Assembly (NCBI GenBank): GCA_965649825.1
Contig: OZ287705.1
Location: 62,001 to 126,000, forward strand
DNA length: 64,000 nucleotides
Direction: 5' to 3'
Source: Penicillus capitatus
Taxonomy: Eukaryota > Plantae > Chlorophyta
Numbering within the stretch: position 1 is the first letter of the stretch; each line of letters starts with the position of its first letter. The notes below the pieces were generated by a model. That model had not been told where the DNA came from. It was given only the letters and a program-made list of their open reading frames with translations, and made no database searches. The translations under genes were made by a program, and so were the position numbers. Positions 1 to 64,000 of the stretch are shown here, one piece after another.

Positions 1-1434
1 CCGTGCCTTCGCAAAGTTGTGACATTTCTAATCAGATTGCCTGTCTTGTGCTGCCTGGCTTGCACTGGACATTCGTCGTCCAGTATTCCGAGTTCAGAGT
101 CGAAGTCAAATGCTTGAAGATGTATAACGAAGCATGTCTTTTCTCTGAGCTCCAGAAGGGAGTCGAACAATAGAGAAAAGGTGGCACTGATAGAACGCAC
201 TCTGTGATTGCCCCCGGTTTGTTTTCGCAGCAGATGTTGTCGCTTTAATACTCTGTGGTTTACTCATGATGTAAAGAGATATTTGCTTTGCTTGCTTGAC
301 ATCTGTCTGTCGAGGGCTTTGTCGCAAACCGGACACCGCATCGACCTCGCACTCGCCTCGTGTCACAGCGCTGTGAAGATGTCACATCAGAAGGTACGTA
401 GCTTGTATCTTTCAGGCTGTTTGGAAACAGACACCAAGCGGTGCCGTCAATGCCTTCAAACACCTCGCTGTGCTCTCTGCGTAATAGGAACCGCAAAGAC
501 GGAACACGAAGCGAGATTCGCTGAGAATTCGGTTCTGACGTTCAGGCCATTCTTCCGTCACTAAGCGCCGCACGACTGCTGCTGTGAAGTAAGTATCCCA
601 GAGTTCGTTGTGGCCAGCCAGCCCTTGTAGCCATTTTGTCCTGTGGGATTTCTTTTCTATGGCGGGACGCTCGATGAGGGAATGAATGTTTTAGTGTCCA
701 GCGCGAAAATGGACGACAGATGTGTCATCGTCATTCAATGCAGACGAGCAGACGATGCGCAACTGTAAAGCACCTGTCGCTGTCGTCACTGTAGAGAACG
801 TCGCGTGTTGTTGACGGAGTCCATTCATTTGCCGTTGTTTCATTGGTTCCATCGCCCAACGAGGCTCCACGATCTTCCGTCTCTTGTACGCAACGAGAGT
901 GACCTCTGTCGCTGCAGGGATCGTAGAAGCGCTTCTGATACTTTCGTGATCCGTCAGTCGAACTCGTCTCTGCCCGAGAGAGCATGAGAAGTGTTTCAAA
1001 CATGAGTTGCTCTTACACAACTGAGCGCCGACACTCACGGCGAACTTGACAGGCGGTTGCAAAGTCGGACATTGTTTGTCGAATTCGCTCTGCTCGGAGA
1101 GAGAGCGACATGAGAGAAAAAAGGCCATTCGAAAGCGGCATGACAGCGCTGCCCGTGGCAAGAATAGAAGCACGGACAATAATCCGGCAATGGTGTTGGC
1201 CACCGAGACGCATGAAAGCGACAGGAACGACAAGAAAATAAAAACAGTGGATACAGAATAAGCCAGCACAACGTGAGGAACATCGACAACAGCAGCTACC
1301 AAAAATCACCCTCGACCTACGGCCATTCTAGGCGTCTTCTGCAGCATACGCACAACTTAAATATCCGTTAAGTACGTCGTCTATGGCGCATCTTAGTGGA
1401 AAACTGGAAAAAAGAGATGGCGTGATGGGACTAG

Positions 1435-2032
1435 CTACTCGATAAAAGTAGCAGTTTGGTCCACGGAAGTCGCCACGCCGAGGATTCCGTTGTCAGTTAA
1501 CAGTCCAGTACCCGCCATGCTTGTCTGGTTAATGACAGACCAGAGGAACGAAACTATCGTGTTCGTCTCACTAAATTCGATTGTGATGGAGCCCGCGAAC
1601 ACACACGTCGTCTCGTTGAATTGTGCCACAAGGGCGAAAGGAAACAGAGTGAAACCCGGAATAATCGAAGACGTAGCGCTCTGCCCGTCCCTGCGATGGA
1701 AGTGTTAGCGTGAGCGAATATTAGAGCTTGAGTACCGTTGTAGATGTTTTCCGCCACCTCAGACATGTTGACGTTGTAAGTAAGAGGGTCGTCCGGAGTA
1801 ATAGACACTATCAAGCTCCCATTTGTCGGAGGTTCGCACGGCGATGCGTTGAGCTCGGCAAATCCAGAAGGCCGTGAAGTCTTCACTTCATCTACTACGT
1901 AGGCTTCCGTGGCCGTCCACAAGGCGGCGGTCGTTACGAGGCCGACGAGGAAAACTACACAAAGAAGGATGTCTCGTCGGGTTGGACAGCGCAAGGTGTT
2001 GTGTAATTCGCCTCACGTTTGAGAAGGGCCAT
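1435..2032 (-). CDS. Small secreted beta-rich protein of unknown function, paralogue 1 (2 introns; possible frameshift near 1630-1680)
   Basis: ATG 2032, then GTGAGG…GTGTAG intron gives signal peptide MALLKLFLVGLVTTAALWTATEA. Second intron has a GCTAAC branch point and …TCGCAG. C-terminal exon …QFNETTCVFAGSITIEF…QTATFIE* aligns with paralogue 2. Confidence 0.7.
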
Positions 2033-2337
2033 GGTGGTCGTTTTCGGACAGATTTTTCGTGCGATGGCTGTGTTGTGAAGAAAGGCGAAGTGTTCGATCT
2101 TCGAGGCGGAGGAGAACGATGAACAGGCGTTCGAGGTTTAGACGTGAAGACACTTCCGTCGGCGTTTATATAGCAGTCATGACTGATTGACACGTGTGTT
2201 GCATGCCATAGAAGTTTCCGGCTGGGCGGAAAAAGGGCCACATGAATGCGCTGTCGTCCATGCATGTTGTGACTGTGAGATTCGAACTGAATGGACACCT
2301 CTTCCTCCAACAGGCAGCACAGCATGCTCCCCAGACA

Positions 2338-3243
2338 TGTGCTGCCTCCCTGTTAAGACACCAGGAAGTTTGACACTCTGTCTGAAGGTGATCTTTCTTT
2401 TACCCGATACAAAATGAGAATGATGGATGCAGAGAAGTGTATTCCTTCGAACCACAACTGCCGCAAAATGCTTCTTTGTCGCTGAAGATTCAGACAGAGC
2501 TATACAGATTTGCTTCTCGGCCGAGCAGCAATGATGCATCTGTCATGGCAAGAGTTCGTCCGCGATCTATCCCCAGTGTGTCTGTACATAAGTGCATTCG
2601 TCATGTGAGAGGTTGACTACACAGACACTGCTTGTTGATGGCGGTCACATGATGAGGCATTTCGTCACAGAGACACAAGAATAAAACGCAGAAGATGCTG
2701 CTTCTTTGCTTTTCTGCTCCTCACGTGCCTCTGCAAGGCAGAGATCAAGAGGAGATGCCGGTTGGGAAATGCCTGTCTTATCAACATCTCTGAGACATCC
2801 GTCGAATCTGAAATCGAACACGCAACTCGATTAAACTAAGAGCATTGTTCAACTTAGTAGATCAGAGGAGAAGACGACGCTGCCGCTCGAGTGATCTCCA
2901 TTTTGAGACTTATGAAGCATGCAGTGGTCATCGCCGTTGGCATCTGGATCAGATGCAGCCTGTCCACGGTTCATGAATGACTAGATGTCAAAATCTCTGA
3001 ACCTGAGAGACGAACGTGTCGTCGCCTTCCTTTCAAGCAACCGGCGAGTCTGTCGTCCGCTCCCGCACCTGTCGGTCGGAAAGCGCCCAACTCCTGCAAA
3101 GTCGCTACCGGTTAGGTACTCGCGGGACCAAATCCCAGCAGGAGTGTTTTGTTGTCGCATCTAATCCTCTTCCAGGTTATACTGATGTGACAGCTGATGA
3201 ACATGGTGTTTGTTACTCGAGATGTCCGAAACGCAGCCCTGAT
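2338..3243. other. ~906-bp segment present only in duplication copy A, bounded by direct repeat CCAGACA (2331-2337, 3244-3250)
   Basis: Copy B reads …GCCTCCAGACAATCAAGCC… continuously. In copy A the left flank ends in CCAGACA at 2337 and the right flank resumes CCAGACAATCAAGC at 3244. Confidence 0.6.
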
Positions 3244-4752
3244 CCAGACAATCAAGCTATCGCTGAGTCAAAACCAGGTCCTTATCAGTACGACTGACGA
3301 ACATGATTGATGTGTTCAATTCAACAGCACATCTCCATCCATCCAGCCTCTACCATTCACCAACACCTCACACGCTTATTATCGTTCAGTCTACCCTGCA
3401 CCTGTCACTCATGTCTCAAAGCGATGATGCAGAGGGTAGTAGGTATTTGCTTTTTCGATGACGCAGCCCCGAACCTGCTGCTCTTTGGAGTGATGCACGA
3501 CGTCGGAAGAATGCGGCGATGATTCCGCTCGCTACGTCGTGTTCTTCCTCATTCTCCTGTGCTTTGAAGCGCAGATGTCACATCACCTTTCGATCGTCTT
3601 TATCCGTGCATCACTGGAAACCTGACCTTCGTTCATGACTCTTGCTTCCGACTAAACCTCTCCAGTTATTCGACAGACCCAGTTTTTGCATAGCCTCTGA
3701 AGCAGAAGCTGGCAGGAAACAGTGGAGATACTTGGGTGATGTCGCCCTGTCTTGTCGTTCTCTCTGCCAGCGATGACAACAACGTGATCTCACATCCATG
3801 TAATCGCATTATAACCTTGCCAACCTTGCTGTTCCTTTCCACGGGGAGCTTCTCTCATTTCTTACCGGACCCGACCAGTCCTGCCGCTACAGAAAGCGTG
3901 GCTGTCAAGTTCTGAAGGAGAGGCACGTGATTTGTTGGGCGTGGCTCACAGGCGCGGGCGTCCCGAAGGTGCAGCTGGCCGACAGCCTGTCAGTGGCGTG
4001 CCCTGGAAGGTCGAATCTCGCGAACACGCTTCGCGATCCGCGGACGCTGCCTTCGTACGCCAACCACATCGTCATGAATAGGCGATGTCCCTTCGCGTCA
4101 TTAACATTGTTAAAATTCTTAGTTCGGCCTACGTGGCGTGGATTGGACTTCACTGTGGAAGTACTTCGGTCGCAGCGACTTGTTTCTCAGCGCAGCTCGG
4201 AAGACTAAGACATCCGTAAGACGTTCTGTTCTTCGTCGCGCGCGCGTTGTTTGAAAAAAGACGACCGTGTTCCTTCCTCGGCGGCGGCGGTTGGATTCTG
4301 CGAGTGCTCTGGACGAAGAAGACCGCGACGACGCCGAAGACCCTGCGCACGCGTTGCCGTAAGTCCAGCCGTCTTCCTCGACTTCACAGCGTCTCTCCCG
4401 CGCGAAGCTGCTGCGTTGGCTGTGGCAGTCATAGCTGTTAGGCCAGCTAATCGAGCGGGAATGCCTCGCAGAGAAGTGCGTCCCGTCGGACGGCCTCGTC
4501 GAGAAGGCAGAACGTGCCCATACGTGTCTCCCGGCGGCGGGCGAGCCGCCATTGGGCCGTTGAGGGTGGCGACGGTTGACGCGTCGCTTTCGACCGGCCC
4601 TGCGGTCGACAGCCCTTCTGCGATGCACGACCTTTTTTCGAGGCAGTACTCGTAAGGCCCTCCACGATCTCTTCTGGCGATTTTTTGCGTCATTGCGCGC
4701 TGTCTGCGGCGAGCGTCCTGCGAACGTTGTGTCGCTGTGACAGGTCGGCGAC

Positions 4753-5810
4753 ATGAAGGTCGGAGACGAAGGAGCCTTTGAAGCGGGAGCTGGACACCGT
4801 ATGCCACGCATGCAGCTGCCACAGGAAGACGCGAACAGTCTTCCTTCTCCGCGTCTCGTCCAGCTCAAACGCGAAATGGAGACGGGGCCCTTGAACGCCC
4901 CTCCATCTTGGTTCGAGGACTTCGCTCAGTCGTGTTTAGCTACGGCCTCGCGGTCATCACTGCTCGGGGTGGATCCATCTTCGAATCACCAGCACGAAGA
5001 CGCCTCTCTTGCGGATTCCCATTCGAACAGCACACATTCTGGTACGCACCAGGGCGTCTAAGGCTGCTCTTCTGATGGAACGTGTGGTGTAGACTCGAGC
5101 GATAAGTGCTGTAAAGATCCTGTTCGTGAAGGCGGGGAAACGAAACCGACTTCCACTCTCACGTGAGGTGCCGATCAGAGTGAGCGATGGTGACAGGTGC
5201 TATTGATAGTCGAGGTCGAGGGGTGCACGTGGTGAATGGCGCTCTCCGTTATCGTGGCGTCCGTCGCCGTCCGTGGGGCAAATACGCCGCAGAGATTCGA
5301 GATCCGAGTCAGAGACGACGCGTCTGGCTCGGGACATTCGATACGCCCGAAGAAGCGGCAATGGCTTACGACGTCGCCGCACGCAAGATTCGTGGCGGCA
5401 GAGCTGTCTGCAATTTCAAGCAAAGCACGTCACATCATCTCTCGTGATCCCGAGTAGTGACAGATGTGTCCTGTGGTGCAGATCCTTCGCCATCTATCAC
5501 TTCGCCGCGCAGACAAGAGGCGGCGAGATCAGTCGGGTTATGTTTCGCGGAAGCAACTGGGACTAGACGCCGGAATAAGAAGGCGCGATCGGAGACGGAA
5601 GAGAGCGAAGGCGAAGGGCCGCAAAAGGATCGTCACCGTCCGCGAGAGAAGACGGCGACAAGAGACGGAAGCGCCGTGTCGTCCAGGACGAATCCGACGT
5701 TTCTCGGATCGCCCCGCGATCGGAAGCTGCTGCGTCAGATCGATGAAGACGCGGATCTGTTTGAATCCGCTTCGGCTTTGCTGATGCTGCGCGATGCCTC
5801 TCGCACTTGA
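4753..5810 (+). CDS. AP2/ERF-domain transcription factor (multi-exon; may have further upstream exons from ~4460)
   Basis: Canonical AP2 domain [56 protein letters not shown] at ~5250-5420. Frame-consistent small introns link 4753-5041 and the last exon ending …[20 protein letters not shown] (TGA 5810). The last intron needs a GC donor (5425-5481). Confidence 0.85.
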
Positions 5811-6127
5811 CGTCCATCGGTCAGACGACGACGATCATCACCATAAAGGATTGTGTATCTTCAGTGTTGAATTAGTTCTCCTGCTAGCCACTTTCTCCGT
5901 CGTTCATAATTCTTTGCGGTTCGCATTCTCAGCGACAGGAATCGCGAGGATGACGATCTGGACTTCAAACCCACATGAGAGGTGTGGACTGTACATTCAT
6001 CCAATGTAAAACACGCGTACGAGATGCGAAGCCTGCATCGGTCGCGTCAGCAGCATCATTACGTTGATTGCGTGACGACATTACGGCGTTTCCTGTTCCA
6101 GAACCCGTTCTTGACGCGTTTCGCATC

Positions 6128-6991
6128 ATGGCTGACCGTCTGCAACTTCCCATCAGCAACAGGAAGCGTGAGTCTGCTCTCCTTCCCTTCTGCGACCCCA
6201 GCGACGTTGCGCTGAGCAGTCGAGGACATCCTGATGTGGCGCGATGCGCGTCTGTCCGGAAGTATCTTCGGCGGTCTCACTGTCGGATACCTCGTCCTCC
6301 AGTGGAGTTCTCTCTCCGTCTTCTGCCTCGCTGCCTACGCATTGCTCACCGTCATCGGCGGCCTGCTCGTGTGGCACTGCGCAGCACCTTTCGTGAATAT
6401 GTCGTTTCGACACGGCTATCAGACGCTTATCGTGCATGTGCACTGCAGGGACCCTCCCATCCCCTCCTTCATTCGAGATGGCCTCTCCGAGGAAGACGTG
6501 AAGAAGCAAGTGGAGAGGATTCTACCCAGAGTCAACGAAGTCTTGGGTAAGGAGAGACAGCCGACCGTCGACAGTGGGCGATGAATGATGTGACGTTCTG
6601 CAGCGATGGTTCGTTGTGTCGTCAGCGGTCAAGATCTCACGCTCTCCGCAAAAGTCGTCCTGCCGTTTCGATCGTCCTGCTGACAAATGATAAGCAGGTC
6701 CTGGGAGGACTGTATGCGGTGGCACGCGTGACGTCCACCTTATCACTCCCGACCTTGGCTTACCTGGGTGATGAAGAGTCATGGCCAGTCATGAGGATGG
6801 CGTGTGGAAGCATGCGTTTTCTAGGCGTGTTGGTGGCGTTCTTGGCACCAAAGGTGTACGAGATGCGCAAAGATGAGATCGATGGCTACTTGGAAGTGGC
6901 CAAGGAGAAGCTCAAAGTCCTTTTTAAGCAGTTGGAATCGTCGTTGCAGAAGATTCCGAGAGCCAAACGTGTCATGAAGAAGGCCGAATGA
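6128..6991 (+). CDS. Reticulon-family protein
   Basis: ATG 6128, intron GTGAGT…GAGCAG gives …LEDILMWRD, followed by two long hydrophobic hairpins and C-terminal …APKVYEMRKDEIDGYL…KIPRA, typical of the reticulon homology domain. Confidence 0.88.
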
Positions 6992-7890
6992 GAACTGTTT
7001 TGGAGAAGCAATCTGATCAACCGTAGAGACTTACCCGTTACAACGATAACTGCGAGATAGATCGTTGTGAATGGACAAAGTGTATTGTCAAGCATACATC
7101 ATTGAATGCAACGGATCAACTTTAATTGCCGAATTCTTCGATTTGGCCGATCCAAAGTACATAGGCATCGTATCGTCTGCCGAAGGACCTTAACTTGCCT
7201 AAGCGATCCTGCTTTATGCGAATCAGCGATCTCATCCAGCAATAACATTCTGAGCTGGACGTGCAGTATCTTCAGGACGTCGCCGGATTCGGCACAGTGG
7301 CCAGTCAACCTTTCTCATGAATCGTTTCTTGGTCTCCTCTGTCTACTACACCATCATCTTTCCTTTCTGGCGTTTCTTCGGTAACCGAAGGTACAAAGAT
7401 GCTTTCGGACTTGGATTCATCATGGCCGTAGTTAAGTTGCTTGATATGACCTGTGTGGAGTCCAAGACGATGAGTTATATCACGGAGGTGTCGGGCACTG
7501 GATACATCTCAAAAGAGAGTCAGAAGATTCCTCAGCGCAACTGCATTGTGCGCTCTAGTGATGTTGCATACATGCATCAAAGACCAGTTGACAGCGCTCG
7601 CATCATCTCCGTCTTCCGCGGCAAGAAGCACACAGAGGTTGACAGTCTCCTGCACAACAGGTCAGTGTCGTGTATGCACTGTGTCGCGAACGCTTGCGAA
7701 ATTATGGAAAAACGGCAATCCGCTGTCCGTCTATCGTAAGGCATGCCAAATTGATCCAACCCCTCCCTGCTCCGGTTTCGAAATGGATGACTTCGGGAAC
7801 GATATTAAATGATTAATACTAATCGTTCTAGTACAAGTACGGAAGAAAAATTCAATGTCCTTCCTCATCGTTGCAGAACTCGTCGTCGCA

Positions 7891-9810
7891 TTACTCGTCA
7901 TCGTGATCATAGACATGCGAATAAACGAAGGCCCGAGCCTTCTCGAAGACGAGGCGCCCGATCTCTCTCCCCAGAAGTTTTCCGCCGTCGTCATCTGCCT
8001 GGACGTGAATGCCACCAGGGAAACGCGAGAATCCGGATTCGTCAGAGGCATCGGTCCAGGTCTCCCAGCAAAGGACGACGTCGTCAGCGGGGACATATCC
8101 AACAGACATCGGACCGGTGTTCGGGATGTCGCTGAACCCAGGCAGCACGTCGGATTTGGGCTCGAAGAAGGAAGTGCCCGCCGCTGATAAGTAGCACGAC
8201 GGGCCTCTGTATTTGTCGTCGCCGAAGAAGAGACGCAGCGCTTCGGCTCCGGCGGCGCTGAAGGTGGAGTGACCAGATGTGTAGGCGGCGAAGTTGGGTG
8301 TGACGAAATCTGCCGCCTGGAACGGACGCCATTCGCTGATGTTGGTCAGACCGACGCCCATGTAAGGTCCTCGCCATGCGAGTCTCACTCTACAGGGTCA
8401 CACTTTGTGATCTGCCACAGTAGAGGGAGCTCTGTTCTTACTCTGCTCCGAATCCGCCGCACTGGATGACGGAGACCGGACGCGCGTAATCGAAGGTGAC
8501 CTTTGTCCTCCAGCTGGCGATCCCGGCATCGTAAACGGCGTTCCCGACCACGAAGAGCAGTCTGGCCGTCTCTAACTGATCGAGACCTTCGGCCAAAGCG
8601 GCATCTCCTGCGATCTTCCACAGATGTCCTGGCGGAGCCGTCGTATCGGGTCCATCCGCCCAGTACTCCGCAATGATCTTCCGCACATCGTCCAAGGCGG
8701 CAGAGATCCTGGAAAGCACAGAGAGTGAGCATCGAGATGATCATCACGCGATGGTGCAGCCAGTACTCAAGAATGGCGCGGAACTGACGTCTGAATTCCG
8801 AACTTGCGGGGGGAGGCGGCGGCAGCAGCGCCTCTCCCGTCGTCTCGTCTCCTTCTTCAAGAGCGAACGTGGTGAAACGACCCGCCCACGGACATGCGAA
8901 CTCCTGTGGCGTGCATTCGGGTGTTCCAAATTGCTCCAGGGTTTCCGGAATGCAGAGCGGCTGCCATCGGCCGATGTCGACGATCTGGCTGTCGCAGTCC
9001 GTTATTCCGGCGAGTGTCTGAGGCGCATTCACAGGAGCGTAACCCGTTGGGTCGACATCTCCAGGTTTCAGTGTACCGTTGGGTTCAAAGCCGTCCTCCG
9101 TGATCTATTCGACAGGCGATGGCGATGCAAACGCCTTCTCCAAGGAATAGTGACTTGCCTGGTCGACGACACGTTGACAGGCGACGGCACCGGCAACGAC
9201 CTCGGCGCGGCGCTTGTCCAATGTAAACAGGAACTCTTCCAGCCCTTCAGGCGGCAGCTGCACGGCGAAATCGATCAGAGGAATGATGTCGTCGATGGTC
9301 CTGCACGAGAAGGCTTCGTACTGTTCGAAGACCGTGGAGAAGCTATCGAAGTCTTCGAAGAGTGACTTCACCGCCCAGAATCCGGCGCCGTCCATTGTGT
9401 TGGTCACCGTGTCCTCGTCAACTTCCCATGGTAGTATCAGCGGATTACCCGTCGTCGAACGAAATCCTGTGTAGACATGCGGAAAAGGCCTAACGCAAGA
9501 GGCTCCTACGTTTAGTGGTGAGCGCGGCTGCCTCGAAGAGACAGGTTCCGGTGAGTCCGCACACGCGACCGGCACCCGGCGGCGTTATGGCGTCGAGGTT
9601 GAACTTGGTTTGGAGCTGCGCGACGATAGACCATGCGTACGGGCGGTTGTCCCCGTCTCCGACGGGGCCGTCAACGGGGATGTTGTGAATGAAGTCCGAA
9701 GCCGTTGCGCATTGCGATTCGCAAACATCGCGCGAAAACTGAACACAGTGACCGAAGGCAAAACAAAAGAGGACAGCGTTAAAGAGAAGCAAATGCTTCG
9801 CCGGCGACAT
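7891..9810 (-). CDS. Vanadium-dependent haloperoxidase (PAP2 superfamily, bacterial-type VHPO), signal peptide, 5 exons, ~570 aa
   Basis: All vanadate-binding motifs present: K-x6-R (KVTFDYARP), YTSGHS, R-x5-H (SRFPGGIH), plus EYWADGP…PPGH. N-terminus MSPAKHLLLFNAVLFCFAFG is hydrophobic. Four small introns restore the frame. Confidence 0.9.
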
Positions 9811-12121
9811 TTGACGCCTGTCTGGTAACGTTCGTAAAACAATGCGAGACGTCATGGTCGGTCGTTGCCAAAGATGCTGCACGCACACACGCACGAACTT
9901 CAAAAAAGAACTGCTCTCCTTCTCAACCGTATAATCATCTGTACAATAATGGATATGTCAGTCGTGATTATGAATGACGTCGCCGTCGTCTGACCCGATT
10001 GCGGTGCAGGGCGTCGTCGGAGGCGCCTGACGGGACAGCTGCTGGTGATCACCATCTGTACACGCACGCATGAAGGTTAAGAGGGCGTTGCGTAGAAGCT
10101 GTCGGGAAGGCGCCTATAGGTTTCGAGTGTCCATTCGAAGGCTTTGGAACCGCTGTCGACGAAAAGCTCCTCGCCGCGTTCGACGCGTTCCGGAAACTCG
10201 CACATCAGGAGAGAATCGGGATAATTGTGCAGAGAATCGCCGGAGATACGACGTACCTGACCTCCAACGTCGAGGCGGACGAGAGCTGCGCCGCGATTCC
10301 CACGAAGACGCAGCGAAGACGGCTGTTCATAGCTTCAGAAAAAAACCTGGCGTGCCTTGTCCGCAGCTGCATATGAATTCCATACTAAGCAATTGAACGA
10401 CGCACGCACTCTGGATGTCGAATTTCAGGTTTCGACCCAAAGCCACAATCTTCGCGACAGCGTATCAACGACGTCGATCTGCAAACGGCAGTCGGTCTGA
10501 ACGACACGCGCAAAGGACGACGTTCTATCAACGTCTTCTTATTCTCTATCGCGTCTTTTTCTGTCAGTCTACTGCGGAATGCCTTAAGAATAACTGTCGA
10601 ACGTCGTTCTGTGATTTGACGGCGAGAGAAGACTATTCCGTCCGGCGTTGTCTGTTTGACAGCATTGGTTTTGTCGCCTCTTTGTGCGGATCGAGAGATT
10701 GTTAATCACGTTTGGCCGCGGAGCATGACATGAATGGCTGAGCCGTCCGTCCAAAGCAGTTACTTCTGTCGAGGTATTCGGACACAGAAACACGAAACGC
10801 TTCGACAGTATCCGCCATTCGGCTTTCCTGCCGAAGCAGAGCGTCTATACGTCTGTCCTCGATGCCATTTCATTTCAACAGAAGTGATAGAGTTCATCAA
10901 CAATAAAGGGGCTGTTCACCGTATCCGTCCTTTCATTGCTGACGGCCAGGAATAAACAATCGAGTAGAGCATCAAGTTTTACGTCAGAGACGAATGGTAG
11001 GTGCTTGTTTACCGCCTAAGGGTTCATAATAATGAAAAACCTTTTGACTGGGGGGAGTCAAGATTGTCGACCTGTAGGTGAAGGACCGACTCCTGTGCGA
11101 ACCTCAGTTGTCTTTTATATATTCGTTTCTCCATCTAGACAAACGACGACGTACAAACGTTGTAAGCTAGCTAGAAAGCAGTTTCCCTTGCCGTTGTGTA
11201 AAGTCGACATGCAGGATAAGGAAACAAGTAGATGGCCCGTTGTCCGGTGCGACAATGGCAGGGATCGAATGTCTAACAAACGGATCCGTCAGTTGAGCGG
11301 ATCAAAACGATGTCAACGGAGAGACACGGGCGCACAAACCGGACGCCATGGTCGGTGCATCTGCGCGTCGTCGTTACGATGTGCGATGGTGTAGGTGCGG
11401 AATCTGCGAAGGACGCTCTTCTTTGTCTGCGTGTCTGGATCAAAGCGACAGAGAAAGTGTCCGACAGATTGGAAGACGACGCTTGTCGAGGCCGACCGGG
11501 AAGTGCACGTAACGATCGCTTCCTACTCACTTACAGTGTACGTGATCTTTGACTGGTGTCCGTCCGACACACGTCTGACTGAGGTCATTGCGAAACCCTC
11601 GAACTCTGTTGTTCCTACCCCAAAGCAATGCGGCCGGGTGGGCTGCCCTTATCGAGGCAACGAACAAGTTAGCTAGCTCTAAAGGCGAACCGAGATCACG
11701 TGTTGTCCATTGTCCAAGACGATCGCCAGCACATTTTTTGAGCCAAAGAGCATTCGGCGCGGTTAATTCACAACATATGGTTCATAGAGTTCGAACGTGA
11801 TAACTCATGAGTTGGGTTGACACGTCTGTCCGAAGCCGAGGTTCATTAAGTAGCATACACTTATTTATTATTGGTAGCAACGGAACAGCAAAAGCGATGT
11901 GAAATTCAATGGATATTTTGACCATGTGACTGACACACGGGTGAAAGCATTCAAGTGGTCACCACTCATAAAGACCGAGGCGCTCGCAGTAGGATGAAAT
12001 AAAACTAGGCGCTGTGGTGTGGTGACTTGATTACAGTGCATGAGAGACGGACGGATGGCGTTCGCAGTGATGCTGCCTTTGCTGTCGAAACATGATGTCA
12101 CACGGACTTGGATGGATCGGC

Positions 12122-13875
12122 CTAAAGTTGCCTCAACTTCTCCGGAAGGAACTTTCTCACGCTTTGCGGCAGGCGTTTCGTTGCTCCCTTCACCCATCCA
12201 ACGACTCTGGCTCTGCCCTTGTCGTTTTTGATCGATATCATCTGACAGTGCACCTCTCTAAAGAGATCTAGCATGCGTGGCACGTGATCGCTGTCGACGA
12301 TCTCCAAACGGATCCACAATCCCAGATGCATCTCCATACGTCCACGATCATCGCTTGCCATGTTGAGTCGTTGATCGAGACGGTTGACGCCTGAACAGGG
12401 AATGCCCGCCACTGCATGGATGTCCGAGTCGGTGCCGCTCTGACCAAACTCCAGCTCCAAGAATCCTTGTCCGAAGACGGCAACGCGAATCTTGTGTACG
12501 GCGCAGGAGTACAGGCGACGGTCGCCCCCCGAAGAGAGGCGGATGTCGACGAGGACCGTGTCCGCGTTTCTCAATTCGAGAGGGAGCATGTCGAAGGCCG
12601 CGGACAGGTCACTCAGCGACTGCACCTCGGTTCTCTCCATCTCGCGGTGTGACATGCCGTGGATCAACTTGTGGCCACGGCGACCGATGGCAAGCTCCAG
12701 GTCAAATGCGTGTCTTGCCGACGGCGATGAGGCGACGTCTGGCAGATGTAGGAGGCCAGGCAGCGAAGCAGCGTGTCCTGGGCGGAAGAAACCATCGTTG
12801 AGGGCCTCGGCCGCCGTCATTCTGGCACTGGGATCGCCATGCAGGAAGGACTTGACGAAACGAAGCGCCAGCCACTCCTCTGCAGAGCGGGCGCTGCAGA
12901 GGTCCCCGCCCAAGAGGCAGCGATCGTAAGGCCATCCAGACCAGCGACGGGTCACGGCGTCCAGAACGCGAACGGGATCCCAAACGGAACAGCCTGTGAG
13001 CAGAGCGCGTGGTGAGGACGGCCATGTATCCAACAGAGAGCTTACGGTTGAGGACTTCGAATGCCAGCATACCAAAAGACCACATGTCCATGGAGCGCTC
13101 TAGCGAGATGTGACTGGGATGTCGCATCAAGGCTCGGGTCAGTTCAGGGGGATCGTAAGGACTGCCACATCGGCACGGTATGCTCAACTCCTCCGCTCGC
13201 CCAGCGTACCCCAGGCTCACCAGTTTCCAGCAGAAGTCCTCGGAGAACCACATGACATGGGAGGAATGCAGATGTCCATGAACAATGCCGTGACCGTGAA
13301 GATAGTCAAGCGCTTCGAGAATCTGCACACAGACGACGATGCTGCCAACGCGTGTTTGCCCGAAGCAGCATGCACCTGATAGAGAAGGTTCTTCTGTTCC
13401 ACGCGCGAAAGCGAGCGTCTTGTCATTAGGTCCCCGACGGTCAGATCTCCTTTCTCCAGCACTAACAGTGGAGGAAGTCCGCTAGAAGCTGTTCGATGAT
13501 CGATCATCCTGCAGACCATGAGATGTGAAAACCGTGAGTCGGAGGATTTAGTGTTCTGTCACCTGCAAATGTATCTGCATCCGTCTGTAAGGGACTCGTG
13601 ATTTCTAACAGCGTTATCACAGCTTGAAGACCTTATGTCGAAGACCTTGACAAAAACATTCTTCCCGGTGCGCTGGTCCACAGCGAGATAGCAACAGGGT
13701 GGCGATGCTTGGCGTCTCTCCTGTGAAGTGCGTCTAGCAGTGACACCGTTGGAGAGGCGGAGAGACGTGGAGATTGCGACCTGTCGGCAACGAGGCCGTT
13801 TTCTATTAGCGGTTCGAGTCCCATCCCCCTTCGGTTGCGCGAGTCCTCGACGTTTTCGATATCATTGGACGACAT
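12122..13875 (-). CDS. Pseudokinase + C-terminal beta-domain protein, family member A
   Basis: Spliced model: …GKNVFVKVF…YICR|MIDH…LLVLEKGD…LYQ|ILEALDYLHGHGIVHGHLHSSHVMWF…KLVSLG…SMDMWSFGMLAFEVL…DPSARMTAAEALNDGFF, then ~200 aa ending …LDLFREVHCQMIS…. HRD is HGH; DFG is SLG. Confidence 0.8.
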
Positions 13876-14850
13876 TTATCTGCGGAGTCGATAAAACAAA
13901 ACAAGTCTCTGTTCGAAGTACGACAAAACGCTCACAATTCTAGACAACTTAAATGACAAGGCTGTCTGCCGATTGGACCGCAGAGTTTTGTACAACAGTG
14001 CCGAGGCGAAAAAACGACAAGAATGCCATCTCCCGAATGGTCGAGCGCACGAGGACCGTTGAATCCTTGCATTTGAAGCAACGCCTCTGTCGCCGACAAT
14101 GAAAACGGAGAGCCCAAAATCGGCTTCTAAAGCGTGACCTAGGCTTCTGTACCGCGGAGAGGGACACACGGGAACAAACATCGTCCCACGTTGCGATAAC
14201 GACGACAGAAGGCAACAAGGCGGACTGTTTGGACTCGAACGAAGTCCATCGAAAACGACGAAACGCAGCTCTGCCTAACAAAGCTATATGCACGGGAGGG
14301 AATACACATAATGAAGGGGGCAATAGCAAATTGCCTTTGGTCAAACCACGGACAGGCCTTTGTCTGTCACGAGTCACTCCTGTCCTTCTGCGCGCGAATT
14401 CAGGTCAGGAACGCCACGAGGACGGCACGTCGAAGGGCAATGTGCCTCATAGGCGCTATCTGCTGTCCATAGGTGCGTTATTAGCCTTCGTCCGCTCTAC
14501 TAGCATGGAGCCACGCGTTGTGCCCTCTTGCGCTTTCTGCAGTTGGAATGCCTGATTTCTCACATGCTCAACTCCGTCGCAGCTGCTCTGCAATCGTATG
14601 AGTAGAAATTGCCTCGTATTCAACATATCCTTACTCATGCCTTACTCATGCCATGTCAATACATCGTCATTTCTCGGTTTAAGGATATAAAACGATTCTC
14701 CACCTCAAACGCGGTTCTTGAGCGATTCCCCGTCTTCGGAGAGTGACACAGTCTCACCTGTAAAACGTTTGGCTAAGCACGTCGATTGCTTGACCGACTG
14801 ACCTCGCAAAGCCATTCGGTCTCGAGGCAGATTTCTTTCTGCCGAACACT

Positions 14851-16154
14851 ATGGCCAGCAAAGCCGACGCAGGTACGACGGACGTTTTCTGCACGGCCTC
14901 GACCGACTGACTCGAGTGGCGTCTCTACCTTAGGAACGACTCACAAGTATCGGCGGGATTCGAAGTACGGTATGCCGTACTCTGTTCAACCAAGCTTCGC
15001 GTCCAGCATCGGCACATACGGAAACCGTCGCCAAAACACGGATGCTTCGCCCCGTGACTCGGAGGAGGGAACATCAGGTGACGTTGTCAGCATCGCCGCT
15101 CATCGCCTTCCTTTCGCCCCACACAAATCTCGCCGTGCTGCGCCTCTGATCAACCGTCCTTTGATTCCAATCAATACCCGGCGACAGTTATGCCTTGAAA
15201 AGCAGATAGACAATCAAGGTGCATCCCGAGACCGTTCGGCGATTCCATACGACTGATCTGTTTTTCAGGTGCGACGCAGACCTCTTTGGCATGGAACCTG
15301 CATATTGAACAAGAGACAGCATGCAGCACATCATGTGAGGTACACTACCCTCAACGATGCAGTCACTGCCCTGAGCTCTGTCTTGTGTGTAGACATCCGC
15401 AACTAGCAGTCCGCAAGACGCGCGCCGTTTGCGATTCGCTAACTCGACCGAGAGATGCGTAAAGGTCGAGGTCTCTGCGGAACGTCTGCGCCAAAACAGT
15501 CCTTCGACAGAGGCGCTGCTGTACAGGAAAGGCAGGAAGGCGCTGACGTTTCATGACAGCTGCAGTGATGACGGATTCGTCTTCGGTTCACGAGCAGGCG
15601 AGCATTGCCTCCTGCGCATTCGGATCGAGAGCGTCAACGACGACGCGATCATCCCGATTGAAAACGTGACGCATGTTCAGTTACTGCACCAGATGGGCCG
15701 AATGCGAAATCTCCAGATCGCTGAGACTAAGAACAGAGCATACGTTAAGGAGACGACGGCATTGCTGGAGCCCTGGATGCTGCGACGTCGCAGAGGCGCT
15801 GCTCGCGACGAGACGATGTTGACGGAAGAACTGATCTTCCAACTGCACATTCGTGTGGCTCTCGAGGGCGCGGGGCGCTGCGAGGACGATATAGTCAAGA
15901 CCTTCCGCTGGAGGACGGTGCCGAAAATGAAAATGACGGTGCCGCTGTGCTGGAAAGGAATTCGAATGGGAACACGAAGTCCTGCACCGTATTCATTACA
16001 GACAGACAGGACTCCGGTGCCGAACTCAATGGGTGATGGCCGAGTTGATTGTCGGAAAAGGAGATGGACACGCGGGAGAAGGGAGATGACGACCTTCTTA
16101 CCTGAAGTGTCATGGATTCATACCTTTAGCGTTTGTCGTGATATGGACACGTGA
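14851..16154 (+). CDS. Family member D: same C-terminal beta-domain, low-complexity N-terminus, no kinase domain
   Basis: ATG 14851 with three frame-consistent GT-AG introns. LLRIRIESVNDDAIIPIENVTHVQL…TTALLEPWML aligns with LRVCITPDEELPFPIEGVASVRV…AMALLQPSKF of member C. Confidence 0.68.
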
Positions 16155-18920
16155 CGCCGTCGAACATGAACGGTAGCCGTGTCGTTGAAAGCAGTAAAAC
16201 GAACGTACTTGACGAATGGGTTTACATCGTGTGTGTCTCGAAAACACATTGCAGTGGGAAACAAATGGTCATAACATCTTCAAAAGTATCTTTGGTATTC
16301 TTTCGTTATTGTACCATACTCTAGCAGACATGGGTATAGGTTTGGTTATCCTGATCGGATGATGTCTATCATAGTGGGATCTGTGCATTTTTACTGTTAT
16401 CGTACTCGATGTAACGGAAATTGACTCTGCTTTTTCGCTGATCTACTTCCAGCAGCAACCAACACGATACGTACAATGCTCGTCTCTTCTCTCTGTATGC
16501 CAAAGCTCTGGCGAGAAATAATAAACCTTACATGTGTATCAGCTTCTGCCAAAAAGCACGTCATAGAGCCAGAATTAAGACAAAGAGACACGTTGGATCT
16601 TTTGGGAAAGTGTTAATCATTAAGATGTCACAAGACTGCCACATTTTGAATGTTGTGTTTGTGGTTCAGAATTGCGCGTGTGTATACGGCATCGGAGGAC
16701 ACGAAATTTTGTATCGCGTGCGCGTGTCTGGTAGAGTGGAAGGAGTGGTTGTTTGCACAAAACGTGCGTCGTTCTGACCCACCTGTGCACTGGAGTGAGT
16801 AAGCGCGATGCGTTCCTCAACGTTCTATCCAGGTGCGTACGTTCTAAAGAAATCCTCGCAGCGAGGCAGCAAGTCTCCCTGGTGAAATGTTAAACAGCGT
16901 GTCACCACTAGGTCGTTTTCGTTTCACGGCGAGAAAGCTTCGCGGGAGATCGTTGTGGGCCGGACGGCAAATCACTGTCTGCCCTCGTGGAAGATCGTCA
17001 TTTCGGGCGAAAGAAGAGTGGTCAGCAGTCGTTGGCGAGATCTGCAGTAGAAGAGAGGCGAAGAAGATTCAATCTGCTTGTAAGAAGTCAGACGGTTCTT
17101 CGTTGCCGACTCTTCGCCGGGCGACAAAGACGAGGAGGACATCTGCACAGCACTGCGTCGCCTTAGATTCTTTCCGGTGCATCGAGTAAGCGGTATGGAG
17201 TTGCGAAGGAGTGACGCCGATCATTTTAATCCCCGGTAATAAGAGGATAGCTTACAGATAGGTTTTTGTCATCAGATCTATACCTGACAGCTGCTGTTTT
17301 GATTTGTTTCATCAGATTTAGTTTTGAATAAGTGGGTGTCTGTCTGGAAAACCGGATCTCGGAATTCTAATGAGGACTCGTGGAGAGTAATTGTTTTCTT
17401 GTTTCAACGTCTGCATCATGTTGGCTGATGCAATGGACATCTGTCTCTTTTCATTTCATTGTCCAACTCGTTATGTTGTCTGCCAAGATGCGACGGAACT
17501 CCCGTTGCAGATTTAGCTGGTTATCGTTGCAAACTTATGGAACAGTGCGTGATATCTCCGACTTCAGATAATGCGTTCTTTGCATCTTTATTGTCTGCAT
17601 TTCATTCTGTTGAAAACAAAGAGGAAGTGATTTCACCAGTGTGTGATCTGCGTCTGAGGAAATCCTTCTTTGCTGAATTGTCTTGATCGTCAATGTCAAA
17701 TAACATTCTCACCACTCAATCTGGAATAACACATAAATAACAATAAACTTCATATCTTGTCCATTTGCCCTTAATGACTTGTCCGCGACACAGCGTATTG
17801 AGTACACGTATTGAATACTGCAAGTTGTGATGCGCACGAACTCCGCATCGACGGAAAGGAATCGAATGTTGTGCACACTCTGTGAATGAGAATTATGAAG
17901 ATTGAGTGTTCACTGCGTATCGCATTTTTTTCATTTCTGCTTTGGAATTGACTGTTGAAGTGTCACATTTCTAACCAGATTGTCTATCCTGTCCTGCCTG
18001 ACTTGCGCTGGACATTCGTCATCCAGTGTTCCGAGTTCAGAGTCGAAGTTAAATGCTTGAAGATGTATAACGAAGCATGTCTTTTCTCTGAGCTCCAGAA
18101 GGAAGCTGAAAGTGAAAGAACAGTAGAAGCAGTGATGGTCGACTGGAGCACTCTGGAGTACTTCCAGTTCGTTTCGTGGCAGAACGTCTTGTCTTTTCAA
18201 TCCTTGCGCTCTAATGATGTAAGCAAATCGTTGCCCCTGTCTGCTTGCCCATCTCTGTCACGGCGCGGTGGAGACGTCACATCAAAACGTACATACCTAA
18301 TTTCTGGCTGCGGGAACGGACCATCCAGGGTCGTCTATAGCGTCGAATACCTCGTCGCGTTTTCTGCAAGGTAAGAAATGTGAACACAGAACATGAAACG
18401 TCATGTCGTCTACGAAAGCGCGAGCTTCTACCGCTGTCGTCGATCTGACGCCGAGTCGAACGCGCCCCGTCCAGAAGCACGATCAAATCGTTCAATCAAG
18501 AGTTGCTCTTACACAACTGAACGCCGTCATTTGCGGCGAACTTGACAGTCGGATGCAGAGGTGAATACTGTTCGTTGCATTCGCTCTGCTCAGACAGAGC
18601 GACAAGGAAAAAGAACAACAGCCATTCAAAAGCGGCATGACAAGCACTGCTCGCGGCAAAACGGAAGCACAGATAATCCACCCAGCAGCGGTATGTTCAC
18701 CTCACAGAGCATGAAAGCCACAAGAACGGCAAGAAAACGAAAATGGTGGATATCGAACAAGCCGACACAACATCAGGACCATCGACGATAGCAACGCCAA
18801 AAATTACCCTCGCCCTTGTTCATTCTAGGCGTCTATTACGTGCAAAGGCACAACGTAATGTACGTCTTAAACGACGCATCTTAGCGGAAAACTGTGAAAA
18901 AGATGGTGTGACGGAACTGG

Positions 18921-19515
18921 CTATGGGGTAAGGGTAGCAGTTTGGCGCAAGGGATTCGACGCCTGACCGTTGGCAAAAATCACTCCTGTACCCGTCATGC
19001 GTCCCTCGTCGATCACGGTCCAGACGAACGAAACGATCATGTTCGGATTTTCCGTTACGATGGTTCCCGTGAACTTACACGTCGTCACGTCGTATCTTGC
19101 CGCCATAGTGAGGGGAGTCGAAAGGGGTGGATTGGTGGAAAAATTCTCGGCGGTGCCCGTACCTGCGATAGAGAAGAGTTAGCGTGAGCGAATGCAGAAC
19201 GCTGTGGGTACACCTTGATAGATACTGCCCGTCACGGCAGACATGTCGACGCGGTAGGAGAAACTGCCGACGATACCCTCATTGACCACCACCCATTCAC
19301 CATCACTCGGACGCGCGCACACCGCCTTTTGGAGCACGACACGTTGCGGACGGTGTGGACCTTTCAATAAACCTTCGTCCGCTTCGGCAGCTGTCCAAAA
19401 AACGGCGGCCGTTACGAGGGCGACGAGGAAAACTACACACAGACAACGTTGCGTCGACGGGTCGGACGGCAGACGATGCGGCGAAGTTTGCCTCACCTTT
19501 GCGAAGGGCCATCAT
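18921..19515 (-). CDS. Small secreted beta-rich protein of unknown function, paralogue 2 (2 introns, intact)
   Basis: ATG 19515; AAG|GTGAGG…GTGTAG intron gives MMALRKVFLVALVTAAVFWTAAEA-DE. A 51-nt second intron with GCTAAC branch point gives …SIYQGTGTAENF…ARYDVTTCKFTGTIV…QTATLTP*. Confidence 0.8.
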
Positions 19516-19694
19516 AGCTTTCGTTTCGAATAGATTTTTAGTGAGACGGCTGAGCTTCGAAAACCGACAAAAGTGTTCAGTCTCCGGGTCGGAAGGGAAA
19601 GTCGAATTCGCGTTCAAAGTTTATTCGTGAGGGCTCCTCTCCGCTGCGTTTAAATAGCAGTCATGACTAATCGTTACGTGGGTTTTGGGTAATC

Positions 19695-19907
19695 GAAATG
19701 GACACATCGACGGCGAAAGGGCCATATGAATGCGCTGTCGTCAGCGTTACGTTGGCTGTAAAAGGGCGAAATGGACGATTGGATGACGGAAAGGTCACAT
19801 AAACGTGCAGACATCAGCGTTACGTTGGCTGCAAAAGGGCGAAATGGACGAATGGATGACGGAAGGGCCATATGAACGCGCTGTCGTCAGCGTCACGTTG
19901 GCTGCAG
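19695..19907. repeat. ~73-bp tandem repeat, ~2.8 copies, upstream of paralogue 2
   Basis: Unit GAAAGGGCCATATGAATGCGCTGTCGTCAGCGTTACGTTGGCTGYAAAAGGGCGAAATGGACGAWTGGATGACG repeated with variation. Confidence 0.85.
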
Positions 19908-20370
19908 GTTCGTGTCAAACCGTAAGGACACGTCTCTTCCACAGCTGGCAATGCATTATGCCTCCAGACAATCAAGCCATCGCTAAATCGAAACCAGCCT
20001 TCTTATCCGTACGACTGACGGACGTGACATCTGCATTCTTGGCGTTAGCAGTGATGACGCCGACGTCGATGACAATGGCTGTGATGACTCAGCTTTGGAA
20101 GGAAGGTCCTCTGGCTCCGTGAACGTCACACGTCACGTCAGGTGTCTGTCGCTATGCCTGCCGATAGACACATGCCACTGCGTCGTCTGCATGCGAAGGC
20201 GACGGAATCGGTCACGACAACGAACCCGAAATCCCCATATTCAGGTATGCGTGTCGCCGAACAACACACAGGGCGTTCTGCCCAATGACACTCGTAAACA
20301 AACTGCCGGACGTCATCGTTCTGCCTAGATCCGCAGCAGCTAATTGGACTGACCCCTCGAACTTACAGAC

Positions 20371-22628
20371 ATGTCAAACCCGCGCCCAACGAAGTCCTCT
20401 GCTTTTGACTCCGGTCCGAGAACCGACGACACTCGCCGAGAGCGACCGTCACCAGAGGGGAGAAGATTCAAGCTGCCCAGAAGCAAAAGAATAGGGTCGA
20501 GGGGTTCGGGAGAGCATGAAAGAAGACGCGTGGACTCGACTCCAGATTCTGTCGTCCCGTCACCCATCGGCGCATCTTCTTCCCGTACCACCACCATTCC
20601 TAACACTCCAGTTCTGTGACACTGGCTGCCGAGCAGACCAGTCGGCGAGAGTGGAAGGACACTCGGTGCCCTTTCACGCTTCGGCAATACCGCCGAGATC
20701 ATCAAGTCTGCCTCCTACCCTCGTGAGAGACCCGCGCATCGCTCCCTTGCATCATCGCATCTATATGCGTGTTTTGCCAGAGCGAGGCACAGACATCGCT
20801 GTCCAGACTCGGCGACGAGGGAAGTGCTCATGTGGAGTTCTTGATGCAACTCAACTCGCTCAAGGATGGTCGGATGTTCGCCGGCAGGTACGTCGCCGAC
20901 GATAAGGTTCTGTCCACGAGGATGTGTGACCTTGCAGGTATCGGCTCGAGGAGCAAAGGATCCAAGGAAAACCGCACTGTCGCTACGCCGTTGAGAAATC
21001 CAACGGCCATCGCGTTTTTCTCAAGTTTTTCCCGCGCGATTCGACAGATTTTGAAAACGCTGTGGAAATCTACAGCGCATTAGATTCAGGAAACTCGCAC
21101 ATCAATAGGCAAACCCACTCACTACCCACAGTTCTCCTGCTGAAAGCGTTCGATCTTCGTTCAGACTGATAGAAACCATCGAAGGCATCTACGGCTTCCC
21201 TCCGTGTCTCGTCCTGGAGAGAGGCGACTACAGACTCGCAGAGAGAATCGCGAAAGGGCAGATGTCGCTCATCGATCAGAAGGCCATTCTCAATTCGGTA
21301 CGCCCCCCGTTCGACAATGCCGTCGACGCCGATCGTTTCTCCAGGTGCTCGAGGCGCTCGATCACATCCACTCCAGAGGAATCACTCATGGCAATCTCGA
21401 CCCATCACATCTTCTGTGGTTCGCCGCCGAGTGTTCCTGGAAACTGGTCGACCTCGAGTACGCATCGCGAGATGGCCGAGCAGCTGCACAGAACGAACCG
21501 AGCAGATACGCATCTCCAGAGTTCAGTCAGGCAAAGAGACGATCGAGGACTCCGATCAGACTCGCTCCGTCGGCAGACATGTGGTCGTTCGGCGTCATCG
21601 CCTTCGAGGTCTTGACCTGTGCGTCGTCTCTCTCCCGCAACGGTCTCCCAATGCGGTCCGTCTGTTCCCCTCAGGTTCTTCGGTGGCCGATTCTAGCGGC
21701 ATCATGGAGTACATCGACGGCAAACTGCAAGAGCCTCCTGCGGACGCAGAGCGGACGCTGGGGAGATGGCTGTCTGCGAATCCGCGAGGTCGCGTCGACT
21801 ACGGAAGCGAAGAGCAGAACCTCCGATTCATCCAGACTTTCCTCCACAAGGACCCGGACAGCAGGCGGACGGCAGTCGAGGCGTTGGAGGATCCCCTCTT
21901 TCGATCTGCCACGGATCTCTACCAACGCCAAGACAGCCACGAGATCGTGCGTAACCCCTCACTCATATCCACCCCACCAAACGACGGGACTGCTGCAGAA
22001 CGCCTTGGGCCCTTCGGAGGGGAGGGAAGAGCCTTCGATGCCTGACTGGGTCTGGACCATAGGGATCGTCAACCGCTTGAAGCTCGTGGTCGATGTGGAG
22101 TACCTGCCGAGCGACATCGGCGAGACGCTTCCCTTCTATCTGCGCACAGGCGAGCAGGCATGGATGTTCGACGATGACTACCTGCCAAGCCACCCCGTCT
22201 ACTTCATAAGACTCGGCAAGACATACCGTTTCCACATCCGAGTCACACCTCAATCCGACTCCGCCCTCATCGTCCGAAAGATTGTCTCCGTCACCGTGAA
22301 GCCTCCGGACTCGGATTCTGCCACACTGACTTTAGAACAGCGCCGCAGAGATGACGAGATCGCAGCCTTAGCACTGTTCCAACCTTCGTTGCTCGGGTCC
22401 AGAAGACTGCAAACAAAGTCGCCTCACTGGGGGACCGTCGATGAGAAGTATGTGAGGCTGGAGGTTGGCATCAAGCTTCTGTTTGGGGAACCAGTATCAC
22501 GGGAGCTCGAATTTCATAAAGCCATCTACTGTAGAGTGATCGGTCCTGGAAAAAAGTTAAGGTTTCATAAATTTTTGGGAATGATCAAAAATGAGAACGT
22601 TCTGCGTCGTCCTTTTGAGATGGAGTGA
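20371..22628 (+). CDS. Pseudokinase + C-terminal beta-domain protein, family member B
   Basis: …FAGR|YRLEEQ…HRVFLKFF…HINR|LIETIEG…CLVLERGD…NS|VLEALDHIHSRGITHGNLDPSHLLWF…KLVDLEY…SADMWSFGVIAFEVLT…DPDSRRTAVEALEDPLF; C-terminus …VDEKYVRLEVGIKLLFGEPVSRELEFHKAIYCRVIG…. HRD is HGN. 5' exons are less certain. Confidence 0.82.
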
Positions 22629-23688
22629 GGTGGTCCTTTTCCATTGCATCGCGAACCACGGCACTGAAGTGGACTGAATGCGGGAAAGGATGACACAGGG
22701 TGTTTTGTTGGTTGGCGTTTCTGCAGCTCGAAAAGAGTGAACTGCCGTTGTGAATCCATCGGACTTATCGAACCCACTGTCGCCGCGTCCGATCAATAAC
22801 GTAGGATTCAGTTAGCAGTGCTTCGCGAGTGACTGACATGTGCAATGATGAGTTATGCGATTCGCGTTGCTTGTCTGTCTAAAAGAACACCGCATACCCT
22901 CCAGCCGTGAAGGACGTCCAAATCTGGAACGACAGAGAGCTGCAGCCACGCGTCGCGTCATCCAGCATCCACTGCCCAGCGAATGAAGTGAAAATCACAG
23001 AGATCTGAAAGCAGGTGGAAAGGACATCTGCCCCCAGAAGGTTAAACGGCGACGATCAGATGGTCTTCGGAGGAAACGTCACTGCCAGAGAAGATTCTCA
23101 GCAGAATGAAGAGTGAGTGAGTGTTTCTCTGTTCGGCTGTTTACCTTCTGCGTGTCTTGTCATTACGGAATGCATGTTTTCCATGACTAGGAGACTCAAT
23201 GGTATAAACGAGACGAGGACATGCGTATCCTTGCACCGATTCCGCCGACGCAGATGTCTGCGTCTCTCGTACACAATACAGGTCGAAACCGTTGTGGGAG
23301 AACGAGGCAAGAAGACCAAAACGACCTGCACGCGTCTCGTCGTTAACGGCCGTCGACGAGACGCGTGCTGCAGGACATCGCCATCCGTTGATGCCATCGA
23401 ACTTCCGTCCGTACCTTAGAGGCTCCTTATCTGTCACATAAGCTTTCGGACGGATCGGCGACACATGGATGACGCGAGGTTCGGCTAGACGTTGTCCAAA
23501 CACGAGGCTTTAGACGAACGCCCCTGGACTCCCCCCTCATGACCTGTCACGAGCATCGAGGGCGACGTCTATCGGGACATGAATTCGGCGACCGGGAGGC
23601 AAGAGTGTGTCACCCACACAGATGGAGATGAAACCGACGTGTTACATGGATGCTGTCCAGGATCATGAGCTCGTCTGTCGATTCCTGT

Positions 23689-24378
23689 CTACAAAGAGTC
23701 ACTTCGAAACCGCAGACTGGATTGCGATGAAGACACAACTTGACAGCAAGGAGAATTTCGAGTCAGATGAGACGCATCGAAAGCGATCTGTCGTTGGGGA
23801 GACGAACAGCGTTTCTCTTCGGTCCCTCTACACCCTGCGTCGATCAGGATCGCCGTCCGAATGCAGTCGACCTGCACTGGAGCAGCGCATTGAAGACATC
23901 GCAAATGAATCGTCGGGAAACGGTACGACCAGATTTGGCCAATGCCGACAAAGATAGCTCTTTCCGTAGAGATTGTCTGGACAGCCTTGAGCGAGCATCG
24001 TTCTCCAGCTCGGCGTCTTCAAGAGACAGTGTTATCTGGTTTTCCTCGTACAGGGACGAGGATACGTCGTCGGGTGCCCACCGGAACCGCTCTCTTTGGC
24101 AGACAGTTCCCGAAAACCGATGATGCCTGCTTTGTGTTTCGTCTGTGGGCGAGACAGTTTGTCGCCGCAGAATTGAAGACGGCAGTCACCGCTGTCCGCA
24201 TACTGTCCAACCGCACGCCTCCTCGAAATCGCTCCTTCAAGACTTCTACTGGCGGCAGTACACGACAGCGCCACTCAGACAACGGTTTGAGGACGACGGC
24301 TACCCCCTTCTGCAGATATAAAATGCCATGCGGCTCTGGCTTCATCATCAGTACTGAATTCCGCCGCGGACTCCTCAA
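23689..24378 (-). CDS. Possible intron-containing gene of unknown function
   Basis: Protein-like open frames (ILYLQKGVAVVLKPLSEWRCRVLPPVEVLKERF…; …DVSSSLYEENQITLSLEDAELEND…RAIFVGIGQIWSYRF) linked by plausible splice sites. No family recognised. Confidence 0.3.
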
Positions 24379-24699
24379 AACGGTGCGGTACTGCTTTCCT
24401 TATTCTCATGTTTAGACCTGTTCTGCTGGTTAAGTAATACTGTACTTGACTACTATTACCGCGGCACTATGGCCTACTTATTCCTTTTAGCTCTGCAAGC
24501 CTTTTATACTTTGTTCATATCTGTAGAGTATTCGCAGCCATTGTCAGTAGCTTAGCCACAGCAACAGTGACAACATTATCGATAGCTTTCCTAGTTTGTG
24601 TGATAGTACGGTCGGTCTGTTTGCTCCGTTGGTCTCACCTAATCCTGCAAAACGTGTAGAGGACTAAAGCATCCGTGCATCCACAACCACCTCCACCTC

Positions 24700-27114
24700 A
24701 TGCATCCTGGATTTCCCAGCACAGGTTAGTGTCCCAACCGCCACATGCGTTGTCGCTACGTTGCACGTGTAAGTGGATGTCCGTCTTTATCTAGGCAATA
24801 GCAGCAGACAAGACAGTGGACGAGGAAGAAGAGACAGATTCTCAGCCGAAGGCTCGGTGCAGCGACGGAGATGTTCCCATGAGGCATCGTCGACAACACA
24901 TACGCCAACGAGGCGGCAGAGATTGCTCGGCTCCGTGGACAGACGGCTTCGGTCATTTCGCCCGCGTCCGCTTTTTGCGTATCGACGCACGACCCGCATC
25001 TCGCGGAACGTGCTTGATACGCGAGAAACGGCGGGCGCAACCGAAACCGCAGCCACCCAAGCGATCTCTTCGGGCAGAGCGCGAGCCACTTCAGGTCGAC
25101 TTCTAACACGACCAGTGCAGCAAACTGAACGCGCTCTGTGCAGAAACTGAAGAAGCTGGCGAACTTGGCGCATCCTCTACGCTAACCGACGTCGGTCCGC
25201 CCGAACGCCGAACAGAGGTGAGGCAGCATACATAACCCTTGCCTTGTTGACATGACGTCGCGGTCCAGGCGCACTCCGCGATGTCCATGCGACAACCCGT
25301 CGATCCACCAGCAGTCGCCGAGTCCGCCGTCGAACTGGATCCGCTCGTCGGCGGAGCGGTCTTCGCCGAGAGGTGACGCCCGTGCATCCTACCGGCACTT
25401 TACACGGTGGATCCCTCTGCGGCCTGCAGGTACACCGTCGACGAGGAGAAGCCTCGAGGGCAATCCCACTGTCGCTACGCGACGGACCTGGTCACGTCGC
25501 AGCGCGTATTGCTGAAGTTCTACTTCGGACCTTCTCACGAATGGATGAACGCGATCCGAGTCCACCGCTTCACGCACCAGAGCAAATACGTCTGCAAGTA
25601 ATGCCTGCCCTTCGAATGCCATCCGATGCGCCTGCGTTGTCTCCCAGGCTGCTGAACGTCGTCGAAGAGGCAGACGGTCTGCCTCTCTGCCTCGTCTTGG
25701 AGAGAGGCAACTATTCGCTGGCGGATCGCCTGTCCGCCAGACATCCGAACCCCATGGAGCAGCGCGCGATCCTCTACTCGGTTTGCCGCCTTTCGTCTTC
25801 GATGCCGGTCTGCACGCTCAGTCTTATGGCGTAGGTGCTCGAGGCATTGGATAACCTTCACGGTCAGGGCATCTATCACGGAACTCTCCACCCGTCGAAC
25901 ATCATGTGGTTCTCGTCGGACTTCACCTGGAAGCTCATCGATCTGGACTACGCTTCGCGTTCCCAGGAACTGGCAGTCGTCCCTCCCCACATCACTCGCT
26001 ACGCCGCACCTGAAATGGCTCTGGCGTACCAGCAACGCAAGACGCATGTGAAGCTGAGCTACGGCGCCGACATGTGGGTCGTCGGCATCATCGCCTTCGA
26101 AATGTTCACCTGTGCGTGCACCACCATCCCCCGTCCCTGAAGTTCAACTCACGTCGCTCCTGTCTAGGCTCTCGAGTCTTCGACTCCGCCAAGCTCCGCG
26201 AGCACATACGCTCGAGACTGGCAGACCAGTCTCCTGACCAGGAAGGCGCCTCGCCTCGCTGGCTCTCCGCCGACCGCAGGGGGAGATCGGCCTTCAGCGA
26301 CGAGGAGCAGTGTCTGCTGTTCGTCCAGGCCTTCTTCCGTCTCGATCCAAGCACCAGACAGACGGCGACCGGGGCACTGGCGGACAGAATCTTCCGATCG
26401 GTGACGGATGCCTACCAACGCATCGACGTCCTCGAGTCGGTACGTCGCCAGATGATGCTGTCGTCTCCGTCACGTCGTCGGTGCTTGCAGCTGCACTCGG
26501 ATGGAAGACTGAGGCTCGGCGACGTCTGCCAGTGGCCAGAGTGGACCTGGTCGCCGATACTGAACGAGCACACAGCAGTGACGCTCCACGTCGAGTGCTT
26601 TCTCAGATCGAGCAGCGCCGCGACGCCCTTCCATCTGAGGAACGCGCAGGAAGCCTTGCGATTCTACGACGACTATCTGCCGGAGAATCCAGTTCACATC
26701 CTGCGCCGCCGGCAGGATACAAGGCTGCGCGTCTGCATAACGCCGGACGAGGAGTTGCCCTTTCCGATCGAGGGCGTCGCCTCTGTTCGCGTGGGACTGC
26801 CCGACGAGGACTTTGTGGAGTTGGAGGTGGTCCAGAATCTCCGCGGGAGGACGGTCGAAGCCATGGCGCTGCTTCAGCCCTCCAAGTTTCGCTCTCGCAG
26901 CCTGCACGTCATCTCGCCGCACTTCGGCCCCGTCGATCAGAAGTACGTAAAACTGACTGTACAGATTCGAATTTTTTTGGGTCACCCGTTTCGAAGAGAA
27001 GTCGATCTCTATCGACTCATCTACGGCAAAATCATCCGTTCCAGCAATCGCCTGCGATTTCACCGAATGGTCCGAATGTTCGAGAATCAGACAGAGTACA
27101 ACGCCTCTGCCTGA
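24700..27114 (+). CDS. Pseudokinase + C-terminal beta-domain protein, family member C (5' end uncertain)
   Basis: …VFAER|YTVDEE…QRVLLKFY…YVCK|LLNVVEEADGLPLCLVLERGN…YS|VLEALDNLHGQGIYHGTLHPSNIMWF…KLIDLDY…YAAPE…ADMWVVGIIAFEMFT…; C-terminus …VDQKYVKLTVQIRIFLGHPFRREVDLYRLIYGKII…. HRD is HGT. Confidence 0.82.
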
Positions 27115-27538
27115 TCCGCTCCCGCATAAATGCTCTCGATGAGCCTCGTTTTCATCGATCAAGGGGCCAAGAGGGAGCATCATCCATCGGTGTCCGAAGA
27201 AAGAGAGCTCGACTCAGCTTTTGCGGCACAGCGAACGGAATGCGGCGATTGTTGCCCGTTTTTGAAAAGAATAAAGCCGGAAGTGCCAAGTATTGATTTC
27301 TCATTGTTTCTCCGCAACACTAACAAGGTCATCGAAATCTGCTTGCTCTTCCCACTTCGGGGTCTGTCCGATTTTTGCCAGACGGACGAACGGATTCGAC
27401 TCGATTAGACAATCACAATCTCTTGATAGACGTAACCCCAGTGAGCACCCCATAAGTGCCAATTTGTCGCCAGGAAGTGTAGATTAATTGTGAACAATAC
27501 AGGTCCTATGAGAAGTGTTTGTTTGATTGTAACTGATC

Positions 27539-27600
27539 TGGAACGGAACGGAACGGAACGGACAGGAATAGAATACACCTAGAATGAAAGTGAAGTGATC
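27539..27600. repeat. (GGAAC)4 microsatellite grading into degenerate 5-mer periodic sequence
   Basis: GGAACGGAACGGAACGGAACGGACAGGAATAGAATACACCTAGAATGAAAGTGAAGTG. Confidence 0.7.
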
Positions 27601-29403
27601 TGTGATGTAAAGTGTAATCGGGATTCCGTCCACCGTCACATCTGTAAACTCTATTGCAATCTGTCGAGTGTATTTCGATTGGCAAGATTGGCTCAACGAT
27701 TGTACATTCATCTATCGTCCAAACAGACCGATGCTTTTGTCCAACAGACCGTTCGTTTCCTTCCACTTTGCTTCTGAACGCTCCTCCAAGATGGCCCTGT
27801 CTACATGCTGCGAAGCGGCGAGCGTTTTCCTCTCCGTATCGGTCTCTCCCGCGATCCCCGACTGCAAACTTTAATTGACAAGGTCACATCGGTCAGGGCA
27901 AAGGCGCCGGATGCCGAGGCGTTTTCACTCGATATCGTTCCGTCCAGCATCAACGGCGCCCTCAGCGCCGTCGTTTTTTGATCGAATACTGACGCCATCG
28001 CACCGGCTCAATTCGGTCCCACTGCTTTGGACTAACGGACAGAGATGTGTAAGAGTCGATGCATGTATCAGGGTTCAGTTGCATAGCAGTTGCTTAACGT
28101 GTTGGATCTCCCTGACTGTCTCTACTGTAAAAGTGGCCTGTATATCCTAATAGCGCTCTCATGCTGCACAAGTTCATCCGTACAACCGTCGCGAAAGAAG
28201 AAAGCAACGCAGGACAGTGGAAGAGATTCCAATAGTCTAGAAGGGGAGAGAATTCATGCGCCTTCCGTTAAAGATGCGGCGTTCGGCATCGTGCTTGTAA
28301 TTCGTTTATATATCTACAGAGTACTGGAAGTCGTTCGGGATCACACGCCACTGGATTGTTCATTTGCAGATGACGTTGCTGTCTTTCAAGGTATTGTACA
28401 TTTTAATGGCGGTCTCCAATCTTGAAGATGTCGCCGAATAGAATCTGTAGCAAATGGGATGCCCCGTCAAGCGATCACTTTCCATAAACCACTCTGTATT
28501 TATGTATTGACCCAAGGTTTTACAAGGAATCTGTCTCAAAGTGCAGTGCAGACGGAGGGCAGATAGCGAGTAAAGGGGTTTTACCGACCATCGACGGACA
28601 GAACCCTCTTCCGTCGGTTTTCGTGTTGCATTTCCGACGTCTCGTTATTATCGAGAAGCGCAGTGTTCACCACGGCAATTGCATATTCCTGTTTTCAGGA
28701 CCGACGTCGATGATTGTTTGCATGAAGTGCCTGTTTCGACTGTAAGGACCCCACTCCCGCCGGATTCATGCGGAGCGTTTTTCGCGCACGTCGGTGCTTC
28801 AGAACGAACTTGTTTTCGTTCACGGGATAGATCTTCAAGAGTCGCAAAATGATTTGCAACAAAACACGACAATGGTTGTTCTTATCGTTCGCTCTTCGTT
28901 GTCGTCCTTTTCTATGCCAGCACATCAGACGCATGGCTGATTCTCAACGACTAACTTCGTTTTCAGACCTCGGGCATTGCCGATCGCGCATCACATACTG
29001 TACTTTAATGGCTGCATAACTGTAGATCGTTCATTCTTCGCAGCTGTTCCCCATTATCCCATTTTTGGTTCATCTCACTGCAGGGCCTTAAGAAAGTCGC
29101 CGAGCTGTGACTCTGATCGTTTCGGATGCTGGCTGTAACGCAGATCTATCCATTTTTGCAACAACTGGAGAATCTCCCAGAAATCGATCGTCTTTATGAC
29201 GGCAGACGGTCTTCCGGCCAGATACAAGTGGAATCTAAATGTGTTCCTTCGAATGAACGCAGTCCTGTTCTCGACAGAGAGGTGCCTATGTATATATCAC
29301 CTGTCTATCGTCTACGCGATACTGTAACAGATATTTGACACACACCAACGATTCCCTGCATTAAAATGTCACTGTTTCGTAACATCTGCCAAAATAGAGC
29401 ATC

Positions 29404-31098
29404 TCAAATCAGCTGCAAAGCACGCAAGTGTTCTTGAATCGCTTCATTTGGTTCCACTTTCGCTTCTTTCATGTAGTTATAAACTGTTTTCGCATTTTTC
29501 GCGTCGCCTTTCCTAGCACAGTATGCCATCACCGTCTCATACGGACCTTCGGTCGGCGTAATCTCCTCATTCCTTTGCATAGCGATTCGCACAGCCTTCA
29601 GCACCTGCACGGCAGAGTCCACACGGTCATGATCCAGTGCCAGCCGGATCATAGAATCCGTCATGCTGACCGACGGCCAATAATTCTTCGAAGTAAAACC
29701 ATTCCAGCACTGAAGCGCACATTTGACATCGGATGCCTTGAGGCACATGGCAAACCATATCCTGTAGCCACGGTCCGACAATAAGATACCCGACGATCTC
29801 ATCGGGCTTACCACCTCAGATACCTTCTTCATAGCCTCTTCCTGAGAATAGGTGCCATTCTCCCACAGACGCTGAACAATCTCTAACTGCGCAGCGAAGT
29901 TCTCTCCGTTACGGCCAATGTCATCTATGTCCTTCCCAGGCAGCTTTGACAATAAACTCAATGCCGTGGTCAAATTTCCTTTTTGCTCAAAGAGGTGTAT
30001 GATGCTTCTGAATGTAATGCTGTTCGGTTTCAGCTTGAGCTCCTTCATGCGATCAAGACAGTAGGCAATACAGGTCTCAAGCTCATTGTCTGTTAACTCC
30101 ACATCTGCCAGCGTTTGAATAAGAAAATCAAAGGAGGGACGAGTGTGTGTTCTATTGTCTCTGACCGATTTCTTCAAGTAACCCAGCGCCTCATTCGACC
30201 GTCCAAGTTTACCGAACAGTTTGATCAGAGGCAAGTAGGTAAACGCGTCAGGTTTCATCTTTTTCGATTTCATCGATGACACGATGAGCTTGCATTCTTC
30301 CAAGTACATCGCGCCAGTGGCACTGTCGACGTTTTCGGCATAGACCGCTAACATGGAATTGAAGCCTCGTAAATGTTCTCCAAACTTCGTGACGAGTTCA
30401 TCAAATGTCTCTTTCGCACGATTCACGTCTTTCCCTTTGCTGCAGACACTGATCAGCGAACGATACGTCACTGGATCTGGTGGGATCTTATAGTTTTTCT
30501 GCATCTGGTGAAAAATCTCGAATGCAGCGTCAACATCGCCAGTGTTTGCATAGGCGTGGATGATGGTATTGAAAAGCAACCTGTCTGGTTTCAACCTTGA
30601 CGCCAGGATATCGTCAAAAACCCGTTTCGCCATGTCCACGTTGTTCATCCGTATACAAGCTATCATAACATCCAGATAGATCGTCCTGTCGATCAAGACA
30701 CCGAGAGACTTCATTTCCCCGAAGAGATCCAGGATGTGAGAGTAGGAGCGGAAACGTGACAGTCGTCGTATTTCACGACCGTAGCTAGCTGTGAGTTTCG
30801 GTAGACGGTATTTCTTACGCATGAAATCATCGTCCACCTCTTGATGCTCCTCTAGGGCGTCATGAAACCCACGGCGTTGCGTCACGCCTGTCCAGCAGAG
30901 CGCCGTCTTGACATCGACGCTCTTTGGCATGGGGGATGGGCATCTGCGTGAAGCAGGGTAAAAAGAACCGATCGGTGAAACGGCAGATCTGGCCGGGGGA
31001 ACGCCGTCAGTGTCTGGAAGCGTCGGAACGACGGCGACGAAACGCGAATGAAAGAGCCAACGCCCGACGCTGGCGTAGTTTCGCGCAGAGCGGCGCAT
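29404..31098 (-). CDS. Pentatricopeptide repeat (PPR) protein, 564 aa, intronless
   Basis: Uninterrupted ORF with ~35-aa helical repeats (…PDRLLFNTIIHAYANTGDVDAAFEIFHQMQ…, …PDPVTYRSLISVCSKGKDVNRAKETFDEL…, …PNSITFRSIIHLF…). Arg/Ser-rich N-terminus resembles an organelle targeting peptide. Confidence 0.93.
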   Translation of the reverse strand: MRRSARNYASVGRWLFHSRFVAVVPTLPDTDGVPPARSAVSPIGSFYPASRRCPSPMPKSVDVKTALCWTGVTQRRGFHDALEEHQEVDDDFMRKKYRLPKLTASYGREIRRLSRFRSYSHILDLFGEMKSLGVLIDRTIYLDVMIACIRMNNVDMAKRVFDDILASRLKPDRLLFNTIIHAYANTGDVDAAFEIFHQMQKNYKIPPDPVTYRSLISVCSKGKDVNRAKETFDELVTKFGEHLRGFNSMLAVYAENVDSATGAMYLEECKLIVSSMKSKKMKPDAFTYLPLIKLFGKLGRSNEALGYLKKSVRDNRTHTRPSFDFLIQTLADVELTDNELETCIAYCLDRMKELKLKPNSITFRSIIHLFEQKGNLTTALSLLSKLPGKDIDDIGRNGENFAAQLEIVQRLWENGTYSQEEAMKKVSEVVSPMRSSGILLSDRGYRIWFAMCLKASDVKCALQCWNGFTSKNYWPSVSMTDSMIRLALDHDRVDSAVQVLKAVRIAMQRNEEITPTEGPYETVMAYCARKGDAKNAKTVYNYMKEAKVEPNEAIQEHLRALQLI

Positions 31099-31198
31099 CG
31101 TGGGCGTTTCCTACGTCCTCCGTCAGATGTGACGTACAAAGGCGAGCTGATGCTGATCATTTGTTCGATTTTCTTACTAACGTTTCTGGGTTTCTATT

Positions 31199-31649
31199 GA
31201 TGATAGGTGAAGGTGCCAAGCAACGGGTAAAAGTGCTAAAGATTCCTGACAAGAAACTGTCAAAGACGGTCGGGGCTCAGAAGGCAAAACTCGCACAGAT
31301 GGAGCTGAGAATCGAGGCGATGGAAGCCAGGCCGCGAGGAAGCAGAATACATCGCCCGCAAGCGCAACACCGAGCGCGCGAGTTCCTCTCTGAAGATGAA
31401 GATCGACGAAGCGGAGATCGCGTGCGAAGGGAGCAGACTGCAGAAGGAAGTGGACCGTTCGCGAAGGAAGGCCAAAAAGCTGAGATAGCGGCTGAACCAG
31501 CTGAACGTGGAGATGGAGGGGGCGAAGCGCACGAGCAACAACCGCGAAGGAGACCTAGAAGAGCAGAAGCAGCCCAACGGCTACCTCCAAGGAGTATTCT
31601 GTGTGAGCAGGATGTTCACATGGTGACTGGTGATGTGACAGATGTGTAA
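31199..31649 (+). pseudogene. Degenerate coiled-coil coding remnant, divergently oriented from the PPR gene
   Basis: Heptad-like frames (…LAQMELRIEAMEA; SLKMKIDEAEIACEGSRLQKEVDRSRRKAKKLR*RLNQLNVEME) broken by a frame change and an in-frame TAG. Confidence 0.35.
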
Positions 31650-34089
31650 CTTTAGGAAACAGCACAAGCCTACGCGAAGTCCCAGGCTCAGAACAAAGAG
31701 CTTATGAAAGGAATTGTGGCCCCACGTCGGTGGGCCGTCAACGACGCGGAGCTCGACGCCGCGGGAACGAGACGGATGAAACGCGCGAGCACCGTGTTGC
31801 TCACATTGCGTCATAGGCGACAGTTGACTGTCATGCGGTGCCATCGTCCGACGCGACGTTTGCATACGCCCGCAGAGACCAAGATTAAAGCAGTTCTGTC
31901 CATGCTGCAGGTTGCGGTCTTGATGGCTTCCTCTTCCCCAAGTGCCTATCGCGGCTCGTCAGCAACACCGACTTCTCCGGCTTCCGACGCTGCGAAGAGC
32001 GACCGACCGCCATCGGGCAGTCGCGCGTCGCGCGTCCCTTCACGCATTCTTTACTCCGTCTGTGACCCTCCGGCCGCACCCAATCGCGATTTGCACATCG
32101 GCGGATCGTCCTGTTCGAACGTCGACGACGCCACGGTGTAGCGCTGACGTCGTCCGACATTGTGCGGATTCACACTGGCGAATTCCATTTCATACGCCGT
32201 CATCTCTCTCGTCTCCACGCCACCGTCCGGTGACAGTGTCGTTCGCCTCAACCTAAGAAGAAAGTCATAGCGACAGGAAAGACACTCGAGATGATTCAGA
32301 GACCGTGGGCCCATGCCGATATCAGGTTCGTAGAGCTCGAAGCCGGACGGCTTCTGATCGGCAGTACGGCCGAACGGGTATGTCGGATAGTGGGTCGCGT
32401 CAACGATCACATGACCGTCCTCTTCGAAGGCGTTGATAAAGTGAAACGAGAAGGTCGTCTCCTCGAGCTGCCGACGAACGTCAGACAGGTCACACAACAA
32501 TGAGACGGTTGGGTAGCATGGTGTGCGTACCTGGTAGACCTTTGGTGCGGCGTCCCTCGGTACATCACCGTCGGGTGATGGACGAGGCAACAGATGAAGC
32601 TGAAACACTCGAGGTTTTCTCGTGTGTCGTCTTTTAATACAGACATCTCACTTCGTGAACGCCGCCATCTTCGAAGACGAATGCGTTTCCAGCGCCGACA
32701 CTCGGATCGAGAAGTTTCTTCATATCCATTCGCATTGGAAACTGGAGATCGAGTGTTGCGAGTGAGGCAATCGTATCGCCGGCTTTACCTTGTTGAAGAC
32801 GTAATAGTTTTCAGTGACGCCGATGGAGTGCAGGAGTGAGAGGTCGTCAAAGGAATACGTCTGTCGAGCACGAACCTTCAGATCTTCGTCAATTTCGCAG
32901 AGGCTGATATCCGTTTGCACAAATGACGAAGAGAGGGTCGGCTACAGAAAAGAACAGCTCAAAGGAAAGTTAAGCGAAATGGATTTTGACCACGTATTGT
33001 GTCATAGACAAGACAGTGACGTCACGTCGCGCATCGTATACAGCGTCGCCGACGCCGAAAACGGAATCAGCATCCAGATGACGGCAACCTAGAACGATTG
33101 GATACTTCATTAGCGCTAATGCCATGTACCAAACGAGAAGGAATCGCGAGAGCCTCATTGGAATTCTGTGGGGGAGAGAACAACTGCTTCATGCCGAGAT
33201 GCCATACAGTAGAAAAAACATCTTGCTTCGATCGCGGATCGATCGTCCTCAGTGTGTAAGGGTCGAGTACCGTCAAATAGGCACCCTGCAAAGAAAGGCG
33301 TTGCAGAACGACGGCCGCATCACGCAACAGATGACGATACTTCTTGTGGGATGAGTAGTTTGTTTCCTGCCGCAATGGGCATTCCGTTTCCCGGGTTCCT
33401 GGGAAGGAATGACGCGAAAAGCAATGTGCCGTTCTTTGGCACGGATCCGAACACGCCAGTAAACAACCGCCTGCCAGCCTCCTCTTCGATCATAGAACTG
33501 CGTTGCAAGACATGATGCGACTGAGAAGTGCCGCAGGGTCGGCCCTACTGAAGTGTCCGGACAAATCTGGACCGAAAGAAGGCCTTGCCGTCTCGAATGG
33601 CGATGCTTGCGATGATGCCATTCGCGTCGAAGAACGAACGAAACGTCTCGCCCAAGAACTCAATCTCTCCAGGGCCATTCCTATCGCCACGCGTTGGATA
33701 CGAATGGCATGAGAATCGCGTGTCCGCTACCGGAAGTAGGTGCCGCGCAGCTCTGCCGGAAGTTCGCCTTCGACGTTCTCGACCCAGTATCCCTCGGGGC
33801 ATTCTTCGACGGATATGTAAGCGGAGAAGTAGCGCCTAGAAAAGCACAGAACGGTGCGACGACGACGCGTCATTCGGCAGTACTCTATGCAGATGTTTGT
33901 TCGTGCACGCTCGTCCTCCGTTTGTTCCGCCAGAGAGGACGGCGACTGGGGACTCGGACGACTGGTGAAAGTGCATTCGGACGCTTTTGGGATGTCGGCA
34001 ATGCGCTTCGGTGCCCGATTCTTGCGAGAAAAACTGCGCGGAATGCAAAACGTGGTACCAGAGACACTAGCGAGACGAACGGATTTCAT
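31581..34089 (-). CDS. Carotenoid oxygenase / RPE65-family (CCD/ACO-like) protein with transit-peptide-like N-terminus; many introns; 3' end uncertain
   Basis: VEGELPAELRGTYFR|NGPG…FDANGII…DGKAFFRSRFVRT; LLHSIGVTENYYVF; FSFHFINAFEEDGHVIVD; MEFASVNP…GRRQRY are all RPE65/CCD-type motifs. ATG 34089 (MKSVRLASVS…). Confidence 0.82.
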
Positions 34090-35453
34090 GTTAACAGACA
34101 ACGCGAGGGAGAAAGGAATCGACTCTGATCTCAAAATAAGAACTAAAGCTTATGCGATTGGGAAATCGATGTTGAACTCCAGTCATGCTGGTGTCAGCAC
34201 ATGTGGTTCAGGCATTTCGTGCATCCATGATGCATGCCGTAGCTGATGTGACGCGTACCGCTCGAATCGATGCATCTAGTCAAACATCGCTTCAAACGAT
34301 CTTGGCACCGGCTGTGTATCGTCGTGCTGCAGTCTCTGGTCATGTTCCCTTAATTCGCGTTCATGATGACCCCGGAAACCAACGAAGTGGATGATTCGGT
34401 TCGGCGATGTTCATTCGAATATGGAATCGACGTGACTGCCGAGTCGCTCCACATAAGGTAACAAACAATCTCTGCCAACTGGCAACCTTTTCGTCCGATG
34501 GATGTGACTGGTCTCTCATAAACTTGACAGTTCGGCAGAAGAACAAAGAGATCCTCGTTGTCGAACTGCCATCAGACAAGATGTGCTGTCAGGTCATGGA
34601 TACTGGAACCAAGGGTAAAGGAGATGACGTGGACATCTCATGCAAAGATGCAGCGAAGAGCTGGGTGGTGCTCATGACAGTCGAATACGACGAGTTAACA
34701 CGATCCATTGTGTCACATGACGAATGCCATCACAGGAAGACGCTCTGGCATAACATGCGTCTGGCCCCACTCCTGCCAGACGACACTGGTATTCAGCATC
34801 CTGAGAGAGGTTCTAGCAATGCTTCGTCGTGTCCAAGAGATATCCGACAGAAGCCTTTCGATGGTTAGCAGCGTGTGTGGCTGTATGGAATCGCGGTCGT
34901 GGCGATGCGTGGTAACCGTCGTACAAATAAAACCTCCCGCCGACCATTGAGTCGTGTCTTTTCAGTTCGTCTGCTTCGTTCCTCTCCAACCGAGCTCCAG
35001 ACCACTGCGACTTGTGTGCGCACCACCTTCCTGTTGTTCGTGCGTTGGTCTGGCTTCGAAACACGCGTCCCTCAAACCGATCACGGAAGGAGGAGCAGAA
35101 CGCAGTCGGAGGTTTGTCGACGGAGGTCGTCTGTTGTTTTCCGCAGTGCTCCGACCCGCCCGGAGAGAACGACGACGGGCAGTGGAACCACGAGCGTGGA
35201 GGACGACGTGTACTGCGAAGTTTGCGTCCGAAGAAAAGCAAACTCCTAACCGACGCGTCAGAAACCGACGGGTCGTGCGTCGACTCTCCATGCAAGTAGG
35301 CTCTCCTGCGACCGCGCATCGTCTAAGCACGTTTGTTTCTTCAAGGAGGCTCTGAGGCCAATAGATTCCCGAGAGATTGCGATACCGCCCAACGAACAAG
35401 GCGAAAAGGGTATCACCGCGCACAACATCCTCAGGCGAAAAGGGCACCATTAC

Positions 35454-36406
35454 AGTTTCCCTGCCAGCGGCGCCCTCGGGAAATCCACGTGAGCCGAGTT
35501 AGCCATCACACCCAGGGGTCAACGCATGGTTGTGTGTTTCAGATGCAGCTGTCACCTGGCGGTGGCACCTGGCTGAGGCAGCTCTGCGGTGGGATAGGCG
35601 GAGTATGCGTGGACGTGGCGTCGTTCTGAAGCGCTGGGCCCGATCCAAGCCCCTCGCGTTCGGATCTGTCGCCGGTACCTTGAAGGATGCTGGCTTTGGA
35701 GGCCCCCACTCAGGACCCGCATTTCCCTTTTTTCTGTAAGGGTCTCTTGTTAGGGTCTTTTCTTTCGTCCTGAGTGGGTTTTTCATTTCGCCGTGTTAGA
35801 CATTAGTTTTTTATTACTTTGTTAGATCCTGCTCTTTCTGTTCTCCTTTCCGTGTTTAGAGTAAGTAGCCTCTTTCTTGACTGTACATTAATTTTTTTAC
35901 TTTTTCTATGTGTGCTCTGGCGACCTTTCTGTCGCGCTTAATTTTTTCGTGTTTATTGTTTCCCAATTTTATTTTTTCTCATTCCCTGTGCTTGCCTGTT
36001 TGTTACTGTGCTGTCTGGGCTTGAGACCGGCCACCTGCCTTCTTGACTGTGTGTTTCTCTGTTCGTGTTTGACTGCATGTGTGTTTTGCTCTTTTCTGTC
36101 CCTTCCTTGCGTGTTTTTTTATTAGCGTGCGCGCCGCCTTCGCCTCCTTAGCTGGCTCTGCAGGGGGAAAGCACAGTGAAGGTGTGGGGTAAGGCTTTGC
36201 ACGGGTCGGTGTCCCTGTCGTGGATGGTGACAGAAGCGGGCCCTGCAAGCTTTCGCTACCCCCCAGGTCAGATCCCTACCTCTGTCGTAAAGCATGACTC
36301 AATATGTGTGTGTCTGCCACTAGGCTGTGGGTCGGGTCGCCGTCCGCCTCCAATGGACAGCTGGCGATATACTTCACCCGAGGGCGCCGCACGGGCAGTG
36401 GAAACT
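35454..36406. mobile_element. Putative non-autonomous element (~953 bp) with imperfect 27-30-bp terminal inverted repeats and a T-rich core
   Basis: 35454-35480 AGTTTCC-CTGCC-AGCGGCGCCCTCGGG is the near reverse complement of 36377-36406 CCCGAGGGCGCCGCACGGGCAGTGGAAACT (14-bp exact core). 35730-36125 is strongly T-skewed. No TSD found. Confidence 0.45.
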
Positions 36407-38422
36407 AGGTGTTCGATGCACGGAGACACAGTATCGAATGTCGCCAGAGGACAACGCGTGTCAGCTGTGTCCTCCTAATGCAAACTGTGCATCCGATAAC
36501 GTCATTCAGCCGAACCGAGAGTACTGGCATCCGTATCCGTGCTCCTTACACATGCAGGAATGCCTGAGCCAATCGGCGTGCGATTTTGATCGAGAGGCGC
36601 AGCTGGTCGCCATCACAAAAGATGTGCACGACTGTGATCTCAACGCGGCCATTGAAAGTGCCTATGCCGAAGAACAATGCAACGAGGTCTCGTTTTCCTT
36701 CTCATAACCCCTTTTCTCCTATCTCTCGTGAAGCAGGGATACAGAGGACCGCTTTGTGGTGAATGCAGAAGTGGATACGGTCATACGTCTTCTTGGGACT
36801 GCGACCGATGTGACAAGGACCCGAGCATTGCCTACCTAGTTCTCTCTGTTGTCGTCGTCTTGGCACCCAGCAGCTTCGCCATCAGGAGTAGTCTGGGACC
36901 AGCTCTATCAAGTGGACAAGACATCGCGCGACTCCTTCGCCAAGTGCCAGCACGCAAGCTGATCAGGACCGTTTCTGTTCCGGAAGAACTCCAGTTGGCA
37001 GAACTCGGTGGTCCGTCAAGCAGAGTCGTCTCATCAAGGCGCCAGGCGACCGAGATCGCAGGCAGTCATGGAAGCGACGAAGATAGCCAACTGTCAGCCG
37101 AACTGGCCAAATGGAAACTCGTCGAGATCTTTAAGGTACATACAGCATCAGACGCGGCTCCGTAAAGAATCTCTGTTTCCAGATCACGATCAATTCTTTG
37201 CAGACGATTTCGGTGGTGATATACATCAGCTCCAACTGGACATCCTCGGCAAAGTCGCTGATCTCGGCAACAGGTAGGCCGCCATCGTCCCGCTTTCGGA
37301 TAAGGGACAGACTGTTCGATGGATAGATGTCGTTGGAGGCACGATGTTGAACACGGCGTCCTTTTCCATCGAATGTCTCATTCCGGTGGAGGCCGCCTTC
37401 CCCCGATCCATCCTTCCCCCGATCGTCGCCATAGCCGCTCCAGTTGCCGCTCTCCTCCTGCACGGCGTTTTCTGGTTCAGCGTGGCGATGAGATCCGCAG
37501 AGAGCTGGGAGTATTTGAAGAAGAGGTGGTCATTGAGCTTCCTTGCAGTTTCCTACCTGAGCTGTGTCTGGATCACCAAAAACGCCGTGAATGTGCTTTC
37601 CTGCGTCCGAGTGCGCCAATCCATCCACACAGGCGCAGAAAGCACGAGCTATCGCTGGACACAGACGACCACCGTCAAGTGTTTCGCAGGATCCCATGCC
37701 ATCCTTGTCAGTGTCCTTGGCCTTCCCGTCCTCCTTTTCTTCACGATCGGATTCCCAGTGCTGTTGTCGTGGAAGCTGCGAGAAAGAGAAACCTCGATCC
37801 TTCTCACGAGAGCTGGTTCGTGGATGCCACAGCGTTTCCGTATCGGGCTTACGCCGACAGGTTTGTCTACTGGGAATCCCTTGTCCTCTTCCGAAAAGCG
37901 CCGTTGACGATCGTCGTGGCAGTTGGATACCACCTAGGATCGAACCTCCAAGCCATCCTTGCCGTCTGCATCCTGACCACGGCACTGTACCTGCACACGA
38001 TATGTCATCCCTTCCGAAACGAATTTGCCAGTCTGAATGTGTATGAAGAGGCCGTTCTCTTTTTCTCGGACATTACCTTTGTCATGGCTCTCTTATTCAA
38101 TGACGATCGGATCGGAAATGCTCTGAGGGTAGTGCTATCAGTTTTATTTTTTCTGTCGATCTGTGGACTGTTGGCTTTCTTGGGCTTTGTCTTTTCTCAG
38201 GCAACCTTTGCCTATATGCGTGTCGTACTGGAAATAGAAGAGGTTCCACAGATCGATACGCTTGGCAATTTGCGAGTGATGCGCGAGTTCATGATCTTGA
38301 AAGTGGCGCAGAATGTCCCTCGTACGAGAAGCTTCATTCGTAAATCCAAAGCCGATGAGGAGCAAACAAACATTGGCCTGAACACCAGACGAGATTCGGC
38401 GGGTTTCTCCTCAGGATTGTGA
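36407..38422 (+). pseudogene. 5'-truncated Cys-rich ectodomain + multi-pass (7TM-like) membrane protein gene with frameshift at ~37785
   Basis: ACQLCPPNANC…YWH…C…GYRGPLCGECRSGY followed by many TM segments (…YWESLVLFRK…PF…LNVYE…). The frame changes at …AAGCTGCGAGAAAGAGAAACCTCG between ORFs 37344-37907 and 37319-38422. No start or signal peptide recognised. Confidence 0.7.
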
Positions 38423-39367
38423 CCGTCGCAAACGATGGCCTCGAGCCTTGTATTCATGTCACAGACGGTTGTCGCGTGTTATGAGAGATCTCTTTGAAAG
38501 AATAACACTTCTCGGACTGTCGGTTCCCTGCCATGCGTAACTGCGGTTAACGAGACATTCAGAATAGCGTCCAGAAAGACGAAAAAGCCACCGACGATCC
38601 ATCTCCGGGGCGACGGACGTCCGACGCGACTCCTCGGGTCGCATCGGCCGTCGCGTCGCGGGCCGCGCCATTGTTCGACTTCCTGAATGTGTTCTTATGA
38701 ATCTTAATGAAATCATCAGGTAAGGCTCAAGGGCCGATGCGCTGCTCATGCACTTCGTCCTTGATCTAGTAGTGCTGGCAGGCGACACTGTTTGATACGA
38801 GACTCTCTACATACACAACGACAAACGGGCTTCTTCCAGTCACCTCTGCGAAACAGAAGTGCAATCTCTACTCAGGCAACAAATATCACACTAGGCAGAA
38901 TAAGACAGTGAATAGAAACGGGATTGCTGTGCTGTATCGATTGTCACCAATCGATCGACCGAACGAACGAACGAACGCCGTTCTGGGTTCATCGAGCACA
39001 TGTTTCAGAAAGAGTTGAATGCGCACATGGACGACCTCCGGTCTCGTCTGCGCCCGAACCAAAACGAAAACAAGACACACCCAAGTGCAGCAACAAGGAC
39101 GACGGAGACCAAAACTTGGGTACTGCATACAGAGAAGGATAACACCGATCAAAAATTGCCCTCTCCCCCGCGCTCTCCCAGGCAAGAATGCGCATTTCAG
39201 CTTGGTCTGTGTTTGCTAGACGTACAGTACAGGAAAGAAAACTGACTACACAACGAGGGGCGATGTCGCCCGTTTCCTAGAGGCTGCTGGATTTCAAGAG
39301 GTCACAGAAATCGTACGGATCCAATCCGACAATCTTCCTCGTGGTCTTCTTCGGCAGGGCCGACATC

Positions 39368-41309
39368 ATGGAGGATGTCGACTCCGTCGGCGTCGAACCG
39401 CCTAAGAGACGAGAGAGTCCGCCGTCGTCGCAGAAGGACGTCTCGTTACCGGAGGAGGATGCCGTCGGACGATGCATCATCGTCGCGGTGGGAGTCTTCG
39501 TCCAGAAGGCCCGTCCGAATTCTTCGACGGCTGCACGCGAACGACATTGTGCGCTGCGCGTTGCGTCTCTAATGCGCTCACCGTCTTCTTCTGCACGGAG
39601 GCTGAAGTCATTGAAGCTGGGGGACGCGGAGAGCTGTCTCGGACTGGAGTGCTTCGTCGAGAGCGGTTCCGGACAGCGAGGGTCGCGAGGTCCTCCGGCG
39701 CCTGCGTCGTGGGACAGGCTTCTGGCCAATCTGCGGACGAACGAGGTCATGGTGTGTGGGGAGACGTATGTGCGTTCGACTTCCAGTTCGTTTGAAATGG
39801 AGCAGAAGGATAGATGGAGTGCGTACGTGCGCGTGCGCTTTCGCCGAGATCTGTCACATCACGCAACACCATCGGCTCGTTCGGCGAACAGTACGAGATG
39901 GCCGAGCCGTTCGCTCCCGGACAGCTGCTCAACGAGGGACGCTACCGAATCGTCCGCGAAATCAACCGTAAGACGGACGGCGTCCACTGTGCCGAGACGC
40001 TGTCGAGGCGTGCAGGCGGAGCGACAGCTGTCGTCTACGAGGCGGAAGACAGCGCCAGAGGCAGCGGTCGCGTTGCCCTCAAGGTCACGTCGTACAGTAC
40101 AGCCGAGAAGGCGAGGTCGACGCATGCGTGCCCGTGCGAAGGTGATGAATCTCGCGGAGCATCAGCAGAGTCTCTCGTTCAAGATGGTCAAACGCGAAGT
40201 GTGGTCTCACTCTTATCGAAAACGACGGTTGACATTGACTGCTGTGACGACAGGTTGAGTACGCCAGCTCCGTACGTCACCCCAACATCGTTCGGCTGCT
40301 CGACGTCTTCGCCGATGGGGACCACCTCATCCTCTCCGTCAGTCGCCTGTCCTGGTCGCCAGAATCGCTGACGGCGTGTTCGTTTGATCGCAGTGGGAGC
40401 TGATCGAGGGGAAGGACCTGCTGGACCTGCTGGAAGACGTGGGGGGCCGCATGCCGGAGGACATGGCCGCCTTCTTCGTCCATCTCATCCTCAGGGGCGT
40501 CTCCTTCATGCACGAGAAGGCATACTGCCATCGCGATCTGAAGCCGGAGAACTGCATGGTGGAGAAGAAGACGCAGAATCTGAAGATCGTCGACTTCGGG
40601 CTGTCGAAGCACCTCGATCTGGCCAACACGCTCGGGCACGGTTTCGATCGGCCACGCATCTTCTGTGCCGAGCGCGTCTCGTTCTAGGGTCGGCACGCCG
40701 GATTACATGGCGCCCGAGATGCTGGGGGCAGCGGACGAGCCGGAACCGAAGGAGGGACCCAGATACGATGCGACCGCCGTCGACGTGTGGAGCATAGGCG
40801 TTACGCTCTACCTCCTGGTCGCGGGGGCCTATCCCTTCGAAGTGCGATCGCAGTCGGGCGGCGGGTTCAGCGTCATCTCCGCTGTGCTGCTCTAGGATCC
40901 AGAGCATCCAAGCAGTATGGGTCACACCGTGGCCAACATCAAGAGGAACTCGATAAGGCCCTTTCCGTCCGAGGTCTCGTCGGAGTGTCGATCCCTGATC
41001 CGCTCTCTCCTGTCCCCGTCTGCTAGGAACCGTCCCCGTCTCAGAGAGATCTCCGAGAATAAATGGCTGTGCAAGAACGCCAAATCCTACGCGATCAAGA
41101 TACGAAGACCAGAGCTCTTTGTGCCGTCGTTGCGTCAGAGAGTCCGATTCCGTGATCGTTCGCCCAGCATCTCGTCGAAGGGACAAGAATCGCCTGGACT
41201 GGTGATGGATGACGTCGAAGAGATCCCTCGTCCGTCGGGGTGCTTCGGAGGACATCGCATCCTCCGACGTCTCTCTTCTCTTCTCGGTCGATTGGCGGCG
41301 AAGAAATAA
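39368..41309 (+). CDS. Ser/Thr protein kinase, SnRK2/CAMK-like, with N-terminal extension (copy 1)
   Basis: Spliced: INR|GATAVVY…VALK|VMNL…KRE|[19 protein letters not shown]…HRDLKPEN…IVDFGLSK…LG|[10 protein letters not shown]…[20 protein letters not shown]|DP. All catalytic motifs intact. Confidence 0.9.
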
Positions 41310-44300
41310 CAGCGAGTCTGCCAATCCCTTCGATCGCGACGCTTAGAATTTCATTACTGAACAGTTAGCTGTGCTGTAAAGCGATGTTTTTTCATTGCCT
41401 TGCCAACAGTCTCCCTCAGAATCGCAAGGAAACCACATCACCTAGAAATCGACGGCCACAGGTGCGGATTCACCTAATTCTGTCTTGTGCATGATCCGGT
41501 CACGTCATGAGCGTCGTGCAGGAGTTCTTGCAGATCGAATTCTTTTATACTCGATTCTCCTTTCTGAAATATGAATCCACGATCCTTTGACATAGAATTT
41601 GATTCTGAGCTTCGACTGTGAAAATGGCGTCGCTCCACTCTCATATGTAAAATAACTGTCACCGATCATCCATCATAGAACAAGGCGCTTCGATGGTCGT
41701 GATGCTGATGGATACACCAGGGTCATCTCTAGACCAATGAATCGCAGACAATGACGTCCTGATGTTTGTTAATCAATATCGGTGCCACTGTAGCTAGAAT
41801 GTGCTTCTGCGGAAAGGACACGATCATCGTTGTTCGTAGCAATTGATCATATGCGACGAACTCTCTGACTTGCAGCGTAGTCATGGAAGGGATAGTTGGC
41901 AGAACAGACCGCGTCTACACTTTCTTAGCCGTCTTCATCGATATGGCCTTTTCCTTGTCGAACACCACAGAATGCTATCACGCTCTTGATGTGGACAGTC
42001 GTTTCTGTCAAACTTGCTGAGGCATTGATCTTCACGTTTTCTGCAAACATCTTCTCCTCGTACTCATACTGTGTACGGATACACGACTGGCTACTCTGAA
42101 GTAGTTGAAGTAGTTACAGGAGTCAGGATATTCGACCAGACGACATAGGCCCGTCAAGAGCGGTCCAGACCACGGCTGCCCTGTTGTCGGCTCGTTTAAA
42201 ATGTCATACTTCGGATGCATCTCCCTAAAATTCAGGAAGTCCGTAGGAGACGCTGCGAATCTGCCCACGATATTACAACGTGTCCAATATGCTGATGTGC
42301 TGCATTCTGGGAATTCCTTGACTAGGATGCTGATTCGCGAGAGAACTGGCGGATGTTCTGTCAGGCCGATCGGTCTAAGGCTAATATTCTTAATTAGCCG
42401 AGAAACGGAAATTCGTGTCGGCTGCAAAGTTTGTGCGATGTGATCTTCGTCCGATGGAAAGATGACGGTATAACGGCCGGCGTTTTGATCGTTGTTGCTG
42501 GTAGTGCCCATTTAGGTCGAATGCAGATCGTCGGTACGATCAGATCTGCTGAGACGACGTCACATCAGTCCATCATACCGTCGACTGCACCTCGGAATCA
42601 ACAAGCGTCGATCTGGCGCTGTGAACGCCGATCTGGTCGGACTTCTTGCCATCGTCGGCAAAAACTCCAATGATATCGTTCGATCGGGACGATGAGATGT
42701 GGACGCGATTCGGCAATAGTCGTTCGAAACCTATCGGTGCGCTTTCGATCGTATTGATCTGTCGTCGACTCTTGGGAAGAAATCCGTTCAGATCATGCTG
42801 CATAACATTAAGTTCATCATAGGCGCACGAACAAAACGACGACCTTTGTAATAAACCTGCGTCAAACAGAAAATAAAGGTAGGGAGGATGTGACAGTCAT
42901 CAAATGCATACTAACGATCAAAAGGCGACGCCGCCATTTCTTCTCTGTAACGGCACGTCACATCAAACAAGTCGTGTGTCTCGTAGCGTATCGGGAAGTT
43001 CTTGACCATATCGATCTGTTTCGCAAGGGACAGAGGACGCACAAGGTAAAGGAAGATGAAACAAGCCGACGTTGCAGGAAAACTCAATCAAGTGCAGCGA
43101 TCGCCGAAATGACGACCGTCGTCGAACGTCGCATCAACACCAAGCGAATGTACATACGCTCAGAATTCGTAGTCAGCCGCCAGCCGTCGCACAAGCAGAG
43201 AAACAGGAAACGCTGAGTGACAATTTTCTGCTGTCAAGGACGATAGGCACGCGGCCGGCGACGTATAGATACCTAGCTGCACTCAAGCAATTCTGTTTGT
43301 GCGCCGTCCATTTCTAATTGTAGAGCACCACCGCTACCTACCGCTAGTCGCGAATAAAACGCAGTATTTGTCGAGTGCCTGTTACAATACACTACGTCGT
43401 GCACCATCAAGTGGCGTTGTCTGTGTTGTTGTGTGTACGACGAAACCGTAGATAGGAAAAGACTTGTCATGACTAAAGCTCAGGTAAAAGAAGACACATC
43501 CAAGACAACTACTCAGTCATTCGCACGGCTTCAGCTGTCTTTCAGCTGGCCACGCATGTCTTTAACTATCCGTCGGCATCTAACAGCTGGCGTCGAAAGT
43601 GTTCAGAAGTTATTGGCATCGTGAATTATACAGGCTACCAAATAACTACACGTGCACTACTCTCAACACTTTGAACAGCAAGCGCCTGTTATAAGAGAAA
43701 CCGGCAAGTCAAATGCCACATACGAAAGAAATGAGATTCGATGAACTGTTTTTCATGGCTCTGACACCGTGTATTTTTCAATCGCGATTGTTTAGAGAGG
43801 CTGCTGCCAATACGTTTGGCGACGTCTACCGCAATCGGGACGAAATGCTTTACGCCCAGCGCTGCGCGTGCTTTGCGCGATGAAGGGTTCTATCCGTACG
43901 ATTATAGGCAAATTGTGGTCGTTCCGTCCGACCGGAGGAATGAAGTAAAACATAGCGCCATTTTGCAAGTGCTTCGAGTGAACGAGCACACGAAGAACCT
44001 AATCAAGACTGTCCCGTTCATTCCAAACCCGGACGGACAGCATGGTGATACGTCACGTCTGACGCGTCTTTAACTGTAGTGTCTGTTTTTGTTTGTTTCT
44101 TAACATGTATGTGAAAGCGATGGAGCACGGCTGTTCTGTAATTAGTGCTAGTGGACCGTTCGCATCTGGCGGCTGATCTCATAGGCAATGGAATAGGACT
44201 CTTTCTATCGTCTTCTTTGACATTCGACTATGTTATGCGTGAAATATTATCTCAAAGAGAACCGATACGAATCAAAGAACAAGTTCCGAGGGACTCGTTT

Positions 44301-45006
44301 TGACGAACGGCAATGTCTTACTCAAAACTTTGGCCTCGATAAATGCCTTTTGTTCTCTGTGGAGATTCCCCGCTAGTTTCCGGTTATGCGTTGTGTGAGC
44401 TAAACTCATACTCCAAATCGTTATAGATTCGAAAATCAAGTATCGCTGCCCGTCTTCGTAATCGAATCCGCACTGCCCCCTTATTTTTGGGTAACGGTGT
44501 TTGGCAAAAAGTCTGTATCCACGACGATCAACGAAATGAAAAAATGCGCTCACAAAGCCATGTTCGCGATGGTAAGTATGAAAGGGAAGACGCAGCAAGG
44601 CCTGTGCGTTTTAGACAGAGTTCGATAGACGGTTGTTTCGTCTCGCAGAACCGCCTCGCTCGGTCTGCACCCCTTCGGCGTTGTCATCCGAGTTGCGCTG
44701 CGACATGGAAAAACCTTCTAACCAACCAAGTGAATGGATAATGTGATGTACTCGGGATCGCGTTGGCGCTTCAGTCTTGACTCCTTTTGTTCTGTCGGAC
44801 AAACATCTCTACCGCTTTACTCCAAGAATGCTCTCCGAACAGCGACCAGATCATGACGCATGTGTGAGTTAGTTTCAGTGATGTTGTCGCACATTCAGCA
44901 TCAGCAAAGACTGCACGAGCCTCTTTCGGCGCTCAAAAACCAAGGATCCAGTGACAGACGATTCTTTCAGGTGAGAAAACGATTCCACTGTCCATTGGAG
45001 CATTTT

Positions 45007-45142
45007 GTCGCCGATCGTCGATCGATCATCACCCACCGTCGCCGATCGGCGATCGATCATCACCCACCGTCGCCGATCGTCGATCGATCATCACCCACCG
45101 TCGCCGATCGTCGATCGATCATCACCCACCGTCGCCGATCGT
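45007..45142. repeat. 31-bp minisatellite, ~4.4 copies
   Basis: Unit GTCGCCGATCGTCGATCGATCATCACCCACC at 45007, 45038, 45069, 45100 plus a partial copy; one substitution seen; no spacers. Confidence 0.95.
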
Positions 45143-45310
45143 ACTAACTATTTGGACGAACGACATCGACTCTGATGTGCCAGGCGACCGTTTTTTGCCG
45201 ACTCCATATCGACCCGCTTCCGAAGCTCGAGATGTCTTTGCTGAGCTCGTGGCACTGTTCCAAGAACGGATTGTCATTATCGATGGAGCGATGTGCAGTT
45301 GCGTCCGGAC

Positions 45311-45542
45311 CTCGTCCTCGAATTTACGGTTCGGCGTGTGAAAGATACTCCTTCCTCCCTTCCCAGTGCCGCTTGGGTCTCCGTCCTGTATCATTAAGCC
45401 CTTGATATTGCGATGGAGCAGCGTCCCGTCGCAGTAATTACTGATACACAGCAAGCAAGGAAGTTCTCTGCCACAAGCAGCGTCTCCTCGCAGAAGATCT
45501 CCATCTTGATATCGCCAGGCTCGTGTGCAGACTCACCGACAT
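45311..45542 (-). pseudogene. PPIL3/CYP18-1-type cyclophilin, 5' fragment only, two frameshifts
   Basis: ATG TCG GTG AGT CTG CAC ACG AGC CTG G-C GAT ATC AAG (MSVSLHTSL(G)[10 protein letters not shown]…ENFLA), second frameshift, then [32 protein letters not shown]…KFEDE. The downstream half of the domain is not recognisable. Confidence 0.8.
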
Positions 45543-46726
45543 CTTTTGGCGAATCACATCGCCGACGGCCGGCGCAGGTACGGGACGTCTTATACGGCGA
45601 TGGATACGACACGTCAGCCGAATACGAATCGTGTCTCACAGCCAGCCGCCTGAGTGAACGTGGAGCATCGTGTGAAGCTGCATGTCTCGTAAGGCGGAGG
45701 GACACGTAAGTCAGCACCTAACAACGCCATTCTCTGACAGGCGCTTTCGAGACAGCTTCTGTCGACTCCTCGTGAAAAACGTGTTTCGCCGGTTCTTTAT
45801 GGATGGCGTCTGGCTTCCTTGTCCTGGCCTCGATTCTAGCTCAATTATGTCTTTATCTCCTAATCCTCTCGTATCTTTGGTTCTGTTACCCCAAGAAGAA
45901 GAAGCATCCAGCAAAGCATAAGTTGAAGGTGTGACGCCATCGTCAGCCAGACATGCGATGACAGCACGTCCGTGTGTCATCAGAACGAGGTCGTAATGAT
46001 AAACGGCAGGCAACGAACACCTTCCGAAAAGATCAAGGCATGGATGGCAACAGCAGAGTTCAGGATACGACCTGAGCCGGACGTCGAATTGGGCTTTCCT
46101 GTTGCGCGGACTGTCTATGCAGAGAACATCGAGACACCCCGACTCAGAGGTCTGTTAAGTCTCTCTCTGGATCAAGCATCGTGTAGTCATCGTGGTTTTG
46201 CTCTAGGGGCTAGTGCTTTAGAAAGACCGGTCATTGCTTCTGATGGAGAGGTGGAACAAACGAACGAGGCATCTCGCGAAGAAGCAGAGCAGTCGAGTCC
46301 TTCTTCATCATCTCCATCAGGTACACTCTCTACGGCTGGCGGCGCTAGTTAACGGGATGCTGGTGCGTCTGCATCGACGGGATGGACTGGGAGTGTGAAT
46401 GGACGTCTGAATAAACAACGTATCAGTCGTGGTCTGACGTGACATTGATCATCAAACTATGCGACACCCAACAGAGTCTAGGCTGGTTAGGGCAGTCAGT
46501 CCTATCTTGACGGTGACCGGACAGTCATTACAATGAACTTTTGCGATGTTGTTGTGTTGGGCGTACTTGGTTACCTTCGTAACTCCAGAGGTGACAGACG
46601 TCGACTACCCTGTAAATCGTCATCGTTCGAATTGAAGATGACAGCGACTGGCGATGCATGGACGGACAGACGAATGTTCGCGAACGCACAAACGCGTTCT
46701 GAGAGAAGATCCCTTCGACGCTTCTG

Positions 46727-47264
46727 ATGGCGTCGTCGACTCTGGGCTGCCGTCTCGCGAAGTGTAGCGTACCGAAGAGGGACAGAGCTCCACCGGTCAG
46801 CGGTCGTAGAGTTCTCCACGCACAGGCGTCGATCTCCCGCGTTGAATGGCACGACAAGGCCTTCCACGTCAAGCCATTGCCCTAACTCGCCGGCATGGCC
46901 ATGGCTGCAGTGCTTGTCTGCGCCAGTCGAAGCGGGTGTCGTCTTGGAGCAGTCGCAACTCAAACGCATCGACACGTCGACAGAGACAGAAAAGGCTCCG
47001 GCCCCTGTCATGAAAGCAGCGCCGCCTGTGGCATCCAGTTCATCGATGGGAGGCGGTCTGAACATCGACGTCGGCCTCCTGTCGCTACCATTGACACTCG
47101 GTGGATGTGCGGCACTCTACGTGGCAGCATCCAGATTGGATTCAGATTTCGAAGACTTTATGTATCTGACCTGGCTCAAGGACTCCGCCGCCAACGGCAT
47201 CGGATACGAGGAGGTGTACAAATCGACGGACTACTCTGCCAATGTGAAATCCCGCAAGAGATGA
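46727..47264 (+). CDS. Predicted plastid-targeted single-pass membrane protein of unknown function
   Basis: MASSTLGCRLAKCSVPKRDRAPPVSGRRVLHAQAS (transit-peptide-like), 43-nt GT…CTAAC…CAG intron, one hydrophobic helix (VGLLSLPLTLGGCAALYVAA), then acidic DFEDFM…KDS…GIGYE. Confidence 0.55.
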
Positions 47265-47540
47265 TCGCCTCCCAGCCGGAGCTTATCAGATGCCCACATC
47301 GGGCAGGAATCTCTTCTTTGGTCGGTGTATGGGTTTTGTGCTTAGTGGCGAGACATGTCCGTGTTCTTTGAAAGCCTCGATCCTTTTCCGGCCGTCACAC
47401 GATTTCCAATCAGCCAGTGGCTTCGGATGCGCGCCGCCGAACGTGGCAAGTGGATGACGTCACTTCATTCATGCTGCCAAAGTGGACGCTAAAATCCGCT
47501 CACTGTTCCAGCGATTATTGTTCCGACGTACGCATCCCCC

Positions 47541-50025
47541 ATGGAGTCCATATTCGTTGTGCTCCGTTTCCTCGTTTTGTTTTTCCTTCCAAGCTGGACC
47601 GACGCTGCCAACTCGATCCTGCCGGAGAATACCTTTGCGAGAGATTCTCTGAACGACGGCATCGATGATGGAGAATGCGTCGTTCCAAGAGTAAGCCTAA
47701 TCGTTTTAGGGTTCGTCATTTCGTTCGCAGTATGAAGGTGGAAGCGTCTTGGCTGGAGGGCTGTGCGCCAACAAGCCGTCGATCTATTCGACGGCCGCAA
47801 GCATCGGAGGCGGTACTGTGCTGTGCTGCCGAGAAGGAAACGAGTGCTGTTCTGCAGCCAATCACTGGTCGACGGCGACGCCTCGCGTGGTCCGCAAACG
47901 CAGCCGCCTTCCGCCGCATTTCTTTTGGGGGGATATCCATGGGGTCAACTACTTGACGGTGTCGAGGAATCAGCACATACCACAGTGCGTCTCGTCGACT
48001 GAACGCAACGAGTGGACGCCGTGTGTATGCAGGTACTGTGGAAGCTGTTGGGCCTTCGGGACAACTTCCGCCATCTCCGACCGCATGAAGATCATGCGGC
48101 GTAACCAGTTTCCAGAGATCATCTTGGCCCCTCAAGTCCTGATTAACTGCGACGGTGGAGGGACATGCCAAGTGAGCCATCTCGCGTCTCGTGCTGTGAG
48201 GAAGACGGCGCCGCCGTAGGGAGGACAAGCCGGTGGTGTCTACCGGTATATGGCGGAGCACGGATTGCCAGATGAAACGTGTCAGAACTATCGAGCGAAA
48301 AACCAGCGATGTGCAGAGACGAGTGTCTGCGTCAGCTGCAAGCGAAACCATGTAAGGGACCGTCATCGCGACAGGCGCAATAACGGGATGTTTGCAGGCA
48401 AACAGTCGCGGCGAGTGCAAGGCCGTGAAGGACTTTACCCTCTACAAGATCTCTGACTATGACTCGACGGACGCTGACGCCATTCGAATGTACCATGCCT
48501 TCAGCAGCAAGGCAGACAACATCATGAATGAGATCTACAAGCATGGACCGGTTTCGTGCACGCTGTTTGCCACCGACGACTTCGACGAGTACACTGGCGG
48601 CATCTATTCTGAACACGGGATACGGTGGAATGCTAACCACGTTGTCAGCCTCGTCGGATGGGGAGAGGAGAACGGCATCCCGTAAGCAGTCCCTCCTTCT
48701 GCAAGGATGCCCGATGAGTGTTGCGTTTCTGGCGCCTAGATACTGGATCGGTCGAAACAGCTGGGGAACCTACTGGGGGGAGAATGGTTTCTTCAGAATA
48801 ATACGGGGCGATGCTCGAATGAATCTCGGAATCGAGAACGATTGCACGTGGGCAACACCCAAGGTTCCGAAGCATCTCCTGCCGGACGATCCTCTCCCCG
48901 AGTGCGCACCGCTCTCCTTTCCATCCCCTGATCCCTCAGTACTGTGTGTAGAGACGTACCGTACGGAGAGTTTTTGCTGGACTTTCACAATCCACGCAAA
49001 CATATCTCAGAGAATGCCAACGATTCCGTCAGGCGCCTCCACGCCAAGAAACCAAAGAAGAAAGCGACCAAGAGACCCACTCACTCTAGGCAAGACGATA
49101 CCGTCGGATATGACATTCGGTCACACTTCGGGATGAGTTATGCTTCCATCAACAGAAACCAGAACAACCCTTACTACTGCGAGTCCTCGTGGGCTCAGGC
49201 TGCCACATCTGCTCTCAACGATAGATTTGCGTTGCTGAAAAACGCCTCGTACCCAGAAGTCGTTCTCTCTGCCCAAGTGCCCATCGCTGCTGTCTTGTCA
49301 CTCGAGGCGAATACTGTCTCCTAGGTTCTACTTAATTGTGTAGGAACAAAAGACACCGACGGATGTCGCGGCGGCGAGGTGCACGATGCCTACAAGTACA
49401 TCAAGGATCGCAGCCTGCCGGATGAATCTTGCTCGCCTTACGAGGCGAAGCCCAACGAATGCACCGACATACACGTGTGCAAATCCTGCTGGCCGGACAG
49501 ATGCTACGCTCTGAAACCTGGAGAATACACACACTACACCATCAAAGATTACTACAGGGTAAGCACACGGAGCGAAGACGGCAGGCCGTATCTGTGTCTG
49601 CTGCTCAGGTGTCCGGAGATGAACAAGTGTTGAAAGAGATCGTCGCCAGAGGACCAGTCGCCTGTCGCGTCTGCGATTCGAAATCTTTTCTTTCTTACAC
49701 GGGCGGCATTTTTTCAGACGAGAAGGCCTACCCGTGCAGAACAGTCTCGAAGAAGCATGTCGTGCTGTCCGGGTGGGGAGAAGAGAACGGTGTTAGATTC
49801 TGGATCGGCAGAAACAGCTGGGGAACCTACTGGGGAGAGATGGGGTGGTTTAGAGTAGCAATGGGCAAGGGCGATATGGGAATCTCGACAGATTGCTACG
49901 CTGCTGTGCCAAAGCCGCCGAAGTACCACCATCTCTACCAGCAGAATAGAATCTCCGGAATAGCTAGAATCAAAAAAGAGTTCAGAAATCAGGATAGAAG
50001 CGAATCTTCCAGTTTCCTTGTCTGA
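47541..50025 (+). CDS. Secreted tandem (double-domain) cathepsin Z/X-like papain protease; second domain lacks catalytic residues
   Basis: Signal peptide MESIFVVLRFLVLFFLPSWTDA. Domain 1: RNQHIPQ|YCGSCWAF…NHVVSLVGWG…WIGRNSWG. Domain 2: RNQNNPYYCESSWAQ…KKHVVLSGWG…WIGRNSWG. Seven GT-AG introns. Confidence 0.92.
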
Positions 50026-51134
50026 TCGAGAGTCGGGATCGGCGTCCTAGTCTGTGCAATTTATGGGATCTCTGGATAAATGGTTCTCTTTTTGCTGTGC
50101 TTATTCTTAGTCATATGCTCAAACTCAAGATACGGCTTTCTAGCTTACGTCGTACATTGCTCTCTCTTCTGGCCGTCCATCAACAAGAGCCTCGCAGGGA
50201 GGTTATCAAGCACAGTACATAATTTTCCTACAGGTAGATTTCTTGAAATATTTTTGCTTCATAAGCTTCGGTTATCCAGTAGCACACCAGAGATCATTTT
50301 TCATGCACAGAACTTGTTTTTTGACAGGCATAAACGTAAGAAGACAGGCCAAACCAGCTGTAGTTGGATTCTCTTATTGGGTTCCTGAGTTGTCAGAGGC
50401 TGTTATGTTTTAGCAACGGATTGAAATAAGCGTTGTAATGTCAGTTGTTTGAGGCCGTCGATGTTCGCAGAATGGATGCATAGAGTGAGATCACTGCCTC
50501 GACATCAAGCACGTTTCACTGGTGTGACCATCCAATGCCGATGCACATTGCCACGGAGCCATTTCGGTTGACCGTTAGGCGCTGTCAGGAATGGTCTGTG
50601 CGCATTAGGTGTCGAATGGATACCCTCAAGGAATTTAATCGGATCGTTTTGTTGTATGCGTGCTCTACTTGATTAGATAGATTAGATACTACTGATACGC
50701 AGTTCCACGTGTGACTCGTATCTAGCGATGGCTCCCGTTCGAGGAAATTCTATAGAGTGCGAAGGTGGACAGAAAAGGAAGCTGTTGAGTGGTGCAGCGA
50801 GAATGGTGACGGATCGCCTCGAATAATAGAAGAAAAAAACCGTGATGGACAAGAAGTACGTGCGCTCCAACCTTGGTGAGAGCATCTACTACTACGTTGT
50901 ACTGTTTGAGACTTTTTGGCAAAACGGAACGGAAATTCAGGCATCGGTAAAGGCCGGGCATAAGCACAAAAAAGATAATGACTTGTTGGATGTCGATTTC
51001 TAGGCGATGTGGTTTCCTTGCGATTCTGAGAGAGACTGTTGACAAGACAATAAAAAACATCGCTTTACAGCACAGCTAACTGTTCAGTAATGAAATTCTA
51101 AGCGTCGCGATCGAAGGGATTGGCAGACTCGCTG

Positions 51135-53102
51135 TTATTTCTTCGCCGCCAATCGACCGAGAAGAGAAGAGAGACGTCGGAGGATGCGATGTCCTCCGAA
51201 GCACCCCGACGGACGAGGGATCTCTTCGACATCATCCATCACCAGTCCAGGCGATTCTTGTCCCTTCGACGAGATGCTGGGCGAACGATCACGGAATCGG
51301 ACTCTCTGACGCAACGACGGCACAAAGAGCTCTGGTCTTCGTATCTTGATCGCGTAGGATTTGGCGTTCTTGCACAGCCATTTATTCTCGGAGATCTCTC
51401 TGAGACGGGGACGGTTCCTAGCAGACGGTGACAGGAGAGAGCGGATCAGGGATCGACACTCCGACGAGACATCGGACGGAAAGGGCTTTATCGCGTTCCT
51501 CTTGATGTTGGCCACGGTGTGACCCATACTGCTTGGATGCTCTGGATCCTAGAGCAGCACAGCGGAGATGACGCTGCACCCGCCGCCCGACTGCGATCGC
51601 ACTTCGAAGGGATAGGCCCCCGCGACCAGGAGGTAGAGCGTAACGCCTATGCTCCACACGTCGACGGCGGTCGCATCGTATCTGGGTCCCTCCTTCGGTT
51701 CCGGCTCGTCCGCTGCCCCCAGCATCTCGGGCGCCATGTAATCCGGCGTGCCGACCCTAGAACGAGACGCGCTCGGCACAGAAGATGCGCGGGCGACCGA
51801 AACCGTGCCCGAGCGTGTTGGCCAGATCGAGGTGCTTCGACAGTCCGAAGTCGACGATCTTCAGATTCTGCGTCTTCTTCTCCACCATGCAGTTCTCCGG
51901 CTTCAGATCGCGATGGCAGTACGCCTTCTCGTGCATGAAGGAGACGCCCCTGAGGATGAGATGGACGAAGAAGGCGGCCATGTCCTCCGGCATGCGGCCC
52001 CCGACGTCTTCCAGCAGGTCCAGCAGGTCCTTCCCCTCGATCAGCTCCCACTGCGATCAAACGAACACGCCGTCAGCGATTCTGGCGACAAGGACAGGCG
52101 ACTGACGGAGAGGATGAGGTGATCCCCATCGGCGAAGACGTCGAGCAGCCGAACGATGTTGGGGTGACGTACGGAGCTGGCGTACTCAACCTGTCACCAC
52201 AGCAGACAATGTCAACCGTCGTTTTTCTCTGAAAGAGTGAGACCACACTTCGCGTTTGACCATCTTGAAGGAGAGACTCTGCTGATGCTCCGCGAGATTC
52301 ATCACCTTCGCACGGGAACGCAAGCGTCGACCTCGCCTCCTCGGCTGTACTGTACGACGTGACCTTGAGGGCAACGCGACCGCTGCCTCTGGCGCTGTCT
52401 TCCGCCTCGTAGACGACAGCTGTCGCTCCGCCTGCACGCCTCGACAGCGTCTCGGCACAGTGAACGCCGTCCGTCTTACGGTTGATTTCGCGGACGATTC
52501 GATAGCGTCCCTCGTTGAGCAGCTGTCCGGGAGCGAACGGCTCGGCCATCTCGTACTGTTCGCGAACGAGCCGATGGTGTTGCGTGATGTGACACATCTC
52601 GGCGAAACCGCACGCGCACGTACGCACTCCATCTATCCTTCTGCTCCATTTCAAACGAACTGGAAGTCGAACGCGCATACGTCTCCCCACACGCCATGAC
52701 CTCGTTCGTCCGCAGATTGGCCAAAAGCCTGTCCCACGACTCAGGCGCCGGAGGACCTCGCGACCCTCGCTGTCCGGAACCGCTCTCGACGAAGCACTCC
52801 AGTCCGAGACAGCTCTCCGCGTCCCCCAGCTTCAATGACTTCAGCCTCCGTGCAGAAGAAGACGGTGAGCGCATTAGAGACGCGACGCGCAGCGCACAAT
52901 GTCGTTCGCGTGCAGCCGTCGAAGAATTCGGACGGGCCTTCTGGACGAAGACCCCCACCGCGACGACGATGCATCGTCCGACGGCATCCTCCTCCGGTAA
53001 CGCGACGTCCTTCTTCGACGACGGCGGACTCTCTCGTCTCTTAGGCGGTTCGACGCCGACGGAGTCTCCCGTCGGGTCGCCGACGGAGTCGACATCCTCC
53101 AT
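51135..53102 (-). CDS. SnRK2/CAMK-like kinase, copy 2 (apparently intact)
   Basis: Mirror of 39368-41309 with the same motifs. The indels I found are intronic or in-frame (21-nt duplication, [12 protein letters not shown]). Confidence 0.88.
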
Positions 53103-53969
53103 GATGTCGGCCCTGCCGAAGAAGACCACGAGGAAGATTGTCGGATTGGATCCGTACGATTTCTGTGACCTCTTGAAATCCAGCAGCCTCTAGGAAACGG
53201 GCGACATCGCCCCTCGTTGTGTAGTCAGTTTTCTTTCCTGTACTGTACGTCTAGCAAACACAGACCAAGCTGAAATGCGCATTCTTGCCTGGGAGAGCGC
53301 GGGGGAGAGGGCAATTTTTGATCGGTGTTATCCTTCTCTGTATGCAGTACCCAAGTTTTGGTCTCCGTCGTCCTTGTTGCTGCACTTGGGTGTGTCTTGT
53401 TTTCGTTTTGGTTCGGGCGCAGACGAGACCGGAGGTCGTCCATGTGCGCATTCAACTCTTTCTGAAACATGTGCTCGATGAACCCAGAACGGCGTTCGTT
53501 CGTTCGGTCGATCGATTGGTGACAATCGATACAGCACAGCAATCCCGTTTCTATTCACTGTCTTATTCTGCCTAGTGTGAGATTTGTTGCCTGAGTAGAG
53601 ATTGCACTTCTGTTTCGCAGAGGTGACTGGAAGAAGCCCGTTTGTCGTTGTGTATGTAGAGAGTCTCGTACCAAACAGTGTCGCCTGCCAGCACTACTAG
53701 ATCAAGGACGAAGTGCATGAGCAGCGCATCGGCCCTTGAGCCTTACCTGATGATTTCATTAAGATTCATAAGAACACATTCAAGAAAGTCGAACAATGGC
53801 GCGGCCCGCGACGCGACCGCCGATGCGACCCGAGGAGTCGCGTCGGACGTCCGTCGCCCCGGAGATGGATCGTCGGTGGCTTTTTCGTCTTTCTGGACGC
53901 TATTCTGAATGTCTCGTTAACCGCAGTTACGCATGACATGGAGCCAACAGTCCGAGAAGTGTTATTCTT

Positions 53970-56059
53970 TCAAAGAGATCTCTCATAACACGCGACAACC
54001 GTCTGTGACATGAATACAAGGCTCGAGGCCATCGTTTGCGACGGTCGCAATCCTGAGGAGAAACCCGCCGAATCTCGTCTGGCGTTCAGGCCAATGTTTG
54101 TTTGCTCCTCATCGGCTTTGGATTTACGAATGAAGCTTCTCGTACGAGGGACATTCTGCGCCACTTTCAAGATCATGAACTCGCGCATCACTCGCAAATT
54201 GCCAAGCGTATCGATCTGTGGAACCTCTTCTATTTCCAGTACGACGCGCATATAGGCAAAGGTTGCCTGAGAAAAGACAAAGCCCAAGAAAGCCAACAGT
54301 CCACAGATCGACAGAAAAAATAAAACCGACAGCGATACCCTCAGAGCATTTCCGATCCGATCGTCATTGAATAAGAGAGCCATGACAAAGGTAATGTTCG
54401 AGAAAAAGAGAACGGCCTCTTCATACACATTCAGACTGGCAAATTCGTTTCGGAAGGGATGACATATCGTGTGCAGGTACAGTGCCGTGGTCAGGATGCA
54501 GACGGCAAGGATGGCTTGGAGGTTCGATCCTAGGTGGTATCCAAATGCCACGACGATCGTCAACAGCGCTTTTCGGAAGAGGACAAGGGATTCCCAGTAG
54601 ACAAACCTGTCGGCGTAAGCCCGATACGGAAACGCTGTGGCATCCATGAACCAGGTCTCGTGCGAGGGATCGAGGTTTCTCTTTCTCGCAGCTTCCACGA
54701 CAACAGCACTGGGAATCCGATCGTGAAGAAAAGGAGGACGGGTAGGCCAAGGACACTGACAAGGATGGCATGGGATCCTGCGAAACACTTGACGGTGGTT
54801 GCCTGTATCCAGCGATAGCTCGTGCTTTCTGCGCCTGTGTGGATGAATTGGCGCACTCGGACGCAGGAAAGCACATTCACGGCGTTTTTGGTGATCCAGA
54901 CACAGCTCAGGTAGGAAACTGCAAGGAAGCTCAATGACCACCTCTTCTTCAAATACTCCCAGCTCTCTGCGGATCTCATCGCCACGCAGAACCAGAAAAC
55001 GCCGTGCAGGAGGAGAGCGGCAACTGGAGCGGCTATGGCGACGATCGGGGGAAGGATGGATCGGGGGAAGGCGGCCTCCACCGGAATGAGACATTCGATG
55101 GAAAAAGACGCCGTGTTCAACATCGTGCCTCCAATGACATCTATCCATCGAACAGTCTGTCCCTTATCCGAAAGCGGGACGATGGCGGCCTACCTGTTGC
55201 CGAGATCAGCGACTTTTCCGAGGATGTCCAGTTGGAGCTGATGTATATCGCCACCGAAATCGTCTGCAAAGAATTGATCGTGATCTGGAAACAGAGATTC
55301 TTTACGGAACCGCGTCTGATGCTGTATGTACCTTAAAGATCTCGACGAGTTTCCACTTGGCCAGTTCGGCTGAGAGTTGGCTATCTTCGTCGCTTCCATG
55401 ACTGCCTGCGATCTCGGTCGCCTGGCGCCTTGATGAGACGACTCTGCTTGACGGACCACCGAGTTCTGCCAACTGGAGTTCTTCCGAAACAGAAACGGTC
55501 CTGATCAGCTTGCGTGCTGGCACTTGGCGAAGGAGTCGCGCGATGTCTTGTCCACTTGATAGAGCTGGTCCCAGACTACTCTTGATGGCGAAGCTGCTGG
55601 GTGCCAAGACGACGACAACAGAGAGAACTAGGTAGGCAATGCTCGGGTCCTTGTCGCATCGGTCGCAGTCCCAAGAAGACGTATGACCGTATCCACTTCT
55701 GCATTCACCACAAAGCGGTCCTCTGTATCCCTGCTTCACGAGAGATAGGAGAAAAGGGGTTAGGAGAAGGAAAACGAGACCTCGTTGCATTGTTCTTCGG
55801 CATAGGCACTTTCAGTGGCCGCGTTGAGATCACAGTCGTGCACATCTTTTGTGATGGCGACCAGCTGCGCCTCTCGATCAAAATCGCACGCCGATTGGCT
55901 CAGGCATTCCTGCATGTGTAAGGAGCACGGATACGGATGCCAGTACTTCGGTTCGGCTGAATGACGTTATCGGATGCACAGTTTGCATTAGGAGGACACA
56001 GCTGACACGCGTTGTCCTCTGGCGACATTCGATACTGTGTCTCCGTGCATCGAACACCT
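53970..56059 (-). pseudogene. Cys-rich multi-TM gene, copy 2 (shared frameshift, extra frameshift, stop-codon loss)
   Basis: Same frameshift as copy 1. Additional 1-nt deletion at ~55948 (CCGAAGTACTGG vs CCGAGAGTACTGG). TGA>CGA extends the last ORF to 53970. Confidence 0.75.
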
Positions 56060-57033
56060 AGTTTCCACTGCCCGTGCGGCGCCCTCGGGTGAAGTATATC
56101 GCCAGCTGTCCATTGGAGGCGGACGGCGACCCGACCCACAGCCTAGTGGCAGACACACACATATTGAGTCATGCTTTACGACAGAGGTAGGGATCTGACC
56201 TGGGGGGTAGCGAAAGCTTGCAGGGCCCGCTTCTGTCACCATCCACGACAGGGACACCGACCCGTGCAAAGCCTTACCCCACACCTTCACTGTGCTTTCC
56301 CCCTGCAGAGCCAGCTAAGGAGGCGAAGGCGGCGCGCACGCTAATAAAAAAACACACAAGGAAGGGACAGAAAAAAGCAAAACACACAGTGTAGATGAAG
56401 AAACACACATGCAGTCAAACACGAACAGAGAAACACACAGTCAAGAAGGCAGGTGGCCGGTCTCAAGCCCAGACAGCACAGTAACAAACAGGCAAGCACA
56501 GGGAATGAGAAAAAATAAAATTGGGAAACAATAAACACGAACAAATTAAGCGCGACAGAAAGGTCGCCAGAGCACACATAGAAAAAGTAAAAAAATTAAT
56601 GTACAGTCAAGAAAGAGGCTACTTACTCTAAACACAGAAAGGAGAACAGAAAGAGCAGGATCTAACAAAGTAATAAAAAACTAATGTCTAACACGGCGAA
56701 ATGAAAAACCCACTCAGGACGAAAGAAAAGACCCTAACAAGAGACCCTTACAGAAAAAAGGGAAACGCGGGTCCTGAGTGGGGGCCTCCAAAGCCAGCAT
56801 CCTTCAAGGTACCGGCGACAGATCCGAACGCGAGGGGCTTGGATCGGGCCCAGCGCTTCAGAACGACGCCACGTCCACGCATACTCCGCCTATCCCACCG
56901 CAGAGCTGCCTCAGCCAGGTGCCACCGCCAGGTGACAGCTGCATCTAGAACACACAACCATGCGTTGACCCCTGGGTGTGATGGCTAACTCGGCTCACGT
57001 GGATTTCCCGAGGGCGCCGCTGGCAGGGAAACT
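56060..57033. mobile_element. Mirror copy of the putative TIR-bounded element
   Basis: Inverted repeats at 56060-56089 and 57007-57033; A-rich core 56340-56770; ~21 nt longer than the left copy. Confidence 0.45.
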
Positions 57034-58602
57034 GTAATGGTGCCCTTTTCACGTTGGGAGGCATCGCAGTCGCTCGGGAATCTATTGGCCTCAGAGTCTC
57101 CTTGAAGAAACAAATACGCTTAGACGATGCGCGGTCGCAGGAGAGCCTACTTGCATGGAGAGTCGACGCACGACCCGTCGGTTAGGAGTTTGCTTTTCTT
57201 CGGACGCAAACTGCGCTGCATGCGTCGTCCTCCGCGCTCGTGGTTCCACTGTCCGTCGTCGTTCTCTTCGGGCGGGTCGGATCACTGCGGAAAACAACAG
57301 ACGACCTCCGTCGACAAACCTCCGACTGCGTTCGAGTTCCGCCTTCTGCGATCGGTTTGAAGGGCGTGCACTGCGTCGCCGAACCAACGCACGAACAACA
57401 GGAAGGTGGTCCGCACACAAATCGCAGTGGTTTGCAGCTCAGTCGGAGAGGAACACAGGAGACGAACACAAAAGACACGAATCAATGGTCGCCAGACGAT
57501 TTATTCGTACGACGGTTACCACGCATCGCCACGACCGCGATTCCATACAGCCACACACGCTGCTAACCATCGAAAGGCTTCTGTCGGATATCTCTTGGAC
57601 ACGACGAAGCATTGCTAGAACCTCTCTCAGGATGCTGAATACCAGTGTCGTCTGGCAGGAGTGGGGCCAGACGCATGTTATGCCAGAGCGTCTTCCTGTG
57701 ATGGCATTCGTCATGTGACACAATGGATCGTGTTAACTCGTATTCGACTGTCATGAGCACCACCCAGCTCTTCGCTGCATCTTTGCATGAGATGTCCACG
57801 TCATCTCCTTTACCCTTGGTTCCAGTATCCATGACCTGACAGCACATCTTGTCTAATGGCAGTTCGACAACAGAGATCTCTTTGTTCTTCTGCCGAACTG
57901 ACAAGTTAATCAGAGACCACTCACATCCATCGGCCGAAAAGGTTGCCAGTTGGCAGAGATTGTTTGCTGCCTCATGTGAGGCGACTCACCAGTCACTTCA
58001 ATTCCATCTTCGAATAAACATCGCCGATCCAAATCATCCACTTCGTTGGTTTCCGGGGTCATCATGAACGCGAATTAAGGGAACATGACCAGAGACTGCA
58101 GCACGACGATACACAGCCGGTGCCAAGATCGTTTGAAGCGATGTTTGACTAGATGCATCGATTCGAGCGGTACGCGTCACATCAGCTACGGCATGCATCA
58201 TGGATGCACGAAATGCCTGAACCACATGTGCTGACACTTGCATGACTGGAGTTCAACATCGATTTCCCAATCGCATAAGCTTTAGTTCTTATTTTGAGAT
58301 CAGAGTCGATTCCTTTCTCCCTCGCGTTGTCTGTTAACATGAAATCCGTTCGTCTCGCTAGTGTCTCTGGTACCACGTTTTGCATTCCGCGCAGTTTTTC
58401 TCGCAAGAATCGGGCACCGAAGCGCATTGCCGACATCCCAAAAGCGTCCGAATGCACTTTCACCAGTCGTCCGAGTCCCCAGTCGCCGTCCTCTCTGGCG
58501 GAACAAACGGAGGACGAGCGTGCACGAACAAACATCTGCATAGAGTACTGCCGAATGACGCGTCGTCGTCGCACCGTTCTGTGCTTTTCTAGGCGCTACT
58601 TC

Positions 58603-58848
58603 TGTCGCCGGTCGGGTCGGACGAAAATACCAACAGCGGAAGACTTTTTTTGTTTACAGAGCAAGGGCAAACATGGTGCGAATTGTCCGTTTCAATACGC
58701 CAGTGGCGACGTGACATGCCTATGCAGGTGAGTCATCCTTGCGCCAGAACCAGAGGATGGCGCCTCAGGTGACTCAACCTGCACCCCCTCAGAACATGGA
58801 CCCATTGAAATCGAGGCAGTCACATCGCCAAGCCAGATCTTGGCGACA
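58603..58848 (-). repeat. 3' LTR (246 bp)
   Basis: Direct repeat of 60061-60306; differs at 58693 (C vs A at 60151). Confidence 0.96.
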
Positions 58849-58862
58849 CCACGCTTCCCGCC
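58849..58862 (-). promoter_or_regulatory. Polypurine tract-like sequence
   Basis: Minus strand GGCGGGAAGCGTGG directly precedes the 3' LTR. Confidence 0.6.
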
Positions 58863-58910
58863 AAACTCCGAAAAACAGCAAAAAAGACCCCGCAAAACAA
58901 CACAATTAAA

Positions 58911-59906
58911 TCAGTCGATTCCCGAGGTGAACGTTCGTCTGAAAACTGAGAAAATGCTCCATCCTGATTCTGCATTTGCTTCCTGCGACCCCTCCGCTCT
59001 CTGATGCGTATCCGATGTCGTCGGATCCGCTGACGCAACCGTATTAATCCGCACTCGCGGACAATCCTTGGCCAGATGTCCCTTGGATCGACAGCTGTAG
59101 CATATCCGACCGCGCTTCATGGCACCTCCGCCATCATCCGCCGCGTCGGCAGCTTTCGCTCTTCGTCGTCTCGGGTAGCGCCCCATGTCGTGCAGCACTC
59201 TCTTCATCTGCTGCAATGTCTTCAAGCTTCGTCGCCCCTCAACCGGTCTCGTTAACATCACCTCAGCTGTCGTCTTGACATCGTTCTGCAACGTCTTCAC
59301 CTCATGGGTCAACGACTGTAGACAAGGCACCAAGTCAGGTGCCGAAATGAACTTCTTTTTCGCCTCTGCAAAGGCGGTCTCTGTCTTTCTAAGCTTCTCA
59401 TGAACAGAGGAGGCTTCTACGCGTGCCTCGTTTTCGCCTCGTCGGGCCTCCCGAATGTCCCGTTGTAAACTCGCATTGAACTCTGCCAGTCGCTCGCTCT
59501 CCCGGGTCGCGTCAGCACATGCCCTTCGCGCCTCGGCGGCCCTTTGTCGTTCGCGTTGCAGCTGCCGCTGCAGCTCTTCCTTCTCTGCATCGTTCTCGAG
59601 CCTCATTCGTTCTAAGCTCTCTCCAAGTGCTAGTGTCTCGCGGCTCAATTCAAGCACGTCTTGCTCTTGGCGAAGCTTCTGACAGACGTTGCTGAGGAAC
59701 TCTTTCATGTCCCCATCCGCAACCAAGTAATGCAGACCGGCGTCACCCCTTGTCCGGGCTGCCACCGCGAACCCGACTAGACTGGGAAATAATTCCTCAT
59801 CTTCACCCGCGGTTGCGACGATGCTCGTGTCGCGTAGCCACACTACGTAAGAACCCTCCTCAAAGTCCTGACCTTGCTCCACCTCTCCTCGTCGTCCTTG
59901 ACTCAT
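58911..59906 (-). CDS. Gag-like ORF (331 aa): long coiled coil + CCHC zinc knuckle
   Basis: MSQGRRGEV…; heptad-rich segment (…LERMRLENDAEKEELQRQLQRERQRAAEARR…); CYSCRSKGHLAKDC = CX2CX4HX4C. No RT, RNase H, integrase or protease motifs. Confidence 0.85.
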   Translation of the reverse strand: MSQGRRGEVEQGQDFEEGSYVVWLRDTSIVATAGEDEELFPSLVGFAVAARTRGDAGLHYLVADGDMKEFLSNVCQKLRQEQDVLELSRETLALGESLERMRLENDAEKEELQRQLQRERQRAAEARRACADATRESERLAEFNASLQRDIREARRGENEARVEASSVHEKLRKTETAFAEAKKKFISAPDLVPCLQSLTHEVKTLQNDVKTTAEVMLTRPVEGRRSLKTLQQMKRVLHDMGRYPRRRRAKAADAADDGGGAMKRGRICYSCRSKGHLAKDCPRVRINTVASADPTTSDTHQRAEGSQEANAESGWSIFSVFRRTFTSGID

Positions 59907-60047
59907 CCTGAAACCGTCGTTCCTTGAAGACTCCTGGTGCCTAGACCTCTTCTCGGCAGGACTCACACTCCACAAAGGAGGGCGCAGTGCACAGAGCAGG
60001 TGCGCGACGTCACTTAGACGGAGCTTCAACCTGAGGAACGTGTCAAC

Positions 60048-60059
60048 GCTCCGAAACCA
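60048..60059 (-). promoter_or_regulatory. Primer-binding site, tRNA-iMet-like
   Basis: Minus strand TGGTTTCGGAGC, 1 nt from the 5' LTR; 10/12 match to the plant iMet PBS TGGTATCAGAGC. Confidence 0.75.
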
Positions 60060-60060
60060 C

Positions 60061-60306
60061 TGTCGCCGGTCGGGTCGGACGAAAATACCAACAGCGGAAG
60101 ACTTTTTTTGTTTACAGAGCAAGGGCAAACATGGTGCGAATTGTCCGTTTAAATACGCCAGTGGCGACGTGACATGCCTATGCAGGTGAGTCATCCTTGC
60201 GCCAGAACCAGAGGATGGCGCCTCAGGTGACTCAACCTGCACCCCCTCAGAACATGGACCCATTGAAATCGAGGCAGTCACATCGCCAAGCCAGATCTTG
60301 GCGACA
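60061..60306 (-). repeat. 5' LTR (246 bp) with TATA-like TATTTAAA (60148-60155)
   Basis: Direct repeat of 58603-58848; adjacent PBS defines it as the 5' LTR. Confidence 0.96.
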
Positions 60307-62489
60307 ACTTCTCCGCTTACATATCCGTCGAAGAATGCCCCGAGGGATACCGGGTCGAGAACGTCGAAGGCGAAATTCCGGCAGAGCTGCACGGCACCTA
60401 CTTCCGGTAGCGGACACGCGATTCTCATGCCATTCGTATCCAACGCGTGGCGATAGGAATGGCCCTGGAGAGATTGAGTTCTTGGGCGAGACGTTTCGTT
60501 CGTTCTTCGACGCGAATGGCATCATCGCAAGCATCGCCATTCGAGACGGCAAGGCCTTCTTTCGGTCCAGATTTGTCCGGACACTTCAGTAGGGCCGACC
60601 CTGCGGCACTTCTCAGTCGCATCATGTCTTGCAACGCAGTTCTATGATCGAAGAGGAGGCTGGCAGGCGGTTGTTTACTGGCGTGTTCGGATCCGTGCCA
60701 AAGAACGGCACATTGCCTTTCGCGTCATTCCTTCCCAGGAACCCGGGAAACGGAATGCCCATTGCGGCAGGAAACAAACTACTCATCCCACAAGAAGTAT
60801 CGTCATCTGTTGCGTGATGCGGCCGTCGTTCTGCAACGCCTTTCTTTGCAGGGTGCCTATTTGACGGTACTCGACCCTTACACACTGAGGACGATCGATC
60901 CGCGATCGAAGCAAGATGTTTTTTCTACTGTATGGCATCTCGGCATGAAGCAGTTGTTCTCTCCCCCACAGAATTCCAATGAGGCTCTCGCGATTCCTTC
61001 TCGTTTGGTACATGGCATTAGCGCTAATGAAGTATCCAATCGTTCTAGGTTGCCGTCATCTGGATGCTGATTCCGTTTTCGGCGTCGGCGACGCTGTATA
61101 CGATGCGCGACGTGACGTCACTGTCTTGTCTATGACACAATACGTGGTCAAAATCCATTTCGCTTAACTTTCCTTTGAGCTGTTCTTTTCTGTAGCCGAC
61201 CCTCTCTTCGTCATTTATACGAACGGATATCAGCCTCTGCGAAATTGACGAAGATCTGAAGGTTCGTGCTCGACAGACGTATTCCTTTGACGACCTCTCA
61301 CTCCTGCACTCCATCGGCGTCACTGAAAACTATTACGTCTTCAACAAGGTAAAGCCGGCGATACGATTGCCTCACTCGCAACACTCGATCTCCAGTTTCC
61401 AATGCGAATGGATATGAAGAAACTTCTCGATCCGAGTGTCGGCGCTGGAAACGCATTCGTCTTCGAAGATGGCGGCGTCCACGAAGTGAGATGTCTGTAT
61501 TAAAAGACGACACACGAGAAAACCTCGAGTGTTTCAGCTTCATCTGTTGCCTCGTCCATCACCCGACGGTGATGTACCGAGGGACGCCGCACCAAAGGTC
61601 TACCAGGTACGCACACCATGCTACCCAACCGTCTCATTGTTGTGTGACCTGTCTGACGTTCGTTGGCAGCTCGAGGAGACGACCTTCTCGTTTCACTTTA
61701 TCAACGCCTTCGAAGAGGACGGTCATGTGATCGTTGACGCGACCCACTATCCGACATACCCGTTCGGCCGTACTGCCGATCAGAAGCCGTCCGGCTTCGA
61801 GCTCTACGAACCTGATATCGGCATGGGCCCACGGTCTCTGAATCATCTCGAGTGTCTTTCCTGTCGCTATGACTTTCTTCTTAGGTTGAGGCGAACGACA
61901 CTGTCACCGGACGGTGGCGTGGAGACGAGAGAGATGACGGCGTATGAAATGGAATTCGCCAGTGTGAATCCGCACAATGTCGGATGACGTCAGCGCTACA
62001 CCGTGGCGTCGTCGACGTTCGAACAGGACGATCCGCCGATGTGCAAATCGCGATTGGGTGCGGCCGGAGGGTCACAGACGGAGTAAAGAATGCGTGAAGG
62101 GACGCGCGACGCGCGACTGCCCGATGGCGGTCGGTCGCTCTTCGCAGCGTCGGAAGCCGGAGAGAAGTCGGTGTTTCTGACGAGCCGCGATAGGCACTTG
62201 GGGAAGAGGAAGCCATCAAGACCGCAACCTGCAGCATGGACAGAACTGCTTTAATCTTGGTCTCTGCGGGCGTATGCAAACGTCGCGTCGGACGATGGCA
62301 CCGCATGACAGTCAACTGTCGCCTATGACGCAATGTGAGCAACACGGTGCTCGCGCGTTTCATCCGTCTCGTTCCCGCGGCGTCGAGCTGCGCATCGTTG
62401 ACGGCCCACCGACGTGGGGCCACAATTCCTTTCATAAGCTCTTTATTCTGAGCCTACTTCTTCGCGTAGGCTTGTGCTGTTTCCTAAAG

Positions 62490-62927
62490 TTACACATCTG
62501 TCACATCACCAGTCACCATGTGAACATCCTGCTCACACAGAATACTCCTTGGAGGTAGCCGTTGGGCTGCTTCTGCTCTTCTAGGTCTCCTTCGCGGTTG
62601 TTGCTCGTGCGCTTCACCCCCTCCATCTCCACGTTTAGCCGCTATCTCAGCTTTTTGGCCTTCCTTCGCGAACGGTCCACTTTCTTTTGCAGTCTGCTCC
62701 CTTCGCACGCGATCTCCGCTTCGTCGATCTTCATCTTCAGAGAGGAACTCGCGCGCTAGGTGTTGCGCTTGCGGGGGATGGATTCTGCTTCCTCGCGACC
62801 TGGCTTCCATCGCCTCGATTCTCAGCTCCATCTGTGCGAGTTCTGCCGTCTGGCCATCGACCGTCTCCGACAGTTGCTCGTTCCGAGCGTTTAACACTTT
62901 CATCTGTTGCTCAGCACCTGCGCTCAT
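62490..62927 (-). pseudogene. Coiled-coil remnant, mirror copy
   Basis: MSAGAEQQMKVLNARNEQLSETVDGQTAELAQMELRIEAMEA…; same in-frame TAG as the left copy. Confidence 0.35.
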
Positions 62928-63031
62928 TTTCGTTCGAACCGCAGAAACGTCAGTAAGAAAACTGAAGGAGTAGTCAGCATCAGCTCGCCTTTGTACGTCA
63001 CATCTGACGGAGGACGTAGGAAACGCCCACG

Positions 63032-64000
63032 ATGCGCCGCTCTGCGCGAAACTACGCCAGCGTCGGGCGTTGGCTCTTTCATTCGCGTTTCGTCGCCGTC
63101 GTTCCGACGCTCCCAGACACTGACGGCGTTCCCCCGGCCAGATCTGCCGTTTCACCGATCGGTTCTTTTTACCCTGCTTCCCGCAGATGCCCATCCCCCA
63201 TGCCAAAGAGCGTCGATGTCAAGACGGCGCTCTGCTGGACAGGCGCGACGCAACTCCGTTGGTTTCATGTCGTCTCAGAAAAGCAGCATCCAGAGATGGA
63301 CAATATCATGCCGGAGAAATACCGTCTGCTGAAACGAACATCGGATTACGTTCGTGAAATGCGACAGCTGATACGCGACCGCTCTTACTCTCGCATCCTG
63401 GATCTCTTCGAAGACATGAAGTCACGTAGTATCCCGTTCGACGTTGCGGTCTGTATGCTGGTCATAAAAGCCTATTTGCGGATGAACAATGTGGACATGG
63501 TGAAACGGGTGCTTGACGATATCATGGCGTCAAGGTTGAAGTTAGACAAGAGGGAGCTGTTTAATTCCATCATCCGCGATTGTGAAAACACTGGCGATGT
63601 TGACGCTGCTTTCAAGTTATATCGCCAAATGCAGAAGGACGATCGGATTTTACCCGATTCAGCTACATACCGTTCGCTGATCAACGTCTGCAGGAGGGGG
63701 AAAGACGTGAATCGTGCGAGAAAGGTATTTAATGAAATGGTCAAGAAAGTTGGAGCCAAAGTTGGTGGCTTCAATGCCATGATGGAGGTCTATGTCGAGA
63801 ATGTCGACAGTGACACTGGCGAGGCGTACCTGCGGGAATGCAAGTACCTTTTGTCATTGATAAAATCGAAGAAAATCCAACTCCATGCAGACACCTATCT
63901 GTATCTGGTCAAACTGTCTGGCAAATTGGGACGGTTGGACGAAGCGCTGGGTTACCTTAAGAAATCTGTCAGCAGTGATCTGGGGCCAAGTCTTGCCACG
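63032..64000 (+). CDS. PPR protein paralogue (partial, runs off the window)
   Basis: Open frame from ATG 63032 to the window end (323 codons). The first ~71 codons are near-identical to the 31098 gene; the rest is a diverged PPR array (…RELFNSIIRDCENTGDVDAAFKLYRQMQ…PDSATYRSLINVC…). Confidence 0.9.
   Translation, partial: MRRSARNYASVGRWLFHSRFVAVVPTLPDTDGVPPARSAVSPIGSFYPASRRCPSPMPKSVDVKTALCWTGATQLRWFHVVSEKQHPEMDNIMPEKYRLLKRTSDYVREMRQLIRDRSYSRILDLFEDMKSRSIPFDVAVCMLVIKAYLRMNNVDMVKRVLDDIMASRLKLDKRELFNSIIRDCENTGDVDAAFKLYRQMQKDDRILPDSATYRSLINVCRRGKDVNRARKVFNEMVKKVGAKVGGFNAMMEVYVENVDSDTGEAYLRECKYLLSLIKSKKIQLHADTYLYLVKLSGKLGRLDEALGYLKKSVSSDLGPSLAT

Follow-up and report, generated by a model that had tools for sequence, protein, structure and literature searches.

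A predicted secreted vanadium-dependent haloperoxidase of the chloroperoxidase type in green-algal DNA, with relatives in siphonous seaweeds

In a 64-kb stretch of genomic DNA (hereafter the window) we identified what is probably an intact green-algal nuclear gene, the alga likeliest being a bryopsidalean or close ulvophyte. It would encode a secreted, disulfide-rich vanadium-dependent haloperoxidase (VHPO) with the two-bundle architecture of the vanadium chloroperoxidases (VCPO), an assignment that draws on the sequence and a predicted structure. The vanadate dependence, halide oxidation and secretion of the window protein we infer from its sequence, and the same kind of evidence suggests that the gene belongs to an offshoot, associated with eukaryotes and carrying an insertion of 21-26 residues, of the DUF6851+VCPO_2nd family that is widespread in bacteria. 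As judged from homologous sequences, this offshoot is expanded into small multigene families in siphonous green algae. The chemistry and fold are canonical, and the protein joins an already known family.

Gene structure and genomic setting

A tblastn search found one VHPO copy within the window. The gene lies on the minus strand at 9810..7891, from an ATG at 9810-9808 to a TAA at 7893-7891, and its five exons and four introns give a 570-aa product with the following features:

9510..9810 (301 nt), minus strand: exon 1, with the leader (aa 1-22, 9810-9745), the start of the N-terminal helical bundle, and conserved C30 and C34
9467..9509 (43 nt), minus strand: intron 1, GT-AG, AAC/GTAGGA...ACACAG/GA, phase 1
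9159..9466 (308 nt), minus strand: exon 2, N-terminal helical bundle, putative diverged DUF6851 domain
9105..9158 (54 nt), minus strand: intron 2, GC-AG (predicted), CAG/GCAAGT...GAATAG/AT, phase 0
8767..9104 (338 nt), minus strand: exon 3, linker region, conserved C240, C254 and C267, RWQPLC motif
8709..8766 (58 nt), minus strand: intron 3, GT-AG, TGA/GTACTG...TTCCAG/GA, phase 2
8442..8708 (267 nt), minus strand: exon 4, with EYWADGPDTTAPPGH (8668-8624) and W382..K385..R392-P393 (8512-8477)
8390..8441 (52 nt), minus strand: intron 4, GT-AG, AGA/GTAAGA...CTGTAG/AG, phase 2
7891..8389 (499 nt including the stop), minus strand: exon 5, with F438..S443-G444-H445 (8292-8269)
8160-8098, minus strand: within exon 5, the clade-specific insertion PKSDVLPGFSDIPNTGPMSVG, with C470 and C512 on either side
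8028-7993, minus strand: within exon 5, the motif S526-R527-FPGGI-H533-VQA-D537

The preliminary description of this DNA had proposed four introns, and homology bears out all of them, with the correction that one is GC-AG and the others GT-AG. Each of these 43-58 nt introns, if retained, leads to a stop or a frameshift (intron 1 reads through to a stop, and a TAA follows immediately if intron 4 is left unspliced), and the spliced 570-aa product is colinear with intronless transcript-derived homologues, with no gaps at any of the four junctions. Paralogues at two other VHPO loci, L001 and L002, share intron positions and phases: introns 1 and 3 are each matched by an intron of an L002 paralogue, a GT intron stands at the place of intron 2 in the second paralogue of L001 and L002, and a candidate one at that of intron 4 in an L002 paralogue. 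The GC donor of intron 2 is the sole donor that retains VVDQ, four residues present in all homologues, and the alignment thus points to a GC-AG splice; the donor chosen for intron 3 is gap-free against the homologues (EFRRQFRAILE/ISAAL). Other sites were rejected on alignment, namely GT donors for intron 2 at 9170 and 9167 (loss of the conserved VVDQ), a donor for intron 3 at 8784 (loss of six aligned residues) and an acceptor for intron 4 at 8384 (loss of two). Starting instead at an ATG further upstream in the same frame, at 9855, could lengthen the protein by 15 residues. We found neither of the poly(A) signals TGTAA and AATAAA 3' of the VHPO stop, which is uninformative.

The genes flanking the VHPO gene encode reticulon and PPR proteins, and a neighbouring kinase is SnRK2-like, its best PDB matches being plant SRK2E/SAPK10. 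Together with the Caulerpa and Ostreobium relatives described below, these neighbours lend indirect support to the earlier attribution of the DNA to a green-algal genome. Contamination by bacterial DNA, chimerism of the assembly and a very recent, still unassimilated bacterial insertion are effectively refuted as explanations of the gene. The family is indeed found overwhelmingly in bacteria, GTDB species genomes having at least 570 of its loci, and the sequence matches a metagenome assembly. Against these readings, however, restoring the frame takes four introns whose positions and phases recur in paralogues; the GC3 of the gene (0.67) is like that of neighbouring ORFs (0.58-0.71 for window ORFs whose composition marked them as likely coding); there are eukaryotic genes at a distance of about 1 kb or less, on a long-read contig of 512 kb; and the top bacterial identity is just 30-41%. 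We saw no biosynthetic gene cluster among the neighbours, and Pfam matched none of ten further neighbouring ORFs. Scanning the 64-kb window for Rfam families and tRNAs returned nothing, and there was no synteny with L001 or L002 outside the VHPO gene itself. A 564-aa PPR ORF had matches confined to ENA contigs and belongs to a lineage-specific family.

Fold, active site and predicted chemistry

An AF2 model of the protein (pLDDT 94.3, pTM 0.93) searched with Foldseek was closest to NapH1 (E=5e-22, TM 0.75), followed by NapH3, XhnO11, Zobellia VIPO and fungal VCPO, with TM values of 0.71-0.75 to NapH1, NapH3, XhnO11 and VIPO over a two-helical-bundle fold. The VCPO fold comprises two helical bundles, with the active site within the second. 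A phmmer search of the PDB returned NapH3 (E=1.6e-19), NapH1, XhnO11, Zobellia VIPO and Curvularia VCPO but no algal vanadium bromoperoxidase (VBPO) at E<=1, and Foldseek comparisons with the Ascophyllum and Corallina VBPOs gave E=0.005-0.05 and TM about 0.13-0.21; other homologues were matched down to E=1e-200. Both searches favour NapH/VCPO over VBPO, as expected from the earlier proposal that the protein is closer to bacterial than to red- or brown-algal VHPOs, and sequence and model alike support a VCPO-type enzyme of the bacterial/fungal chloroperoxidase type, distinct from the red/brown algal VBPOs. The profile check suggested at the time held in part: Pfam VCPO_2nd scored well above its cut-off (56.8 bits against 27, E=3.9e-15), and the DUF6851 match (PF21167; 14.2 bits, E=0.059) fell below its cut-off of 27. 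An NCBIfam search with the protein gave no match.

In the VCPO of C. inaequalis, vanadate is held by Lys353, Arg360, Ser402, Gly403, Arg490 and the covalently linked His496, with His404 as the acid-base residue; W350 and F397 presumably line the halide site. When aligned with Curvularia VCPO (1idq), W382, K385, R392, F438, S443, G444 and H445 of the window protein pair one-to-one with W350, K353, R360, F397, S402, G403 and H404, and R527 and H533 align with the SRxxxxxH motif of NapH3, 9ptr and XhnO11. All seven vanadate-site residues (K385, R392, S443, G444, H445, R527 and H533) are therefore present along with the W350/F397 equivalents, and the active-site residues are invariant or nearly so among 161 aligned relatives. 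The vanadate-site motifs named in the preliminary description (K385-x6-R392-P, S443-G444-H445 and R527-x5-H533), together with EYWADGPDTTAPPGH (aa 330-344), are all present, and as a sequence pattern the set is far above chance level. The earlier remark that SRFPGGIH is unusual also stands: P529, two residues beyond R527, is Pro in none of the 161 relatives and Tyr in 132 of them. Within the green clade this position is relaxed (Y, M, H, F, E and P are all seen), and D537 is fixed there where bacterial relatives have Gly or Ala.

With its complete PAP2 signature (Kx6RP, SGH, SRx5Hx3D), the window protein is also compatible with phosphatase chemistry as far as motifs go. Class A (PAP2) acid phosphatases carry the signature Kx6RP / PSGH / SRx5Hx3D in one domain of about 220 aa. 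We consider it unlikely that the window protein is a secreted PAP2-superfamily acid phosphatase or phosphoesterase, in which the His nucleophile would act on phosphate esters with no halogenation, although such a protein would account for the full signature (K385-x6-R392-P, S443-G444-H445, S526-R527-x5-H533-x3-D537), for the fixation of D537, for a weak Pfam PAP2 hit (E=0.0077) and for the match of class A acid phosphatases to the C-terminal half of the model (Foldseek E about 1e-3), and PDB entry 3bb0 shows apo-VCPO to be capable of dephosphorylation. Set against this, PAP2 reaches 16.4 bits, short of its 27.2 cut-off, whereas VCPO_2nd exceeds 27, the 570-aa two-bundle architecture is VCPO-like (TM 0.71-0.75) while phosphatases span just about 280-300 alignment columns, and the equivalents of W350 and F397, presumed halide-site residues, are invariant in 161 of 161 relatives. 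The signature residues of a class A enzyme are thus present, but with a sub-threshold score and in a two-domain VCPO architecture.

The catalytic His is missing from the three relatives of solved structure that are nearest in sequence (SGF in NapH3, SAS in 9ptr, SGS in XhnO11), and as NapH3 is an isomerase, halogenation is not universal in the family. Recruitment of the window protein to non-halogenating chemistry, such as a NapH3-like rearrangement or another metabolite-specific oxidation, would fit with NapH3, an alpha-hydroxyketone isomerase, being the top PDB sequence match, and the unique P529 and the clade-specific insertion (modelled at pLDDT 91-94) could reshape the substrate pocket. 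We regard such recruitment as very unlikely, however, given that SGH and the vanadate cage are kept here and, entirely or nearly so, in the 161 relatives but lost in NapH3, 9ptr and XhnO11 (H445 aligns to H404, where the non-halogenating NapH3 has Phe), and that no biosynthetic gene cluster is near the gene.

In line with a probable export of the haloperoxidase, as the hydrophobic leader first noticed in this gene had suggested, the leader MSPAKHLLLFNAVLFCFAFGHC has a hydrophobic h-region after a basic residue (Kyte-Doolittle mean 2.5 over 12 residues), and 17 of 18 clade members have equivalent leaders. Its hydrophobicity predicts a signal-peptide role; in the AF2 model residues 3-18 form a helix, at lower pLDDT, and by hydrophobicity no internal membrane-spanning segment is apparent along the protein. 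The window protein has all ten cysteines that the green clade conserves and bacterial relatives lack, as well as two N-x-S/T sequons.

By analogy with what is known of the family, the leader would be cleaved in the ER and vanadate would be bound via H533, with K385, R392, S443, G444 and R527 holding the oxyanion. H2O2 would then generate peroxovanadate with H445 as the acid-base catalyst, and a halide arriving beside W382 and F438 would be oxidised to hypohalous acid or an enzyme-guided X+ equivalent, which might go on to halogenate or oxidatively cross-link extracellular or wall substrates. Any role in halogenation, in defence or in wall cross-linking, like an effect of P529 on halide specificity, is speculation.

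The best structural matches, Streptomyces NapH1/Mcl24-type vanadium chloroperoxidases (3w35, 3w36), NapH3 (8cxl) and XhnO11 (9l8x) (E=5e-22 to 2e-20, TM 0.74-0.75), are like the window protein two-helical-bundle monomers with the same K/R/S-G-H/R/H motif positions, at 18-24% identity. NapH-type proteins are cytoplasmic and are encoded in gene clusters for bacterial meroterpenoids, whereas the window protein carries a signal-like leader, has no cluster around its gene and possesses in addition ten clade-conserved cysteines and the 21-aa insertion. NapH3 and XhnO11 are also without the catalytic His that it has as H445. Curvularia inaequalis VCPO (1idq, 1vnc), a secreted eukaryotic enzyme, shares the fold class of the window protein (Foldseek E about 1e-12) and also has H-x3-D past the vanadate His, but it is only about 15% identical (TM 0.52-0.56), belongs to another subfamily and is without the DUF6851-type N-terminal bundle.

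Relatives, insertion and origin

Caulerpa lentillifera and Ostreobium quekettii (Bryopsidales) have, each as a family of several copies, the nearest named relatives of the window protein, at 39-51% identity. Caulerpa and Ostreobium were the only named eukaryotes among the best 120 hits, with no other green plant, so that vertical inheritance across green plants, the pattern that would have spoken against an acquired gene, was not seen among these hits. The green clade had 98-100% neighbor-joining (NJ) bootstrap, with the window protein in a Caulerpa-containing subclade.

In a 15-billion-protein collection there was no exact protein or transcript for the window copy, the best match being 58% identical, and its NJ branch is long (0.36 against 0.06-0.21 for most members of clade A). 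These observations, with the unique Pro at a conserved Tyr position (P529), could indicate an unexpressed or decaying paralogue. This we judge highly improbable: the 570 codons are open over five exons, all residues invariant in the 18-sequence clade alignment are also kept here, ten of ten clade cysteines are present and AF2 confidence is very high.

The closest prokaryotic homologues of this apparently intact gene are bacterial DUF6851+VCPO_2nd proteins (PF21167 + PF22778) from Cyanobacteriota, Acidobacteriota, Actinomycetota (Nonomuraea), Myxococcota, Planctomycetota and others, which are uncharacterised and annotated as 'vanadium-dependent haloperoxidase' or 'PAP2 family'. They align near full length, from about residue 50-77 to 560 of the window protein, at 30-41% identity and with identical active-site residues, but they are without the ten cysteines and the insertion and have Gly or Ala for D537, and the window N-terminal domain, unlike theirs, is below the DUF6851 threshold.

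The insertion itself (21-26 aa, ...PG[VLF][ST][DN].PN.GP...GY.P) lies between strands at about residues 470 and 512; in the window protein it is PKSDVLPGFSDIPNTGPMSVG (aa 482-502, 21 aa), which AF2 models confidently (pLDDT 91-94). It occurs in 58 of 58 clade members and in none of 103 bacterial proteins or of the 80 best GTDB loci, and the insertion-bearing clade has 100% NJ bootstrap, also with the insertion columns removed. Among its members are sequences from the data set of the ciliate Tiarina fusa and from two further EukProt sets, besides numerous environmental transcripts; the non-green members have significant PF21167 scores, and some members lie on AT-rich, intron-less, ORFan-dense contigs.

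The proposal that the gene is a domesticated horizontal acquisition thus stands insofar as the best 120 hits show no vertical pattern across green plants, but its simple bacterium-to-alga version gives way to a gene inside a broader, insertion-bearing, eukaryote-associated clade. Since that clade has other eukaryotic and environmental members and none in the best 80 prokaryote loci, the transfer would be old, with which the paralogue-shared introns, host-like GC3 and ten conserved cysteines agree. It need not have run directly from a bacterium to a green alga, and the immediate donor may have been non-bacterial; the trees are NJ only and their root is unresolved, so that they fix no direction of transfer. 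A viral link is a guess, as a scan of IMG/VR for viral relatives found only distant ones (24-33% identity). Partial PDB sequences joined the tree beside the eukaryotic clade with 55% support, probably through long-branch attraction.

Halogen chemistry of green seaweeds

Brown and red algae, fungi and bacteria are the known sources of sequence-defined vanadium haloperoxidases, and we know of no gene sequence for any green-seaweed haloperoxidase activity. In the literature that we searched, no paper connected Bryopsidales, Caulerpa and Ostreobium included, with VHPO genes. PMC5270595 (citing Ohshiro 1999) attributes a vanadium-based bromoperoxidase to the green alga Ulvella lens, and PMC6864650 cites purified bromoperoxidases of the bryopsidalean Penicillus and Rhipocephalus and classes the Penicillus enzyme as heme-dependent.

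With its nearest named relatives in siphonous green seaweeds, the window gene is on sequence grounds a credible candidate for green-seaweed halogen chemistry. These algae have small VCPO-type families, predicted to be secreted and unrelated to the classical algal bromoperoxidases, which offer candidate genes for halocarbon and bromophenol production by green seaweeds, for H2O2 detoxification and for the oxidative cross-linking that takes place when giant single cells seal wounds. For enzymologists seeking new halogenation biocatalysts the uncharacterised insertion-marked clade is a source, and its patchy eukaryotic distribution makes it a test case for inter-domain or inter-eukaryote gene transfer.

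Tentatively, and well short of a probable account, these observations can be read jointly as an undescribed eukaryote-specific subfamily of secreted, disulfide-stabilised VHPOs, which may be marked by the structured 21-26-aa insertion. It may go back to a single ancient transfer whose source was the DUF6851 family of bacteria, followed by a patchy later spread among distant eukaryotes, with protists, a ciliate data set and siphonous green seaweeds among the recipients and giant viruses as a possible vehicle, given the AT-rich, intron-less, ORFan-dense contigs on which some members lie. The expanded Bryopsidales family may then be the missing genetic basis of green-seaweed halogen chemistry, or may alternatively serve oxidative wound-plug or wall cross-linking in giant coenocytic cells.

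Acquisition from bacteria has also been proposed for the brown algal vanadium haloperoxidases (PMC11765636). The brown and red algal VBPO/VIPO enzymes (Ascophyllum 1qi9/5aa6, Corallina 1up8) have superfamily and chemistry in common with the predicted window enzyme and are apoplastic and multigene in seaweeds, but they form a separate superfamily branch and represent a separate acquisition.

Gene model and genomic setting

The span given in the preliminary description, 7891-9810, coincides with a single coding region, which lies on the minus strand. For this vanadium haloperoxidase (VHPO) gene we enumerated the GT/GC...AG combinations that leave the frame open and fixed the exon/intron model by aligning the candidate products to 17 homologues, several of them from intronless ~2-kb transcript contigs.

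Exons of the window VHPO gene (frame-open model and homologue alignment)
9810-9510, minus strand, exon 1
9466-9159, minus strand, exon 2
9104-8767, minus strand, exon 3
8708-8442, minus strand, exon 4
8389-7891, minus strand, exon 5

The introns (43, 54, 58, and 52 nt, in order) each close the reading frame if unspliced. Introns 1, 3, and 4 have GT-AG borders; intron 2 must take a GC donor (CAG|GCAAGT), since the nearby GT donors, which we ruled out, drop four residues found in every homologue. The 570-residue spliced product aligned to its homologues with zero gaps at all four junctions, in agreement with the four introns proposed earlier. An in-frame ATG at 9853-9855, 45 nt upstream of the ATG at 9810, is an alternative start that would extend the leader by MTSRIVLRTLPDRRQ; the homologues' starts coincide with the downstream methionine at 9810. 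We found no transcript of the window gene itself, so the gene model rests on homology.

The window is eukaryotic DNA, and we regard bacterial contamination as effectively excluded. A reticulon-domain gene, in two ORF pieces (Pfam E-values of 1e-14 and 3e-6), is convergent with the VHPO gene and lies ~0.9 kb from its stop codon:

6216-6988, plus strand, reticulon-domain gene

The window also holds PPR genes and RPE65/carotenoid-oxygenase exons, and a kinase encoded there had its best PDB matches to plant SnRK2s (E-value 1e-32, versus 1e-24 for other CAMK-like kinases). GC3 of the VHPO coding sequence was 0.67, and the likely-coding window ORFs, chosen by GC3 ≥0.58 and GC2 ≤0.52, spanned 0.58-0.71. 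Among the best 120 matches the named close relatives were from Bryopsidales only, namely five proteins of Caulerpa lentillifera, whose gene numbers run in tandem (g2552-54 and g2580-81), and four or more of Ostreobium quekettii. We conclude that the DNA comes from a green alga, probably one in or near Bryopsidales.

Two environmental contigs, L002 from the same ENA analysis (ERZ25074695) as the window's 512-kb long-read contig and the syntenic L001 from a second analysis, have the same GC as the window (53%) and a tetranucleotide correlation with it of 0.93. Each carries two further VHPO paralogues in head-to-head orientation, flanked by NFACT/DSPc and RecA genes (L001, 2000-7026; L002, 2099-7167). 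The two copies differ in intron content, one having counterparts of introns 1, 3, and 4, its partner that of intron 2 only. Since all four window introns match an intron of one or other paralogue in position and phase, the introns are older than the duplications.

Active site, fold, and predicted function

The motif style had been described as resembling bacterial VHPOs more than the red and brown algal bromoperoxidases (VBPOs), and this VCPO-like reading proved correct by sequence and by modelled structure. Pfam matched VCPO_2nd (E-value 3.9e-15), with PAP2 and DUF6851 both below threshold, and an NCBIfam search gave no match. A phmmer search of the PDB returned NapH3 (1.6e-19), 9ptr, XhnO11/9l8x, NapH1, Zobellia VIPO, and Curvularia VCPO, with no brown or red algal bromoperoxidase among the matches. 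Direct alignment with Curvularia VCPO paired W382, K385, R392, F438, S443, G444, and H445 with its W350, K353, R360, F397, S402, G403, and H404, while R527 and H533 aligned with SRxxxxxH in the bacterial structures (phmmer against PDB); all nine active-site positions varied little or not at all across an alignment of 161 sequences. With an AlphaFold2 model (109-sequence alignment; pLDDT 94.3, pTM 0.93), Foldseek placed NapH1 first (E-value 5e-22, TM 0.75), then NapH3, XhnO11, VIPO, and fungal VCPO; acid phosphatases covered the C-terminal half only, and the Ascophyllum and Corallina VBPOs showed marginal similarity (E-values 0.005-0.05).

The segment SRFPGGIH is indeed unusual, as had been noticed: Pro529 is unique among the 161 relatives (132 have Tyr), and the position is relaxed within the green clade (the clade that contains the VHPOs of Caulerpa, Ostreobium, and the window). 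Four residues past the vanadate histidine, D537 (residues 526-537, window 7993-8028) completes an H-x3-D that is fixed in 22 of 22 green-clade proteins and shared with fungal VCPO and phosphatases; the equivalent residue in 103 bacterial relatives is Gly or Ala. W382 and F438 match the halide pocket of the chloroperoxidase type; halide specificity cannot be read from sequence.

By homology, H533 would bind vanadate, and the enzyme would activate H2O2 and oxidise halide to hypohalous acid. The protein is probably a genuine vanadate-dependent haloperoxidase. Some caution is due: the catalytic His is gone from NapH3, 9ptr, and XhnO11, the solved structures nearest to it in sequence, and NapH3 works as an isomerase; the window protein also carries a full phosphatase signature; and its P529 is atypical. 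We rate phosphatase activity, non-halogenating chemistry, and a decaying paralogue as lesser alternatives. Speculatively, the enzyme might serve in halocarbon or bromophenol formation, in defence, or, in coenocytic thalli, in cross-linking the wall or wound plugs oxidatively.

At the N-terminus, a hydrophobic core of 14 residues comes after a basic residue, a leader of the same kind occurs in 17 of 18 clade members, and by hydrophobicity no later membrane-spanning-like segment was seen. Ten cysteines (C30, C34, C90, C197, C240, C254, C267, C399, C470, and C512) are conserved across the green clade but lacking in the bacterial relatives. Together with two N-glycosylation sequons, the leader and cysteines suggest that the protein is secreted.

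Descent of the green-algal family

The bacterial DUF6851+VCPO_2nd family is very large: it gave 8,437 representative clusters in a profile search (E ≤1e-3) and, in GTDB species genomes, at least 570 loci from more than 10 phyla, the best being 30-41% identical to the window protein over residues ~50-77 to 560. Neighbour-joining (NJ) trees, built on Kimura distances with 200 bootstraps, put the green-algal VHPOs in a single clade (98-100%), with the window protein, Caulerpa, and unnamed transcripts in one subclade (99-100%) and the Ostreobium paralogues in the other. The preliminary description had suggested horizontal acquisition. We saw no vertical inheritance across green plants, since no other Viridiplantae were among the best 120 matches, and to that extent the suggestion stands. 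It needed revision all the same, as the green clade does not branch as sister to bacteria. An insertion of 21-26 residues (window residues 482-502, pLDDT 91-94) is common to about 36 further proteins, including a EukProt entry of the ciliate Tiarina fusa, two more EukProt entries, and environmental transcripts whose UTRs are A-rich. A single clade (100% NJ bootstrap, also with the insertion columns taken out) unites all 58 sequences that bear the insertion, and neither the 103 bacterial proteins nor the 80 best-matching GTDB loci contained it. The simplest account is a single old transfer from bacteria to some eukaryote, after which the gene was inherited patchily or passed on by secondary transfers; the green-algal family would be one of the resulting branches. 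Support for where the outgroup joins was just 55%, and long-branch attraction is the probable cause of that placement; with so weakly supported a root and with distance-based trees, the direction and donor of the transfer are inferred.

The enzyme family is known, and the window protein falls in an uncharacterised, apparently eukaryote-specific subclade; homologous proteins were already in public proteomes, unremarked. Brown algae have been proposed to have acquired their VHPOs from bacteria (PMC11765636). Among green algae, the bromoperoxidase of Ulvella lens is cited as vanadium-based (PMC5270595), and the bryopsidalean Penicillus is reported to have a bromoperoxidase of the heme type (PMC6864650). 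Our literature search turned up no paper that connects VHPO genes with Caulerpa, Ostreobium, or siphonous green algae, nor any that mentions DUF6851.

Several other relatives lie on environmental contigs. In the first NJ tree, P0022, encoded by L085 1-1635 (JGI 3300030539), came out as the sister of the green-algal clade (99% bootstrap). L085 looks like a transcript from some eukaryote: its flanks are A-rich, its leader is of eukaryotic style (MKSSVVTLSLLLLLFNQAFS), and its DUF6851 match is significant. The 10-kb ENA contig L086 has tandem intronless insertion-bearing VHPO genes (311-2059 and 5001-6698; 582 and 565 residues) with a cytochrome b5 gene between them. Insertion-bearing VHPOs also occur on L087 (8727-10436), L088 (7200-8777), and the contig of P0303, which are AT-rich (32-39% GC), intron-less, tightly packed, and full of ORFans, and could be giant virus or compact protist genomes; VHPO neighbours there have EGF, zf-MYND+Fic, ankyrin, and PA domains, a PA-domain gene being directly upstream in two of the three. 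An IMG/VR scan gave distant relatives only.

Inverted duplication and PPR genes

A large inverted duplication (30161-41453 and 50992-63972; 93-98% identity in three colinear megablast blocks, spacer ~9.5 kb) carries RPE65/carotenoid-oxygenase exons, a ~564-residue PPR gene, and a SnRK2-like kinase gene in both arms. The right arm has ~1.7 kb (58604-60295) that is missing from the left, most of it filled by a 510-residue ORF, possibly a gag-like relic of some mobile element.

Features associated with the duplication arms
58911-60443, minus strand, zf-CCHC zinc-knuckle ORF
29404-31098, minus strand, single-exon PPR gene copy
63020-64000, plus strand, single-exon PPR gene copy

The PPR protein had 19 relatives at 47-67% identity, all on long ENA metagenome contigs and five of them on the window's own 512-kb contig, and the next best named match was only 22% identical; it is a member of a lineage-specific expanded family.

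Follow-up and report, generated by a model that had tools for sequence, protein, structure and literature searches.

[quoted passage not shown] The former was proposed in a preliminary description of the window analyzed here (the whole 64,000-nt stretch of DNA, from the green alga Penicillus capitatus). The locus lies in the nuclear genome, amid clustered repeats of PPR, kinase, and cyclophilin modules. On the strength of sequence comparisons, we consider it probable that the structure is a genuine inverted segmental duplication in this PPR/kinase gene cluster and that its mosaic derives from nonallelic gene conversion.

Extent and gene content of the duplication

The left arm (L) was compared with the reverse complement of positions 50992 to 69580 by blastn and MAFFT; to trace the right arm (R), we extended the contig 8,435 bp past the end of the window. 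The inverted duplication measures ~48.5 kb in total, about twice the length first described. The arms, their genes, and the spacer between them are as follows (positions beyond 64000 are window equivalents).

21030-41453, + strand: L arm, 20.4 kb
21204-22628, + strand: kinase-like ORF at the outer end of L (Pfam Pkinase, 1e-09)
29404-31098, - strand: PPR gene, L copy, 564 aa, intact ORF with P-type repeats (Pfam PPR_2, 4e-34)
32054-32647, - strand: carotenoid-cleavage dioxygenase (RPE65 family) exon, L copy (Pfam RPE65, 1.5e-12)
36656-38422, + strand: cysteine-rich membrane-protein ORFs, L copy, from the ORF list
39814-41306, + strand: SnRK2-like Ser/Thr kinase gene, L copy, ~5 exons (Pfam Pkinase on the last exon)
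41454-50991: spacer, 9,538 bp
44976-45161: 31-bp tandem repeat in the spacer
45125-45532, - strand: cyclophilin exon in the spacer (Pfam Pro_isomerase, 3e-07)
48528-49133 and 49426-50022, + strand: cathepsin X-like exon blocks in the spacer (Pfam Peptidase_C1, 7e-22 and 9e-09)
50992-64000 in the window and on to ~69580, - strand: R arm, 18.6 kb
~51139-52632, - strand: SnRK2-like kinase gene, R copy
53970-55790, - strand: cysteine-rich membrane-protein ORFs, R copy
58603-60306, - strand: LTR retroelement, in R only, 1,704 bp, nonautonomous
61490-62083, + strand: carotenoid-cleavage dioxygenase exon, R copy, interrupted at 61985 by a nonsense change private to it
63032-64000 in the window, ORF ending at 64720, + strand: PPR gene, R copy, 562 aa

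The inverted repeat is real, as had been reported, and L-R homology stops at a sharp inner edge (L 41453, R 50992); the outer boundary of L is equally sharp. The reported arm length of ~10.6 kb, with an outer limit at 30140, has to be revised, because that apparent edge arose where the R copy, which continues for 5.6 kb beyond the window, runs off its end. Homology extends past the PPR gene at 89 to 94% identity in the outer arm, and the PPR body is thus an internal low-identity island rather than the outer edge. L-R identity is 94.3% across 26102-41453 (~94% overall) and 98.1% in the inner ~10 kb (31401-41453). The low-identity blocks are rich in indels and structural differences (4.5 kb versus 1.66 kb, 453 bp, 142 bp, and 41 bp), and L 21582-26101 has no counterpart in R. 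Except for the PPR body (74.8%), the arms are paralogous segments of at least 1 kb at about 90% identity or more, and their outer flanks are unique and nonhomologous to each other.

The spacer has no homology to the arms, but it is not entirely unique, as had been stated, since 45414-46872 has a 90.7% copy immediately upstream of the window. The best named match of its cathepsin X-like protease is from a green alga. The GC content of the window, ~0.53, matches the 52.4% of Ostreobium quekettii, whose genome is diploid, with a heterozygosity of 1.29%. Together with the protease match and the kinase matches given below, this points to a diploid host that is probably a siphonous bryopsidalean allied to Ostreobium. 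Scans of the whole window with Rfam (gathering threshold) and for tRNAs gave no match, and among the selected stop-free ORFs searched against Pfam, most of those in the arms and flanks had none.

For annotation, the arms thus carry duplicated PPR, carotenoid-cleavage dioxygenase, membrane-protein, and SnRK2-like kinase genes, one R copy having a private stop: at 61985, L and an independent contig described below (H) retain Arg. The hand-spliced SnRK2-like kinase is 57% identical to a Bryopsis protein and 53% identical to an Ostreobium protein, its best named matches. The sole Pfam match of the cysteine-rich ORFs is a weak one, to DUF7630. The kinase-like ORF at the outer end is in two pieces in L, fused in R, and in a third arrangement in H.

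The retroelement of R, missing from the preliminary description, is flanked by a 5-bp target-site duplication (ACTTC, at 58598-58602 and 60307-60311); its LTRs of ~246 bp (58603-58848 and 60061-60306) differ at 1 of 247 aligned bases. The empty site is intact in L at 33824, and H lacks the element. Within it are TG..CA ends, a PBS-like TGG, a purine-rich, PPT-like tract, and a gag-like ORF of 450 aa with a zf-CCHC domain; protease, reverse transcriptase, and integrase are absent, and lacking pol, the element is nonautonomous. It shares its LTRs, TG..CA ends, 5-bp duplication, PBS/PPT-like motifs, and CCHC ORF with nonautonomous (gag-only, LARD/TRIM-like) LTR retrotransposons.

Relationships among the copies along the arms

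Four further segments of L mark changes in its relationships. P0002 is a PPR paralogue on another contig.

30876-31098, - strand: homogenized, presequence-like 5' end of the PPR gene, 98.7% identical between L and R over 223 bp and ~95% identical to P0002
31156-31348: putative ectopic conversion tract, in which 193 bp of L exactly match the region upstream of P0002
34286-35484: internal low-identity block with indels of 15 and 41 bp, in which L stands alone and H agrees with R
35485-38700: segment in which, in a three-way comparison, H carries L-type variants and differs from R

The abrupt shifts in L-R identity noted previously were borne out. Identity is 99.2% at 31401-34285, 94.5% at 34286-34685, 100% at 34686-34885, 90.4% at 34886-35484, and 98.5% from 35485 to the inner boundary at 41453; mismatches are overdispersed (variance/mean of 4.9 per 100 bp). 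Along the arm, the course of identity is nonmonotonic (91 to 94%, 75%, 98.7%, 85%, 99%, 90 to 94%, and 98.5%). At the inner ends, for which ~90% had been estimated, we measured 98 to 99.5%, with a drop to ~94% confined to the last ~55 bp.

The PPR gene diverges most. In its body (29404-30875), the L and R copies share 74.8% of their nucleotides, close to the ~70% first estimated, and 63% of their amino acids; for the codons from 76 onward, dS is 0.49 and dN is 0.27, and the overall dN/dS of 0.54 is not above 1. Fast protein evolution alone was rejected as the cause of this island, given that dS is ~5 times the divergence of the flanks. Upstream of the gene, 41 L-private mismatches in ~130 bp (31157-31287, ~68% identity) likewise match an estimate of ~70%, but that patch cannot be read as an unhomogenized relic: the 193-bp tract (L-R identity of ~68 to 83% within it) is an exact import from a third locus, with L and the P0002 locus only 77.6% identical outside it. 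The R copy of the PPR gene is, in turn, 91 to 97% identical to P0002 in windows where L and R are 72 to 89% identical. In windows of the PPR body protein, L and R are mutually closest in only a few (alignment columns ~141 to 200 and 381 to 420); elsewhere another family member is closer. The family is P-type and clustered: this 512-kb contig has at least 7 members, including P0011, which lies 1.6 kb to the left of the window, and the whole assembly has at least 20, at 47 to 68% identity.

An independent contig (ctg317179, 15x), H, covers the entire R arm between R's own unique flanks, from which it differs at 5 of 2,914 bp in the outer flank and 5 of 869 bp in the R-side spacer. We assume that H represents the second haplotype of the R arm or else comes from a sister strain. 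H joins the R arm to the same spacer side as the main contig does; flipping of the spacer, which had been raised earlier, is possible in principle, but no flipped spacer was seen. A search for an L-arm allele contig, by way of a 62-aa ORF common to both arms, found that ORF only in L, R, and H.

H combines L-type, R-type, and private tracts in a patchwork. Tracts in which H=R, H=L, and L=R alternate along the arms, and the closest-copy relations switch in tracts of ~0.1 to 3 kb, in the three-way comparison of L, R, and H as well as in a four-way comparison that includes the copy Z, described below. Across L 35539-38682, for instance, H agrees with L against R at ~41 sites and with R against L at ~7. 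A Sawyer-type permutation test (10,000 permutations) on the informative sites of L, R, and H gave P values of ≤0.0004 for the maximum run and the summed squared run lengths in each of the three pairs; the GENECONV-type check thus found significantly clustered shared variants. R and H diverge by 1.49% over the inner arm, 5.8% over the outer arm, and 0.26% in the unique flanks; their differences show a 5.7-fold enrichment in the repeat over those flanks (P = 2e-11), while the R and H copies of the PPR body are identical (0 differences in 1,681 bp). Were H a mixed-read consensus, part of the three-way signal would be artifactual.

Z, a third copy of the kinase gene in direct orientation, lies ~45 kb upstream, outside the window. 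Against the arms, it has an identity of ~87% over 38641-39272; at 39300-41525, it is 99.5% identical to L and so closer to L than is R (98.3%), and it shares the L-side inner junction for 72 bp. Private variants of H are partly common to Z, which speaks against a mixed-read consensus; at 11 sites across 39274-40917, the base found in both H and Z occurs in neither L nor R.

Explanations for the mosaic

The tract switching among L, R, and H and the excess of differences in the repeat point to arm-to-arm gene conversion. Our results support the view that the duplication was not made in one recent step and that gene conversion best explains the mosaic. A double-strand break in one copy would have been repaired from a paralogous copy without crossover. 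Events between the arms probably hold 31.4 to 34.3 kb and 35.5 to 41.45 kb at 98 to 100% identity, and exchange with other paralogous loci, namely, the third kinase copy upstream and other members of the PPR family of at least 20 genes, has probably homogenized some segments and elsewhere imported foreign tracts that lower arm-to-arm identity. The PPR coding body would be the segment least reached by arm-to-arm conversion, its two copies being different, mosaic family members, probably kept apart by selection or a divergence barrier. Divergence is 0.07 to 0.10 in the noncoding outer arm, and dS is 0.49 in the PPR gene, versus 0.002 to 0.006 between haplotypes, and from a baseline of ~10% we infer that the duplication is old; this baseline could instead reflect imports from unsampled paralogues. 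The original proposal of an ancient duplication homogenized by conversion therefore holds as to the genuine duplication and the exchange between its arms but not as to a two-arm system, since outside loci also take part.

One alternative reverses the history: the duplication is young (1 to 2% divergence), and its low-identity stretches were overwritten later from distant paralogues, the arms becoming less alike. One such patch was demonstrably imported from the P0002 locus, the R copy of the PPR gene is nearly identical to P0002 in some windows, and the genome holds many related modules. We nevertheless regard this history as unlikely, given that about half of the arm, in several blocks, would need donors all ~6 to 10% diverged, whereas the only other copies of the outer flank seen are 68 to 71% identical and no donor for 34.3 to 35.5 kb was found among the loci fetched; the many indels and structural differences of the low-identity blocks are also what age would leave. 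Nested or stepwise duplications that differ in age, an old one of the PPR region and then a recent inverted one of the inner 10 kb, with no conversion, would account for an inner 10 kb far more similar on average than the outer 10 kb. They would not account for the nonmonotonic course of identity, and the tract-by-tract switching of the relations among L, R, H, and Z and the concentration of allelic differences in duplicated sequence already contradict them; we give this scheme hardly any weight.

Just as improbable is an assembly artifact, whether a head-to-head join of two haplotypes or strains or a contig grown from a chimeric, fold-back read. Origin in a metagenome assembly of modest depth (23x and 15x according to the contig names) would allow it, but 9.5 kb of unique, gene-bearing sequence separates the arms, their outer flanks are nonhomologous, and they are set apart by a 25% difference between their PPR genes, a retroelement with its target-site duplication, and kilobase-scale indels. 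Moreover, the allele of the R arm is a contig of its own, tied to R-specific sequence at either end, and Z shares the L-side junction. The specific possibility that L and R are misjoined haplotypes was rejected on the basis of their distinct flanks, the R-only LTR insertion, and the spanning of the R arm by H.

Nonallelic gene conversion at this locus is of interest as a cleanly documented interlocus case from the nuclear DNA of a green alga, genome dynamics in this group having been little studied; its support comes from assembly data, through the comparison of three to four copies that include one allele. The locus also illustrates how a reading limited to a window can mislead, by creating a false outer edge and by making a fresh import from another locus look like an ancient patch.

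Comparison with known systems

The restorer-like (RFL) PPR clusters of flowering plants consist of clustered P-type genes, with fast-evolving, mosaic paralogues and a conserved N-terminal presequence. The algal family shares with them the clustering of P-type genes, the fast-evolving, mosaic paralogues, and retention of a predicted presequence; unlike them, it has an overall L-R dN/dS below 1, as given above, and no close relative detectable outside this assembly (none above ~25% identity in 5.8 billion proteins). A literature search on PPR expansions in Bryopsidales gave nothing relevant, and PPR genes go unmentioned in the genome papers on Ostreobium and Bryopsis. It is conceivable, though we are doubtful, that the structure is one node of a lineage-specific, clustered, rapidly diversifying PPR family that evolves by interlocus segmental exchange with its presequence kept uniform, as an algal counterpart of plant restorer-like clusters in which the inverted arms serve as a reservoir. 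If so, a nuclear-organelle arms race would exist outside land plants, and the arms would leave one PPR copy free to diverge while keeping the adjoining genes alike. The PPR family may merit separate study.

Large palindromes of the mammalian X and Y chromosomes (human P1 to P8 and those of the primate and mouse X) have arm identities of >99% (definitions from bioRxiv 10.1101/800185 and PMC8327919). In common with them, the algal structure has inverted arms of >10 kb (above the ~8 to 10 kb that defines large palindromes), a unique, gene-bearing spacer, paralogous gene copies in the arms, exchange that would occur without crossover, and structural polymorphism between haplotypes. Its arms, however, are 94% identical overall and 98% identical in the inner half, with 99 to 100% reached only in subblocks; identity so far below that of classical palindromes implies homogenization that is weak or recent, and it is patchy. 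Unlike in the mammalian palindromes, outside copies participate, no spacer inversion was seen, and nothing points to a sex chromosome or nonrecombining region. The likeness to a closed, two-arm palindrome of the sex-chromosome type thus does not hold, as both Z and the P0002 locus also exchange with the arms.

The fit is closer with interlocus gene conversion in segmental duplications and clustered multigene families, with which the locus shares mosaic paralogue identity, incongruent trees along the sequence, raised "allelic" diversity in duplicated DNA, and short exact tracts between diverged loci. Shared variants are clustered, and exact or nearly exact tracts are found with diverged paralogues (the 193-bp tract, and Z at 99.5% beside ~87%). 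The structure belongs to this category; its host and gene content are new and nothing essential differs, so that, with nothing new in its mechanism, it illustrates a known process clearly but in no unusual way.

Extent of the arms and the L-R identity profile

A repeat search together with blastn confirmed the inverted repeat, and in a gapped MAFFT alignment its inner boundary is sharp, at L 41453 / R 50992 (L and R, left and right arms), leaving a 9,538-bp spacer between the arms. The window comes from a linear contig of 512,039 bp (ctg340382_23x_l, ENA metagenome assembly ERZ25074695; window position x is contig position x+150,065), and look-up of window-encoded ORFs extended the window by 8,435 bp past its end (L002) and also retrieved sequence preceding its start (L007). 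The window and the public ENA record differ by 11 substitutions and 1 indel (1530-3956) and at 3 sites (49216, 49283, and 49286) and are identical at all other compared positions; this could reflect a different polishing version. On the extended contig, homology goes on past 30140, which the preliminary description had taken as the outer limit of ~10.6-kb arms but which is the point where the R copy leaves the window.

Arm homology on the extended contig
L 28983-33840 versus R 65143-60296
L 26913-28781 versus R 67008-65164: 91.5% by blastn, 93.6% ungapped
L 26102-26456 versus R 67364-67012: 90.4%
L 21034-21581 versus R 69575-69027: 89.5%

The outer boundary is also sharp (~L 21030 / R 69580, the R end lying outside the window). 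The arms measure 20.4 kb (L) and 18.6 kb (R), and the entire structure ~48.5 kb.

L-R identity by segment (L coordinates)
29404-30875: 74.8%, PPR coding body
30876-31098: 98.7%, first 223 bp of the PPR gene
31099-31400: 85.1%, including a ~130-bp core at ~68%
31401-34285: 99.2%
34286-34685: 94.5%
34686-34885: 100%
34886-35484: 90.4%, with 15- and 41-bp indels
35485-41453: 98.5%

Identity thus shifts abruptly between 74.8 and 100%, and mismatches are over-dispersed (variance/mean of 4.9 per 100 bp). The mosaic is real, statistically solid, and was under-measured at first. The earlier identity figures were roughly right, except that the inner ends, put at ~90%, are 98 to 99.5% identical, falling to ~94% in the last ~55 bp only. 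The PPR body is an internal low-identity island with more similar sequence on both sides.

In their outer third, L and R differ by structural rearrangement. A 4.5-kb stretch of L with two kinase-like pieces (21582-26101) is missing from R, and R carries a 1.66-kb insertion, with a 15-bp direct repeat at its flanks, and a 453-bp deletion. The insertion (L002 3410-5071; window-equivalent 67365-69026, outside the window) interrupts the R-arm kinase-like gene, has the direct repeat ATCCCCCGCTGCTAT and a 473-aa ORF without known domain, and could represent a retroposed gene or else a mobile element not described before. A 1.7-kb gap in the L-R alignment corresponds to an LTR retroelement private to R (58603-60306), whose LTRs (~246 bp, TG..CA termini) differ at a single base. 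Its borders show a 5-bp target-site duplication (ACTTC), and L retains the empty site intact at 33824. Internally, the element has a TGG primer-binding-like site after the 5' LTR, a purine-rich tract ahead of the 3' LTR, and a 450-aa gag-like ORF that includes a CCHC zinc knuckle; it lacks pol. A nonsense change private to R turns Arg into a stop in its copy of a carotenoid-cleavage dioxygenase exon (61985; L 32152).

A second version of the R arm

Several features speak against an assembly artefact, whether haplotypes joined in error or a fold-back chimera. The outer flanks of L and R are unrelated, the spacer bears genes (for a cyclophilin and a cathepsin X-like protease, the latter with a green alga as best named match), and the differences between the arms include a retroelement with its target-site duplication, kilobase-scale indels, and 25% divergence in one gene. 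Moreover, a second independent contig of the same assembly (H; ctg317179_15x_l, 21,671 bp; loci L003, L006, and L010) covers the whole R arm and reaches into R-specific sequence at both ends, with 5 mismatches over 2,914 bp of the unique outer flank and 5 over 869 bp of the spacer on its R side. H lacks both R insertions, including the 1.66-kb one, retains the 453 bp missing from R, and has the dioxygenase exon intact, as does L. H is best read as the R arm of a second haplotype or of a sister strain. The hand-spliced translation of the arm's kinase has its best named relatives in Bryopsis sp. KO-2023 (57%) and Ostreobium quekettii (53%), followed by other chlorophytes. A host among the Bryopsidales is a provisional assignment, drawn mainly from this one gene. 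The presence of a haplotig fits with the diploidy and 1.29% heterozygosity of O. quekettii, whose GC content is 52.4% (bioRxiv 10.1101/2020.07.21.211367); that of the window is ~0.53.

The spacer has further repeats of its own. A 31-bp tandem repeat of ~5 copies (GTCGCCGATCGTCGATCGATCATCACCCACC; 44976-45161) adjoins a cyclophilin exon, and two neighboring paralogous cathepsin X-like exon blocks (48528-50022; 48737-48809 versus 49794-49866, 79%) suggest a tandem pair, with an 85% paralogue on a 1.23-Mb contig. An arm-to-arm crossover would invert the spacer, as had been proposed, but evidence that this occurred is lacking: no flipped spacer was found, the junction being the same in both R-arm versions (main contig and H).

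Tract exchange among the arms and with other loci

We aligned L, R, and H and sorted every variable site by the odd-one-out sequence. H equals R at 1,681/1,681 positions of the PPR body and at 34397-34556 and 34925-35436; at 35539-38682 it matches L at ~41 sites and R at ~7; and at 27278-27570, 34621-34924, and 39141-39425 H stands apart from L and R, which agree with each other. When the order of informative sites was permuted 10,000 times, the longest run and the sum of squared run lengths both gave P<=0.0004 for all three pairs, in the inner arm, the outer arm, and both combined, so that a GENECONV-type check bears out the mosaic. Divergence between R and H amounts to 144/9,691 positions (1.49%) in the inner arm, 5.8% in the outer arm, 0% in the PPR body, and 0.26% in the unique flanks, a 5.7-fold excess in the repeat (Fisher p=2e-11). 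Interlocus conversion raises "allelic" diversity in duplicated DNA only, in tracts matching a paralogue; the R-H excess has this expected footprint and thus points to gene conversion.

Two further loci exchange with the arms. Z, 6 to 9 kb left of the window start, is a third copy of the arm's inner 2.9 kb (a SnRK2-like kinase gene), lies in direct orientation relative to L, and runs 72 bp beyond the inner boundary on the L side. At 38641-39272 its identity to each of L, R, and H is ~87%; at 39300-41525 its identity to L reaches 99.5%, above the 98.3% between R and L. Eleven sites at 39274-40917 have a base common to H and Z and absent from L and R, which indicates that H's private variants are real paralogue variants. 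Adjoining Z are a 90.7% copy of the cyclophilin-containing spacer segment 45414-46872 and a PPR gene, P0011. The cyclophilin segment (L007 8425-9894) is oriented to the kinase gene opposite to the L arm-spacer layout, which is compatible with, but not proof of, a past inversion.

The other partner is P0002, a PPR gene on a 296-kb contig (L004). The patch at 31.16-31.29 kb had been described as ~70% identical; its low identity stands, but it is no relic, since L 31156-31348 is a 193-bp exact match to the region upstream of P0002, the loci being 77.6% identical overall, and the patch is thus an import from a third locus. Next to P0002, a 2.9-kb inverted match (3308-6183 versus L004 4927-7805, 83.8%) indicates that repeated modules reach beyond the palindrome. 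Nearby are a full-length Ty3/gypsy-type polyprotein ORF (1,479 aa; L004 97-4536) and an AP2-domain ORF (L004 5688-5948). Left of the palindrome lies an older direct-orientation segmental duplication (995-2258 versus 18491-19742, 69.5%; 18-162 versus 17961-18105, 91.7%).

The PPR family comprises at least 20 paralogues (47 to 68% amino acid identity), at least 7 of them on the 512-kb contig. Members were found in this assembly only; the next best match among 5.8 billion proteins searched was 22% identical. Both arms have intact ORFs (564 and 562 aa) with identical first 72 residues. From codon 76 onward, dS is 0.49 and dN 0.27 (ratio, 0.54); synonymous divergence is ~5 times that of the non-coding flanks (0.07 to 0.10), and the island thus has deeper or foreign ancestry rather than fast protein evolution alone. 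In sliding windows over the PPR body, L and R are mutual closest relatives in few protein windows only (alignment columns ~141-200 and 381-420); elsewhere another member is closer than the other arm. The nearest family member is P0002 for the middle of R (82 to 93%) and for L residues 61-100 (95%), and P0011 for the L C terminus. Residues 1-75, a presequence-like N terminus, are near-identical in L, R, and P0002 and well conserved family-wide (A1 alignment), in contrast to the repeat body with its 47 to 68%; this putative targeting part seems to evolve in concert.

Origin of the mosaic and comparison with known systems

The data are most economically explained by an old inverted duplication, combined with repeated inner homogenization and PPR tract exchange. 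The neutral baseline would be ~7 to 10% divergence, 20 to 50 times haplotype divergence; the inner half would have been homogenized repeatedly by crossover-free repair from the other arm or Z, and the PPR region would swap tracts with other family members. The diverged PPR bodies have probably dropped below the identity required for efficient arm-to-arm conversion, and selection for distinct PPR specificities may add to their separation. A young duplication in which all diverged blocks were imported is improbable: it requires several donors of similar divergence, and the loci fetched yielded no donor for either the outer arm or the 34.3-35.5 kb block. The ancient duplication with gene conversion put forward in the preliminary description was right in kind, but its two-arm-only system was not, as Z and P0002 also exchange.

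We regard the structure as a new instance of a known phenomenon, with the lineage-specific PPR family as the part most worth further study. The PPR cluster is reminiscent, by analogy only, of plant restorer-like PPR clusters. Long arms in inverted orientation, a unique spacer, and conversion between the arms are features that the structure shares with mammalian sex-chromosome palindromes. However, those palindromes are defined by >99% arm identity (bioRxiv 10.1101/800185; PMC8327919), whereas the arms here fall below this value and are open to outside copies. The proper place of the structure is with the ordinary segmental duplications and the clustered gene families that undergo non-allelic gene conversion.

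What the first reader, a model, noticed from the sequence alone, without database searches (positions are those of the whole stretch)
58603..60306. Young 1.7-kb pol-less LTR retroelement encoding a coiled-coil + zinc-knuckle protein
Seen: complete cis-signals (246-bp LTRs with 1 mismatch, 7-bp terminal inverted repeats, ACTTC TSD, iMet-like PBS, PPT), an empty site in the sister arm, and one intact 331-aa ORF with a long coiled coil and a CCHC knuckle but no RT, IN or PR. Established: TRIMs are non-coding and TR-GAG elements of land plants keep only Gag. Inference: I cannot recognise a capsid fold, and the coiled-coil/RNA-binding layout looks atypical for Gag. This may be an undescribed algal class of miniature retroelement that keeps its own RNA-packaging or oligomerisation protein and borrows Pol in trans.
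Basis: partly seen in the sequence, partly recalled or inferred. Interest (0 to 1): 0.82.

Follow-up and report, generated by a model that had tools for sequence, protein, structure and literature searches.

The report
Miniature LTR retroelement with capsid-less Gag-like gene
This is a real, recently inserted 1.7-kb LTR retrotransposon from a long-lived family of tiny elements in an unidentified microbial eukaryote; their only gene encodes a coiled-coil plus zinc-knuckle RNA-binding-type protein with no capsid fold, so they must borrow reverse transcriptase and integrase from other elements.

Summary
Two 246-nt LTRs differ at 1 base and have TG..CA ends, 7-bp terminal inverted repeats and a 5-bp ACTTC duplication. 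The sister arm of an inverted duplication holds an exact empty site. The element has one intact 331-aa ORF and no room for pol.

It is not a one-off. I found 31 homologous proteins (41-63% identity) plus more distant ones (~30%) in three ENA metagenome assemblies. All 13 ORF-bearing copies I could inspect are 1.4-2.0 kb LTR elements. They share the primer-binding site TGGTTTCGGAGC, a structured ~150-nt leader and a TTCGGAG..GGAAG tail; three of the 13 have a broken ORF.

The ORF is under purifying selection (dN/dS 0.2-0.47) and shows mosaic, recombination-like distances. AlphaFold2, Foldseek, Pfam and PDB profile searches find only a CCHC knuckle and a long helix. The length of that helix varies between copies mostly in steps of 7 residues, as expected of a true coiled coil. 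No capsid fold was found.

A Ty3/gypsy-like element in a sister genome has the same primer-binding site and polypurine tract, so it is a candidate Pol donor. Its gag is unrelated to this ORF.

Verdict: a TR-GAG-like semi-autonomous element with a non-canonical, LINE-ORF1p-like protein. The "algal" and "iMet" claims remain unverified.

The parts
58598..58602 (.). Target-site duplication ACTTC, left copy
   Evidence: the same 5 bp occurs at 60307-60311 and only once at the empty site.
58603..58848 (-). 3' LTR in element orientation; 246 nt, TGTCGCC...GGCGACA
   Evidence: 245/246 identical to the other LTR.
58849..58873 (-). Tail motif TTTCGGAGTTTGGCGGGAAGCGTGG, including the polypurine tract next to the 3' LTR
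   Evidence: conserved in all family members, including ~30%-identity relatives, and shared with a TRIM-like element and two Ty3/gypsy-like elements.
58911..59906 (-). Single ORF of 331 aa plus stop codon: N-terminal small beta domain, long coiled coil, two helices, basic linker, CCHC knuckle, conserved tail ...FTSGID
59256..59717 (-). Coiled-coil region, residues about 64-217
   Evidence: helix 64-185 with pLDDT above 90; heptad a/d occupancy 0.75-0.88; length varies in steps of 7 residues across the family.
59061..59102 (-). CCHC zinc knuckle CysX2CysX4HisX4Cys, residues 269-282
   Evidence: PF00098, E=1.5e-5; the columns C269, C272, H277 and C282 are invariant.
59907..60046 (-). Structured 5' leader downstream of the primer-binding site; candidate packaging or dimerisation signal
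   Evidence: 95% of cells paired versus 38-56% in slid controls; 8 pairs with compensatory changes versus 0-1 in controls.
60047..60059 (-). Primer-binding site TGGTTTCGGAGCG
   Evidence: identical in every family member, in a TRIM-like element and in the L011 Ty3/gypsy-like element.
60061..60306 (-). 5' LTR in element orientation, with a TATTTAAA box
60307..60311 (.). Target-site duplication ACTTC, right copy
33826..33830 (-). Empty target site (single ACTTC) in the sister arm of the inverted duplication
58555..58602 (+). First 16 codons (MTRRRRTVLCFSRRYF) of a carotenoid-oxygenase (RPE65-family) gene, split by the insertion; the gene continues at 60307
   Evidence: the joined N-terminus matches PF03055 positions 6-72 at E=3.9e-17. 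RPE65 hits further downstream in both arms.

Best explanation
The feature is a young copy of a non-autonomous ('semi-autonomous') LTR retrotransposon family. Each element carries the full set of cis signals: LTRs with integrase-type TG..CA ends, a tRNA-type primer-binding site, a structured leader and a polypurine tract. Its single gene sits where gag would be. The protein is not a capsid protein. It has a small N-terminal beta domain, a long heptad coiled coil, two helices, an arginine-rich linker and one retroviral-type CCHC knuckle.

Proposed mechanism. Shown: the element inserted by an integrase-like reaction (5-bp duplication, exact empty site). Shown: the family has transposed recently in several related genomes. 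Shown: the ORF and the leader are conserved by selection. Inferred: the protein oligomerises through the coiled coil and binds its own transcript through the basic/CCHC part and the family-specific leader. This would act like a nucleocapsid or LINE-1 ORF1p-type chaperone with preference for its own RNA. Inferred: the resulting ribonucleoprotein is reverse-transcribed and integrated by protease, RT/RNase H and integrase (and probably the particle shell) from a Ty3/gypsy-like autonomous element that uses the same primer tRNA and polypurine tract. Inferred: co-packaging of different family RNAs explains the recombinant mosaics.
For: Structure and insertion.

Family: 31 homologues at 41-63% identity, none fused to pol, plus distant small relatives with the same layout. 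All 13 ORF-bearing copies inspected are 1.4-2.0 kb LTR elements. Seven have clear target-site duplications (six of 5 bp, one of 4 bp). LTR identity is 98-100% in seven of the nine measured, with 95% in the rearranged L002 copy and 83% in L008. The copies are the window, L001, L002, L003 (two), L004, L005, L006, L007, L008, L013, L014 and L015. One identical protein sits at two sites with different duplications (L004 and L005).

Selection: pairwise dN/dS is 0.2-0.47 at dS 0.3-1.4. N- and C-terminal distances are discordant, e.g. L002/L003 dS 0.85 versus 0.08.

No capsid fold: Pfam finds only zf-CCHC. AlphaFold2 gives one 122-residue helix at pLDDT above 90 and no helical-bundle domain, and a ~30%-identity relative gives the same picture. 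Foldseek against PDB and BFVD finds nothing at E<=0.001. The PDB profile search hits only knuckles and generic coiled coils.

Coiled coil: the spacer between two anchor residues takes 16 distinct lengths, of which 10 equal 42+7n (binomial 1.2e-5); the rest are +1 or +4.

Leader structure with covariation.

Candidate Pol donor: L011 is a Ty3/gypsy-like element (gag, a PR ORF with an LDTGA active-site motif seen by eye (no Pfam protease hit), RT/RNase H, IN). It has the primer-binding site TGGTTTCGGAG, the tract GGAGATTGGCAGGGAAGCG and TG..CA LTR ends. A non-coding 1.19-kb TRIM-like element has the same site and an identical tract, which suggests trans-mobilisation already operates in these genomes.
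Against: No autonomous element with the window element's own LTR termini (TGTCGCC..GGCGACA) was recovered. The L011 candidate comes from a sister sample (ERZ26696514), and that copy is itself degenerate: its 5' LTR is truncated and its pol ORFs lie in different frames. The other Ty3/gypsy-like element (L004) shares the tail motif but has a different primer-binding site. RNA binding, oligomerisation and preference for its own RNA are untested. The structure models rest on shallow alignments (28 and 9 sequences) and are monomers. The primer tRNA was not identified. dS is saturated in the N-terminal half for many pairs.
Confidence: 0.8

Rival explanations
1. A one-off internal deletion of a full-length LTR retrotransposon that kept an ordinary Gag.
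For: Deletion derivatives are common, and the ORF lies in the gag position with an NC-type knuckle.
Against: There are dozens of diverged members, and all inspected copies are small. Size and layout are conserved down to ~30% protein identity. dN/dS is 0.2-0.47. No CA hit was found by any method. The gag ORFs of the pol-bearing elements found are not homologous beyond the knuckle.
Confidence: 0.02
2. The protein is a true but highly derived Gag that builds the particle itself through coiled-coil-driven assembly or a cryptic CA. The element would then borrow only the Pol enzymes.
For: The ORF occupies the gag position and has an NC-like C-terminus. It has persisted for a long time, which suggests an essential structural role. 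The gag ORFs of the local Ty3/gypsy-like elements also lack recognisable CA hits, so Gag may be generally atypical in this host.
Against: Only about 60 N-terminal residues and two short helices lie outside the coiled coil and the disordered parts. That is too little for the NTD plus CTD of CA. The central region tolerates indels of 14-95 residues in heptad steps, which fits a rod and not a globular shell domain.
Confidence: 0.12
3. The ORF is a captured host gene or a modulator. One example would be a factor that interferes with or hijacks the partner's assembly, like Ty1 p22 or Fv1-type Gag-derived restriction factors, and does not package the element's own RNA.
For: There is no detectable homology to any gag. 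The N-terminal domain and coiled coil evolve fast, as expected in a conflict.
Against: A profile search of 1.84 billion representatives found no cellular (non-LTR-flanked) homologue beyond the generic knuckle. Every homologue examined lies inside an LTR element with the same leader. The leader co-varies and is specific to the ORF-bearing family.
Confidence: 0.05
4. An assembly artefact, such as a chimeric or fold-back contig that creates apparent repeats and an apparent empty site.
For: The window comes from a 23x metaMDBG metagenome contig, and the inverted 'duplication' could be two haplotypes joined head to head.
Against: Even then, the LTR structure, the duplication and the filled/empty pair remain valid, as an allelic and not a paralogous polymorphism. 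Independent copies with their own duplications exist on many contigs and in three assemblies.
Confidence: 0.01

Closest known systems
TR-GAG elements (terminal-repeat retrotransposons with a GAG domain) of land plants
   Same: LTR-PBS-single gag-position ORF-PPT-LTR, no PR, RT or IN, a few kb or less, multi-copy, regarded as semi-autonomous (PMC13570524).
   Different: The TR-GAG ORF is a recognisable Gag (CA domain) related to that of an autonomous Ty1/copia or Ty3/gypsy partner. Here no CA is detectable, and the ORF is unrelated to the gag of the candidate partners. The host is an unnamed microbial eukaryote, not a land plant. The lineage has kept this layout down to ~30% protein identity.
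TRIM / SMART miniature LTR elements
   Same: Very small size, short LTRs (123-275 nt across the copies), primer-binding site and polypurine tract, dependence on trans-acting Pol. A genuine non-coding TRIM-like element with the same site and tract lies in L004.
   Different: TRIMs are non-coding. This family keeps a selected ORF that fills about 60% of the element.
LINE-1 ORF1p and other non-LTR ORF1 proteins
   Same: Variable N-terminus, then a rapidly evolving coiled coil, then a C-terminal nucleic-acid-binding module. L1 ORF1p is a coiled-coil trimer that packages its own transcript (PMC6428221, PMC5940361). Some ORF1 types carry CCHC knuckles (PMC4120745, PMC3905857).
   Different: No sequence or fold homology was found, and no RRM or CTD is present. 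The element is LTR-type with integrase-style duplications, not target-primed. The resemblance is functional analogy only.
Retroviral / Ty3 nucleocapsid (NC) domain of Gag
   Same: A CX2CX4HX4C knuckle preceded by an arginine-rich stretch. The weak PDB matches are to NC p10 and HIV NC.
   Different: NC is normally the C-terminal part of a CA-containing Gag. Here it is attached to a coiled-coil rod.
Ty3/gypsy-like autonomous elements of the same or sister genomes (L011, L004)
   Same: L011 has the same primer-binding site TGGTTTCGGAG. All share the TTCGGAG..GGC.GG.AAGCG tract region, TG..CA ends and 5-bp duplications.
   Different: They are 4.7-kb elements with PR-RT-RH-IN. Their gag is not homologous beyond the knuckle, and their leaders and LTR bodies are different.

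Membership tests
LTR retrotransposon (structural definition) | Two direct long terminal repeats with TG...CA ends and short terminal inverted repeats | tested here: met
   246-nt LTRs, 245/246 identical, TGTCGCC..GGCGACA.
LTR retrotransposon (structural definition) | Target-site duplication of 4-6 bp, ideally with an empty site | tested here: met
   ACTTC on both sides and a single copy at 33826-33830. Six other copies have their own duplications.
LTR retrotransposon (structural definition) | Primer-binding site complementary to a tRNA 3' end next to the 5' LTR | tested here: inconclusive
   TGGTTTCGGAGCG starts with TGG one base after the LTR and is invariant across the family. No cognate tRNA was found in about 270 kb of available sequence, so the 'iMet' label is unverified.
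LTR retrotransposon (structural definition) | Polypurine tract next to the 3' LTR | tested here: met
   GGCGGGAAGCGTGG abuts the LTR and is conserved in the family.
TR-GAG (semi-autonomous LTR element retaining only gag) | Lacks PR, RT, RNase H and IN | tested here: met
   The internal region is 1212 nt, made of leader, 331-codon ORF and tail. Pfam finds only zf-CCHC.
TR-GAG (semi-autonomous LTR element retaining only gag) | The retained ORF is a recognisable Gag (capsid domain), usually related to an autonomous partner's gag | tested here: not met
   No Retrotrans_gag or CA hit. No CA fold by AlphaFold2 plus Foldseek. hhalign against the L004 and L011 gag ORFs aligns only the knuckle.
TR-GAG (semi-autonomous LTR element retaining only gag) | Multi-copy family with intact ORFs | tested here: met
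   31 homologues. 10 of the 13 inspected copies have an intact ORF. dN/dS is 0.2-0.47.
TRIM | Non-coding internal region | tested here: not met
   The conserved ORF is under purifying selection.
Retroviral-type Gag | CA N- and C-terminal helical domains | tested here: not met
   The alignments are shallow, so a cryptic fold is unlikely but not excluded.
Retroviral-type Gag | NC-type CCHC zinc knuckle with basic flanks | tested here: met
   PF00098, E=1.5e-5. The columns C269, C272, H277 and C282 are invariant, and a conserved basic stretch (consensus PxRRRR) precedes the knuckle.
LINE-1-type ORF1p | Coiled coil followed by RRM and CTD, encoded by a non-LTR element | tested here: not met
   The coiled coil is present. 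No RRM or CTD was found by Pfam or Foldseek, and the element is LTR-type. This is analogy only.
Autonomous Ty3/gypsy (Metaviridae) | pol with PR-RT-RH-IN | tested here: not met
   Absent from the window element. Present in the candidate partners L011 and L004.

The most novel reading that the evidence does not exclude
This would be an old, self-sustaining lineage of miniature LTR retroelements that has replaced (or never had) a capsid-type Gag. In its place is a LINE-ORF1p-like coiled-coil RNA chaperone that co-evolves with a private structured leader. That would be an LTR element using the non-LTR strategy of coating its own RNA while parasitising the particle and enzymes of Ty3/gypsy elements.
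Probability: 0.45. Interest if true: 0.72.

Novelty: new variant of a known kind. Interest (0 to 1): 0.6.

Why it matters
Non-autonomous LTR elements are usually seen as decaying derivatives: either non-coding (TRIM, LARD) or keeping their partner's Gag (TR-GAG, described only in land plants). This family shows a third, stable solution. The genome is 1.4-2.0 kb, and its one selected gene is a capsid-less coiled-coil/zinc-knuckle protein, kept from over 60% down to about 30% identity and matched to a covarying leader.

If the protein works as proposed, it gives a very small natural system for three questions. What is the minimal requirement for trans-mobilisation of LTR elements? How does a parasite of a parasite secure packaging of its own RNA? 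Has the ORF1p-like coiled-coil RNP strategy arisen by convergence in LTR elements? The heptad-quantised length variation is also a clean natural record of how a coiled-coil rod evolves.

Practically, such elements are missed or misfiled by domain-based TE annotation, because no Gag or Pol domain is detected. They can also disrupt genes: this copy splits a carotenoid-oxygenase gene.

Tried and rejected
- Green-algal host via the TGTAA poly(A) signal. TGTAA occurs in the six LTRs checked by eye (window, L004 small element, L007, L008, L011; in the window LTR near the U5 end). However, it is not enriched within 400 nt downstream of 14 host genes (2 hits, about 3 expected). Dropped.
- Naming the host. 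No rRNA or informative RNA was found. Ten host proteins from the loci sit in clusters that carry no names or accessions. The ERZ accessions are absent from the literature. The host remains unidentified. The calls only show that the ERZ25074695 and ERZ26696514 organisms are close relatives (at least 90% identical host proteins).
- Primer tRNA. ARAGORN found only an intron-containing elongator tRNA-Met whose 3' end does not match.
- L006's 8.1-kb-spaced 300-nt repeats looked like LTRs of a large host element. They are a dispersed or segmental repeat without LTR features.
- JGI metagenome scan with the family alignment found only zinc-knuckle matches. The IMG/VR scan could not be run with the divergent alignment.
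- The L004 Ty3/gypsy-like element as partner: it shares the tail motif but has a different primer-binding site (TGGTGCGGTCACC), so it ranks below L011.
- A weak Foldseek resemblance of the N-terminal beta domain to chromodomains (E about 2.7, rmsd 12 A) is not significant.
- An RT-based search for partners returned only two proteins, both from ERZ26696514. No pol-bearing relative was found in the window's own sample within the loci fetched.
Full report
**1.

The region contains two direct repeats of 246 nt, at 58603-58848 and 60061-60306. They differ at a single base (58693 vs 60151). They begin with TGTCGCC and end with GGCGACA, which gives TG..CA ends and a perfect 7-bp terminal inverted repeat. 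ACTTC flanks both ends.

The window also holds a large inverted duplication, with arms at about 30161-41458 and 50987-63972. In the sister arm the two flanks are contiguous around a single ACTTC at 33826-33830. That is an exact empty site. LTR divergence (0.4%) is lower than the divergence of the arms near the site (1-3%), so the insertion is younger than the duplication. If the assembler joined two haplotypes head to head, the site is instead an allelic polymorphism.

The element lies on the minus strand. In its own orientation it reads:
- 5' LTR;
- one base, then the primer-binding site TGGTTTCGGAGCG (60047-60059);
- a 154-nt leader (counted from the LTR end, so it includes the site);
- a 331-codon ORF with its stop codon (58911-59906);
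- a 62-nt tail ending in TTTCGGAGTTTGGCGGGAAGCGTGG;
- 3' LTR.

There is no space for protease, reverse transcriptase or integrase. Pfam reports only a CCHC zinc knuckle. The 505/510-aa ORF call is a read-through artefact into the LTR and the flanking gene.

**2. It is a family, not an accident**

A search of 5.8 billion proteins gave 31 homologues of 219-406 aa at 41-63% identity, none fused to pol. A profile search of 1.84 billion representatives added more distant small proteins (182-318 aa, about 30% identity) with the same layout. Otherwise it matched only generic zinc knuckles.

All hits come from three ENA metagenome assemblies. The window itself is contig ctg340382_23x of ERZ25074695.

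All 13 ORF-bearing copies are LTR elements of 1.39-1.97 kb (apart from L013, which is swollen to 2.67 kb by a nested insert) with LTRs of 123-275 nt. These are the window, L001, L002, two in L003, L004, L005, L006, L007, L008, L013, L014 and L015.
- Seven have clear target-site duplications of their own: ACTTC, AGATG, ATATG, GGAAG, GAAGG, AGTGC and ACGT.
- LTR identity is 98-100% in seven of the nine measured. The rearranged L002 copy is at 95% and one old copy (L008) is at 83%.
- One identical protein occurs at two sites with different duplications (L004 and L005), which indicates recent transposition.
- Three copies are degenerate: a broken ORF in L003b, a nested insertion in L013 and a disrupted ORF in L014.

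**3. The cis signals are conserved far beyond the protein**

Every member has the same primer-binding site, TGGTTTCGGAGC, including the relatives at about 30% identity from a second and a third assembly. All share a recognisably homologous leader (...GCTCC...CTCCGTCT..GTGACGT.GCG...CTTTGTGC...) and a tail motif, TTCGGAG..GGC..GGAAG, before the 3' LTR.

On an alignment of eight leaders, RNAalifold predicts seven helices. 95% of cells are paired, against 38-56% when partners are slid. Eight pairs show compensatory double changes, against 0-1 in the slid controls, and 0 of 500 shuffles reach the observed values. With eight sequences this is suggestive and not conclusive. It does fit a structured packaging or dimerisation signal.

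**4. The ORF is maintained by selection and recombines**

Pairwise Nei-Gojobori dN/dS is 0.2-0.47 for all pairs, at dS of 0.3-1.4. The conserved C-terminal half gives 0.20-0.46.

Distances are mosaic. L001 and L003 are close in the N-terminal half (dS 0.30) and far apart in the C-terminal half (0.74). L002 and L003 show the reverse (0.85 vs 0.08). This is the pattern expected from template switching between co-packaged RNAs.

**5. What the protein is**

AlphaFold2 on the 28-member alignment gave mean pLDDT 70. It predicts:
- a small three-stranded beta unit (residues 20-62);
- one uninterrupted helix at residues 64-185, with pLDDT above 90;
- two further helices (189-219 and 228-242);
- a disordered arginine-rich linker;
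- the CCHC knuckle (269-282);
- a disordered tail with a conserved end, ...FTSGID.

A relative at about 30% identity gives the same picture. Foldseek finds nothing at E<=0.001 in PDB or BFVD. A profile search of PDB sequences hits only zinc knuckles (NC p10, TUT7) and generic coiled coils such as the myosin rod, keratin, C/EBP and ZapB.

Residues 120-217 show heptad a/d hydrophobic occupancy of 0.75-0.88, against 0.05-0.25 at other positions.

The strongest independent evidence comes from length variation. Between two anchor residues (L84 and A161) the 28 family members show 16 distinct spacer lengths. Ten of these equal 42+7n (42, 56, 63, 77, 84, 91, 98, 105, 112, 133). The other six are a heptad multiple plus 1 or plus 4, the latter being the classic 'stutter'. 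The binomial probability is 1.2e-5. The region therefore evolves as a register-preserving rod. A capsid NTD plus CTD cannot be hidden there, and too little ordered sequence remains elsewhere.

The protein is best described as a capsid-less, NC-type RNA-binding protein on a coiled-coil stalk.

**6. Who supplies Pol**

This part is inferred, but with leads.
- In L004 a family member is nested in the pol of a Ty3/gypsy-like element (2206-8333; RVT_1, RT_RNaseH, Integrase_H2C2, rve). That element shares the tail and tract motif (TTCGGAGTGGCAGGAAAGCG) but has a different primer-binding site.
- That element itself sits in the LTR of a 1.19-kb non-coding TRIM-like element. The TRIM-like element has the family's primer-binding site and the tract GGAGATTGGCAGGGAAGCG.
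- Searching with the RT led to L011. It is a Ty3/gypsy-like element of about 4.7 kb with gag, a PR ORF (LDTGA active-site motif seen by eye; no Pfam protease hit), RT/RNase H and IN. It has the site TGGTTTCGGAG, exactly that tract and TG..CA LTR ends. Its RT cluster has 11 member sequences.

So an autonomous lineage using the same primer and tract exists in a sister genome. It probably already mobilises a non-coding parasite.

There are caveats. The L011 copy is itself defective, with a truncated 5' LTR and shifted frames. It comes from ERZ26696514, not from the window's own sample. Host proteins of the two samples are at least 90% identical, so the organisms are close relatives. In the window's own sample the only lead is a 560-nt LTR' at L002 9296-9860. 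It has identical termini (TGTCGCC..GGCGACA), the same primer-binding site and a homologous U3 core, but its internal part is not in hand.

The gag ORFs of L004 and L011 are related to each other. They align with the small-element protein only over the knuckle.

**7. Comparison with known kinds**

Architecturally this is a TR-GAG-type 'semi-autonomous' element, meaning LTRs, primer-binding site, one gag-position ORF and polypurine tract with no enzymes (definition in PMC13570524). It fails one defining feature of that family: a recognisable Gag/CA related to an autonomous partner. It is also not from a land plant as far as can be told.

It is not a TRIM, because it has a selected ORF. Functionally the nearest analogue is LINE-1 ORF1p, which has a variable N-terminus, a fast-evolving coiled coil and a nucleic-acid-binding module that packages its own transcript (PMC6428221, PMC5940361, PMC3905857, PMC4120745). 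There is no homology to ORF1p, no RRM or CTD, and the integration chemistry is integrase-type.

I therefore rate it a new variant of a known kind.

**8. Side effect on the host**

With the element and a 49-nt GT-AG intron removed, the flanks encode MTRRRRTVLCFSRRYF|SAYISVEECPEGYRVENVEGEIPAELHGTYFR|NGPGEIEF... This matches RPE65/carotenoid-oxygenase profile positions 6-72 at E=3.9e-17. Further RPE65 matches lie downstream in both arms. The insertion splits the coding exon after the first in-frame ATG (between the second and third base of codon 17), so this copy of the gene is most likely inactivated. The sister copy is intact at that point.

**9. Limits**

- 'Algal' is unsupported: the TGTAA test was negative.
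- The primer tRNA is unknown.
- There are no expression or biochemical data.
- The structure models are monomers built on shallow alignments.
- No whole-genome census was possible with these tools.

Noticed in passing
window 30161-41458 and 50987-63972: A large inverted duplication, 75-100% identical in blocks, with a 9.5-kb spacer. It is either a true inverted segmental duplication or two haplotypes joined fold-back by the assembler (the contig has 23x coverage).
   Followed up: partly
window 48528-49136 and 49429-50025: Two tandem papain-family (Peptidase_C1) gene pieces in the spacer between the inverted arms.
   Followed up: partly
window 44976-45161; 19694-19904; 18-2274 vs 17961-19758: A 31-nt tandem repeat array, a 73-nt tandem repeat, and a diverged direct segmental duplication about 17.5 kb apart.
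   Followed up: no
L004 2141-9460: A three-level nest. A 1.39-kb ORF element (5701-7092) sits inside the pol of a Ty3/gypsy-like element (2206-8333, duplication ATGGT). That element sits inside the 5' LTR of a 1.19-kb non-coding TRIM-like element, which shares the family's primer-binding site and polypurine tract.
   Followed up: yes
L002 9281-9860 (minus strand): A 560-nt LTR' with the same termini (TGTCGCC..GGCGACA), the same primer-binding site and a homologous U3 core that includes a TGAGTCA/TGACTCA (AP-1/bZIP-like) motif pair. It lies head to head with the small element, which has no target-site duplication here. It may be the LTR of the window family's autonomous partner.
   Followed up: partly
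L004 2368-3471; L011 7044-8483: The gag ORFs of the two Ty3/gypsy-like elements have no Pfam Gag/CA hit. They contain hydrophobic, transmembrane-like stretches, a short coiled coil and CCHC knuckles. Gag may be generally atypical in this host.
   Followed up: partly
window 60052-60059 and 58866-58873, and the equivalent sites in all loci: The octamer TTTCGGAG occurs both inside the primer-binding site and just upstream of the polypurine tract in every small element. Its function is unknown.
   Followed up: no
L001 841-5153: TYW3, Kelch (TYW4-like), TRM5/TYW2 and JmjC (TYW5-like) ORFs lie head to tail on one strand. This is either a wybutosine-pathway gene cluster or a fusion gene.
   Followed up: no
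L001 14367-14454: An elongator tRNA-Met (CAT) with a 15-nt intron. Its 3' end does not match the primer-binding site.
   Followed up: yes
ERZ25074695 contigs carrying family members: The contigs have very different coverage (16x, 21x, 23x, 41x, 344x). This suggests several related genomes, or strains, in one sample that all carry the family.
   Followed up: no
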